This document shows, piece after piece, positions 1 through 64,000 of a DNA stretch of 64,000 nucleotides. The position numbers were made by a program, and so were the translations under genes. The notes beneath the pieces are model-generated. The model searched no databases and was not told the origin of the DNA. It was given only the letters and a program-made list of their open reading frames with translations. The stretch is from positions 41,499,803-41,563,802 of the forward strand of contig NC_057718.1 of the NCBI RefSeq assembly GCF_004010195.1, given 5' to 3'. The stretch is from Chiloscyllium plagiosum (Eukaryota). How positions within the stretch are numbered: the stretch's first letter is position 1; every line of letters starts with the position of its first letter.

Positions 1-1686
1 AGGAGTAGAATTATTTTCCATGTTTTTGAAGTTTCAGTTGGAAAGGTCAATTTTTCTGCCATCAAATGACACCTGTTCACCAATAACTGAAGTCAATGAT
101 ACTCAATTCAGTTTCCACTAAAAGCAATTAGCTCTAGCTCTCATCGCAGGTGACGGCACAAAACTTTAATGTCAAAAAATAATGAGAACAATTTCTGATG
201 ACATCGAGATGTCATTTTACACAATATGGCACCCAAGCCATTCTGATAAAGTTGAGGTAATTAGTGTCAAAGGAACAGCACTGGTTCATAAAGATGGTTT
301 CTGTTTTAGGATGCCAATAATTGTATTCCAAGAACATCACTACAGGAATTTCTCAGCTCTGATTCTTTAACCTAATCATCATCGGTTGGTTTATCAGTGG
401 TCCTACTCCATCATACAGTCAGGAGTCTGGCCTGATCATCTGTAGTTCTGTAATTTTCAGTGATACCCACATCCCTTCTGATAATGAAGCAAACCACTTC
501 AGTCCAGGATATGGATAATGTCCAGGCTTGGGTGAGCAAGTGACATTCAAGGCAAAGTCAAAGGAATTGTAGGACCAAAGCACTGACTACTATGGTATTG
601 CATCGACTCATAGCTGCACTCCTTTTAAATATACAGTTTGCTGCTCAGAGAATTCAGTCATTGAATTGAACCCAGTCTCTTGACTTCTCCATTCGTTTTT
701 TGTTCAATTTTTAGGTTGAGCTTCCAATTTACTCTATCTAATAAATAACGTTATTTAAGATTTTTACTCACCTTTTATCGTTTGCTTACCAATCCCACTA
801 CCTAATTTGGAAGTTTGAGTAACATTGAAACTATTGCTATTTTAACACTTACTTTATTGTCAGAAAATACAGCAATACATATTTCACAATAGATGGAATT
901 ACACTATCAGGCCAATCTGAGGCTCGTTTCTCAGGTCTGTAAAGGCAGAGGGTACAAATCGTGCAAATGGAATGGTTCTTCCAGCAACAGGATGCATTCA
1001 ATTAAGGTAGATTAACAACTGAACCCAAAACTCTGCAGACTTAAATTGTATGTAATGGAGCATAAAATAGTCAACAACAATTTCTGCACATCTGTCCATG
1101 ATCTACCTCACTTCACTTGGCACCGATGCCTCAATTAATACCATCTGTCAAATGCATTAGAATGAAAATTTCAACAATTTTTTTTCTGATCAGTGATGGG
1201 TTAATCAATATAATTGGAATCAACCTAGCAAGCATTGGTTGTTTAAAATATCCCAAGTGTTTGAAGTATTGCCTCATTTTACAATTGATATGAATTGTTA
1301 ATTATCAGTTTAGAAATATAATATTGTGAGGACTTCCCACAAATGTTTGAAGCATTCAAAGAAGACCTGATGCTCAAAATTTCGACTGCCAATAGTAAAT
1401 TAGCTAATCAACCCACTTTGGGCAAGGTAGGGAATTGTCCACTTAAATAATTCACTAATTAGATTATAATACTAATCCTGCATTTTATATAATGTGTCTT
1501 TGAGAACTGAGATAAGTTGTATTTCAACTAAGAGTTTTAAGCCAGTTTTCAGTCAACAGACACCTGGACTATGATCTCTCTAGAAATCTGAGTAGGAACA
1601 TCTTGGACCTAAGTCTGTGATACATCTGTAAAATACTTTTTTATATAATAAGTCAAGGAAAGCCAAAAAAAGTAAAACTGAAATAA

Positions 1687-1692
1687 TTTATT
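1687..1692 (-). terminator. Distal polyadenylation signal AATAAA
   Basis: tttatt on the + strand; on the minus strand followed by U-rich ttttactttttttggctttcc. Confidence 0.65.
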
Positions 1693-1943
1693 TAACCACT
1701 AGAGCACCACAAAATTTGCAGGCTTCACAGACATACCATGTGTTAAAATACATAGTAATTAGCCAACAAATATGTATGTTTGACCAAAATGTACGTTTGA
1801 AAGATAAAACAAGGAGAAAGCACCCACCCTCCCACCCAAGTGGTAAGATCATCAAATGTCCAACATTTACTAAGGATCAAGAAATAAGTGTACAATATTT
1901 AAAAACAATAGTTTCAAAGACGTCAGCATTACAAGAAGAAGCT

Positions 1944-1963
1944 TAATACTAGTATCAGTGCAA
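1944..1963 (-). promoter_or_regulatory. Adjacent/overlapping miR-148/152 8mer (TGCACTGA), miR-130/301 7mer (TTGCACT) and miR-200b/c/429 7mer-A1 (AGTATTA)
   Basis: + strand taatactagtatcagtgcaa. Confidence 0.45.
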
Positions 1964-3249
1964 TCCTGAGGAAGAGAAACTTCATTTTAATGGGGCAAAA
2001 AAAAGGAAATATTGAGCAAAATACAGATTTTTTTTTCTAAAAAAAGCATTTAACATTTGGCTGCGTCCAGCGCAATCAAGTATAGTTCGACATTCTGGCA
2101 TCCATCTCCTTCTATTGGAGCTAAAAGACAAATTATCATGCCATTCATATATAGGACCACAAACCATCCACAATGAATGACATTCATAAGAGTTTAACAT
2201 AGGCTATCCCCAACAAAAGTGCTTACGACTGGCATTCCAGATGTCAGAAGCTATTTTCAGGTATTTATCTACAATGTATACGTTGTGAATTTCAAACGAT
2301 GCTTAAAAGTGTTAGATTAGAGCTAAATTGAGGCCACTGTCTTCATGAAAATAGTATTTGGCAAACATCTTTTCATTTGTCTGACACAATTACCTCATGG
2401 ATGCAAACCCAGCCAAAATGTATCATTGTGTCATTTTCAGGCAATATTACAATCATGAAGATGATGCATGGGTCTTCTTCTTTGCCAAACTAAAAAGAAA
2501 GTTGGCCAATGGCATTTTTCTTGAAGGCAATGGCCCTTTAAAATGATTTACTCTTTATATCCCAAAGAACAATGAAAATCATATGGGAATTAGTTTAACA
2601 ATTCAAAAAGATCAGAAATGAATAGACAGTAATATGAAACAAGTCACATGATTTTATCATCTAGTATGATGAGCATCACAGAAGTAGGGGCTTCCAAATG
2701 GTTTTAAACGAGTGTCCTATACACATTAGTGAGTCATGAGAAGTAATAAAGGGGATTTGGATATTTATTTTATTTAGGCAACTACATCAACACATTTTCC
2801 ACTGTATATCTTGTGGAAGCTGTCAAAGGTCACTGCTTATTTCCATGAGTTAACTTGTGAAATTTTAGCACACAGTTTCTTGCATATTTTTCTAGTGACC
2901 TTATGTTTACACTTACCAAGTGAATGGAAATAGTCACAACAGAAGGACGTTCCCATAATTTAATATTGTAAAAACCTTTAATAGTTATTATGAAATGGCA
3001 TATGAATTAAAATATTGAAAGGAATAAAGGGTCTATGATCAAACTTGGATTTTTCAAAATCCCCATGGAAGTAAGTCTTTCCATCCTTATGTTCATGTTG
3101 TCCTTCTCAGCTAAAAGGTGCAACCACTTAGGCGATGCCTGCTATTCTCCACCCCCACCGTAAATGCTATTCCATTGTCACTCACCAGAAACATGTCAAG
3201 ATCCCAAAAGCCATATGTAAAGGTATCTGCACCCTCCACCCGACCCCAG

Positions 3250-3400
3250 TTATAGACTCATAGAGCACAGAAGAGGCAATCAGTCCAATGTGCCGACTGG
3301 TTCTTTGAAGGAACTATCCAATTGGTTTCAGTCCTCTGTGACTTTTCCTTTTTATCCCACATGGGATAGGCATTCTAAGCATGTATTTTCAGTAAGGAGT
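3250..3400 (-). mobile_element. Highly decayed CR1-type LINE 3' tail
   Basis: tagactcatagagcacagaagaggcaatcagtcc resembles the reverse complement of the CR1 tails elsewhere in the window; a similar remnant lies at ~3810-3970. Confidence 0.35.
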
Positions 3401-4281
3401 GATCTAGCTACATTTGTTACCAGCCTGCAGATCCTTGACTGGAATTTACCTTCGATGTCCTCGTGAAGGGGTAGCATTTTGCTATCATATCTTGCAAGGG
3501 ACTGGGCTGTAAAAATGGGGAATATAACTTCGCAATCCTGATCAAAATTGGACCATTTTTTATAGATCAGGAGTGGAACATAGAATTCCTGAACAAGAGA
3601 CAGCACTTCAGTGTCATGGGAAGGGGAAATATTTCTGGTTCACTGTCCTTTCACCTGTGGCTCTCAGAAGACATACACCATGCCTCCCCTTCCCACAGAA
3701 TGTTTCCAGATCTTCCCTTTCCTATTGCTATACAGGTAGAGAAAGAAAGGAAAATGTCTTGGGGGAAGAAGATATCCTAGTATTCATAAAGTTTATTAAG
3801 AGACTCTGTTAAAATCATAGGAATTTCTATATAGTTTACATACCAAACAAATACTTAGCACTTTAAGTATGCTCCACTATTCAATAAGATCGCAACTGAT
3901 CTGATTTTAACCTTAACTCTACGTTGCTGCATACTGCTGATAATCTTCCATTCCCTTGGTTTCTATGAAACCTGGTTTTCTTTCTCCTTCCTGCAAGGAA
4001 ATGTTTAGTCTCGGCTTAAAACAGGAAGTTTACCATGTGAAGTGCATCAGACATAGACCCACATCTTCTCATTGCATGATGCAACATGTTACGACAATCC
4101 TAATGTGATCCTGGACCAAAAAGATATTGTCCTATTATTATTGTTAGCCTAACCCCGGGCTAGAAAAGCAATCACGTATTCCAATCAGATGGGTGCTACA
4201 TCTAGGGGCTGCCCTTGCAGATAAAATATATCAAGCTTAGTGTAAACAGAAGCATCACTTTCACATTGTTGTGCTATTTTC

Positions 4282-4287
4282 TTTATT
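4282..4287 (-). terminator. Candidate intermediate polyadenylation signal AATAAA
   Basis: Minus strand TGTACAGTATTGTTAAAAATAAAG, with an upstream UGUA element. Confidence 0.4.
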
Positions 4288-5622
4288 TTTAACAATACTG
4301 TACACATTTCAATTTTGTGTTGCTAACTGTTCACTTATAATGAAGTGAAAACAGAAAAGAACAAGTAATTTAAAAACAAAAGTTATGAGCAGGGTTGGAG
4401 TTGGAACTTTGTAAATTGGCTGATGCTCAATTTGCAGGGAGGATCAAGTCAAATTAATTTACCATATATCATAAATGGTATTTGGGAGAAAGAGGTATTT
4501 CCTTAACTGCTCCTAGAGATGAAGTTGAAATATGGAACTCCAGAAACAGAAACATCAAAGGTCATAATCCTCTGTATTTTGCTCTCTGAATTTGTTGTTG
4601 AAAATGTATAAATGTATTAGCTCTAGAGTTGTAGTAGTCTGCTCCTTATAAGCAGTCTGGCTCAGCAGGAGAGCAGATTGAAGACATGGCAGAAAGGTCA
4701 ATGTGCCTGAGTTGGTGCATTTCTGTTTTTAATGTCTTGAATATGATGAGTCCCACAAATTGTGCACACTGACCTCTGTAACCAGCTCTCTGATCTATGC
4801 TGGAGTGGAGCTTCACAATTTCTATTATCTGGAAATGCACGTACAAATTTGTGAAAACCAACACTCAGAAAATATCAGCAAAAATGCCTTAGAAAGATTT
4901 ACCATAATGTAGTGAGTTCAATTTATGGCATTCCTGATATTCCAGTCATTGATTTTAACAGCTGGAAAATGAAATCAACCATGTCAACCTCCATGGACGA
5001 TTCTCCAATCAGCACTTCTGCCGAATAAATCTCTGCACCCGAAGCAGAGGTGACAAATTTCAGACTAATGTGCTTCTGAATTTGTTGAAGCTAATTCAGA
5101 GAGTAAAATGTTTGGTACTAAGTGGAAAGAGCATTAAGTCGAACAGTCAGTCCCTTTTTTTGAAAAATCAACCCAACTTTCAACCCTCTCACCATGTCAC
5201 TCAATCTTTTTTCTCTTCAGGAATGCATCTACTTCATTGGACACATCTGCTATAAACATGCTAGCCTTTGCGTTTGAAGTGCTCCACCTGATGTACCTTC
5301 TTATTTGTAACATGCAAATTTTTAAGCCCAAATTTTAATTATCAGCATTCCTTCAACCAATGCCATATATGACTGATGGCAAGTGCACACTTGCTTGCTG
5401 ATTACAAAGCTTGCTGTCATCTCCCATCACTTGAACCAATAACACATCCCCACAATGGACATAACAGTAATACATTTGACTTTGTTGGTGCCCTAACAAA
5501 GGAGTATATATAGGATGCCAATTGCATAACAATACACAAGAGATCAAGTAAGGCACGGGACCTGTACAGCATTTCCACTAAGTGGGACTCTTTTTATTTC
5601 ACATATTAACACTTACAATTTT

Positions 5623-5630
5623 TCCAGTGT
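5623..5630 (-). promoter_or_regulatory. miR-199-5p 8mer seed site ACACTGGA
   Basis: tccagtgt on the + strand within the proximal 3'UTR. Confidence 0.5.
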
Positions 5631-5804
5631 TTTTGTCTTTTCAATTTAAAGATTCTGTGTCTCATCTATCACACTAAATTAGTAGGTGAAGGATAGGAAT
5701 AAAGCCTTCAATGTACATTTTATTTCCTTTTGCTTCTGTTGGTAGTTAAACGAAAGAAAAAGTTCCAAATAGTTCAAACTAGTACCATGTATTGTTCGTT
5801 TGTT

Positions 5805-5812
5805 TAACACTG
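5805..5812 (-). promoter_or_regulatory. miR-141/200a 8mer seed site CAGTGTTA
   Basis: taacactg on +, 36 nt past the stop; a second 7mer-A1 (AGTGTTA) lies at 5607-5613. Confidence 0.65.
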
Positions 5813-5848
5813 ATGAACCTGGGATTTTCAAGGGAGTTGTATTCATTC

Positions 5849-6007
5849 TTAGCTGCATTTGCAAGACTTGACTACCATGTTCGAAAGGTGTTCAATTTTG
5901 GGAACTTTGCCAACGAAGTAGAGAATAGTGAGAGGCTCCAGGTCTTGAGAAACACAACATGGGGAGGCAGAAGCTTCAGGGTTTATATTGTTGTACAGAC
6001 TAAGTAT
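5849..6007 (-). CDS. TGFB2: TGF-beta2 last coding exon (exon 7 equivalent), 159 nt including TAA
   Basis: Translation [52 protein letters not shown]; acceptor ttctttatttcag; completes a 112-aa mature peptide with 9 cysteines. Confidence 0.99.
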
Positions 6008-6750
6008 CTGAAATAAAGAAAACATCATTTAATCTGCTGAATAATCTTTTCGAAACACAGAATCGGGTGACCTGGGTCATTCTGGTAGGAAATTTATAAA
6101 TTGCTGAAACAAAGAGTGAATGATTACTTGAGAAGTACCTTAAATAAATCCTGACCTATTGGGACAAAGGTAGTTTTGCAGTTTGACCATTGACCCATTG
6201 AATAAGCAAAAGAAATTGTTATGCAATTTTCCTACCATGTCAGATTCTGAAATATAATTTTATGGTAACATCACAGAAACATTCTACCACTAAAAAAGAT
6301 ACCACATACAGGGTGTTCTTGACTTTTATAGAACACTCAACCCTTTGATGGACACAGATGGCAGTGAAAATATTTAATATAAATCCATGGCAATGTGAGA
6401 AATGCTGAAGTAAGTTTTGCCATTACTACAGTATGTCACCTTTTGGCATCTATAAATATTTTGACTGTCTCCTAGGATAAAACAGAGCTGTGTTATATCT
6501 CTAATTCCTTAACTTCTTATTAAAAAAAGTATATTTTATTAAGTAAGCAGCAAATGGTTGTGCTGATTGGGCTCAAAATGGGTTGTTATTCAAAACTTTA
6601 ATGTAATCAAAATGATTGCCAAAACTCTACTGGCTCAACGGGTTTGACTGCTACTATCTTAACCTGCCCATAGGTTGAGATATAACACCCCAGAATTCCT
6701 TCAAAATGGTTTTACAAAACTAGTGTAAGATAAACTAACTAAATAGGCAA

Positions 6751-6895
6751 AACAAACCAAAAGAACTGCGTATGCTGCAAATCTGAAATAAAAACAGAAA
6801 TCGCTGGAAAATCTCAACAGGTCTGACACATCTGTGGAGAGAAATCAGTTAACATTTTGAGTCCAGTGACTTCCTAAGAAATCCTAAGAACTAAC
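6751..6895. mobile_element. Short Penelope-terminus-derived element (family B), single arm
   Basis: aaaacagaaatcgctggaaaatctcaacaggtctgacacatctgtggagagaaatcag matches 47583-47680; flanked by the imperfect duplication aactaaataggcaa / aactaaacgggcaa. Confidence 0.7.
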
Positions 6896-7071
6896 AACTA
6901 AACGGGCAACCAGCTATTTTAAGAAAAAATTGAGAAATGTTGATTGCTAATGAAAAGAGTGGAAACTAGTTGTAAACTAGTGTCAACTTTCAAGGAACAA
7001 GCTGAATAGAGATTCTCCTGAATTGAAATATTTCCGATGATGGAAACTATAAGAATGATAGAAAGTAAAAG

Positions 7072-7261
7072 GAACAAAAACAGAAAGTGCTGGAAAAACT
7101 CAGCAGGTCTGGCAGTATCAATGGAGAGAAAGCAAAATTAATGTTCCGAAATGTTAACTTTGCTTTCTCTCCACAGATGCTGCCAGACCTGTGGAGGTTT
7201 TCCAGAAATTTCTGTTTATGGTTCTGATTTGCAGCATCCACACCTCTTTTGGTTCTTTGTT
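7072..7261. mobile_element. Fold-back Penelope-terminus-derived element (family B)
   Basis: Left arm gctggaaaaactcagcaggtctggcag...ggagagaaagcaaaattaat is inverted as gttaactttgctttctctccacagatgctgccagacctg. Confidence 0.75.
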
Positions 7262-7476
7262 CAGAAAATATGAGTATTTGTCTGAAAATAATGTGAGGTA
7301 GAGGTACTCTTCTACAGGAAAATTGCAGAATGGGTCAACTGCTATAATGGAATATTGTTGTATACTGCTGTACAGGAGCAATGTGCTGGGTTACCCTACT
7401 GTGTAGAAACAGTATGAGGTGTGGTACTCGTTAAGAACAGTATATAGATAGTTAATGTTGTGCAAGAACAGTTTGA

Positions 7477-7786
7477 AGTGGGTACACTGCTGCATCACAG
7501 CACCAGGGACCTGGGTTCGATTCCAGCCTCAGACAACTGGCTGTGTGGAGTTTGCACATCCTCCCTGTGTCTGTGTGGATTTCCTCCAGGTGCTCTGGTT
7601 TCCTCCCATGGTTAGGTGGTTTGGCCTTGCTACATTGCCCGTAGTGCCCAGGGACATGTAAGTTGTATGGTTTAGTCCTGGGAAATGCAGGATTACAGGG
7701 AGTAAGATAAAGCAGAATGGTTCTGGGTGGGATGCTCTTTGTAGGGTCGATGCAGACACAATGGGCTGAATGATCTGACTGTATGA
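7477..7786 (+). mobile_element. HE1-type tRNA-derived V-SINE, 5' eroded
   Basis: B box GGTTCGATTCC at 7514-7524; V-domain tgtgtggagtttgcacat...ggtttcctccca; similar to 48570-48890. Confidence 0.85.
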
Positions 7787-8464
7787 ACACAGTGCTTTAA
7801 TGAAACGTCATATAATGGATAGGTTGAAAAAGTTATGCTAAAAGTCCTAATAATTCTGTTAATAACAGTTGTAATAATTGGACTGCAGCCTCAAATATAA
7901 AATATGAGAACACCAAGGCCAAAGATTTGACTTCTTTGCTGTTCCCTCATTTGGCTATTTGATTGCATTACTCTCTGAGTTGTATATTCAAGCATCCAGT
8001 TTTCCAACTGCATTGTGGTTTCTCACTAGATGTTTTGAGCCCAGAACAGTTAAACTTACAGAACACTGTGCAGATGAAAAGTGATACTGCTTCCAGCCTG
8101 ACAAAGCTTACTAATTCGAGAAAAGAATTTCATAGAAATTGGGCCAAGGTGGACCACACCCCAACTCTTTTCTCCTTCAAAAACAAATTTTCGGATTGTG
8201 GATGATAAAATTGTGTTTGCATTGCTCAATCGTCATACTTCCACAGAGTAACTGTTCATTTTTATACATCTTTAATCATTAAAAATTGATTGGAGAAAAT
8301 ATAAAATGATAGCATATGATGGTTGTTTTTCCTGATACTGCCTCAAAAGTAATCGAACTGCATGATACAAGTGCAATTTAACAGCAATGTAAAAGACAAA
8401 TATTATTTAAAGTTTTCAATGTAATAGTGAGAATGCCTTTGTTTCACTCACAAACAGTACTCAC

Positions 8465-8618
8465 CCGGCTGTGTTGAGTATCTGAACTCCACAAGTAAGG
8501 ACAGGCCCCAGCACAGAAGTTAGCCTGATAGCCCTTGGGTTCATGAATCCATTTCCACCCCAGGTCTCTCCGGAAATCAATGTATAGTGGGCGTAGGCAG
8601 CAATTGTCCTGCACACTT
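8465..8618 (-). CDS. TGFB2: TGF-beta2 exon 6 equivalent (mature cystine-knot domain), 154 nt
   Basis: Translation (R)[51 protein letters not shown], visible inside ORF 8444..8641; acceptor tctattgaacag, donor gtgagt. Confidence 0.99.
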
Positions 8619-8754
8619 CTGTTCAATAGACAAATATTCACATTTAAATAACAGGCACCTTTTTTTTCAATGTCTGCTTTTCTTTCCCCTTATCTCCTGA
8701 AGCTTCTGACTTATGCAACGGTCTGCCCAAAACATGATTCCTTTAAGTATAGTT

Positions 8755-8910
8755 CTCAGGATGCAGGCAGCACTGGAAAGGCTGGCATTTACCGCCTATC
8801 TCGCCCTGAACTTTCATACAACTGGTACAACTGAGTGGCTTATTGTACCACTCCAGAGGGCAGTAAAGATTCAACAATGTTGCTGTGGTGTTGGAGACTC
8901 AAATTAAATA
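8755..8910 (-). mobile_element. DeuSINE (SacSINE1-like) fragment
   Basis: Shares cagagggcagtaaaga-tcaac-a-ttgctgtgg with 23490-23530 and the tail sequence with 20770-20830. Confidence 0.55.
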
Positions 8911-9534
8911 CGAAACAGAATTTTTTTTAAAAAGCTGTTTGCTTTTTTTTCCCAAATCTAGCAAAACTCATTGGATAAATGTATCAGTTCTGGAAAATTA
9001 TATAAGGCTATCAACTCAATGCTTGACTGTGATTAGAAAAAAAGACAAACAACGCTATGTTTTGCAAAAGCAGAGAGATAGACTATAAATCAAAGGAGAT
9101 TCCATCATTCCTGTACAAGGTGTTGGTCAGTACTCATCTTGATTACTTGACTGTGACCTTGTTAGGTGCAACCTGGTTGCTGTGTTTCCTACACTAACAG
9201 TGACTACACTGAGGAAGCTGCTCTGAATGTTTTTAATCAGGAATGCAACTGAAGCAGTAGTTTCCCAAATCCATTATTAAATCCAGTACTTTGAGTTTAA
9301 TATGTGATCTCACTTAAAAGCACCAGTTCTCCTGTGAATAGATACTTTACATGAAAGTGACATTTATTGTTCATATTTGCCAGATTTGGAGGAACAGAAA
9401 CTAATTTGCACAATCAGATATGTTTCAATGAAACATAGTAAATAATTACAATAAATGTCCAGCCTGAAGCTGTCCCTAATTTCTTTTTGGAAAAGCAAAG
9501 CAATAGGTGCATTTGGATAGGTATTTATGTGCAT

Positions 9535-10557
9535 TTGTGCCAGCCTGTTCCAGTCCGGTTATAACACTGGCATCTACCTGGCAATGTGGAAAATTGCCCA
9601 GCTTTGTGCAGTCCACAAAAAGTAGGCTGAAATCATCCCAGCCAATTGCTGCCCCATCAGTCTATGTTTAGTCGACAGCAAAATGATGGAAGATGTCATT
9701 GACAGTACTATCGAACATCACTTACTCAGCTGCTCCCTGACAATCAGTTTGTTTTCCATCCACCCACTCAGCTCCTGACTTCATTAAGACCTTGTCCAAA
9801 TATGGATAAAAGAGCTGAAGTCCATATAGAAAGGGAGGGTCACTGCCCTTGTTGTCAAGTTGACCGAGTGTGGCATCAGGCCAACCATCTCAGGACACTC
9901 CAAACGAGTTCCTCAGGGTACTGTCCTATGCCCAACTATCTACAGCTACTTCATCAATGACCTTCCAGCCATCAAAACATGGTGGGCACAAGAGTGACCA
10001 GAGGCTGGTATTCTGTACTGAGCAACTCATTTCCTGACATCTCAAAGCCTGTCCATCATCTACAAGATACAAGTCAAAGATGCAATGGAATAAATCCACT
10101 TGAATGTGTGAGTGCATCTTCAACATTACACACGAAACTCAACATCATCTAGGACAAAGCAGCCTACTTAACTAGAACCCATCTAATACCTTCACCATTC
10201 AACACCGATTCATAGTGACAGCAGTGCCAATATCTTCACTGCTACAGTGTAGCAACTCATGAAGTCTCCTTGGACAGCATCTTTCAAACATGCTACCTCT
10301 ACTAGCTAGAAGGACAAAGCCAGTACATACATGGGAACATCACCACCTGCAAGATTCTCACCAAACCAACTTGTCTTGAGACTATATTGCCTTTCCTTCA
10401 CAGTCACAGGGTCAATTCCTTGGAACCCCCTCCCTCAGCATAACATGAACTGCAGTGTTTCAAGAAGGAGACTCACCATCACCTTCGCAAGGATGAATAG
10501 GAATGGGCAATAAATGTTGGCCTAGCTTATGACACTCATTGCATAAATGAATGAAAA
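9535..10557 (+). mobile_element. Decayed CR1/L2-group LINE, RT domain and 3' end
   Basis: Remnant motifs WKIAQ..VHKK, PISL, GVPQG, FINDLP; tail gggcaataaatgttggcctagc; same family as 20755-23770. Confidence 0.8.
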
Positions 10558-13511
10558 ACAATTGTCATGTTATCAGACCAATAAAATTAAATCTAAAAAA
10601 GGCTGTTGAAAGATTGTAATATATTAAGTGTTGCAGTTGAAAAAATATTGCTTGTCTTTATTAATGTGAGAAAGAAAAATGAGATGTGGTACAATATAGA
10701 ATTCTATGTTTCTACTAATGCTTACATTTTCACTAAAATTAGCAAAAATGTGAGCTTAAAACATTTTAATGAGACCCAGGTTTCATCTCTAAAAGGACAC
10801 CCAAATAGATGAGAAGATCACATTCAATTATAATACTTTACAACCTAGCCTTTATAGCCTATTACACTGATTGAGAAATCTTTCATAACATTCATTTATC
10901 TGAACATTTTTTGAAATTGTAATCTTTGTTATGTTGGCAACTTTCAGGCAAAAAGTACTTGCTAAGACTTTCAGTACACAATACCTTCAGTATTGTTACA
11001 ATTTTGTTTTCCAAAAAATGTTGATGTTTATACCTTGGTTATGAATTTATAAAAAGATAAACAACATGCTGTCCTTTGTTACTACTCTAACTAGCTTTAG
11101 CAGCGTGAGATACAATATAAGTAACAGTGCAGAGAAGAACTACTCTAATTCCAGGCTATCTGAGGCAGCCATACGACAAAAGTTAGGCTTGCTCCTATAT
11201 TCGAGGAGGGGAAATTTGTGGTTTAGTCAACTGCTAGGGATTAGCTCAGGAGTCATTTTAGGGGAAGCCTAGCATTAGGTTACTTGCCCATTGTCTTGGC
11301 TAGAAAATAGGGCCTGTCACCTGGGAAGTTGAAGAGTAAGATAACAACTTAAATATTTAGTATGGTAAGAAGATAAGCTCTGAATATGAATTTGCGAATG
11401 TCTAATTTACCAAATAAATAGTACAGAAATCTGCTCTTTTATTTGACAAGCATTTTCCCTTGTGAATTGTTTAGTGAAAATTAACTTGCTATTTCAAATA
11501 CTAAGATGGTTTATGATTGTTAGAAAGTTATGTTTTATCTTTGGTCTTGAGGAATGCTTAATCCCCATTCATAAAGGTCACTTCATCATCCAATATCCCA
11601 TCTGTGTTCCTTGAGAACTTAGAAGGACTGAGGTGGATAACATTCTAAGATTGAACCTCTCACTTATATTTCAGAGATATTTTCTTGTTAGGCTTTTTCA
11701 TGAAGCAGCCTTTTTGTCTGCCTGGTTCAACATATCAAAGATGTTTCTTTATCTCTAGCATGGGGCAGACACCTGGTAAAAACTGGCATGAAAGGGCATT
11801 CATGTTTGAATTGTACTGAGACAAAAAAAGGTAGCATAGGGGAAGACTGTCACAAATAAAACCAACTGATTACACAGGCAAAAAGGATAAGACCGTGAGG
11901 ACAGCAATTCCGTTATTATTGTAGGAAACCCATAATTTTGTGCTAGATCAACACTTTTTCAGTAAAGCTTGCAGTCCCAACGAGTGTGCTCCATTTCAAG
12001 TGTGATCAGCCAAAAGATATACTTCATATCAGATCGATCAACATAGCAAAGAGTATAATAATGTAGTCGTCTTTCAAAAGGAATTTGACTATTAATCGCT
12101 ACAGCACAAGCCAGCAAAGATAGCCTCACAGGGTTACACCTGGTTCCATGGTCTCAACTGGTTAGGGACAGAAGGGCTACAGTCATCGCAGTTTATGTCA
12201 AAAAATGGTGCAAAGATGAAGATTTCAGATTTCCAATGGCATCAGCAAATTCTGTAGAAGTAAAAGATGTACAACAAGGGTAACCTTGATTTGCTCTTGA
12301 TAAGTGTGAATTTAAACCTGCAGGTAAGGGGGAAAGGCGAACAAGGCTGAGTTTGTCAGGAGTTCTCCTGATTATTCCCTCCCACCAAACAAAAGATCTA
12401 TGGAAAGGTTTTAATATTAATCTTTATCGCCAATAGTAGATAAAGGTGGCCTCAAAAATAGTAGGGAATGAGATAAAAACTATGCAAAGCAAATAACACT
12501 AGGCAGGGTTATGAGGGATAAAAATAAGAATTTAGAGATAAAATAAGGAGAAAAATGCATGTAGATAAAAACATTAATGAATAAAATTAGGAAACTAGGG
12601 CAGTAACAAACAAGTAGTCAATAAGTTCAGCTAAGAGATTAATGAGCAGATTTCTATAATTTAGCCTGTATTTTGCAGAGCACTAAATTGTTTACAGCTT
12701 TGAATATGGAATCTGCAGACAGTTTAGAGAAATAAAAAAATTGTAAACCTATAAAAATGCATAACCTGGACACATAAAAAAAGGCGAACTGAATTCTTGC
12801 ATTTACAGTACAAACTGCACCTCCTAACCTAACATTCACACTTTCAGTCTGTGTCTACTTATGTTAGCACTAGTTAACCTCCAGTTAATGCCCACTACAT
12901 GCATACAACTAAACATAACTAATGTTAACAATGGGTGATTAGGAATTGGCATGGGAGTAGAATTTTGGGTGAGTGGAATTCTCATTGGAGAATGGTACAC
13001 CAGCCAGAAGTACACCACAGTAATTGATTGTAAAGTGACCACAGTATTTCCAAGAGCTACAAAAGTGTAGAAATTGAAATAGTAGAAGATGTTACAATGG
13101 TGGAAGCAGTTGGTCATTGTGATAGAGAGGTTATGGGTTTAAAAATTCAACTTATGGGTCAATCAAGACATAAACGATTGGATCTGACACAATAGTGGAG
13201 TAATGTGAGCTTGTTGCTAATGACAAGAGAAATAAATTCATAACAAAAAGCTTAAGACAATGGTTTTGATCTTCCCAGTTATTATCTCAACCTAATGAAT
13301 ATTGTCCCCCCTCCCCCCCCACCAAATAAAACATCAATGGAAAGGGTTTTAATATTAATATTTATCATTAATAATAGCAGTAGCAACTAAGTTGATTGAT
13401 AGAGCAATGAAGTCTCAGTGTTTAAAAATATTCCACTTCAAGCCTCAAAACATGTTGAGTTTACAATGATACATAGGGCTGAAGGATGTGCAATGTGGGC
13501 ATGTACATTAC

Positions 13512-13689
13512 CTAAAACAAAATGCAGCATCCAGTGCACGTTTCTTCCGCCGACTAGATTGTTGTGATTCTAGTCTATAGGTTGGTAATAGCATGAGGAG
13601 AAGGTGTGCCGTTTTCCCATTATAATGATTACTTTTCATTTTTCTCATATCACCACTGGAATAATCTCTTGGATAGTTGTCATAAATTC
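13512..13689 (-). CDS. TGFB2: TGF-beta2 exon 5 equivalent (end of LAP, furin site, start of mature peptide), 178 nt
   Basis: Translation (G)[58 protein letters not shown](R); acceptor ttatttttaaag, donor gtaatg; RRKKR at 13538-13552. Confidence 0.97.
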
Positions 13690-13900
13690 CTTTAAAAATA
13701 ACAACTCTTGTTAGAAAAGGTCACAATGCATATTCCTTCCTTCATGACATGTCACTATCGCAGTCAGGCCTTCTGCAAAACCAGATCAGATACTTGACTT
13801 ATTCCATATTAAAACTGAAACATTTCCCCGGTACAGATTTGATGTTCCAGTAACAATGTACATTGAATTAATTCTGGCTATTCCCTCATTTTCAGTTTCT

Positions 13901-13921
13901 GAGAGAGAGAGAGAGAGAGAG
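13901..13921. repeat. (GA)10 microsatellite
   Basis: gagagagagagagagagagag. Confidence 0.95.
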
Positions 13922-14750
13922 GAAGCACTCTGAAAAAGTAGGATTAGTGTTATCTGTACAATTGCCTCTCCTGAATGCTAATATAAAGAAAGAGTCATAT
14001 CAACCCAAGCAGAATGGCCCATCTGAACTGGTTAGTATCTATTTGTTTTCCTCTTATACTGAGCAACTAAGATAATTAGGGGGCGTTTTAACGTGAAGGG
14101 GAATGCAGGTGTCAGCGTGCAAAGGACATCAAAAATGGGAATGCTGTAGGAACACATTGACCTCTGCAATTAACTTTGGAATGTGATCAAACATGTTGGT
14201 ATCCTTCATGGGAAAAGCAGGTCTGTGATTTAAATATACAAATGTCTGCAGCTTTAACCCTGGATTCTCGCTTTAACTGCCGATGCACAGATTTCATGGC
14301 AATCACCAGGGTTAACAACCCAAGCACAGTTAGAGTTAATGGAACTATGAAATAGTCAGGCTGGGAAGCCTTTAAGTACCAAGATATGACAGTTGCTCCC
14401 TTGCCTCAGTGAATGAGTCTGATATTTTTCCTGCATGGGTTAAAAATGCCTTTATTTCGCAACTGCTATATGCTATTTGTATCTTTTTTTCTCTCTGCAA
14501 AGACTGTATGGGGGAACAGACTGAATTTTGTATGTGGTTATGGATAGTCTTTTTAGGAAAAAGGTATATTTTTTGCAATAAACAAAGAATTTAATGTGAG
14601 AGCTTGCTTTCTTGGATTTAAAAGTGATTTTTCACATTTGAACAACATTTGTGCTCCCTTGGACTTTATTATCGTCTGGCTGTCAACCTTCTCCACAGCC
14701 TTGGAGCAACTAATGCAGCTCGACTCTGAATGTTGTTGAGCAACAAGAGA

Positions 14751-14783
14751 AGCAGCAGCAGAAACATCAGCAGCAGCAGCAGC
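14751..14783. repeat. Interrupted (AGC)n tract
   Basis: agcagcagcagaaacatcagcagcagcagcagc. Confidence 0.6.
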
Positions 14784-14823
14784 CTTCCCCTTAGAAACCT
14801 GCTGAGTACCAGCTTTCTGAATG

Positions 14824-14945
14824 AAAACCGAAAGAACTGCAGATGCTGTAAATCAGAAACAAAAACCTGCTGGAAAAGCTCAGCGGGTCTGGCAGCATCT
14901 GTGGAGAGAAATCAGAGTTAACGTTTTGGGTTGAGGAAGGGTCAT
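14824..14945. mobile_element. Short Penelope-terminus-derived element (family B)
   Basis: gaaagaactgcagatgctgtaaatcagaaacaaaaa...gctggaaaagctcagc...gagttaacgtttt is the reverse complement of 50385-50495; ends in tgaggaagggtca. Confidence 0.8.
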
Positions 14946-17432
14946 TCTCCTTTCTTCCTGTCCCTGGCTCAAACCCTGAGCTAAGACCAATGTTAACATC
15001 AGAGCTAGTTCAGGACATACAAAAGATTAAACTTGGAAGCTGCTTAGCAATTAGCAGAAATATCCCTTTAAGAGCAAGATTTATCCCAGACTAAGCCAAC
15101 AAAAATCAGACAGATAATCCACTGGGAACTGCAGAATTTTCCGCTGGACTGCCAATCAGCAACAGAATGTTAAGATTTGCTTCAGTTTGTAATTGACTAA
15201 AATATAGAGATTTGTATTGAACAGTCTGTACTTACATAGTGTGCAAATGGCAACAGGAGATGCAAGCCCAACATTTGCATGGTAATGAGGTGAAAAAATG
15301 TCTTGCCCTCAATTTCCTCAATATCTCAGCTGCACCTCTTTTCACTGGTTCCCCTTAAAGGTGAGCTTTTACCTTGTATCTCTTAGATTGGAAAATCTGA
15401 GGGTACCCAATCAGCACTGTAAAATCTGACAAAAGGTAAGTGGGCGACATTTTTTGTAGCTCAGTTAGATTTTCAGGTCTGATGTTTTCCAAAAGAAGTC
15501 TTTTAATTTAATTTTGTAGCTGTATTCCTGTCCCCACCCTGTTTGCTGGTCATTGATGTTGTCAGTGGAATGGGCCTACACCAGAGGTGTAGATGTAACT
15601 ATCTGAACATTTACCTCAGGCTGTCACATGCCTGGGCAGAGGGCAGTGAAGAAAATGAGTCCATTAGGTCCATATGGACTTGCAGCCTTTATTTTTAAGA
15701 GGATTCATCACCCCAAGAGAGACCTTAAATGGGTAAAATCTGACATTAATATAACAGCATGCTAAAACTTTTGAAAGCAAGAAACTCAAATGGCACTGAA
15801 CCTGAGCTAAATGGGTCATTGCTAATTTCTCAAACTCTCCATTAGTCCTGCCTCAGGACTCCCATTTAGACACTGCTTTGAAAATAACTTCAATAATTGA
15901 TTATACTAATTAAGGCCACTCAATGCTTCAGTTCAGGGCTCTAAGATATTCACTTGGATTTAAGTGTTTCTCTTGGTAACTAAAATATTTTACTTAATTG
16001 TTAGAACTTAAAAGATTCAATGTTACATTACTGTGAAATTCCATAAATATGACCTAACTAAGGTCTGTTAACTTAAGGAATCTCTGGAATGCTTACTGTT
16101 TCCAGTAGCAAGATCCATTTTTCCAGCAACTGTAATGTATGTTACTGTAGTGCTGTACTAAATGCAGTTACAGCTGCTCAAAATCCTGAATTCCAGTGGC
16201 GGTCCTAGCAATGATATGGAGAAGTTAAGTTAATAAAATGGAGTTTTAATAAGGACTAACATAAGCTTAAAAACAGCTCAAAGCCAAGATGGACAAAGTC
16301 AAATGTTAATAAGTTATATTATGGCTTATAGCTGATTCATTTTAATCTAAGAATATCAAAGTACTATTCTCCAGATACTGTTTTGGCACTAGTCCACTTT
16401 TGTTACCATTTTCTCACTGCTATTAAATGGCAAATTTTGATTCATTGGTTTGGCTTTGTTGGAATATTTATGTTATGAAAAACTGGACAATTATTGTTTA
16501 TCAAAGACACAAGCCATATTAAAACAATAGTAGTAAACTAACTAGTCAGACAAGTCATTCCCATTAACATGAACCTTCGACTCACTGTCACAAAATGGAA
16601 AAATATTTTCCGAGTAATTATGTTTTTCTTGTTTTTAAGAAGTAGTTGTCGCTGACATTGGAGAATGAATGTCTTCATCCCAAAACAGTTACAAGGAAAA
16701 TCCTTGGAGAAGTTTTAAAAATTCTTGGCTGTAAAAAGGATCTGTTTTAGAATGTACATAAGTATCAATAGCAATCATTTTTGATGTCAAAAGAGTCCCC
16801 ACCATGGACTCTCTCTGACAGATCAGTGCATGAGTTGGTATGTTTTGGGGGCATTCAAACTTGATCCTCTTCCTTTTAGGAAACTAAACAATTTTAATCA
16901 ATGTTCAAACAGGACAAAATGGCTACTTTTTACAAATACCTCAGAAACTGGCAAGGCACTGGCTCAATTTGAATACATTACAAGGGATAACCATCTTCTG
17001 TCTAAGAGACCTTCTTAATTACAAGCTGGAGGCTAAATAGTTATTTCTCAGTCCTAATCTCTCTGGTAGTGAATGATCAATTGCCATACACTTTCAGTGC
17101 AAATCATGAATATTTTGCTGCAAAATCCATTCAAAATTACATATGCAATATGATTTTAGCAGGTAGAATTGGTTTTGTTCCAAAGTCATTCTAACTAATC
17201 CTACTATTAAAACCAGAGCCTTTACAATCTATCAGTAAAACTCAAAATGGCAGCTATAAATGACAGATGACACAGGACCAAAGGAAATTTTACATGAAAT
17301 TACAACACAGGCCTTAAGCAGACAATTGAAGCTGAAACCAACAACTTACAGAACTGAAGGAAGTACCATTGCCCAGGATAGACTGCATGAAATGTTGTAA
17401 TTTACGTGAGATTATTTGTAAATTGTGTATTA

Positions 17433-17648
<216 letters not shown>

Positions 17649-17683
17649 TCATAAAATGAAAAGTTAAAATCAGAACACTTTAC

Positions 17684-17816
17684 CTCGATGGAGAAGCCAT
17701 TCATTAACTGTCTCAGTGACGTCAAATGACAGCCATTCTCCTTCTGTTCTCGTCCGTACAACTTTACTGTCAATATACCGTTGGGATGGAGACGAAGGTT
17801 CTTTAGATTTTAGAAT
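17684..17816 (-). CDS. TGFB2: TGF-beta2 proprotein, coding exon equivalent to human exon 3 (LAP), 133 nt
   Basis: Minus-strand translation [44 protein letters not shown](D); acceptor ttcttatcctcag, donor gtaaag; phase 0 in, phase 1 out. Confidence 0.97.
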
Positions 17817-18604
17817 CTGAGGATAAGAATGTAATAATGGTATTTTTTTTCCCTGATAACATCCATTTTAATCAAAGATTATTCATTTTCCCTAAGAATG
17901 GGACAGATTTTTGTTACTGGCCAGAATTTTGATAAAAATGCCAGTACATGGAATCTGGCAAGCAGACAGCCTGTATCGCCTTAGTGAGCACATTGTAGAA
18001 AATTTCTTCTGATGATGTTTGCTGGATGGAACAAAATAATCCTGTCAGGAAGCTGACTTGTGAAGAGAAGGAAATCAAAAGGAACCTTTCAGTAGAACTA
18101 AACTGAATTTATGAGGCAACCAGATTAAGAGATCTAAGGTGAATGGGTCCTCAACTAATCTTATTTTGCCTTTGAATAATGAATTCCAAAACTATGAACA
18201 GGAAAGCAGGGTGGGGAGTGAAATTCTGAGCCAATATTGAAAAAAATTGAAATCCTATCCAAAGAGTAGATTTATCACAATGGGTGGTGGAAAAATGAAA
18301 CCAGGTCTGATGTAGATACTAGGTGAATTGAAATTTTAATGACTGTGATAATAGATTTTTATTGGGTCACAGTACAGAATGATATGAATAAATGGTGGAA
18401 AAATGGAACTGAGATACAGATCGGTCATGATTTAATTGAATGGTCGTATATTCCTCTAATCCCATCCATTACTACTGCGTTTTACAATCTGATAGAGCAA
18501 AATTTAAGTGTCCTGACTTTATTGGATGGTTTTATTTATTTTTACTTCAAGGTGATACACTTTCCTCAGTATATTTAAAAGTTCTGAAATATTTGAATAG
18601 GGTT

Positions 18605-18790
18605 GTAGTCATAGAGATCTACAGCACAGACAAAGTTCCTTCAACCCATCGAGTCTGCACCAGTCAAAAACAAGCATCGAACTATTCTAATCCCATTTTC
18701 CAATATTTGGCTGTAGCTTGTCTACCTTGGCATCGCAAGGGCATATCTAAATCCTTCTTCAATGTTATGAGGGTTTCTGCCTCTACTACT
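18605..18790 (-). mobile_element. CR1-type LINE 3' tail fragment, interrupted by a SINE
   Basis: catagagatctacagcacaga...ccttcaacccatcgagtctgcac; appears to resume at ~19098. Confidence 0.6.
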
Positions 18791-19097
18791 GGGATGGCAC
18801 AGTGACTCAGTGGTTAGAGACCCGGGTTTGATTCCAGCTCAGGTGACTGTCTGTGTGAAGTTTGCACATTCTTCCCCATTTGCATGGGTTTCCTCTCGGT
18901 GCTTCAGTTTCTTCCCACAGTCTAAAGATGTGCAGGTTAGGTGGATTGGCTAAATTGACCATAGTATTCAGGGATGTGTAGGTTAGGTATATTAGTCAGG
19001 GAGGAATGTGTCAGGGTGGGATATTCTTTGGATGGTCGGTTTGGACTTGTTGGGCCAAATGGCCTGTTTGCACACTGTAGAGATTCTATGATTCTAT
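18791..19097 (+). mobile_element. HE1-type V-SINE with a deletion between the A and B boxes
   Basis: ggcacagtgactcagtggttag joined directly to gacccgggtttgattcc; V-domain; tail gattctatgattctat. Confidence 0.9.
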
Positions 19098-20754
19098 CCT
19101 TACAGGTAGTGAGTACCAAATTCAGTGCAAACTCAGTAGATCCATGGAGGTCATACATATTTCCAAACTATTTTATTCAAGTTGTTCATTAAATACTCAA
19201 GGCATGCACAGCTGTGCATTGACAATCCTCCTACTCCACATCTTGCACACATTGCAATTTGTTCCTGAATCAAAATAGATCTTATGTCTTTGGTTGTGGC
19301 TTATGTGTAATATTTACATCTTTATAGCCTTGAATATACAACACAAATGAAATATATTCACATGAGACCATTCAAGATATTGCAATCTTATCTTTTCCTG
19401 AAATCACACATAAAACATACTTCACTGACATATCAATTGAATGGGATGTTTTGTATAACCTGCTATTAGAAAGAGTTATGAACTATGTGTTTTCCTCCAC
19501 CCTTCATGGTTTATCAGATAGTGTTACATTGAAGAATGGTACATTGAAGATGATTACGACCCATTTCATCCAACTGACTAGCTGTAGTCAAGCTGTACCT
19601 CTTCCAACAAACTCAACAGAAGGTTTTCACTGTTTACCATTTGTAGCAAAAATTGTAAATATGTGTATGAAGTGTACATTTACAAATCAGCATGACAGTA
19701 ACATAGTTCTCTGTCTTTCTCTGCACATTATGCAAAGTTGAAATACTCAATAGTGGAGGAAAAGCTACTGTTGCTGACAACTGCAAGACAGATAGATCAC
19801 TTGCTTTCTGTTTCTTGTTCCAGGCTTCTCTACTGCAGCCGTTCCTTTCTTGGAGAGCATATGAATAATAATGCAGAATGCAGCTACCAGCATTCAGCAG
19901 GCCAAGCACGGAGAAGAAGTATGATTGGATATTTTTGATCTTGGACTAGCCAGCTATTACCGAGCTGGCGATTCTGCCGTTTTACTGGGAAGACAGAATA
20001 GGCAGATACATAAGATGGAATTTAATTTTCTCTGTGTGAACCCAGGCAGCTTCCCACTTCAACTCCAATTAAGTCTGATGCAGGAAGGTTCCTGGACAGC
20101 TTTCCCACTTTCCAGGCAAGTCCACATTTAGTGTCTAATTAGGGGTTTCTTCCCACTATGATAGATTTTCCAAGGCACACTGTGCTTGACTGAGAGACCC
20201 AGCATTTGGAAAGGGGAGCCAGCTGAGTATCATCCTCCCACCTTTGCTGCTAATCCCCCTACACATCCATGAGTGCCCCATTATCCTCACTCACCAGCGA
20301 TGGGTCCAGAGGCAGTCTGAGTTCTCTTCCTGACAGAAGCCATCACCACTCCCCCATGACATTGCCTGCATTTGACAGGTACTAACTTCTGATTGGCTCT
20401 AAAAAAGACAGGTGGTCTGGCTGTGGGGTTCTTGATGCTGGAGAGGGCCTGCCACTGGCCACTTAAATGCCTGAAATTACTTGCAGACTTTCCCAAAGAG
20501 GCAGGCTCCCAATTCCCTGGAATACTGTCCAGTTAGACCAACAGTCCACTTTTTGAGGTAACTGTTGTTTTGCTTTTCCAGGAATTGTTTAAAAAGGTAG
20601 GCATTCCTTCTCTATATTATCATGGTGCAAGCACTATTTTTCATAATAATAATATCACACAGTTATTAATTGCCAATTTCTTTGAGGAAAATGGTATAAC
20701 TTGGACTGGGGGAAAGGCACTATGTCAAGCATGTTATTCTGTCAGCAGAACAAT

Positions 20755-23700
20755 TTATTTTTATTCATCGATGGGATGTGAGCATCGCTGGCTAGGCCAG
20801 CATTTATTGGGCATCCCTATTTGCCCTTGAGATTATAGTAATCAGCTTCGGTCTTGAACCGTTGCGGTTCAAGTGGATTAAGTACAATTAAGCAGGGGGA
20901 TTCTAGGATTTTGACCAAGCAACAGTGAAATATCTCCAAGCCAGAAATGGTGTGTAGCACAGAGGGGACCTTGCAGGTAGTGGTTTCCCATGCATTTGCT
21001 TTCCTTCTCCTTCACAGTGGTGGAGGTCACAGATTTGGATGGCGCAGTCAAAGGAGTAGGGCATCTTGTACAATATGCACAGCTCTGCCACTGCATTGGG
21101 ATGAATGGGATGAATGTTATGGCTGGTGAACAGGAAGCCAATAAAGCAGGCTTTCTCCTGGATAGTATTAACTTCTCGAATGTTATCGGAGCTGCATTCA
21201 TCTAGCCAAGTGGAGCATATTATCATCACATCCATGACTTGTGCTTCATAGATGAACAGTCTTTGAGGAGCCAAGAACTGAGTTACGCACCTCAAAGTTC
21301 CCAGCATCTGACCAGTGCTTGCAGTGAAAGTATTTATATGGCTAGTCCAGTTCAGTTTCTGGCTAATAGTAACCCCCACGCTGTTGACAATCGGTGATTC
21401 AATAATAGCAATGCCATTGAATATCAAAGTTGATGCTTGGATCCTCTCTTGTCAGTGATAGTCACTGCTTGGCATTTGTGTGGTATGAATGTCACTTGCC
21501 ACTTATCAGCCTATGCCTGAAAGTTGTCCAAGTCTTTTTACAGTTGAACATGGACTGTTTCAGTATCTGAGGAGTTGTGAATGGTGCTGGACATTGAGCA
21601 ATCATCACCAAAAATCCCCACTTCTGACCTTATGATGGAGGGAAGGTCCTTGATGAAGCAGCTGAAATTGGTTAGGTCTCGGACACTACACTGAGGAACT
21701 CCTGCAGAGGTGTCATGGAGGTGAGATGATTGACCTCCAACAACCACAGCTATATCTCTTTGTGGTAGGCTAAGAGCATTGTGGAAGATCCCACACAACC
21801 CTCACTCAAACTCTGCTCCCTCCTGTCATCTGGCAGAAGATACCGGAGCATTTGGTTTCTCAAAGCCAGGCTGTGCAACGGTTTCTTCCCCCAAGCGATC
21901 AGGCTCCTTAACACAATATGATTAGACTCTTTCCCCATCTGAAGTTCTTTGCATGACTTTGAATTGCTGCTAGAAAAAATGTCTATTACTAATCATTCTT
22001 CTATTAGATTGTAACTTGTGTGTTTTGCACTTCTTATGTACTTTATGCCAAGTATGATTATGGTACGTGCTGTCCTTGTAGCACCCTTGGTCCTGGAGGA
22101 ACGCGGTCTCGTTTTTACTGTATCAGTTGTATATGGTAGAAATGACAAATAAAAGCTTCTCTGTCTCTCTCTCTATGACTTGAGCTGATGGAGTTTATTT
22201 TCAGATTCCCATTGACTTTGGATTTGCTAGGGAGCTCCTTAATGCCAGGCTTGGTCCATTGCTGCCTTAATATTCCAACATTGTCTCTAGAGTCAGTATC
22301 TTTATCCATCACAGGACAAGCCTGTACTAAGGTCAGGAGCTGAATAATTCTGGTGAGACCCAAACTAAGCATCAATGAGTAGGTTGTCACTCCACAAGTG
22401 AAGCTTGACAGCACTGTCAATGTCCCCTTTAATCACTTTGCTAGTCATTGAGAGTAGACAGGGGCAGTAATTAACTGGGTCAGATCTATTCTGCTTTTTG
22501 TGAACAGGGTAAATTTAAGCAATTTTCCACATTGCCAGGTCAATGCCAATGTTGTAGCCCCTAAGCGTGTGATTAACTTTGGTGCATAGGTCTTCAGAAA
22601 GGCAAGAACTTCACTAGGTTGACATCTCATTTTAGGTATGCCTGATGCTCCTCCTTCGGCACTCTTCACTGAACCAGGGTTGCTCCTCAGCCTGACTGTG
22701 TATTGGGACCATGAGGCTACAGAGTATATTATTGTTGCTGCTATTGATCCACAGCACCTCATGGATGCCCAGTTTGATTTTCTCGAGGTGTTCTTTCTTA
22801 TTTAAAGCAGCACTAATGTCACAAAATGCAGTGTTGGGTATCCTCAATCTGAAGATCAGACTTTATCTCTACGTGGTCTGAGTAGTGGCAACCCTAACCA
22901 ATTCTATCATGAACAGGTGTAGGTGCAACATACAGATTGGTGAGGAAGAGATAAAGCAACTTTCTCCCTTTTGTTGTTCTTTCCCCATCTGCTTTGGATC
23001 CAGCCTAGTTACTACATTCTTTAGGGCTTGGCCAGTGGGTCACTTTGAAGCTATTGTATCACTCTTAGTAATGAGCACTGGAGACCCACACCCAGACTAT
23101 ATTCTGTGCATTTGCCACCCTCCATCTGCTGTTCAATATGGAGGAGTACTAATTCATCGGCTGAGGTGAGAGCTGGTCAGGTAGAACTGTCCATGTTTTA
23201 TCAAGTAACATGATACTTGGTCTGAAATCAATGCTGAGGGCTCAGAACGGAATTCCATCTTAACTGTATACTATTGTATCACCACCTCAAGCCAATGCTT
23301 GACTCGACTGCTGGCCAGCTCTCCTAATATTTGGCACAAACTCTCAGATGTTAGTATAGGACCTTGCAACATCGACAGGGCTGGGTTTACTGTTGTTGGT
23401 TCCAGTGTCTAGCTCAATGCAGATGGTTCATCTGATTTAGTTCCAATTTTTATGGTAGCCTCATACAATTGAATGATTCGTAGTTTGTTTCAGAGGGTAT
23501 TTAAGAGTCAATCACATTGCTGTGGATCTGGATTCCCATGTAGGCGAGACCACGTTAAAAACAGGTTTCCTTTCTAAAAGACTTTAATGAACAAGATGGA
23601 TTTTTGACAAGTTTCAATGGTCCATTTACCATTACACTGCTTTGTGTTCCAGGTTTATTAATTGAATTTAAGCTCCACAGTTGGAATGTATGCAATAGTG

Positions 23701-23770
23701 AGTTTTGAACCCATATCCCCAGAAAACAAGCTGGGTCTCCAGGTTACTGATCCAGTGACATTGTCCCTAT
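20755..23770 (-). mobile_element. Decayed CR1/L2-group LINE with a tRNA/Deu-like 5' region
   Basis: ORF 21538..21798 (SAGVPQCSV..FSCFIKDLPSIIRSEVGIFGDDC) is an RT remnant; ORFs 20903..21427 and 22445..22762 are LINE-like; 23490-23770 resembles a DeuSINE head. Confidence 0.8.
21772..22172 (+). mobile_element. Rex1/Babar-like LINE 3' end nested in the older LINE
   Basis: Translation AKSIVEDPTQPSLKLCSLLSSGRRYRSI...RLCNGFFPQAIRLLN, then AATAAA and a (TC)n tail. Confidence 0.75.
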
Positions 23771-26712
23771 GGTATCAGCTGACCTATTTATTGCTGAATA
23801 TTATTGGCTCTCTAATCTAGAGAAAAAAAAATTATGTTAGTTGCTTGAGGTTTTGCTTTGGATTTGAGACAGCGGTAATTACTCACCAAGAATATTATCA
23901 ACATTACGTTAAATTATTTTTGTGAAGTTGTTACTGGACATTTTCCTTCTGGCATTAAATAGGAATTTTCGAGGGCATTCATGCAGCTTGTGAGAATTTA
24001 CAGTTAATTATTTCAAAACCAAATGCCAATTTGTGTTGTAGCCCTAATACGGTTTGCATGTATCAAAGGCAGGCGAGTTTCTCTCCAAGAGCTCTCCAAT
24101 GTAGAGAGTGTACAAATATTTGGACAGAAGTTCTGCAGGCTTTGTAATCTCCTGCTGTCACTCCAATGGGAGACTGGCAGAGTTCAATAGAGAACCAGTT
24201 GCACCAGGCCTGTACTGGTTCAGGGACTCCCATTGAAGGGAATGAAGATGGATGGGGCTGCAACAAAGAGACATTGAAATTCCAGAGCAGGATTTTGCAC
24301 GTTGCCATCTCACTCGGAATCCGAGCCAGTTTTGGAGGCTGCTGTTTCAAATAAAGTGAGACCCACTGCCTTTCAGATGGGGACATTTATAAAAAATGGA
24401 AGGCACTCACAAATGCACAGCCAATCGAATTACTGGGATGACACTGTGTGACCAATCACAGTTCATAGAGCAGGAGGTCCAATGACTATTCACCCCCCCA
24501 TACACAAATCCTTTGTTCTACCAGTTTTGATTAAAACATCTTTAAACCCTGCAAACTACCCTCAAAAGGATTAGAATTCTTACTCGTCAGTATTGTTTGT
24601 AAATTGTTCTAAATTATTGTTGCATTTTGCCTCTGGCAATTTTCCTTTGAGATTCCACTTTCTACCGATCTGTTAATATTACCCTGAAATCCAGGTCCCA
24701 GGAGGGACCAGGGGAAATTGAGGTGTGATGGACAGGAAATTCCCAGCAAGGCCTGCATTTTCCCCACAAAAGACAGCCTTTTCATCATGGTAAAAATGGG
24801 GCAGGAGTCTGCAAATCACAAGTTCCCCCTCCCAAACCACTCTCACCCTCCCCAAACAGAGCACTTCCTATGTTAATGGAGACAGGACTGGACCAACCAC
24901 ACATTCTGTGGTTTACAGAAACAGCTGGCCATTTAAATCATTGGCTGTTTTCATTCAAGTCAGATATTTATGAAACATTATTGTGAAACACAAAGTATAC
25001 AGAATAAACCTGGTATGAACAAGTCTATGCTTTGTACATATTTTTGGGGAGGTAAGGTATCCCTTTGAATATGGCTCTGGTGCACTTTGATAGGAGGCAA
25101 AAGTGTCCCTGGAGGAAGTCAGGCTCTTTTCAAAATGGTTATAAGTAGGCATGAATGTATATTAGAAATGCATAAACTCATTAACTGTCAAGCTCATTGG
25201 AACTCTCAATAGACTTGTCAAAATCAAATGCAAATGTGTCAAACATAATTATCAAGACAATATGATAGGAGAGCAGCCTGTTCTTCAAATCTTCCAAACA
25301 AAAAAATAAAATGCTTGCTATTTCATTCTGTCTGTTGATAGAAGCCTCAGGTCTTCCATTACTGAATTATTGCCAACTGACTGATTTTACAACCATTCAT
25401 TATCACTGTAGGGTGCCTGCCATTTCACAGTTTGATTGCGAATGGTTATAGACTCTTTGAAGTGAGACTCTAAAAGAATTCCAATGCTTGTTGTTATAAG
25501 AGGTTGCGCACTTTAATGAAATGTTTGTTCTAAGTCAGTATATGTTTGTTTTAAGGTAGTATATTGTTTATAGAATGTAAATACAGTAAATGTGATTTTT
25601 TGAATGAGATATTTTAATATACTAAAGTCGACAATAGACATTTTATTGAGTAGAAATTTACTTTGTTTATCTCTGCATAGATACTGAGGGTGGCCCATGG
25701 TGTATACAAGACAAATTGATATGGTAGTTTGAAGGGGAGATGAAGCTGTGTGGGGGATGGACATGAATTGGTATTAAGTTGGCATAGGGGCTATAAATGT
25801 CTATGGGGTAGAGGCATGCATTGGTGTGGAACTATGATGGCCATGGGATTTGGGTGCAGGTGCATTGGTTGTTTTGAGGGCATGGGGAGCCATAAGGGTT
25901 CCATACCTGGACTAATATTGATGTGTAATGTGGATTGTGAAGGGGTGTGAGCTGATTATGTACAGGTTTTTGTTTGGTGAATGGAGGCAAGCCTGTCACC
26001 CAGCATCACTCCATCCCTGGTACAGTCTGCACTGGGTTCCATGTAGGCTGCCACCATCAACACCTCACAGTTCACCCTGCTTCCTAACCACAGACAGAGA
26101 TTCTTACACCCAGGTAATGATTATTCAAGATCTGGTTCACGGAAACAGGAATTTGCCTGACTCTGCGCAGCTGAAATATAAACAGGCATTGAGGCCTTAA
26201 ATATCCCATTATGGGCATCTTTAAAAGCCCCATTTTCTAAATATCACACATGGGGCTGAATTTTATGGAACCTCTAGGGATGGGCAGGTTGGGAGTGGGA
26301 TGGGTATGTGGTAACAGGTCAGTATAATAACAAACGAAGCAGAAGGCTGATGTCTGCTGCCTTCATGAAGCAGTAGGAGTTTGTCAGTGACAAGGAAAAT
26401 GAAGGACCACCTTCCAGTCCAAACTTAATGGGACCATTAAGTGACCAATTGAGAGCCTCTTCCGCTTTTCTTACCATTTTACCCATGGCTGTTAACCCCT
26501 CTGCTATGAGAGCAGAGCACCTGGTGAACACTGGAAGTTGTCTGTGAGCTCAGAGGTTGTGAGGAAACTGCTTACTTTGCTGAGTCCTCCCATAGCAGCA
26601 AAGAGTGCCCAATGGCATTGCCAGGAACTGTCTAACTGGCCCCAGTGACCCCCACTTTCTTCCAAAGTTGGTGAACATGCTGACTCTCAAGGTTGAATAC
26701 AGTTATGAGTTG

Positions 26713-26841
26713 GAGAAAGTGAGGACTGCAGATGCTGGAGATCAGAGTCAAGAGTGTGGTGCTAGAAAAGCACAGCAGGTCAGGCAACATTCGAGGAACA
26801 GGAGAATCGATATTTCATGCAGAAGCCCTTCATCAAGAATG
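26713..26841. mobile_element. Short hammerhead-type element (family A), single arm, 13-bp TSD
   Basis: TSD CAGTTATGAGTTG at 26700-26712 and 26842-26854; body homologous to 38910-39124. Confidence 0.85.
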
Positions 26842-27338
26842 CAGTTATGAGTTGCCCAGCCCTCCCAGTGATGCTATTGTTGCTGAAAAGCTGCCAGCTC
26901 TCCTGGAAAGGACAGGATTGACCATCATAGCAACCATCAGCTATTATCTTTTAACACTGACTCACAATTTGTTCAGGCCCCCTAAGAATGCTGAGGCAGG
27001 GTTGCCCCAGTTCTTTTCCAGCCTGTCCTGTGGGCCACCATTGCCCTGCGATGGAATCAAGATCAAGTTCAATATTCAGACCTGGCAAGGTTCATAGTTG
27101 GGAGATAATCAGACCTAGGCAGCGGAGGGGGAAGAGAAAAAATGGTGAAGGAGGAAGACAATGGAAAAGTTGAGAGGAGAATATGGTGGAAGAGGAGGAC
27201 AATGTCAGAAGGCAGTGGAGTGGCAGATCATTGGACGCCAGAAGAAATAGGAAAAAAATGACCTTCAACTTAAATTATTGATAATGGCACAAAGACAAAA
27301 GGATAAGTGGAACTTACATCTCAAAATATTTAGAAGCT

Positions 27339-27912
27339 ATGAAGACATTGGCTAGGCCACTTTTGGAATATTGGGAGCAATTCTGGAATCCTTACTATCG
27401 AAAGGATGTTGTGAAACTTGAAAGGGTTCAGAAAAGATTTACAAGGATGTTGCCAGGGTTGAAGGATTTGAGCTACAGGGAGAGGTTGAATAGGCTAGGG
27501 CTGTTTTCCCTGGAGCGTTTGAGGCTGAGAGGTGATCTCATAGAGGTTTATAAAATCATGAGGGGCATGGATACGATAAATAGACAAAATCTTTTCCCTG
27601 GGGTGTTGGAGTCCCGAACTAGAGGGCATAGGTTTAGGGTGAGAGAGGAAAGATATAAAAGTGACCAAAAGGCAAATGTTTCATTCAGAGGTTGGTTTTT
27701 GTATGGAATGAGCTGCCAGAGGAAGTGATGGAGGCTGGTACAATTGCAACATTTGAAAGGCATCTGGATGGCTACATGGATAGGAAGGGTTCAGAGGGAT
27801 ATGGGCCAAGTGCTGGCAAGTGGGACTAGATTAGGTTGGGATGTCTGGTCAGCATGGACCGGGTTGGACCGAAGGGTCTGTTTCCTTGTTGTACATCTCT
27901 ATGACTCTATGA
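27339..27912 (+). mobile_element. CR1 (HER1-like) LINE 3' fragment
   Basis: ORF KTLARPLLEY..QFWNPYYRKDVVKLERVQKRFTRMLPGL...LGLFSLERLRLRGDLIEVYKIM; tail (ctatgact)n. Confidence 0.95.
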
Positions 27913-30900
27913 TTTTAAGAGGAGATGAAGAACTATTAATTGAATGTTAAATTGAATGACTGTCAAGTGCATTGAAGAGTGAGTATTAAACCAATCCAAC
28001 TGCTACATCTGGTAATTAACATGACCTCAAGAGTGCAACCAATAAACATTACACTAATATGATGTTAAAACATCCTACCATTTGCCATGCTATTATGAAT
28101 AAATATATTTTCAAAATATTTGCTGTATCAGATCTGATGTCAATTTAAACTTATGTGTTATGCTTATTTACGTCAAAGTGTCAGTTCTGCAGTGTCACAA
28201 ACTGCGGGCAGGGATCAGTATATATTTTTCTGTGATTCTTTATGTTGTGCCTCATACAGGTTCAATGTTGGGCTCACTTCCTGATGTATGAACGTACTTC
28301 CAATTTTTTCCTGGCTTTGTTTCCTCCTTTCCACTTGAGAAAGTTGAATGGTTAAACCCTTTGAAATGAAGCCATTGGTCACCGAGTGTCAACATTATTC
28401 CACTGCCTCCCAAACATGTTCAATGATCCACTGGTGTAACTACTGGAACGAGAAATCATCGGCTTCTCCAAGCTGGTGTAAATGTGTACTTGAAAGGCTG
28501 CTTTGAACTTTAAAGTGGATGGACTTGTGTAATAACATGTAAAGAGTTAAAAAAGTGATTTTTCAAGATCTGTTAATAGAGGAAAAATTTAACTTCAGAG
28601 TAAGCCTGGTTTCTATTTCAGCAAGTATGGCATTTGGTATATATCGCTAAACACTATAAGTGCTGGTGTAGCAAGATTTATGTTGCCAGTACCTCCCCAC
28701 GCCTGCCTCGCTTATCCTATGCGAAATGTTTCACCACCCAGTGCTATCTTCAGGGACTGGGAGTTAAAAAAGCCATGTCTATTTTAAGCCTTCAGTCATT
28801 TTTAACTCGCTCTCTCTTTCTGTCACACTCTGACTCTGTACTTTCCCTTTTGTTCATATGAAGGAATGCACTGAAGCACAGGTAAAATGGAACTCAAATA
28901 ATGAAATATCCAATTGATTGGCATATTTTTGGAAATTCAGAAAAACATCTGTTAAGCAGACAATGTCTGCTGCAGTACCAATCCAACAAATCTTGGTTCA
29001 TTTTCTTACTCAAGAATGGTAAATAGAACATCTGTACATACATCTGACGGCTAAAGCAACCATTTTAAGGGAAGTGTGGAATTCTTTTCTGTCCCATTTT
29101 TTCTTCCATTCACGTATCTATTTTCCATTTCCTCTCTCACAGTCTATTCCAGTAAAGTAAAATGGATATGTCCACACACATGCACATGGTTAAGTATCAC
29201 ATTTTTTCCTCAAATGTTCCTCTTTATTTTTTAAATAACTTTGCGCAGGAAAGCTATGAAGCGAAGAAAAGGAAAAGAAAAAGAAAAAATAAATGCATTA
29301 TTTCTTCTAAAAATATATATATATTTTTTAAATTGGTAAGTAAACCTACCAACAATGTGATAGAGTGGAAATTCTAAGCTTTTTCTTCAAATGTATATTA
29401 GTCGACTTATTATAGATCCCACGTTGAATTTGTTCTCTGATCTAGAAAATATTTTCTGGAAAGACATCAGAACAATGGATTGCCATTGATATGTAGGGAT
29501 AATATGTGTTAAAAAAAAGATTTTTAATCCCTCTCAGAGCACAGGTGTTTAGTAACATTTGCCATAATATGACAGCCTTAACTGATAGCTCAGCAGATCA
29601 ACATTAGAGAAAGGGCACAGGAGACGCTTGTGGTGGTAGAATGCAAGATAGTATCAAGTATTGAAGACTTGCTTTCACCAAAGGGAGTAGATGCTAAGAT
29701 ACGGCTTGATGAAACATGGGTCACAATTCCACCCTTGCAGGTAATGGAATCTGTTCTAACTTTTTACCATGTCTTTGGGTAATGAAGAATAGTGTTCCTC
29801 ATTTTGGCAATTAGAGGGCTGACACCTCTGAAGCCTCAGCAGTGTCACCATGAGAGGTGGCATAGGAGAAATCAAGTTAACAGATAGTAAACAAAAAAAA
29901 TAAGAGAAAGAGGTTCCTATGTCTGATGGGAGCCCCATGAGCAACATCATATTTAAGCAGTGAGACCTGCCTTCCCTGCTTCACCCTTGTTCCAACACAC
30001 ATTCACCCCTGCCCTAAGCTGCAACTGGGAGGTCATCTCATTTAGCCAGCAAGGTCCCCACACATGGCAGTGTAAACAGATCAATATTTGGGTCTTTGTG
30101 GAAATTGTCCACCTTCTGGAAGTAGGCAGTCTCCCCACTCCCTTTCCTATTGTCAGTAAAATATCCTGAAGACAAGACCATATCAGGAGCCAATATGGCT
30201 CCCTGTGGTTTTAACATATTCCCCTCACCACCCAGTCCGAAATCCTAGCATTGGTGATTTAGGGAGCAGGTCTCATCAATAGCATCTCTTTGCAACAAAG
30301 CCACCCTCCATTAACGCTTCGAATTGGAAAATACTAGCATTGAAATAAACTCGACTGCCCAAAAACGAGAGAACATACCTCTTATAATATTTGACTGTCT
30401 GCATTTGTAACCTCCATACTTGCAGAGAAAATAATCACCACCCAAAGCTTTCAATTTTCTATGTTGCATCTGTATTAACGAAGCTGACATACAGCGCATC
30501 ACTGCCTTAATTATAAAATGATGGTACAGCATCACAAATCTTGCTCTCAAGAAATGGCAATGTCCAAAATTGGATGCCATCTGACTTTCCCTCCTCACCG
30601 ACATCTTTGGTCTAACTATATGGCTGGGAAATCCCTTGGAGCTACTCCCACTCCACCACTAACCCCTCAGTGAAGTTCAGCGGGAACTCCATTTGAATGC
30701 ATAAACAGAGCTGCTGTGCTTCTGGAAAAGTAGTACTGATGGATCTGAAGCAGTTCCCATAAATGCTCTGCCTTATCTTGCCTCTTACAATGTCTCTACA
30801 ATATTTCTTTCCAAATTGCCCTTTGGATTCCTTATTTGAGAAACATGCCCTCACCATTGCACACACTTGAGCTGACCCAGAAAGGTCTGACATCCAGCAT

Positions 30901-30987
30901 GGACCCAGTCCCAAGGTTGCTGGTTTTGAGATGCTATATCTGTAAGGTGTAGCAAAGAAGGCCAAATAAAGCACCTTTAAAAAAATG

Positions 30988-31163
30988 CCACAATACCAGG
31001 TTATAGTCCAACAGGTATATTTGGAAGCACTAGCTTTCAGTAGCTACTTGACGAAGGAGCAGCAGTCCAATAGCTCATGCTTCCAAATAAACATGTCAGG
31101 TTATAACCTGGTGTTGTGACATTTTTAACTTGCTACACCTCAATCCAATACCGGCACCTCCAA
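30988..31163. mobile_element. Fold-back element, family C, with decayed hammerhead core
   Basis: accaggttatagtccaacaggtatatttggaagcactagct is inverted as agctcatgcttccaaataaacatgtcaggttataacctggt; central tgacgaaggagcagcagtcc; flanked by acct(t)taaaaaaatg repeats. Confidence 0.7.
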
Positions 31164-31213
31164 ACCTTAAAAAAAAATGGAACGGTCTAAAGGAAGGCTC
31201 TTAAAACTTTCAG

Positions 31214-31400
31214 AGCTGAAAAATGTGTTGCTGGAAAAGCGCAGGTCAGGCAGCGTCCAAGGAGCAGGAGAATCGACATTTCGGGCATAAGCCCTTCTTC
31301 AGGAATCTCCTCCTGCTCCTTGGATGCTGCCTGACCTGCTGCACTTTTCTAGCAACACATTTTTCAGCTCTAATCTCCAGCATCTGCAGTCCTCACTTTT
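31214..31400. mobile_element. Fold-back hammerhead-type element (family A)
   Basis: Inverted arms; duplication ctcttaaa(a/g)ctttcag at 31198-31213 and 31401-31416. Confidence 0.9.
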
Positions 31401-34400
31401 CTCTTAAAGCTTTCAGGCATACTCAGATTAGAGAAGTCATATAGATTTCAGTAATTTCATATTTGCAACTAAAAAAGTACAGAAAATTCAAATTGTAACT
31501 TAAATAGACCAGAAAGAGAAAAAAAAGTGATGAAGCATTATGACAGAAGTACAAGTTCAGAGATTTGGAGATGAAGAGAGACACCACAAACTATTATCTT
31601 AATTCATTACCACAGTGTTTAATATTTTTCTTTACAGTATTCATTTTTGTATTTAAAGGTCACATGTTTTTACATTTACTAACTGCAAAAATGTTGTTAT
31701 TGGCCTCTATCTCTATTACTTTTGGCAAAAATCTAAATTTAGGGAACAGGAAAGTGATATTACAGTATTATAAAGGCTTGCGGGTTGGTATTAAGACACA
31801 GCCTGTGGCGTGCTTTTCGTTAAAGTAAATGGGTACTGCAATAATCTCTGGAATTACTTGAATAAAAAGATCAGCTCACAGACAGGCTGTTGCACTGTGT
31901 TAAAAGAAAGTAATTATAAGATAAGAAAGCTGGTTTCGTCCTTTTGTGGAGTGTTACACAGTGCATATTACATATCGAAAAACATCCTAAAAATGCCCTA
32001 ATGGGAAATAAAATTAGAGGGACTTTCACATCAACTTTCTTCTCTCTTGAAGGTGCTGACTTAAGATGCAGCTCAGTTCCTGGGCACTAGTGACATTCCA
32101 ATACTGATCTTCTTTACATGTTTAAATCTAAATCGTGTGGCCAGCCTACATAAGAGAGAAGAGAGAGGTATCAACCAAAGTCCAAAGCTGCTTGCACTTG
32201 ACTTCCAAGCACACGCAACTTTTCAAATTTCAAAGTATTTTCTTAGGTAATGGCAACTTTTTTAGCCATTCATACAGGAGCAGAAAGCAGAGCTTGAGAG
32301 TTTTCAAGCTATAAAGACAGTTGTACTGTCAGAAGAGAAGGAAAAGAGAAGCCAAACTCTTGATGCTTGCAAGTATGGTTATGAAGTCATCCTGTAGCCT
32401 TAGACTGCAACCCAGACCACACACATTATAAACAAAGCACTATCAGTGCTTGAGTACAAGTCATTCACAATAAGATAATAGATGGCTGAAAGTGAATTAA
32501 TAGGTCTTCTGCTCCTCCTAAGTTCAAAGTTCATCATCCTGCACAGATTTTCTATTCTTTCTGCCTTACTGTGTTGAAATTGCGACCCACCACATTTTCT
32601 CCTAGCTCTACCCATTCTTTCCAGGATGTCTAACCTGTTGAACTCCATGCAACCTTCAACCTTCCTTTCCTCAACTGATCCAGTACCTCTCCAAATTCAG
32701 TGATGATATTATTTAATCAGTTAACTTATTTTGAATTCTCTCCTCCCTTTGCAGCTTGAGTGCTATACTGCACATCATACATTACATCCTTGGCCTCGCT
32801 AAAGAAACAAAAAATCTAATCCAGGAGTTTGCTGGCATCGTAAGGATCTCGTGGAGTCACTAGAGTCATTATAGAACAGAAGAAGTTGAATTGACTCACT
32901 GATCCCATTTCGACATAAGACCTATGAGCACAAAGGTTTTACACCAATCTGGTCTTGGTTATTTAATATGCAGCTAGGTAATAATCATTTGTTTTAAAGA
33001 CTGTTTTCTCATTTTTCCCCATCTCTCCTGAAGCAGTGAATTCAGTGCATATTCTTCCTATGTTGAATCAGCAATTGATTGTTGGATGTTTCAATGATAG
33101 AGTCTATCAAAGTCAAGCCTGTCCACATCCTCACATTCACACACACATACTCCGAGGAAGAGTCAGTTAGTAGACATAGGCATGATTTTCCTTCTCCTTA
33201 ACTCAAAATCCTGATGCTAATTGTGATAGACCTGTCCTTAACTGGTTAATATAAGCTTCCTCAACTGAATCCAGGATCTTATTGTAGGACTACCCTGGTG
33301 CTTAGAATTCAGTGCCATATCTGACAAAGTAATGAACCTCTGAGTTGTTAGAAAGCCACACATTAACATTTGTTATTGGAATACAAATAAGAAATGTATA
33401 ATTTTATCATTTTGTCAATTTTAAAAATGCATTATTTTTAAACTCATAGCTTAATTAAATAATATCATGCATGACTTAGATTCCAGTGGAAGCAGATTTG
33501 CATACAATATCCTGTAGATATTTGAGTCAAAATTATGCTGTCTATAAAGTGTGTACCTATGTTCACCAAAGAGAATATAAAGATATGATAGTGAAAATCA
33601 TATTGTTAAATAAATAAATAAATGGACTGGATTGAAAAGGTTTCTATGCAGAGTGGATTTACTGTGATAATACAATTTTATTCAATCTTCAATTCTATAC
33701 TCTCCTATCCAACCTTGCACCAATTTCTGGGGCAAATGGTGTTAATCATTATTTTTGATACCTCTCACATGCATTTAAAGACATTGGGAAGAATATTGGA
33801 ATGGAAATTCAGATGGCAACATTATTCAAAATTTCAACAAACTCAGGGGAATTTCTTTCAAGATCTGGATTGTATAAACTGGCTTTTATCTCCAAATGGA
33901 CTGTGTGTAGCTAACAGAAAGCTAGGTGAAAGGTTTAATAGTAGCTTTAAAATGAGAAAACACTGGTAGGGAATTGGCTGGTGCAACAGATCAAACAATA
34001 GTCCATTAAATCGATGAACCTTTGGGAGAATAAATCTTATGCCAGAGTGGATTCAATGGGTTGATTCACCTTCTTCTGTTCTACACTGACTCTAGTGACA
34101 CTTGGGCTCATTCAAAATGTCTCATACATGAAAATGTTTGGGCAGTTTAAGTCACTTCATAGTGGCCATGGGACTATAGTCCAAGTATAGCATTAACTGT
34201 GACTTTAGTGAAAAAATCTACTAAAAATCGAACAGATCACACTGGTGTAATAAAGAGTGCCCATTTGCGACTGGGATAAAGTAGAGTGAGTGTTGCCTAT
34301 CTCCTGCTTTACTTGACCTGAGTATGCTTGGTGCTGACATTGAGGTCAGGATGTTCATCCCAAGATGGAAATGGGTATGGATGCAGACAAATGTGAAAAT

Positions 34401-35334
34401 TCTTGCTGCCAACTAGCGTGTAGCTTCCTGCCATTTTTCCTTCCTCAGGCCATTTTCCCAGAACTGGGATGGGCATTCAGGAAATCTACCCAACTAGAAG
34501 GGTGCCTCTGGGTAGCTACAGGATGGACATTAAAGGCCACTTAAAGCCTTTTGTCAGAGGCCACTGGAGGAATTTGCATTTCTTGCTTTGTAAACAGATT
34601 TTTCTTAAACAAAAGGCTTAGAAAGGCAGGTTAAATAGAAAAATATGAAATTACTTTTTTGACATTACAATGAATTGAGATTACAAGGACAAGGGATGGG
34701 TAGAATGAAATGTTGAAAGATTCTACTACTCACTGTCCTCCTCAAAAACCAACAATGCCTTGCCTTTGATGACCTCATCAAAATCTTCTAATCCTTTGTC
34801 TTCCTTTGTCAAATACCTCAAGGACTTAAGTTAAGTGTCACTTAAGTGCAACACATTGTTATTTCAGTGCAGAAAGCCAATTATTATGATACGTTTGGGC
34901 ACTCGTATATATTTAAAAGCAACTACACCTGGCTGTGCTTAAAATATTTGGAAACAACACATCCATTGATAATAGTTCTAAAAGAGTTTGTGTTGAGGTT
35001 GCAGTAGTTTCACTGAGTCTGATGATGTCACACAGATTTTGATGGAGAAACAGTTAATCTTGTACAATTTTCTAATGGAGACAGGCAATGACATACCCAG
35101 CTCCTGATAGTTGTATTTATGTCTAACTAATTAATGTTAATTGGACCTATTGTTATCATGTAATAAAGTATATCCTGCTATTTAAAACAAGGGCTTCTTC
35201 TTGTTAAGATTCTATAGTAGTCTATTCCATCCCACAAACAATTACAAAGGTCTTTCACAAGCCAGCAGCACTTGTAGCCAGAAGATACAACATTACTGGC
35301 AGGATTGGTACCTGTAAATGTGACACACTGCAGG

Positions 35335-35857
35335 ATCCACAGCATGGATTCAGACACTTTGGTCCAACTCAGTCATGCCGACCAAGTTTCCAAAACTAAA
35401 CTAGTCCCACTTGCCTGCATTTGGCCCAAATCCCTCGAAGCCCTTCCTCTTCACGTATTTGTCCAAATGGCTTTTAAATGTTGTAATTGTACCTGCATCT
35501 AACACCTCCTCTGGAAGTTCATTCCATAGACGAACCACCCACTGTGTAAAACACTAGCCCCTAATTTCTTTTTTAAATCTTTCTCCTCTCACCTTAAAAA
35601 TATACCCTCTGGTTTTGAAATCCCCTACCCTGGGAAAAGACCTTTGCTCTTCACCTTATCTTTTATACAATCCAGTGAAACAAGTCCCAGTCTATCCAGA
35701 CTCTTCTTATAACTCAAACCCTCCAGTCTTGGCAATAGCCTGGTAAACCTTCTGTATTCTCTCCAATTTAATAATATCCTCCCAATAGCAGGACGACCAG
35801 GACTGTACACAGTAGTCCAAAAGTGCCTCACCAACATCCTATACAAACTCAACATAA
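35335..35857 (-). mobile_element. CR1 LINE 3' fragment
   Basis: ORF 35625..35855 (LYRMLVRH...RFTRLLPRLEGLSYKKSLDRLGLVSL). Confidence 0.9.
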
Positions 35858-36620
35858 CGTCATATATACATTTCTTGATTTGTGACTTCCAGAAAAGAAT
35901 TAAATTTCTATCATTGCTAAGATTGAATGATTCCGGTGAAGCTTTGGGTGCAGATTACTTTGTCTGCTTTCTCAACTGGGAATGGTGCCAGTCATACTTC
36001 ACGTTTTGACTGACATTCTTTCTCACTGCATTTTACTGGCTGGGTATCCTTTCTTCATTGAGCCACACACAAGGGAGTGTGAGTGTCAGAGTTGATATAG
36101 TAACAATTATTTCATTTAGTCAGGCTTTATCTCTGCAACCTTCCTGATTGTAGAACACCCAGCACGTTCTGAGGCCTCGAGTATCACTGTTGTGCCAAAA
36201 TTAAAGAATGTTTATGTGAGTAGAAACAATGTTTTGAGTTCAGAATATTCCCAGAATTCTAAATCATTCCTTCATTCCACAATATTCAGCTATAGAAATT
36301 AAAGCCTTACTTTCCCACCGTTCTCATTCATGAGTGAATTTCGAATATTTCAGTTCCTCAGGAGTTAAATTGCTTTGGCATATTCACTCAAACACCATCG
36401 CCATGTATGAATATTTGTGGCCGGTTGTACATACAAAGAGTTTGCCTTCTGAGAATCACAACACAGCCAATTTTTTTTCCCAATGTGAATGGCGTTCCTG
36501 GCATTTCATTCTTACGACGCATAAGGACATGGTCTCAAAAGAACTGGAATGCTACACAGAAAACAAATGTAAAGTTGCTGAACTGAAAGTCAACAAAAGT
36601 CAACCAGATTTTCCTTCACG

Positions 36621-36850
36621 GAAAATATACACTTGTAGAATTTTCAGCTATTGAATATCATTAGTTCAAAGGATTGTGTTGTCAGTTTTGTACTTTAACT
36701 GTTAGACACTCTGGAATTCTTTGATTTGGTTGGGGGTGGGAGGGATATGGTTCAGCAAAACAGAGGTTGGTAAAGTGAACAGTTCTCTTATATGGGTTAC
36801 ATATATTTTGATCAGCTGCCCCTGCCACACCCCTCCGTTCCACCTCTAAT
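36621..36850 (+). repeat. 230-bp direct duplication, copy 1 (inserted copy)
   Basis: Matches 38051-38280 with one mismatch seen (36760 A vs 38190 T); flanked by tttccttcacggaaaat at 36610-36626 and 36850-36866. Confidence 0.95.
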
Positions 36851-38050
36851 TTCCTTCACGGAAAATCTTCTCATGACAATAACGTAGCAAGGAATGTATG
36901 AGGAGAGTATGCTCATAACGAGCCCTTCCGCCTGAACTCTCTTCTTGTCTACTCCACAGAAAGCCTCTCCAAACTGGAAATACATGAGCTGTCAAAACCG
37001 TGTAATCTTGCACTTGAGAATCTTTCATGGCAACATTTACTCAGGAACAATTTCCAATTGTTTCGCTCACTGGGACTGAAAGTATCTTAGAAGTCCAATG
37101 TAACTTGCTTTTTAGGTATATTCTGAAGACTGGCATTTTAGTTACTACCAAGATGGGTTCAGATGCAAAGTGGGTGCTAAAAATAGTGCCATTAGCTGGC
37201 ATGCTGAGTCCCTATCTCCATTCAGTCCCATGGCTTTTTCCTAGAAGTGGTGTCGACAGAAGGACTCTCACCCCGTCCCACCCATTCAGCAGCAGATAGA
37301 TTATTCAGTTTGTTAGTGGCCAGTGAAGACCAACTTAAAGCGTTTGACTAATATTTTCCATTCAACATCCAGTTTCCAAGACACAATGGAAAGCAGTATT
37401 CCAGACAGGCTGTGAGCTCTTCCCTACCTGCCTGGGTGCAGCAGCAGCTGCTGGTTATCCCATAGAATGGCTTACTTACCACTAGCCTGTCTGCTCCATT
37501 CCACATAACATGGCCGGGTTGCAAATACAATCTTTCAACAAGTTTTGTGAAGGTTTGGGAGAGGGCACCATGAGTTTGAAGCACCCTCTCCCTCACGTAC
37601 TAAGAGTGGTATTCTACTGCTCTTCTTATGCAGACAGGCTTCGGATTAGCTGTTTTTGACTCTTTGGTGTTGAGGTAAAGGGTGGCAGCAGAGCCTGAGA
37701 TGAGGATAATAGATACTTTTGCTACTAGATGCTTCTGCAGCGGTTGGACTTGAACACGATCCTCCTAGCTCAGAATTGGGTATGCTACCACTGTGCCCCA
37801 AGAGGCCTCAAGGCTTCTGATTAGCTCTCAGGTTTTAACAGCTTGCCCATTGTGCTTAATTGAATGGTGGCCAACTCATCAGTTGGTGGTTCCAAGGTAA
37901 AACACAGGTGAGAGATTGTTTCAAACATAGTGCATGCTATTAAACTCCTTTAGTTCCTGTTGCGGGTACAGAAATACATGAAGAAATACAGCCCTTCATG
38001 TTAGGATTTAGAAGCAACTTTAATTTTATGGATGCGCAAGGTTAGGATTT

Positions 38051-38280
38051 GAAAATATACACTTGTAGAATTTTCAGCTATTGAATATCATTAGTTCAAA
38101 GGATTGTGTTGTCAGTTTTGTACTTTAACTGTTAGACACTCTGGAATTCTTTGATTTGGTTGGGGGTGGGAGGGATATGGTTCAGCAAATCAGAGGTTGG
38201 TAAAGTGAACAGTTCTCTTATATGGGTTACATATATTTTGATCAGCTGCCCCTGCCACACCCCTCCGTTCCACCTCTAAT
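38051..38280 (+). repeat. 230-bp direct duplication, copy 2 (probable donor)
   Basis: Offset of 1430 bp from copy 1; no flanking duplication. Confidence 0.95.
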
Positions 38281-38299
38281 GCTCCCCAGTGCTCTCCAC

Positions 38300-38610
38300 C
38301 AAGCACACATCAGATAGCTCCTCTTCTATCTGATTTCATGGCCTCTCTGAATCTACTTCCTCCACTTCCTGCTCCCTTAATGCTATTCCCACTAAACTAC
38401 TGGCTACCCACGCTCCAAGCCTGCTCCCCCATCCCAGGTTAGCTAGCATTGTAAATGGCTCCTTCTCCTTTAAATCTGCTGCCATCCTCCCTATCCTCAA
38501 AAAAGAACCACTTGACCCCTCAGTCCTTACAATCTACCAAGCTCCTTGATCGTGTTGCTACCTCCCAAATTCATTCTCCCCTCTCTCAGAACTGGATGAC
38601 AGTATTAGAA
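38300..38610 (+). mobile_element. L2-type LINE RT fragment
   Basis: Remnant translation SCSLNAIPTKLL...FKSAAILPILKKEPLDPSVL...KLLDRVATSQI. Confidence 0.65.
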
Positions 38611-38909
38611 ATTCACGCTGCTAAGAGAGTGGGGCTTGAAGAGCTCCTAAGGCAGTGTTTACTTGTCACAACTGCCCGAATCTGGAGCTCAGGGAAAAAC
38701 ACAGGTGTATCTGGCTTGGCGGAACTGGCTGTTGGCAAAGAGCTGGAGTAGTGTTTGTGAGCAATGCTGGCATGTAAGTTGGTAATCAGAGGAATTATAG
38801 GCCCAGGAAAGGAGGGTGGTCACTGGAGGTAAAAGCATTCTCTGTGACAGTTTCAAGGCCAGATCAGCAAGGACAGCGGAGTTGTAAACCCTTGTGAGGT
38901 TTAGTGGGA

Positions 38910-39124
38910 GCTGGAAATGTGTTGCTGGAAAAGCGCAGCAGGTCAGGCAGCATCCAGGGAACAGGAGAATCGACGTTTCGGGCATAAGCCCTTCTTCAGG
39001 AAGAAGGGCTTATGCCCGAAACGTCGATTCTCCTGTTCCCTGGATGCTGCCTGACCTGCTGCGCTTTTCCAGCAACACATTTCCAGCTCTGATCTCCAGC
39101 ATCTGCAGACCTCACTTTCTCCTC
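38910..39124. mobile_element. Young fold-back hammerhead-type element (family A), perfect 90-bp inverted repeat, 15-bp TSD
   Basis: Arms 38908-38997 and 39000-39089 are exact reverse complements; TSD TGAGGTTTAGTGGGA at 38895-38909 and 39125-39139. Confidence 0.95.
38972..38999 (-). ncRNA. Minimal (Penelope-type) hammerhead ribozyme core
   Basis: CUGAAGA-A-GGGC-UUAU-GCCC-GAAA-CGUC: conserved core boxes, 4-bp helix II, ACGU palindrome in place of helix III, GUC triplet. Confidence 0.7.
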
Positions 39125-41179
39125 TGAGGTTTAGTGGGACCTGGTGACCCATTGTGGCATTATGTTTTGAGAGGAATTGCTGACAAATCTGCAGGACTGT
39201 CTTGGTCACATTTGATGTTTGGTGTGCACTGAGTGTGTTTGATCAGAGTGTGTTGCCCATGTTTGCCATATGTTGATTCTGGGTGTTAGGATTAGCACTT
39301 TTATTGGAATTTTTAAGACTGTTCTAACTCCTATAGTAACATATTGATGTTTTAACCGTGGAACCTTGTGGATTTATTCTCTGAACACATTCCTGGAATC
39401 TCAACTTTTGTCTACCTTAAAAAAAATAAAGTTTATTGGTCCCTGAATAGATTGCAACAACACATTTAGTGGCTGGTCAGAGATTGTAACTTAAATTTGA
39501 CAATCTCATCTGAGGTCACAGCAGATTTCATATAGGTGCTGACTGTGCATTAAAGTAAAATGTGTAAAATAGATGAAAGGAATTGTGACTGCTCTCATTA
39601 CATTGTGCTTGACACAGTAGTGTATTGTGAGGTACGAGTATTTGTTGTATTGTACTCTCTGTTGCCCTCCCTGCTGGAGAGGTACAAATAAAGTTAGCTC
39701 ATTTAAGCCTCCCTGCTGCTGAGCTTTTCTCTGTACAATACAACAGAAAGATGGTGATGGAACTGGGATGGAATTTGTTTCTGCACTTCATTTCAGAAAT
39801 TAAGTACTGAAGAACATTATGACAGTCTTTAAATTCCTACAGTTGCTTTTTAGAGAGCTTGGACAATTTGAAAGAGGTCTCTGTTGTTGCACATTGTCTT
39901 CAGATACGCAATGAGTCAACATTGTACATAATGGGCAAAATAGCTCTGAAGATGTATTTCAGACAATGGGGGAATTCAATCACTACAAAGAGAAATGGTA
40001 CAATTATGAACAAATGTTTTACATTTGGCAGCAAGTGGATAAATTAGGAGATGAGAATAAAGTAAATGTTTCCCTAACTGTGATGCTTTTGAGACAGATT
40101 TTAATTCCTGTTGTTGGATAGACCCCAGTTCAGTGGAATATGCTGAAATTAATTAAATTCTGAACTCACAAGAGACCATGACTGAAAATGACATTAAACT
40201 GAGAATGATGTTCTATCAAAGGAAAGACTTGTCAAATGAAAGTATTGCAGATTACATTCTTATGTTTTAAAAACATAAATCAACCTTAGGAAGCCAAAAA
40301 AACAATAAAAGCCAGGCCATACTTTTAAGCAAAACCAATAAGCACACGAGGAAGGTGACCTGTGATAAAGGCATAGCCATGAGATAGCTGCAAATTGCAC
40401 TGAGTTCATTTCCAGAGCTGGTAGAGAAGATCTTAGGATTTCAGCAAGATCCAGGTGTCACCATTCAAGTTCATAGTAAGAAATTTAGACGCTACTGTTG
40501 CTGTGACAACAACCAACAATTTAAATGCCCCCTTTTTACTCACTGTGGAAAGTCAATCATATCCAGACAGGAAGAGAGGAAACAGTAATGCTCCAAATCA
40601 AGTTCCAGGTCGCACCAGATTAAAGTCTTGGTTAGATCTAAAGCTAATTCAGGAGACTGTAAAAGTTTGAAAATACATATGATAGACAAGGAAACAGAAG
40701 TTGACATTATCAAGCAGAAAGATCAAGACTTGTATTCAGTCAAAGAGCAAGAAAAACAGCACATGGAAGATGAGAGTAAAAGGGCTGAAGATATAAATCA
40801 TTGGCCGAGGGAAAAATGGAAGTCTAAATTCGCAACTAATGTTCATTGTTGATACAGCTGCAGCAATATCTTTTACTTTAGAAGGAGAGTACAAAATGTC
40901 CCGGAATCACATTCACTTATGCAAATTTGCTGTGGAGCATATTGTTATTTCAATGAGAGCATTCCAATATTTAAGGAAGTTAGTGTTGGGGTAGAATATA
41001 GTGATGCATCACTTTACTTGACATTGGTGGTAGTAAGGGGCAAGGAAATGGCTTAAGAAAGTAGGATAGAATCTCAGAGATCTGAGCAACATTTGATATT
41101 TGTGACAGAATCAGATGAGAAAGTCTAGTGAAGCCCACCTTAAAAATGATCTTACTCCATCTTTTATGCTTTTCACAAT

Positions 41180-42907
41180 GGTGGATTTTTCACCAGGCAA
41201 TAGCAAGTTACCAAGAAATCAGGATTATTGCTTGTTAAACACTTAGTTGAAGGCCCCACTCACATCATTCATATTTAATATTCTATTTCACCAAACTAGA
41301 GAAACAAACTAGACTTTGAGAAAATCTGACATGAAATTGCTTGCTCCAAAGAACCTCCATGTTGCATGCAATCAAAATGCTTCTCCGTACATTATTCACA
41401 GGCCCCAGCCACATGTATCCCCTTGTCTATGGACACTGACATCAGAATGTACCAACCCCGCATGACCGTCATGACACTTCTCCGATACCCTGGCAAGCCA
41501 TAGGAAGTGCAGACTTGCAATGCAGGATGCACCTCTGAGTCACATTGAAAGGCTGCAGCAGGGACTTGTTGCACTCATGAATAGACACCAGCTCATTGGT
41601 TGGACCAGGCTGCATCACAAGCTGTTCCTATGCTTTCTTAGCACCCGTTCACTTAGCATCCATTTTTTGCCTTGCCATGCCATGCCTGTTAGCATGTTGG
41701 TACTTCAGTCATAGCCAATGGTCTTTCAAGAATATTCAGACAGGCTGCTTGTTATGCTTATCAGTGGGGATTTGTCTGGTAATATCTTGATGAATAGTAC
41801 AGCAAGACATCAATGTCACACCTCCAGCATGTGCGTGACAAACATACTGCACATTCATTCAACCAAACAGTCATTTTGGAAACAGGAGGGTGTTAGTCGG
41901 GGTTAGTCTTCAGTCCAGTCAAGCGAGTCCGCTGTCAGTTAGAGGGTCTCAGAACCATCATGTATGGGGACAGTCCACACACAGTCCAGGGCTTGACCAT
42001 GATCAGTCATGTGCTTAGGATTCTCATGTTTTGGGGAACTTATCCTAATGGAGTCCAGGAAATAGGCAGCAGTGAGTCCTGTAGGCCAATACTGTCAGAG
42101 GAATCATGTATTGTCAGTCAGGGAGCTCCAAACATAGCAAGTAGACAGGAGTCTGATTGGTCACGTGCTTATTAAAGTCAGTCAGAAGTCTAGGGCATCT
42201 ACAGTCTACAGTCCTGGATATCGGGTTTTACAGGATGCTCATCTACCAATCATTCAGGAAGGCTCAGGAGGGTGGTCAGGCTCTGTAGGGTCAGCAGAGA
42301 GGATCACTACCCAAAATGTTGGGGGAGTCAACTTAATGGGGGAGTGGAAGCAGTGACATTTGCATAGGTGGGGACAATGACAGTCACAGGGGAATCTCAA
42401 AGTGAATGGGAGAATTGTGGAATAGTGTCAGATGGTCATGGTAGACTCCAGAAAGGGAGATGATGGCAGTGACTATCACCGTGGCCTCCTTAGGAAGAGC
42501 ACAGAGGAACGTAGTGGCATCATTAAAGCATGATGCCGAGGTTCAGGGGACAGGGGAGATCGCAATGGAAGGGATTCAGTGTGCTGGGCTTTTGCATGGG
42601 GGCATGGGTAGTGCATAGTGGAAGAAAATATGGAGCCTTATGGTGGGCACCTGGTGACCAGGCAGATGGTATCCACCATGACCTGTGTTCCCCACCATCA
42701 CTTGTCATTGTCTCAATGTGAAGAGCTACTGGAAAATGGCTGGGACAACACCCAGCGTGGGCAAAGTGTCACTGTGACTGCAAAGCACCGGATCCACAAG
42801 TGATGGATGCAAAAACATTAAAGGAGCAAATACATAGAGCAGCCATTTGTAAACCTCAGCTGTATTTAATTTGCCCATTTTCAATGCATTCAGGGTGAGA
42901 ATTCCAC
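41180..42907. mobile_element. Decayed DNA-transposon-like insertion, possibly PIF/Harbinger-derived
   Basis: Interrupts the Gypsy between protease and RT; imperfect terminal inverted repeat gtggatttttcacc / ggtgagaattccac (12 of 14). Confidence 0.35.
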
Positions 42908-43804
42908 TGTCAGATGCTGTTCAAAGGTGAGCTGCAACATGCCATTGGTGCTTACAAAGTGTACCTGGGCGTCTCAATAATATTTAAGTTAGCAGCAGTA
43001 TTGTTCCAAAAGGCCATTTCTGCTTGACGGGGAATGATGATGTATACAGCTTCCCATGGTCCTCTGTCAGCCACCCAACATCGGTGCTTTTCTGCCATGA
43101 AAGTGTTGAAAAGGTCTCTACTGAATACAGTGTGAAACTCGTGCTTGATTTGTGTCTGGGATTGAAGGGGTATCAGAATGCTCAGACACTCCTTTACAAT
43201 GATACATGGTGGACATTCAACCAGAATAACACCTTCAACAAGTTGCTGAGAAGGCTGAAGCTGAATGTGGGTGGTGCAGGATGGAGTCATGTCCCTTGTT
43301 ATTGGGATGCAGCATGTCACACTGTGAGGACAAGTCTGCAGCCCTCATCTGTAGAGTCTGCCACTGATAATTGTTCTAGGATCTAGTATCCTCTTTCATT
43401 TCTTTTGTTTCGGTATTAGGTCAGTTCCACTGACCCAGCCACCAGTGGGTCTCTGTGGCTGCCTTCCTCAAAAGGCAAAGTCAGATGCAGAAGGACCAGG
43501 ATAAATATTAAGCCTAGGGACAGCAGCAGGTCCCCGTGGAGGACAAAGAGCAGCCAGATCAGGGAGAGTCACTGTCTTGTAGCCCTTCAGGATGCATGGA
43601 AGGTTCAGGAGGCCCAGAGCTTATTGAGCCTGACTCTACTTGTTAAGGCTGAGTGACACACAGTGAAGGTACAGGCTCCCCACATTCCAGGACACAGTGA
43701 CTGACTTTGCCAGATGCTACAGCGGGATCTGAGGGCAGCAGGAGTGGGAGGCCATCCTCTGAATGAGTATACGACTGGCCCCTTCCCGGGTGGGTTCTCT
43801 AGGT

Positions 43805-44628
43805 CATAATAAGAACATAAGAACATAACAACTAGAAGCAGGAGTAGGCTATCTGGCCCTTTGACCCTGCTCTGCCATTCAATAACTTTATGGTTGATCT
43901 TTTCGTGGTCTTAGCTCCACTTATCTGCTCTCTCACTTTCACCCTTAATTCCTGTACTGTTCAAAAATTTATCTATCTTAGCTTTAAAAGCATTTACTGA
44001 GGAAGCCTCAACTAATTGAACCTGGGTTCGATTCCAGCCTTGGGCGACTGTGTGGAGTTTGTACATTCTCCCCATGTCTGCATAGGTTTCCTCCAACAAT
44101 CCAAAGATGTGCAGGCCAAGTGAATTGGTCATACTAAATTGTCCATAGTGTTTAGGGATGTGTCGGTTAGGTGCATTAGTTGGGGTAAATGTAGAGTAAT
44201 AGTGTAGGGGAATGGGTCTGGGTAGGTTACTCTTTGGACGGTCAGTGTAGACTTGTTGGGCCGAAGGGCCTGTTTTGACAGTGTAGGGATTTTATGATCC
44301 TACTTCACTGGTCAGGGAAGTCCATTGATTCACAATCCTCTGGGTGAAAAGGTTCCTTCTCAATTCAGTCCTAAAATCTGCTCCCCCTAATTTTGAGGCT
44401 ATGCCCTCTTCTCCTAGTTGCACTCACCTTTGGAAAGATCCTCTCTACTTCTATCATATCTATTCCCTTCATAATTTTATATGTTTCCATAAAATGCCCC
44501 CTCATTCGAATGAATATAATCCCAGTCTACTCAGTCTCTCCTCATAAGCCAACCCCCCTCACCTCCGGAATCAATCTCGTCAACCTCCTCTGAACCCCTT
44601 CCCTCGCCAGGGCATCCTTTCTCAAGTT
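43805..44628 (-). mobile_element. CR1 LINE 3' end with a nested SINE
   Basis: Tail (aagaacat)n agaagcaggagtaggc; ORF 43911..44132 ends VEASSVNAFKAKIDKFL; sequence resumes after 44299. Confidence 0.85.
44018..44299 (+). mobile_element. 5'-truncated HE1-type V-SINE
   Basis: B box ggttcgattcc, V-domain, tail gggccgaagggcctg...gtagggattttatgat. Confidence 0.9.
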
Positions 44629-44749
44629 ACTGAGATACAGGCTACTAGAAACAGGTGGATGAGGGTAAAGTGGTTGATGTGGTACATAGGCTATTGCACA
44701 CAATATGGAGGCATAGGATTGAGGGTGATTTAGCGGTTTGGATCAGATC

Positions 44750-45260
44750 TATCTGTTTTTATATTCAGGGTTCATTTTTTCTCATAATCTATCTTACTTT
44801 TCTTTATAGTTTTTTTGAGGCTTTCCATTGACCTTAAAAACTTTCCCAATCTCCCACTGACCTTGGCCACTTTTCATGCCTTCTCTTTCAATTTGGTAGC
44901 CTCACTTATTTCCTTAGACATCCGACAGTCCTTCCTTTTCACTGGCATATACTTTTGCTGAGCTCTGCGAAAAATTGCTTTGAATGTCCTCCACTGTTCA
45001 TCAACTGTCCCACCATAAAGTCTTTGCTTCCAGTTTACCTTCACTAACTCCTCCCTCATCTTATTGTAGTCTTCCTCGTTTAAGCACAGGACCTCAGTAT
45101 TGAATTTTATCTTTGCACTGTCCATCTGTATTCTAAATTCAACCATCTTGTAATCGCTCCTTCCAAGAAGATTCCTAACTATGACATCATTAATTATTCC
45201 TGTCTCATTACACCGGACCAGATCTAGGATAGCTTGTTCCCTTGTTGATTCCATTACAAG
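44750..45260 (-). mobile_element. CR1 ORF2 fragment (endonuclease C-terminus and linker)
   Basis: ORF 44874..45254 TREQAILDLVRCNETG...LGRSDYKMVEF...W. Confidence 0.9.
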
Positions 45261-46890
45261 AAAACTATCAAGAAAACTAGCGCAGGATCATGCACCCACA
45301 AAAGTATCATGACAGTGACCAATTCTATCTGTGTGAGGTCACACCAATTCACTTCATTCCCCCAATGATAGGGTCAGTGCTGCAGCCTTGGCAGTGAGCT
45401 TTGGGAACACAACTGGTTTTCCCTGGGTACAGTGTATTCCTTGTGGCACACTTTGGGCCATATCACAACACTTGTGGAATTCACCAACCAAAGGGGTCCC
45501 ATTCATATATGTGATCTGTGAGCACCATTAGCACTTCCTGGAGGTGTATGGCCACTAACCTGGCACCTATCATGTAGCTTATACCTGCAGCTCTCTCACA
45601 TACATTTGATGGTCGAGGGGCCTTACAAAGCTGGTGACTGAGTGACAAGGTCTACCCACTGTGACCACGGCTCAAAGCCCTGACTGATGTGGGGCACAGA
45701 TACAATACCTCCCTTCCTTCAACAGGGTCGCGACGGAGTACACAGTAGGGCTGCTGAAGACGTGGTTCTGCTACATGGATTGATCTGAGGGGCCCCTCCA
45801 GTATAGACTGGACAGAGTTCACCACATCTTCCTGCAGTAAGTCTCCTGAGGAGAACAACAAGGACTCTGGAATGAGGAAGCTGTCATGGTCCACCACAGA
45901 GCTCAGCTGCATCTGGCACTATAAGCCAGATAGAACCTGATGATTTCCGGTTTCAGTAGATGTGAGCTGGGTACAGCAGACCAATGTGGACTGTAAAATA
46001 GTCATTGATAATGATCCTGAAATTTGGTTTGTGTTGTCAGCAAACTTTAGCCTCTATTGGTTTTGTTTGTTTTCACTTTTGCATTTGTATGATTGTTTGC
46101 CTGTATGTGATGTTCCTCTACTGGACAATGACAAGCTGTGATCTATGAAGGACTGGCTGTCTTAGAGAATATTCAGATGGGATATAGACACAGACAGGTA
46201 GAGTGTGTGTGTGTGGCCCTGGTATACAACAAAGAGGGTGAAAGAACAGGACTGTATATGAGAGGGGTGTCAGCCATGCCAGCTTTGTGTAATGGACAGC
46301 GTAGCTTTGTGGCTACTGTGCCGTTACTCTGCTGATGAGGGACAATGTCGGATTGCCAACACTTATGCTGGTACACAATGTTCTGAACAGCACATGGCAG
46401 GTAGGGCAGGAACCAGACGTGAGGAACGCCATAGCAAAGGCCTAGTTTGTGAATGCAGCAATTTTGTTATGTAGAGGTGACAAAACTCGCTAGGCCTTGT
46501 AGCCAAAATCCCTGCAAAAAAAATGCAAGATTCAGCCCATAGTGTTCAGGTGCGCTGATGTATTTATAGTAGGAATCAGTAAGAATACATGTGTCATTGA
46601 GGAAGAGGTAAAAGAAGACAAAGTGGTGTTTGAACAAAATGGACCAAAAGATAAAATTAATCATTGGTTTAAAATCCTAAGTCAAGCAGATCTTGTAAAT
46701 GTAGATGTTCTTTCAGGATTTCCTGTAAAGACTGATTCACTTTTCATGACGGAGTTAGCTGCTAATTACTTTATAAACTTAAATGACATGCCAGTGGAGA
46801 AGTCAGTGAAGAAATTCGCAAGGGTGTGCTGCTTAGTGAAGTGCTCAATTATTTCATGAATGGCTGGCTTAGAGTGTGAAGATAAAGATG

Positions 46891-47315
46891 TACAGGACTG
46901 AATAGGCTGGGGCGTCGAAGGCTGAGGGGTGACCTCACAGACATTTATAAAATCATGAGGGGCATGGATAGGATAAATAGACAAAGTCTTTTCCCTGGGG
47001 TGGGGGGAGTCCAGAACTAGAGGGCATAGGTTTAGGGTGAGAGGGGAACGATATAAAAGGGACCTAAGGGTCGACTTTTTCACACAGAGGGTGGTGTGTA
47101 TATGGAATGAGCTGCCAGAGGAAGTAGTGGAGGCTAGTACAATTGCAGCATTTGAATGGCATCTGGATGGGAATATGAATCGGAAGGGTTAAGAGGGAGA
47201 TGGGACAAGTGCTGGCAAATGGGACGAGATTAGGTTGGGGTATCTGGTTGGCATGGGGCAAGTTGGACCGAAGGGTCTGTTTCTGTGCTGTACATCTCTA
47301 TGAGTCTATGACTAT
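46891..47315 (+). mobile_element. CR1 (HER1-like) LINE 3' end
   Basis: Closely similar to 27480-27912; tail ctatgagtctatga. Confidence 0.95.
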
Positions 47316-48092
47316 TTTATACATGGAAATGAATGAGTAACCAAATATAACGCCTTCCCCTCCCTCGACTGCCTTTCCCTCCGGGACACCCTGATCCACT
47401 CTTCCTTCACTCCCAAGAATGCCCCACAGCCCCACAGTAAGACTGTCTACTATTGTGTTTAAGAGTTATCCAACTGCCAATGTTTAGATAGATTATTAAA
47501 ATCCATTAATCAAACGCACACAGGTATAATCTGTATGAAAAATGTAACAGAGGTTATCCAAACGAAGACAGTGAAATTGAAGCAAAAACAGAAATTGCTG
47601 GAAAAGCTCATCAGGTCTTGCAGCATCTGTGAAGGGAAATCAGAGTTAACATTTCAGGTCCAGTGATCATTCCTCAGAACTGATGGTAGCTAGGAAAATG
47701 TTGGTTTATATGTAGGAGGTAAAGTAAGAAGAGGGGGTAAGGAATAAATGATTGGTGTGAATAGAGCCCAAAGAGAGAGAAGAACAGTTGGACAGACAAA
47801 GGATTTGGTAACGGTCTGACTGGGATGGTCAATAGCTATTAATGGAGACCATTAGTGGCTAACAATGGATAGTGTGTAATGGCAGAATATGTGATAACAA
47901 GGCCAATGTGTGGGATTGGGGTCTAGGACATGTGGGAGTTCAGGTCCTAACGTTATTGAACTCAGTATTGAGTTCTGCAGGTTGCAGGATCCCCAAAGTG
48001 GAAAATGAGGTGCTGTTCTTTCAGCTTGCACTGAGCTTCACTGGAGCACTGCAGCAAGCCTGAGACAGAGATGTTGACCAGGGAACAGGGTG

Positions 48093-48188
48093 AAGCTGAA
48101 AATGTGTTGCTGGAAAAGTGCAGCAGGTCAGGCAGCATCCAAGGAACAGGAGAATCAACGTTTCGGGCATAAGCCCTTCTTCAGGAAT
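48093..48188. mobile_element. Family A short element nested in the Penelope element
   Basis: TSD gaac(a/t)gggtg at 48083-48092 and 48189-48198; hammerhead core on the minus strand at 48157-48184. Confidence 0.85.
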
Positions 48189-48569
48189 GAACTGGGTGGT
48201 TTGTTAAAGCGGCAGGCAACTTTTTTCTGGGCAGAATGTAGATGTTCTGCAAAGCGGTCACCCAGTCAATGCTTTGTTTCTCCAATGTAGTGGACACCAC
48301 ATTGCAAGCAGCGAATGCAGTAAGCTACATTGTGAGAAGTGCAGGTAAAGTGCTGTTTCATCTGGAAGGTGTGTTTGGGCCCTTGAATACTGAGAAGGGA
48401 AGAGATAAATAGGCAGGTGCAACACCTTTGATGGTTGCAGGGGAAGATGCCATGGGGCTGTGGGGGCATAGTTGGGAGTGAAGGAAGAGTGGACCAGGGT
48501 GTCTCAAAAGGAAAGGTCGCTGCGGAAGACAGACAAGGGAGGGGAAGGAATTATGTCTGGTGGTGGCAT

Positions 48570-48890
48570 GGGGCAGCATGGTGGTTCAGTGGTTAGCACT
48601 GCTGCCTCACAGCACCAGGGTCCCAGGTTCGATTCCAGCCTTGGGTGACTGTGTGGAGTTTGCACATTCTCCCCGTGTCTGCGTGGGTTTCCTCCGGGTG
48701 CTCCGGTTTCCTCCCACAGTCCAAAGATATGCAGATCAGGTGAATTGGTCATGCTAAATTGCTCATAGTGCCAGGTGCATTAGTCAGAGGGAAATGGGTC
48801 TGGGTGGGTTACTCTTCAGAGGGTTGGTTGGACTGGTAGGGCCGAAGGGCCTGTTTCCACACTGTAGGGAATCTAATCTAATTTAATCTA
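48570..48890 (+). mobile_element. Full-length HE1-type V-SINE nested in the Penelope element
   Basis: A box TGGTTCAGTGG at 48582-48592, B box GGTTCGATTCC at 48626-48636, V-domain, CR1-like tail, (aatct)n end. Confidence 0.95.
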
Positions 48891-50354
48891 TCTCACAGGA
48901 GGGGTCATCTTCTGGATGTAGATGCCGGTAGGATGGTAGGTAAGGACAAGGGGAGCCCTATTGCTATTGCAGGAAGGAAGAGATATGGTGAGGGCGGATG
49001 TGCGGGATATAGGCTGGACCTGGTAGAGGGCCTTATCGACAACAGTGCTGGGAAATCCTCAGTTGAGGAAGAAGGTGGACATTTTGGAGTTTCCCTTGTC
49101 GAAGTTGGCCTCTTTAGAACATAAGCGACGGAGGTGGAGGAACTGGGAGAATGAAATGGAAACAGGGTGCGAAAATGTATAGCCTAGCTAGCTGTGAGAA
49201 TCCATGGGTGGGGACCACAATAAGACTGGAAGAAGGAATGTTCCACATATCTCATGAAGAGACAGGCATAATTAGGGCACACGCACGTACCCATAGCCAC
49301 CCCTCTGACCTGAAGAAAATAAGACAAGTTAAAAGAGAAGTTGTCAAAAGTGAGGACAAGTGGAGGAGGGTGGAGGTGGGTGGAGACAGTTCAGGCCTTA
49401 GCTCCAGGATGATGTCCTGAGACCATCTTGATGGGGGATGCACATTTAAAGGGACTGCCTGTCCACGGTGAAGGGGAGGTGGCTGGATCCTGCAAACTAG
49501 AAAATCTGAAACTCGCGTAAAGCACCAGAGGAATCGTGGATGTATGTAAGCAGGACTGGACCAGCAGAGAAATACTGAGTCAAGGTAGGAAGAGATGAGT
49601 TCTGTAGGGCAGGAGCAGGCAGAAACAATGGGTCTGCCCGGGCAGTCCTGTTTGTGGATTTTCAGAAGGACGTAGAAGTGAGCTGTGTGGGGCTGGAGAG
49701 CTATCAGCTTGAAGGTACTTGGGGGGGCTGTGGAGAGATCACCAGATGAAATGAGGTCAGTGATTGTGGTTGATACAATGGTCTGATGTTCCATGGTGGG
49801 ATCATGGTCCAGAGGAAGATAGGAGGAGGTATCTGAGAGCAACAGTCACGTTAGATCAAAGTACATGGAATGCACTTGGAGGGAGACTTGGTTAGATTGG
49901 GTGACGGGGACAGAGAAATTAAGGTGACCAATGTCACGTCTTTAGTTGTCAATGAATAGATTTAACACCCCACCCTGTTTCCTGGCCAACATCTCTTTCT
50001 CAGGCTTGCTGCAGTGCTCCAGCGAAGCTCAGTGTAAGCTGAAAGAACAGCACCTCATTTATGACTTAGGGACCCCACAGCCTTCCGGATTCAATACTGA
50101 GTTCAATAATTTTAGGACCTGAACTCCCACATGTCCTAGCCCCTTACCCCACACATCAGGCCTTGTTGTCACAGTCTGCCATTGCAAATTCCCTATTGTT
50201 AGACACTAACAGTTTCCATTAACAGCTATTCACTCTCCCAGCCAGATCATTATCCATTCCTTTGTCTGTTCAACTGGTCTTCTCTTTAGGCTCTATCCCT
50301 ATCTATCATTTACTCCTTAACACCCTCCTCCACCCTATCTTCTGCATATAAACC

Positions 50355-50400
50355 ATCAGTTCTGAGGAAGGGTCACCCGACCCGAAACATTAATTCTGAT
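50355..50400 (+). ncRNA. Hammerhead ribozyme motif in the Penelope terminal repeat (helix III palindrome mutated)
   Basis: aucaguu-CUGAGGA-A-GGGUC-accc-GACCC-GAAA-cauu-aauucugau; the flanks can pair as helix I. Confidence 0.6.
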
Positions 50401-51084
50401 TTCTCTTCACAGATGCTGCCAGGCCTGCTGAGCTTTTCCAGCAACTTCTGTTTTTGTTTCTGATTTACAGCATCTGCAGTTCTTCAGGTTTTATTTGAGA
50501 AATTGAAGATTTGGCAAAACATTGTGAAGTGTATCTCAGAATTAGATACGATTCAATCAATCGTCCTTTCATTCAACAGTCAAAGACAAGTAAACATTGG
50601 GAATGAGGACACATTAATTTCTTTGAAATGAAAGAGAAAGAGTTCTTGTTTTCATCGATATGTATAATTATCGGATAAATGTTGTGTCTTTATCTAATAC
50701 CAAAACAACCAAAACGGTTGTGGTTTTAAAAAGTTTGTTTGCAATTAGTGTGTTGTCAAACAAATAATGGTCTACAGTTCACATCAGAAGAGTCCGAAAT
50801 ATTTCCGAGTACCATCAGAGTTAAATGTAATGTACCAGCATATCACCCACCAATTAATGATGCTCCAAGAGGAACCATACAGATTGTGAAATGGTCTTTA
50901 CAGAAATATTCATTAGTGACACATTGGCCAGTAATTTCATGTTTCTCTTTGACACAGGCAAACCTACTTTCTGTTCGCTTACAGAATGACTCTACAGTCT
51001 AAAACAGGTTCCTCACCTAACACACTCCCAGGGCAAAGTTTAGAATGCTCAACATCAATAGCAACATAAGAAAAAAGTAACAAT

Positions 51085-51822
51085 GTGTTGATCAGACAGA
51101 CTGATCACTGGCAAATGGAATTCAACCCAGACAAATGTAAGGCGATGTACTTATGCAGGACAAACAAGGAAAGGGAATACATGATGAACAGGAGGATTCT
51201 GGCAAGCCACAAGAGGCACCTTGGTATACATGTCCAGTTGTCCTTAAGGTATCAGGACGGGTAGATAAAGTGGTTGACAAGGTATATGGGATACTTGCAG
51301 TTTTTAGCTGAGCATAGAGTTTAAAGGCAGGAAGGCTACATTAGAACTATACAAAATGGTGTTTTTAGGTCACAGCAATAGTATTGTGTGCAGTTCTGGA
51401 ATCCACATATAGGAGGGATGTTATAGCACTGGAGTAGGTGCAGAGAGAGATTTGCCAGGATGTTGCCTGGGCTGCAGAGTTTCAGCTGTGAAGAGAGATC
51501 TGACAGACTGGGATTGTTTCCTCAGAGGTGATTGAGAGGGGACATGATTGAGAGATATGAAATTATGAGGGTAGACAAGAAGAGACATTTCCCCTTGATA
51601 GAGGGATCAAAGACCAGGAGACATGGATTGAAGATAAAGGGCAGAAGTTTAGAGTTGTGAAGGAAAAACATTTTCATTCACAGGGTGGTGGGAATTTGGA
51701 AGTCATTGCCTGGTAGAGGCTGAAACCCTAAGTATAGTTAAGAAGCATTTAGATGCGTACTTGAGATGCCATAACATACAAGGCTATGAGTCAAGTTCTG
51801 GAAAACAGGATTAGAATAGTTA
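51085..51822 (+). mobile_element. Decayed CR1 LINE 3' region; its tail resumes at ~52570-52640
   Basis: Remnants WQMEFNPDKCK, YCVQFWNPH and RGDMIE; the end gaagggcc...tatgactcta lies beyond the nested element. Confidence 0.85.
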
Positions 51823-52563
51823 TAGAGTCATTCAGCATGGAAACAGACTCTTCGATCCAACTAGTCCACGCTAACTGTCTTCCCAAATTCAAGAGTCTCA
51901 CTGTGTTTGGCCTATATCCCTCCAAACATTTCCTATTCATGTACTTATACAAATGTCTTTTAAATGTTGCAACTGTACCTGCATCCATCACTTCCTCTGG
52001 CAGTTACACTCCACACACGAGTCACTTTCTGTGTAAACACATTGCCCCTCTTGGCCTTTTTAAAGCTTTCGCCTCTGACCTTAACAATGTGCTGCCTAGT
52101 TTTGAACTCATTCACCTTAGGAAAAGATCTTTGCTGTTCATCTTATCTATACTCCTCATGATTTTATAAATTTCTATAATGTTGCCCTCAACCTCCTACA
52201 CTCCCGTGGAAAAAGTCCCAGCCTAGTTTTATAATTCAAACCCTCCATTCCAGCAACATCCTGGTAAATTTTTTCTGAACCCTCCTATATCCTTCCTATA
52301 GCAACGCAACCAGAACTGCACCCAGTACTCCCAAAGATGCCTCACTGACATCCTGTATAACTTCAACATGACTCCTCAACTCCTATACTCAAAGGTCTGA
52401 GCAATGAAGGCAAGATTGCTAAATGCCTTTTTTAACCACCCTGTCCACCTGTGATACAAATTTCAAAGAATTATGTACTTGAACCTTTAGGTGTCTGTTC
52501 TACAACATTACCCAGAGCCCTACCACTAATTGTATAAGTCCTGCCTATGTTTGTTACATTAAA
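51823..52563 (-). mobile_element. CR1 LINE 3' fragment nested in opposite orientation
   Basis: ORF 51791..51991 (MDAGTVATFKRHLYKYMNRK); tail tagagtcattcagcatggaaacagac. Confidence 0.9.
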
Positions 52564-53164
52564 ATATAAATTAGGTGGTTGTTTTTGACCAGAATGGATG
52601 TGATGGAATGAAGGGCCTTTCAAGTCCGTATGACTCTACCTCTGCAGCAGTTATTCTAACAAAATCATAACCCCGAAATGTAATGTAAAAAATATAGTTT
52701 AGTCTGAATCTGCTGAGCCAATATTTAACTTTTAACAGGTTACACTTAATGATGGGTATGAGTAAGAGTGATTTATATTCTAAAATTTTCTTAATTCTCT
52801 TCTTCTCTCTTTAAGGTATTGCAAAATCATGGACAGCTGCTGTCCTCCAGAATCTCATCAAAGACACATTAAAAAGGAAGCAGAAGAAATCAGCATTATT
52901 CTGTGTTTCAACAATTTATGCAGAGCTTGGCTCCAATGACCGCTTGTCAACTGGGTGTGGGAATCCCTGCTGATTTCTTTTCCTCCCTAACTTGAGGGCC
53001 AAATTTATGTGGAGGCAGGCAGACCCTGTGGATCTAAAAGATGATAGGCAAGTCCTGGATGCAGAAATCCTCCCCAGTTTCCAATGATCCAATTTTTAAT
53101 CAGTGGAGGAATGGGCCAAACTTGATTCACAAAGGCACAGACAAAAACCCAGGAGAGCCATATG

Positions 53165-53264
53165 ATTCTGATGAAGGGTCACTGGACAGGAAATGTTCAC
53201 TCTGCTTTCTCTCCACAAATAGTGCCAGATCTGCTCATTTTCACCTGCAATTTCTGTTTGTGTT
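53165..53264 (+). mobile_element. Family B short element with decayed hammerhead
   Basis: ctgatgaagggtcactggacaggaaatgttcactctgctttctctccaca. Confidence 0.7.
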
Positions 53265-53810
53265 AGGGCCATACCAACTTAATGTAAAGTTTAAACAGAT
53301 GTCATTTGTGCTGCTTCACAGGTCTAATGCCAAATATTTGTTATGAATTGCTGGAGTAAATGTATATATCCTTGAAGGGTACATAGGTCTGTTTAAGTGT
53401 CATAATGAAAAATATTCTCCCACTCACAAATATGAAAAATTAGAGTTTTTAAGAGTTTAAGACTTTTAAGAGCAAGAGTTATAAAAATAAAAAAAACTTT
53501 GCCATACTGCTTTGATCGACAGGCCATCTGGTGAAGTTAGAAAAAATGATTACCATTTGGTCATGCTTTATTAATAGAGTACTTTGTTGTTATTTAACCA
53601 AGGGATAAAATTATGTTAGAACAAAGACTTGGCTAAGTTTCAAATATCTCAGCACATGGCTCTGAGTTCAGAGCTTATTAGTTTAAAGGGGCTATTAAAG
53701 AATTAGCTATCTAAATAGAAGACTTCTTTTTGTTCACCCATTTGGGGATTTCCCCCAATTTGTCTTAGTTGTGAAAATCTAGTCCACTACGGCCAATTTC
53801 CATTATTAGT

Positions 53811-53972
53811 TAATGGGATATGCTCATCTCTAGCTGAGGCAGCATTCATTGTCCATTCCTAATTGCCCAGAGGCAGTTAAAATTCAATCACATTGCCATA
53901 AGTCTGGAATCACATGTAAGCCAGATCAGATAAGGAGGTCAGATTTCCTTCCCTAAATAGCACTAGTGAAGA
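53811..53972 (-). mobile_element. DeuSINE (SacSINE1-like) fragment
   Basis: LINE-like tail (gcattcattgtccattcctaattgccc) joined directly to the Deu-like block cagaggcagttaaaattcaatcacattgcc...gatttccttccctaa. Confidence 0.65.
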
Positions 53973-56935
53973 AAATTAGAATGTTTCAAAATGTTTCCAT
54001 TTTTCTTTAACTCACCACAGTCCAGAACCTGAACTGAGGGCACTTCCCAGTCTTCCCTGCACTACGGAATGCTGTATCGAACAGAAGGAGAAAGATAATG
54101 TTAAATTTTAAATTAGCATGGATAGAATCTCTCAGTGAGAGACTCCATAACCACGGAATCTCTGGTTTAGATTCAAATCTTTAGAAAGCTGAATGTGCTT
54201 TTGCTTGTTGATTAACAGTTCTCTTTTCATGCCTCTTTGTTGGTTATTTCGCTAAATACCTGGATTTTAGTTTAAATGCTAGGTTTTGATCCTTTGAAAA
54301 AATAATTACCATAGTATAATTCATTTGTTCACCAGTCGATAGTTAGTAAATCTGTCTCAATGCACGATAAATTGACATATTTGAACAGGAAGTCTGCATC
54401 CATAGCCTAAACATATAGTACCTGTAGCTAGGAAATTGAGGTATATGTATAGATGGTAGATATACACTTATGGTGTGTGCTTCATACAGTGTAAGATCTG
54501 TCATCCCAATACTAATTTTAAAATTAGTTACATATGGAATAGTTGTGGTTAAAAACAGAAGACTTACACCTTGAATACTCTTAACTATTCAACTAAAGTA
54601 CTCTATTTGTTTAGTGCATTAGTGAAGTTTGCTTCCTTCCTAACAAGAAGTTAATGATATAAGGAAACAGGCTCTCATGATGCCTTTTAGACAAATTAAA
54701 CAGATTAAGTCATCTTTTGCCAAGTTCAAAACCAGACAGGGGGTGGAATTGGGGCAGGAGAGAGCGTGGGACCATAGTTTAAATTCAGAGACTCAATGTG
54801 TTGGTGATGAAAGTATCCTTAATAACCTTAATAATTAATGGCTCCACGTTATGAGACATGGAAATGTATGAAAATATGGACTTATATTTTAAAAATCAGA
54901 CTTTTGATGTCTGGTTTACATCTTAGATATTTCCGGACAGCCTACTCAAAAACAGAGCTGTCTAATCCAAAACTGGACGGGTGGCAACACCAGCAGCAGA
55001 AACTAGGAAGCTCCACAAAAGGACAGCTGAGACCGTTTGAGAAAAGAATGCTGTAATACTGTAGTACATTCCACAGGGAAGACAGCTGGAGCTGCGAAAG
55101 AAAAAACACAATAAAAAGAAGAATATACAGAATTAAAGCAATTAAATGGTCTGTTAAGTAAATAGCAATGGACTTGCAGTGTGATGTGTACTATTGGCTT
55201 TTGTTCAATTCAGGGACAACTGGAAGACTGAAGAGTTAAGAGTCTGGTCCTGCAATTATTCAGCCAAGTGTTTGTACGGCGAGACAGGACACACATGCCT
55301 CCATTATATTTCTTCAAAGTTGGAATCAATTCATGCCAATGTGGTGCACACATGCAATACCTTTTCCACTGTGTGAAGGATACATGTGCCAGGACTGACT
55401 GTCTGGCCTTTTTTTAATCTTGATAAATCATTGGCAAATGATTGAAGGGCCGAGAAACTGCATGTTGGGAGATATGTAAACCTCAATGAAAACAACTACA
55501 GTATTTCAAGCACCATTCCAATTACTTCCTTAAATGTTTAAAAACAAAACTTAAAAACTTGTAAAAGAATGATCCAACATGAATCTAACAAAAATATTGT
55601 ATTTATGTGCCTGGAGCCATTGCAACAAATGGAGCAATATGAGAAGAAAAAAAGATGTACATTTGCCTAGCACCTTTCACAGCCTCAGCACATCCCATCA
55701 ATCTTTCCAATCAATAATATAATATAGGAAAGCTGACACTCTGCAGAAGAGGAAGAGTGTGTGTCTGAGTTTACATGTCTGAGCATGTGTGCGTGTCAAC
55801 ATCTGCATGTGTGTCTAATGCTAGGCAGTCTGGTACAAGTGTAGAGGAGAGAAATGAATGTATCTTGGATGCCTGTTGGTTGATTATAGTATGATTCATT
55901 AACACACACATTTGGCAATACCAAAGTTTTGTGACCTCGAGTCTAAATCAAAATCTGAAATGGGCTAACTGCCCAGTCATTAACACTGTAAAATTGTTAC
56001 CATTTTGTAGTGGATTTTTAAAGTAAACTAAAATGCTTGCAGTTGGCACCTATTGTACATGTTGGCTGTAATACTGCACAAAGAATTGGAATTGTTTTGA
56101 AATACAATCCATAGAAAAATATTCTCAGAAATTTGGGATTCAAGTGTAATTTATATAAAAGACGCAGCTGCTCTGGTGAACCTGAAGCTAAAGGGAAGGA
56201 CATTTGGTCGATGTATCAACGCTCAAAGACAGAGGGAGCAACCACAGAAGAAAGAGAGCAGGCGAAGTGAAAGGTATTAAGTTCTCACAGAATTCCTGTG
56301 GCTTGGGTCTATCTTCTGGAATTATTAGACACAAATTCTCCTCCCTGTTTCCCTGGTGCAGAACACACACCTAGTCAGTTTACTACAAATAGCCAACCTG
56401 ACTTCAATCAATCTCTGACTGGAAGGCAACTTCTGTATTTTCAGGGTGGTCGTGGATAGAAACTGAATAGAAACCTTCATGAATAAATAGGGCCACGTTT
56501 TAGGATTAGAAACGCCCTGCTTATGGTCATAGACAGAGCATCCTGGCTTGTAGAATCCAATGGAAATCAGTTCTGCAGGTTTGGCATTTAATTTTAGCCC
56601 TGCTCTATTATGGGACTATGTCTGGCGCGGCTGTTGAAAGATCCCATTGGCAACAGGTGGGAATTCCATTACGTTTTTAAAGAGGGACTGGTAGTTCATG
56701 ACTTCACTTCCCAGCTCATGGATATCCTGGGCTCCAGATCCAACAATGCTGCCATGCCTTCCAGTAATATCTGAACCCAAACTTTTACCCTTAATTATTC
56801 AATTAAGCAAGGCAGGAATGTTTAGGAAGGATTTGCCAGTCCTAAGTCATTCAGAATTGATTTTGATGATAATCATCCCACCCCTCATACTGAGAATTTA
56901 TATTGGCTGCAAAAGGAATAAACATAGCCATCATA

Positions 56936-57158
56936 ATCAAGATTAGAGTGGTGCTGGAAAAGCACAGCAGGCCAGGCAGCATCCGAGAAGCAGGAAAATC
57001 GACGTTTCGGGCAAAAGCCCTTCATCAGAATCGGCTTCATGGTTCCTGATATAGGGTTTTTGCCCAAAACATCGATTTTCCTGCTCCTCAGATGCTGCCT
57101 GACAAGCTGTCCTTTTCCAGCACTACTCTAATCTCAGCATCTGCAGTATCCACTTCTG
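56936..57158. mobile_element. Fold-back hammerhead-type element (family A variant), 13-bp TSD
   Basis: TSD CATAGCCATCATA at 56923-56935 and 57159-57171; imperfect inverted arms. Confidence 0.9.
57001..57028 (-). ncRNA. Minimal hammerhead ribozyme core with canonical CUGAUGA
   Basis: CUGAUGA-A-GGGC-UUUU-GCCC-GAAA-CGUC. Confidence 0.7.
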
Positions 57159-60077
57159 CATAGCCATCATAGAGTTTGCTTTTTCCCTCTCTCATGTTGC
57201 AGCTTGGCATTTGCTATGTGAAATCTGCCATGGAAAGGATTCTACCTATCAAAAGGGTTATTTACAGCAACAGTGATTGGGTCTTGCAACTGACAAGTAG
57301 GATTCTATGTAAATGCAATGTGCACATCAAAGATCAAGTACTTGCCAATACAATAATATTTAAATTATTACTTTGAATGAATCCAAAGGAGAGCTCAATA
57401 TTGGCATTGTGATGATCTGATTCAATTCCAATGGAAATTGACAGCAATTAAGAAACAGTAAACATGCCAGTTAGTCAACCATATGGAAAGTCAGAAATAT
57501 TCACAGACCATGTAAAGCTTGTAACTGTGGTGGCATTGTATATCAGAGAGTATTTGTATGGTGGCTGTGTTTGCAAGTTTACAATGAGTTAGAACAGCTT
57601 GTTTACTGCTTCCTGCTCTGATTTACTTAGTGTGTGTATGGGAATAAAATAATTAACAGTAGCTTTTACTAATTACAAGTTAGCAGCCCTTCTTTAATGA
57701 GGAAGGGAAAAACTTGCCCCGCAATGACAATGATAAGAAAAAGAATGTCGCTGCAGTTTTGCCACCTACGAAGTTAAAGAAGCAACATTAGCGCAATATG
57801 GATTATCACATTATTTTCATCTTTCACTGACCATGTCAGGAAGTTATGAAATTATTATTAAAGGGGAGGGAACTAAAAATGCAAGTCTTTTATATGCAGG
57901 TTGAAGGCCAGATTTCCTCAATTCACCTGACAAGACTGCAACAGACCTTCCACCCACCACCCCAAATTCTGCCAGCTTCCTGTGCTGGAGGTCATTGGAT
58001 TTTCATCACAATATTCCCTCACAATCACCAACAGCAGTTGAGAGCACATCAGTGAACCACAGGAAAATAAGATTTTGTTGCATCAGGACAACAACTGCAA
58101 CATGGGAAATACTACCGGGCCCTGAACATTGGATGAACTCATTTGAGGGATTGAATGGATTTGCAATTTGAGGCTTCAAGAATGGAAGCTTTCAATAGGT
58201 TTTCAATTTGAGAGATAAGATATCTCTATTAAACCACCTCCCTCCCCCCACCCCCCACCCCATGTTTTCCACCCCTCCTCACGCACCATTTGAAAGGATT
58301 TTGGAAACTTTGCGCAAATCTCAAATCTACTTCCACCTTTCCTAGGAAGCCAGCAGGAAGAGATCCGGGTATCTGCAATGTCTATCCATGATCCTTTTTC
58401 CTCTCACCATAACAACTCCTGTTCAAATGCAGGAGGTAGAGAAAGCATTCCCAAGGCTGGTTCTGTCAGGGTTCATGCTAAGAAAATTCAGGCTGGGACA
58501 ATAAAGTGTCAGTTGAATTCACTGTCCCATTTCCTCTCACTGTCTCCCATGATCCCACTCATTTCAAGGAGGATTAGAGAGGGGATTCTAGCCCACACTG
58601 TGTTAGCATCATGAACTGCAGTAGAAACACAGCCAATATTACTTTGCACATGGTCTGAGGAGCATCACGTTCCCAGTACAGATCTAAAGTCTTTACAAAC
58701 CTTCACATTTCATGCTTTTGCTTTTAAAATGCATGTATATTTATCCTTTAAATGTGACTTTTCAATTTTTTTTAATGAATATATTTTCCCATCTGCCTCC
58801 ATTTGATCCTTCCCATTCCACTGACACAAGATGGGCTGGAATGATTTTACCTGCAGTCATTTCCATAATGGCTTTCAACAAAATCAATTGTCAAAATACT
58901 TTCTACCAGGCCCCCACCTGAGCTGAATTTTGTATGGTGTCTTTAGCTAACAAGCCCATTAACAATTGACAATACTTTCCCAAAGAAAATAATCAGTGAA
59001 AGGGGCTCATGAAAATATTCAGCCTTTTGGTTAGGAGTCAAGAACTTGACTCTTTGAGATACTGGCTGGCTTCATACATTCCACATTTCATGAAGTAAAG
59101 AGACTATCAGCTTTACTGCCTGTGCTTTGGGAAATCATTACTTTCAGGGTAGATAAGGAGAGCAATGCCAGGCTGAGTAAAATGCTATTGCCAGCAGATA
59201 ACTGTAGAATGTAGGCTGTAAGTTAATATCAATTCAAACTGTCCAACAGACTCCCTTCTGGATTATATTCATGTTTTGACTGTATATGATCCAACAGTCA
59301 CAATACAGTGTACTGTAGTAGGTAAAAGCTTCTTCAATTCCCACAGACGAATGCTGCAGTCTCAGAAATCTTTTCCCCACTATGAATGAGCTAAACGTTC
59401 AGATCTCCCAGGACCATTTAAGGCTGGGGCTCTTGGGAAAATATATTTGATTCTTAATCAAATTTTCTGACCCTAAATGACTACCACTTTCTCTTGAAAA
59501 TACATTAGAGTTTTGATTTGATTTTATGAGGAGATTGCTTTGTGAAAACAAACTGCAAAGTGTGAAGAATGCTGCCACTTCTGGGAGGCCTTGGCCCACC
59601 CTCATATCTCTCCTATTTTTTTCAGATAGAGATCACTATTCAAAGGTGTTTTTCTCTTGCCATGAAAATGAACTTTATTAAAAGAAGTAATCTTAGAATT
59701 TTCTGGTCATGCTGTCAGTGGTATTATTGACATTATTCAATTTTGGCAGAGCTGCTATTTGCAGCAAATCTATCTCGCCTTCCAATACAAAGGATAGCGA
59801 TACTGTTTAACTTTTATTGTGTGAAAATAAAAGCTTCCTAGAAACATATAATTACAAAGCTAAACTAGTTTTGAATGTATAAGCTCTTGAAATGAGATAA
59901 TATAAGAGCTGTGTATTAATAGGTTGCACTGCAGCACATTCAGGGAAGATGCAAGGCAGCCTTCACTGATCTGTGGCTGACTAAACGCATGATACACATT
60001 TTTGAAGCGAAGTCTTAAGTCATTGTTTAAAATTTTATTCATGCAACAAGATTTACATAAAAAAGGTTAGTGAAACT

Positions 60078-60165
60078 AAAACAAACATAAAGAACGCTGG
60101 AGAAACTCAACAGGCCTGGCGGCATTTCTGGAGAGAAACACTGTTTAGTATGCCAGTTCTTCAGT
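60078..60165. mobile_element. Decayed family B fragment
   Basis: acgctggagaaactcaacaggcctggcggcatttctggagagaaaca. Confidence 0.6.
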
Positions 60166-60844
60166 CATAAAAGCTCTGTTGATTTGAAAAATCTAGTCTA
60201 CTGCAATGCACTGTACTACAGCACATAAGCAATACTACAATATTTTCACAACACATTGCTGGATTTCCTCATTGCTTTATATTGTTTGCAGCGTTAGAGA
60301 TTAAACTTGCTGCATGTAGAATTGACTATTTTTCTCCCAGTTCCCACTTGCACATAAACTAGCTAGTGACTGGAAAAATAGCCTAATAGGCATTCGGAAA
60401 CAATGTAGTTTTTGATCAGAATCCTATGTTTTCTTTTTGCTGAGTGGGGAATTTGGGGCAGGAAAGGTAAATGCAGGAGAACACTAACTTTTGCTGAATA
60501 AAGACAGAGGTTTCTGGAGATTCTGTTAGAATTATAACAACAGTTCATGAAACTGAAACACTGTTGCGTTTTACCATGCATGAGCTATGGAACTACAAAG
60601 CTATGGTGAAAATCAGGCTCTCAAGTGCTTTTAAAGACACAAGGATTGGTCAAGTGATTTGACTGCTAATGGCTTCCTAAAGGGCTGTGCAGAACCATCC
60701 AGGGGCTAAAACAAACCAACCCCAGACCTCTACCCACTGCTGGCAAAACCTCCCTGACTCCAGTACTGTTCTGACACAGCTCCCCACTGTTTTACTGGAA
60801 TTTCACGTTTGTTCCTGCCATTCCATTGTCAGTAAAATATTTTA

Positions 60845-61062
60845 AAAACGTAAATAACTGGAAATCAGAAACAATTCTAAAAATTGCTAGAAAGTCTCAG
60901 CAGGTCTGCCAGCATCTGTGGAGAGAAAGCAGAGTCAATGTTTCAGGTTCAGTGATCCTTCTTCTGAAGAAGTAAAATTTAAAACCGTTAACCTGATGTT
61001 TCTCCTGGTCTGCAGATGCTGCTTGACCTGCTGAGTTTTTCCCAACATTTTCTGCTTTTACT
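60845..61062. mobile_element. Decayed fold-back family B element
   Basis: ctcagcaggtctgccagcatctgtggagagaaagcag is inverted as cagatgctgcttgacctgctgag. Confidence 0.7.
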
Positions 61063-64000
61063 ATGGACTTGTAACATCTGGAGTATTTGACTTCTTCCAA
61101 TGTTTTTTACTTGTGTAAACTATTCTCCAGGAGAGAGAAAGGCCAAAGAATTTGTTTTGAGTCAATTGCAAATAATTGGGGAAACCAGCAAAATTACAAC
61201 CTTTCAAGTGACTCTCTTGTGAAGTTTCCATCCTGTCTGTTGTGTGGAGTGTGGATTATGTTCTCGATTTCACCTTGACATTCAGACTGAGTTCAAGAAT
61301 TTGAAGCCAATGTTTGAGGTGAGTGGTAGAAAAGGCCAGAGAGATTCAAAGACTTACTCTGCTTCTATTTGTGGACATCCTATCATTCTGTGCCACTATC
61401 TATATTGTCACAATGCCAAGTCATCACTGTGCTGTTGAGCCATTTTTAGTTTTTTTTAAAGTATAAAATGATATTGATGGCACAGAGCCATCCAGCAGTC
61501 AAAGATTTAATTATATTTTCAGCATCACATCAGGACATTTTCCAATTTCCAACCTAAACATGAAACTGTGATACTCCTGCACTGACATAAGAGGACTTAA
61601 CTGAGATTATTAAACAGCAGCCCAAAAAAATCAATAAGTCTCGCCATCACTATCTGAGGTAATTTTCTTTCTATGTAAATAGGTAGAAGCAATCCACAAT
61701 AAAACATGAGGCCATTAAGTTTAAAATCTTAGAGTTTCAAAATAAACCTTTTCAAGTTTCTTTATGAGTGCATTCTTTTAAAGATAGAGCTTGCAATAAA
61801 AAGTACAAAACTTAAGAAATCCAAATAAACTCTCGTACAGGACCATTTAAGATTCAATAAACAGGAGAGAAAACATATTAAACATGCCCTCCTATACTGT
61901 ATGGCTCCTTGTAAACAATTAATGTATATAAAGCGTGCCTTGTAAATTTTTACCAGAGAAACAGCATAATCACAGTGTAGTGCCAATTTCAAGTGTAAAG
62001 GTAAGAAATTTCAGGGGTACGTCATTAAGTGCTTTTTTACTCCACTCCAAATTAGTTCAATCTCTTATTTTGATTCAAAAGAATCTTTGCTGTAAATCTC
62101 TGCTTTTCACTAACTGAGCCCCAACTCTGTACAAGAGTGCAATTTATGCAAATTTCTTGAACTTACACCACTTCTATGTGGGCAGTAAGTCTACCATAAC
62201 ATTTCATACACAGTGGGACCCAAGGTGTTATTTCTGGCGTTTCATGGTTAGTGAATGTTTTACTTTTAACCTTTTCCATTCACCCAGAGAAAAACGACCT
62301 TTTTGTGTCTCTAAATGCATTTTGATGGATCAAAATGATTTGCACTAAACACTGAAGAAGCCCTGGCATGTCAATTATTTGTATGTGCTAATTTGAATGC
62401 TTAAAATCATGTTCATGCAGAGAAAATAAGGAAGCTGGCATACACTAATAAGATTTTCATGAAATTCTTAATACAATGCACCAATGAGGTCAGCCTAAAT
62501 TTTGTGTGAAGTCATTTTTAGGAATTTCCAGGCAGATTTATAATGCTATGCTTAACAGAGATACTAATTAATCACAACGTAGGCTGCGCCTCATGCTGTC
62601 ATTATTTCGAAGTGATCGCGGAAATTCCCTTGGCGCATATTGCTATATCCTGGCCTGTTCATTTGTGCTACACAGCTATTCGGCCACCCACATTTTTCCT
62701 TTAGTGCATCATCGCAGTACACATGCATGCAGGTACATGCTGTGCATTGCTACACCCTTCCATGGGGCTCAGTGTATATACACAACAGGTTCTTGGCAGG
62801 ATATCTTCCCTCAAGATGGATCACCAAAGCAATTAAGAGAACTGCATTGGGAACAAGAGGTCAAAAGAACTCTAAAAGGATTGGAAATGTAACAAAAGTA
62901 GCATGTAGCATGAAAGCCTCCTCAGAAGGCCTTTGTTAAGAATGAGGTCTTCAACAGCTGAATGCTTTGAGAGAGAAAGACAGCTACAAGATCCTGTCAC
63001 TCTACTGGTGGAAATACAATGGTGCCCTTTACACTTGTTTCCTGGCACTTAAGTCCAAGCTTTCATGGAGACAGGAGGACAGCAAGGGACCAGGGGTGGT
63101 TCACATTTTTGGCCATTTCCATAAGTAAAACTACAGCAGTCTTCAGTCAGAAGCATTTTTCATCCTACATTCCTGAAGAATGAGATCACAAGCTTTAATC
63201 CTAAGGAGTCTTTTTGCAGATGTCAGACACCCTTTTGGAAAGGTTCAACTAGCACTTCTGACTTGTTAAAAGTAGACATGAATGTGCATAAACGATACAC
63301 AAGGTGGATGGAATTGTCAAGCTGTCAAATCATTTAAATCCCCTGCTTTTTAACACCAAGGAAAATCCCACGGTGACTCTTTATTGGGGGCTTACTATGC
63401 TCGCACCCTTGCATGGTCTGGTCCCCATAATACAGGGGAGGGGGAGGGGAATATAGTGCTTATGAGGCCATTAGGTCCATTAAGTCCATAATTAAATGGC
63501 AATGAAAGGGTTCAATTCACTTCCACAATATGCTGAGAAGTGGAAGGCAGGAGAGAGTAAGAAAGCTATTTCACCACCAAATTCGGTGAAATGATGGGAA
63601 GGTGAGTCTCTCATTCAAGGAATGACCTGTGTGGATCAGCAATACTACAGCCTATCGACCAAGATCATATCCCATCTTGGTGCCTCCATATTTGCCATCC
63701 AATGCCCCCATTCCCACCCTTCTCAGCTTGTAAATGTTTCCCACAGTGCATAGGTCCAAAAACAAACAGGCTTTTTAAACAGCCCACCACAACATTGGCA
63801 TCCTCTGCAGCTCCCATTGCACTATTTCCAGACGGGGCTGACCAGACTCCAGTTTTCTCCTGCCCATGGAGTGAAAATGCAACCTTTTGGGTAAGATTTT
63901 TCAGAGTTGGTTTTGGTAGTTGGAAATTTTCCCGATTCTGCGCATCCAACAGGACAGCAGAAGTTTGGCCCTTACTGTCACCTTTCCCATGGCCACCCTG

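Follow-up and report, generated by a model that had tools for sequence, protein, structure and literature searches.

Short hammerhead-bearing inserts in a shark genomic window as probable end modules of Neptune-type Penelope-like elements

The window analysed here, a 64-kb stretch of shark DNA, contains twelve short non-coding inserts and one 3-kb Penelope-like element (PLE). The features are listed below; start and end positions within inserts are given relative to C3 of the hammerhead motif.

6752..6882 (-): family B solo stub with the long 3' end and tail; decayed hammerhead; start about -2 from C3
7066..7262: family B fold-back; left arm (-) with the short end, right arm (+) with tail; both arms begin at about +20, within the hammerhead
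14816..14947 (-): family B stub, +18 to the tail end, with a 13-nt inverted hammerhead piece (+1..+13) ahead of it
26713..26836 (-): family A solo stub, tailed; flanked by an 18-bp duplication (26695-26712 / 26837-26854) whose final 4 nt agree with the 5' edge of the element too
30986..31163: family C fold-back; left arm (-) short, starting at about +18 to +24; right arm (+) long, starting at about -1, hammerhead decayed; 13-bp A-rich duplication
31214..31400: family A fold-back with non-nested arms; left arm (-) -4 to about +91, core intact; right arm (+) +28..+32 to the tail end; 16-bp duplication
38910..39124: family A fold-back, its arms 100% identical; left arm (-) from -1, right arm (+) from +2 and bearing the tail; duplication 38895-38909 / 39125-39139
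47583..50498 (-): broken, 5'-truncated PLE, Neptune-type by its motifs; fragments of the reverse transcriptase (RT) 49977-48912; linker cysteine motif plus GIY-YIG 48457-48170; tailless terminus at 47583; inverted arm (+), about 49955-50498, carrying the end of the ORF, a hammerhead and the tail; 10-bp duplication, exact, 47573-47582 / 50499-50508; one SINE and one family A stub nested within
48093..48188 (-): family A solo stub with the short end and an intact core, inside the GIY-YIG region of the 3-kb element; weak 10-bp duplication
50362..50391 (+): family B minimal hammerhead with intact core, located on the inverted arm of the 3-kb element
53163..53264 (+): solo stub of family B with the short end; start between -5 and -2
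56936..57158: family A fold-back, second subfamily; left arm (-) short with intact core, right arm (+) with tail; 10-nt spacer; exact 13-bp duplication
60063..60165 (-): family B solo stub, decayed, with the short end
60844..61098: old family B-like fold-back of about 255 bp; arms 58% alike; possibly two events

All 12 sites reported in the first-pass annotation carry the sequence described there, and 6 of the 12 are fold-backs, in line with its estimate of about half. Their lengths run from 96 to 255 bp, so that the range given earlier (about 90-225 bp) falls short at the old fold-back at 60845, and together they occupy 1943 bp, or 3.0% of the window. Profiles were built from the window arms and run against the whole window, where they matched the 12 known sites and the 3-kb element alone. 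Own-family scores were 39-131 bits per site, with the exception of the right arm of 60845 (36 bits), and 10 shuffled windows gave no score above 11 bits; two stray matches (E 0.76 and 0.9) were at the level of the shuffled windows.

The 3-kb ORF matches RT/GIY-YIG proteins of 840-890 aa. In tblastn searches with P0006, P0007 and P0039, the RT, thumb and endonuclease were covered in order at 37-54% identity, in a reading frame interrupted by stops, frameshifts and deletions. The GIY-YIG core keeps two cysteines and lies C-terminal to a PLE-type RT, as expected of an endonuclease-positive PLE, and the linker between RT and endonuclease holds a CX2-5CxxC motif (CNHQRCCTC, aligned to CSRNRCNTC of P0006). 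The linker cysteine motif and the two GIY-YIG core cysteines are described as marks of Neptune/Nematis (PMC8557442), and the element is assigned to the Neptune/Nematis type by these motifs, the assignment covering the two as one group, not split by a tree.

Family B inserts are 80-88% identical to the 3-kb terminus, which bears out their earlier description as ends of an RT/GIY-YIG Penelope element, and no set of variants sets the B stubs apart from the 3-kb arms. The 3-kb element also has the architecture of the short inserts at larger scale, as proposed, with the correction that the minus strand carries its ORF and the inverted arm its tail. Families A and B are related to each other, by alignment and by profile cross-matches down to E 2e-15, and by sequence both are homologues of PLE terminal repeats; of the three families originally distinguished, these two are thus not independent. 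Family C, represented by one insert, gave no profile cross-match within the window, whether to A, to B or to coding DNA, and is likely linked to PLEs, through its layout only. No coding or upstream partner for family A or C was found in the window.

A minimal-hammerhead descriptor gave five matches in the window (31302-, 38999-, 48184-, 57028- and 50362+), compared with a mean of 0.03 over 30 shuffles. Across families (27 rows), 4/4 stem I pairs change on both sides, with a covariation score of 0.478 versus 0.162 for shuffled alignments (0/500) and at most 0.135 for slid ones; 20 of the 27 rows are from outside, and in these the search pattern had fixed three stem II pairs beforehand. The motif is a minimal type I hammerhead, with catalytic boxes, stem II and a NUH site, and is predicted to self-cleave as a dimer or with protein. 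The reading of the motif as a ribozyme is therefore upheld by the intact cores and the covarying stem I, as is its description as intact or decayed in many copies, although only 4 of the 12 short inserts retain an intact core and no fold-back has two. The Rfam hammerhead models gave no match at E up to 1. In family A copies the catalytic boxes did not differ significantly from their flanks (4/66 versus 28/264 differences, p=0.35); the corresponding family B comparison (1/44 versus 29/204, p=0.023) drew on four arms picked for a recognisable core and was therefore not used. A TATAAA lies 15 nt upstream of the B core and would predict a start at about +15, near a minor cluster of arm starts at +18..+24.

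Target-site duplications were scored against 150 random pairs, among which the best chance score was 9. Four of the five family A inserts exceeded every random pair (13-20 bp, scores 13-17), as did the 3-kb element (10 bp, exact) and the C insert (13 bp, A-rich). The duplication at 48093 (10 bp, one mismatch, score 7) is at chance level, so the claim of 10-16 bp duplications at all five A copies holds for four; the homology of the two 3-kb arms nevertheless breaks exactly at 48092. In family B, none of the six short inserts shows a duplication beyond chance level.

The 3' ends are discrete. They are bimodal in family A (about +89..+93 or +118..+124), in family B (about +96..+108 or +135..+138) and likewise in the three largest outside families; the two ends lie 33-38 nt apart, a spacing that equals the one-sided tail. 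Among classifiable inverted pairs, 16 of 17 combine one long with one short arm (6/7 in the window and 10/12 distinct pairs outside it; two unclear, one short with short), with p=0.0003 against independent choice, or p=0.004 if the unclear pairs are counted as misses. An inverted, 5'-truncated copy with a tail on one end was seen in 6 of 7 window pairs, the tail state of 60845 being unclear. The inverted arm had been called truncated; its outer end is not randomly cut, as the short arm stops at the second fixed 3' end.

The fold-back centre is different in all six, so these palindromes are not copies of a master element. Moreover, the two arms at 31214 each have sequence that the other lacks, as do the two 3-kb arms, and one arm is therefore not a hairpin copy of its partner. 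Both observations speak against the suggestion of a fold-back system that spreads as units. The partner arm is the closest relative in the three A fold-backs (tied for the left arm of 31214) and in the 3-kb pair, but not at 7072 or 60845; outside the window this holds for 3 of 12 pairs, with one tie.

The 5' ends are clustered as well. Thirteen of the 18 short arms begin at the 5' edge of the motif, at about -5..+2 of C3, and none extends more than about 15 nt upstream (n=18, one window). By contrast, in five related non-shark families 43 of 66 arms reach more than 30 nt upstream (median reach 63 nt), versus 2 of 13 window arms (p=0.0014) after the window values were hand-corrected for partner-arm palindrome matches and for 3-kb arms ending at an indel. 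In this window the inserts are thus discrete units with clustered 5' ends and two 3' ends, and not the continuous series of 5' lengths that had been named as the sign of ordinary debris; because the 5' ends cluster, "stereotyped truncation products" is the better of the two readings offered by the first-pass annotation. So sharp a 5' edge is unlike random truncation, and it is unaccounted for in the PLE literature cited here.

Premature termination could produce such an edge if an RT that had started on the copy at the 3' end of a full transcript were to stall, or be cut off, at the hammerhead fold. The minor starts fit this idea: 4/18 arms begin at +18..+24, at the 3' base of stem II, which is the first part of the hairpin that an advancing RT would encounter, and one begins at +28..+32. 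The 3-kb arms also show that copying from the 3' copy occurs. However, the main cluster is on the far (5') side of the fold, which the RT would already have passed, outside families with the same core motif are read through freely, and single arms showed no excess of folding over shuffled sequences (z -1.6 to +1.0). Stalling is consequently considered improbable.

The explanation we favour, at a probability of roughly 70%, is that the A and B inserts, and likely C, are hammerhead-plus-tail end modules of Neptune-type PLEs, written by the RT-endonuclease from two fixed starts and ending at the hammerhead edge, the likely start of the RNA. The element's own enzyme would likely write the stubs into the genome, with the RT starting at one of two fixed RNA sites and copying mostly ceasing at the hammerhead's front edge, the likely beginning of the template RNA; an RNA starting there would likely explain the clustered 5' ends. 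The module would also form the front end of the PLE unit, the ORF start lying downstream in published elements, and priming on the front copy of a transcript would therefore run off at the RNA 5' end after 90-140 nt and give a stub. Each fold-back would represent two priming events, one per nick and one at each start site, and short microhomologies would link the arms head to head. Most stubs would be dead on arrival.

Parts of this scheme have precedents in another PLE: its protein nicks both DNA strands and extends them, and its RT starts at two internal RNA sites separated by the length of the tail (PMC11167929). The in vitro PLE data stem from the Poseidon clade, not Neptune. The RNA-start step is opposed by the Penelope of D. 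virilis, in which transcription begins 46 nt ahead of a 75-nt intron (PMC2377424); the end of this intron borders on the hammerhead (PMC4209133), so that the transcript starts about 120 nt upstream and not at the edge. A further, rather doubtful proposal, that a dimer of the PLE protein uses a pair of adjacent start sites on a single RNA molecule, one for each DNA nick, would account for the single tail seen in nearly every inverted pair.

The 5' edge would also be expected if the single 125-140-nt module, running from the hammerhead edge to the tail end, were a non-autonomous SINE-like element, transcribed from its own 5' edge once inserted and re-copied in trans by the PLE protein, so that short copies would give rise to further short copies. 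Both the clustered starts and the limited upstream reach agree with this, and family A has five inserts in two subfamilies and no ORF-linked copy within the window. Moreover, pLTRs alone are able to mobilise other sequence in trans (PMC3846280), and non-autonomous PLE partners occur in Chlamydomonas (PMC8557442). On the other hand, the promoter of the module is only putative, the B stubs lack variants separating them from the 3-kb arms, and the A boxes are not clearly better kept than their flanks. The minimal template of PAc, a Poseidon element of Anolis, requires sequence to +172 of the ORF, beyond the main start at +111-118 (PMC11167929), which hints that stubs would be poor templates. Since run-off on PLE transcripts predicts the same 5' edge without second-round copying, a SINE-like life cycle appears unlikely, if less so than stalling.

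A retrozyme-type cycle, in which self-cleavage and circularisation yield small circular RNAs that are reverse transcribed and inserted, was also considered. Non-LTR retrozymes (PMC7229834; bioRxiv 10.64898/2026.07.22.740005) are similarly short and non-coding, with a type I hammerhead and kinship to PLE termini, and the latter source reports retrozyme families in one chondrichthyan genome. The hammerhead here is real and covaries, and the start of the right arm at 31214 could be placed at the cleavage site. Retrozymes, however, are head-to-tail tandem repeats that give rise to circular RNA, whereas the window inserts are dispersed solos and head-to-head pairs. No tandem units of the module occur within the window, and on this ground the inserts are not regarded as retrozymes. 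The arm at 31214 is the only one of 18 at the cut site, ambiguously so, as stem I complementarity gives microhomology there anyway, and no arm is circularly permuted. No fold-back has two intact cores and, as the two cores of a fold-back are on opposite strands, one transcript cannot carry the dimer. The retrozyme reading is accordingly the least credible of those weighed, and the earlier suggestion of it is set aside.

The favoured origin from PLE ends agrees with much that is published. Endonuclease-positive PLEs (Neptune/Nematis, Penelope/Poseidon) share an RT followed by a C-terminal GIY-YIG and the linker cysteine motif, and their units have a pLTR, a head-to-head, adjacent inverted 5'-truncated copy, a 30-40-bp tail at one end and variable duplications of 8-10 bp (PMC8557442, PMC3846280). 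A second, inverted arm, a tail of 33-38 nt on one side and a duplication of varying length are thus published PLE features. The window units differ in being mostly 96-255 bp long with 5' ends at the hammerhead edge; frequent 5' truncation, and no fixed edge, is reported for PLE units in the sections of the sources used here. Inversions are attributed in PMC3846280 to self-priming on an antisense template, but the non-nested window arms fit two priming events better. The hammerheads of metazoan PLEs share CUGANGA, the extra unpaired base, stem II, GAAA, the palindromic stem III region and a short stem I (PMC4209133). They are mostly solo copies, ascribed to truncated PLEs, and Cervera and de la Pena 2014 also mention opposite-strand hammerhead pairs 100-700 bp apart; sharks are not among the organisms named in the text drawn on (PMC4209133). 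In PAc (Frangieh et al. 2024, PMC11167929), two internal RT starts bound the tail, as proposed here, both strands are cut and extended, the hammerhead lies slightly more than 100 nt upstream of the starts, and ribozyme cleavage is not needed; inverted pairs and a ribozyme 5' boundary are not treated in the sections used of that study of a Poseidon-clade element. The literature searches listed no paper that deals with the shark stubs described here or with a 5' boundary set by the hammerhead. The biology is therefore mostly known, and the 5' edge at the hammerhead is the mechanistic detail that remains.

Twelve weak Rfam microRNA-hairpin matches, all far below gathering scores, were rejected as hairpin look-alikes, no tRNA gene was found in the window, and the shark-specific motifs had no matches in viral contigs or prokaryote genomes. 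The stretch, or part of it, was present in 20 of 24 sequencing runs listed, none of these being an RNA run.

The window is a clean and dense (3%) record of PLE integration. It is of use to those annotating repeats in cartilaginous fish, in which hairpins of this kind resemble microRNA precursors. Should an RNA start at the 5' edge, and should each pair stem from one RNA primed at two sites, thousands of such stubs would open two points of PLE biology to direct testing in genome sequence, namely how the inverted arm and its one-sided tail arise and what part the hammerhead plays.

All 12 short inserts claimed in the first-pass annotation were present in the window: five in family A, six in family B and one in family C. 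Individually they measure 96-255 bp; their combined 1943 bp make up 3.0% of the window. Profiles of the window arms (an arm being one copy of the end module, from hammerhead to tail end) recovered only these 12 inserts and a 3-kb Penelope-like element (PLE), with scores far above those of shuffled windows. Six of the inserts are fold-backs, in which two arms are inverted head-to-head, and six are solos with a single arm (three tailed, three tailless). Families A and B were homologous over the entire module by profile search and alignment. A profile search of the window detected no relationship of family C to A or B, and C may be tied to PLEs through layout alone. Two pairs of these stubs lie in close proximity (6752-7262, within 185 bp; 30986-31400, within 50 bp) and an A stub is nested within the 3-kb element; insertions may prefer the vicinity of earlier ones.

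The 3-kb element, whose terminus sequence is that of family B, comprises the following features.
47583-50498, minus strand: broken, 5'-truncated PLE with an exact 10-bp duplication
about 49955-50498: inverted arm of this element, with ORF end, hammerhead and tail

Its coding arm terminates tailless at 47583. Its RT fragment scored highest against proteins from Mobula, Chiloscyllium and Hypanus, so the DNA is probably that of a cartilaginous fish. Full-length relatives (840-890 aa) align along the element in the order RT, thumb, CX2-5CxxC linker and GIY-YIG with two inner cysteines. The linker is described in PMC8557442 as a mark of Neptune and Nematis, and by this motif the element would be assigned to the Neptune/Nematis type. 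Metagenome locus L002 contains a homologous element whose hammerhead arms are likewise inverted (tblastx E in the 1e-62 range). An orphan fragment of a PLE RT-endonuclease linker lies on the plus strand at 47340-47434, on the strand opposite to the ORF of the 3-kb element and 150 bp to the left of that element.

Duplications flanking four of the five A inserts, the C insert and the 3-kb element exceeded those at all 150 random position pairs. By the same comparison, the duplication of the A insert at 48093 did not stand out from chance, and no above-chance duplication accompanied any of the six short B inserts, whose sequences are old and diverged. Elsewhere, a 230-bp non-repeat stretch (36621-36850 and 38051-38280) has been copied 1.4 kb upstream with one mismatch and no poly(A). 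A perfect 17-bp direct repeat (36610-36626 and 36850-36866) borders the copy, overlaps it by a few bases and falls within the length range of PLE-stub duplications; the copy probably represents local host DNA inserted recently, by templated synthesis or retrotransposition.

A minimal hammerhead descriptor gave five matches in the window, against a mean of 0.03 in 30 shuffles. The Rfam models did not match the window hammerheads, as expected for such minimal forms. The motif corresponds to the minimal PLE-repeat hammerhead of PMC4209133, where most copies described are solo and opposite-strand pairs are also reported; here it is a ribozyme predicted from sequence. Scanning 21 of 64 parts of the metagenome contigs for the shared core yielded at least 121 loci, 22 carrying PLE coding sequence; beyond short core matches, none aligned to A, B or C at the DNA level. 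Seven window cores were aligned with one representative each from 20 of 32 outside clusters (12 singletons excluded). Stem I, which is absent from the search pattern, showed both-side changes in 4/4 pairs. The covariation score was 0.478, against 0.162 for shuffled alignments (0/500) and at most 0.135 for slid ones. In the outside rows, three stem II pairs were imposed by the search pattern, and the alignment row for C is shifted by one column. Among the A copies, conservation of the boxes did not clearly exceed that of their flanks (p=0.35), a pattern that would fit neutral decay after insertion.

In the positions given here, 0 is C3, the C of the CUGA box, and numbering follows the hammerhead-reading strand. 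The 3' ends fall into two classes 33-38 nt apart, short or long according to whether the tail is present (about +89..+93 or +118..+124 in A; about +96..+108 or +135..+138 in B), and are also bimodal in the three largest outside families. A long arm is paired with a short one in six of seven window inverted pairs (60845 unclear) and in 10 of 12 distinct outside pairs (L047 unclear, L002 short on both), i.e., in 16/17 classifiable pairs (p=0.0003 vs independent choice). The sole exception is the homologous PLE of L002 and L003, which is 2.7 kb long and has inverted hammerhead arms. This arrangement matches the 'tail at one end only' of PLEs, as published in PMC8557442 and PMC3846280. For an Anolis PLE, PMC11167929 shows two internal RT start sites delimiting the tail, with both DNA strands cut and extended and ribozyme cleavage dispensable. 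The tailed arm was the right, plus-strand arm in 6/6 clear inverted pairs of the window (p=0.03, post hoc) and 3/3 tailed solos were on the minus strand; both may be chance.

The six fold-back centres all have different positions and joints; the arms overlap by 1-4 nt or are separated by short spacers. Each palindrome therefore formed separately, during its own insertion. At 31214, the short arm has -4..+27, which is absent from the long, tailed arm; in the 3-kb element, the tailless arm exceeds 2 kb and the tailed arm is about 545 nt. As the arms are not nested, neither can be a hairpin copy of its partner; copying from RNA must have happened twice. The remaining inverted pairs fit either origin, the arms of 38910 differing by only 3 nt. 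In the three A pairs and in the 3-kb pair, the two arms have private states in common; among outside pairs, the partner arm ranked first as a match in only 3/12. One RNA molecule may have served both copying events, gene conversion being a possible alternative source of the likeness.

The 5' edge was also sharply placed. Among the 18 short arms, starts cluster at about -5..+2 (13 arms); a further four arms start at +18..+24 and the last at +28..+32. For the B starts, 420 nt of genuine upstream sequence served as the reference, and none of the short copies matched it; the A and C starts are bounded by a duplication or partner arm, with spacers permitting at most about -15. A continuous 5'-length distribution, named in the first-pass annotation as speaking against its reading, was not seen in the window. 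Only 2/13 A/B arms reaching C3 (1/10 insertions) extend >30 nt upstream, against 43/66 arms in five outside families (of 90 arms, 11 duplicated and 13 contig-truncated ones were removed; p=0.0014). The window figures were hand-corrected, and the two sets are unlike in species, age and ascertainment. Most simply, the template RNA would begin at the hammerhead edge, and RT primed on the front module copy would run off the 5' end of that RNA. In D. virilis Penelope, the transcript starts about 120 nt upstream of the hammerhead (PMC2377424).

Stalling of RT at RNA structure would fit the minor +18..+24 class, but it accounts for that class only and is very unlikely as the general cause. A TATAAA at 50347-50352 precedes the B core by 15 nt; a start driven from it would land near +15, close to the same minor class. 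At 14931-14947, a B stub starting at +18 is preceded by an inverted hammerhead piece (+1..+13); it resembles a twin-priming product, and the piece would place the template 5' end near C3. The 5' edge also differs from the cleavage site (+27/+28). Propagation through a retrozyme cycle is the most improbable alternative: retrozymes are tandem by definition (PMC7229834; bioRxiv preprint 10.64898/2026.07.22.740005), and the window lacks both tandem units and cut-site ends. Stubs that propagate themselves would be compatible with the fixed ends of the short copies, but they have no demonstrated promoter or private lineage, and the published minimal template extends beyond the main RT start, which makes this origin unlikely too.

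A literature search, its scope being papers rather than Dfam or Repbase, found none on these shark stubs. The short inserts are confirmed and of an already known kind, and their clustered 5' edge is their one unexplained feature.
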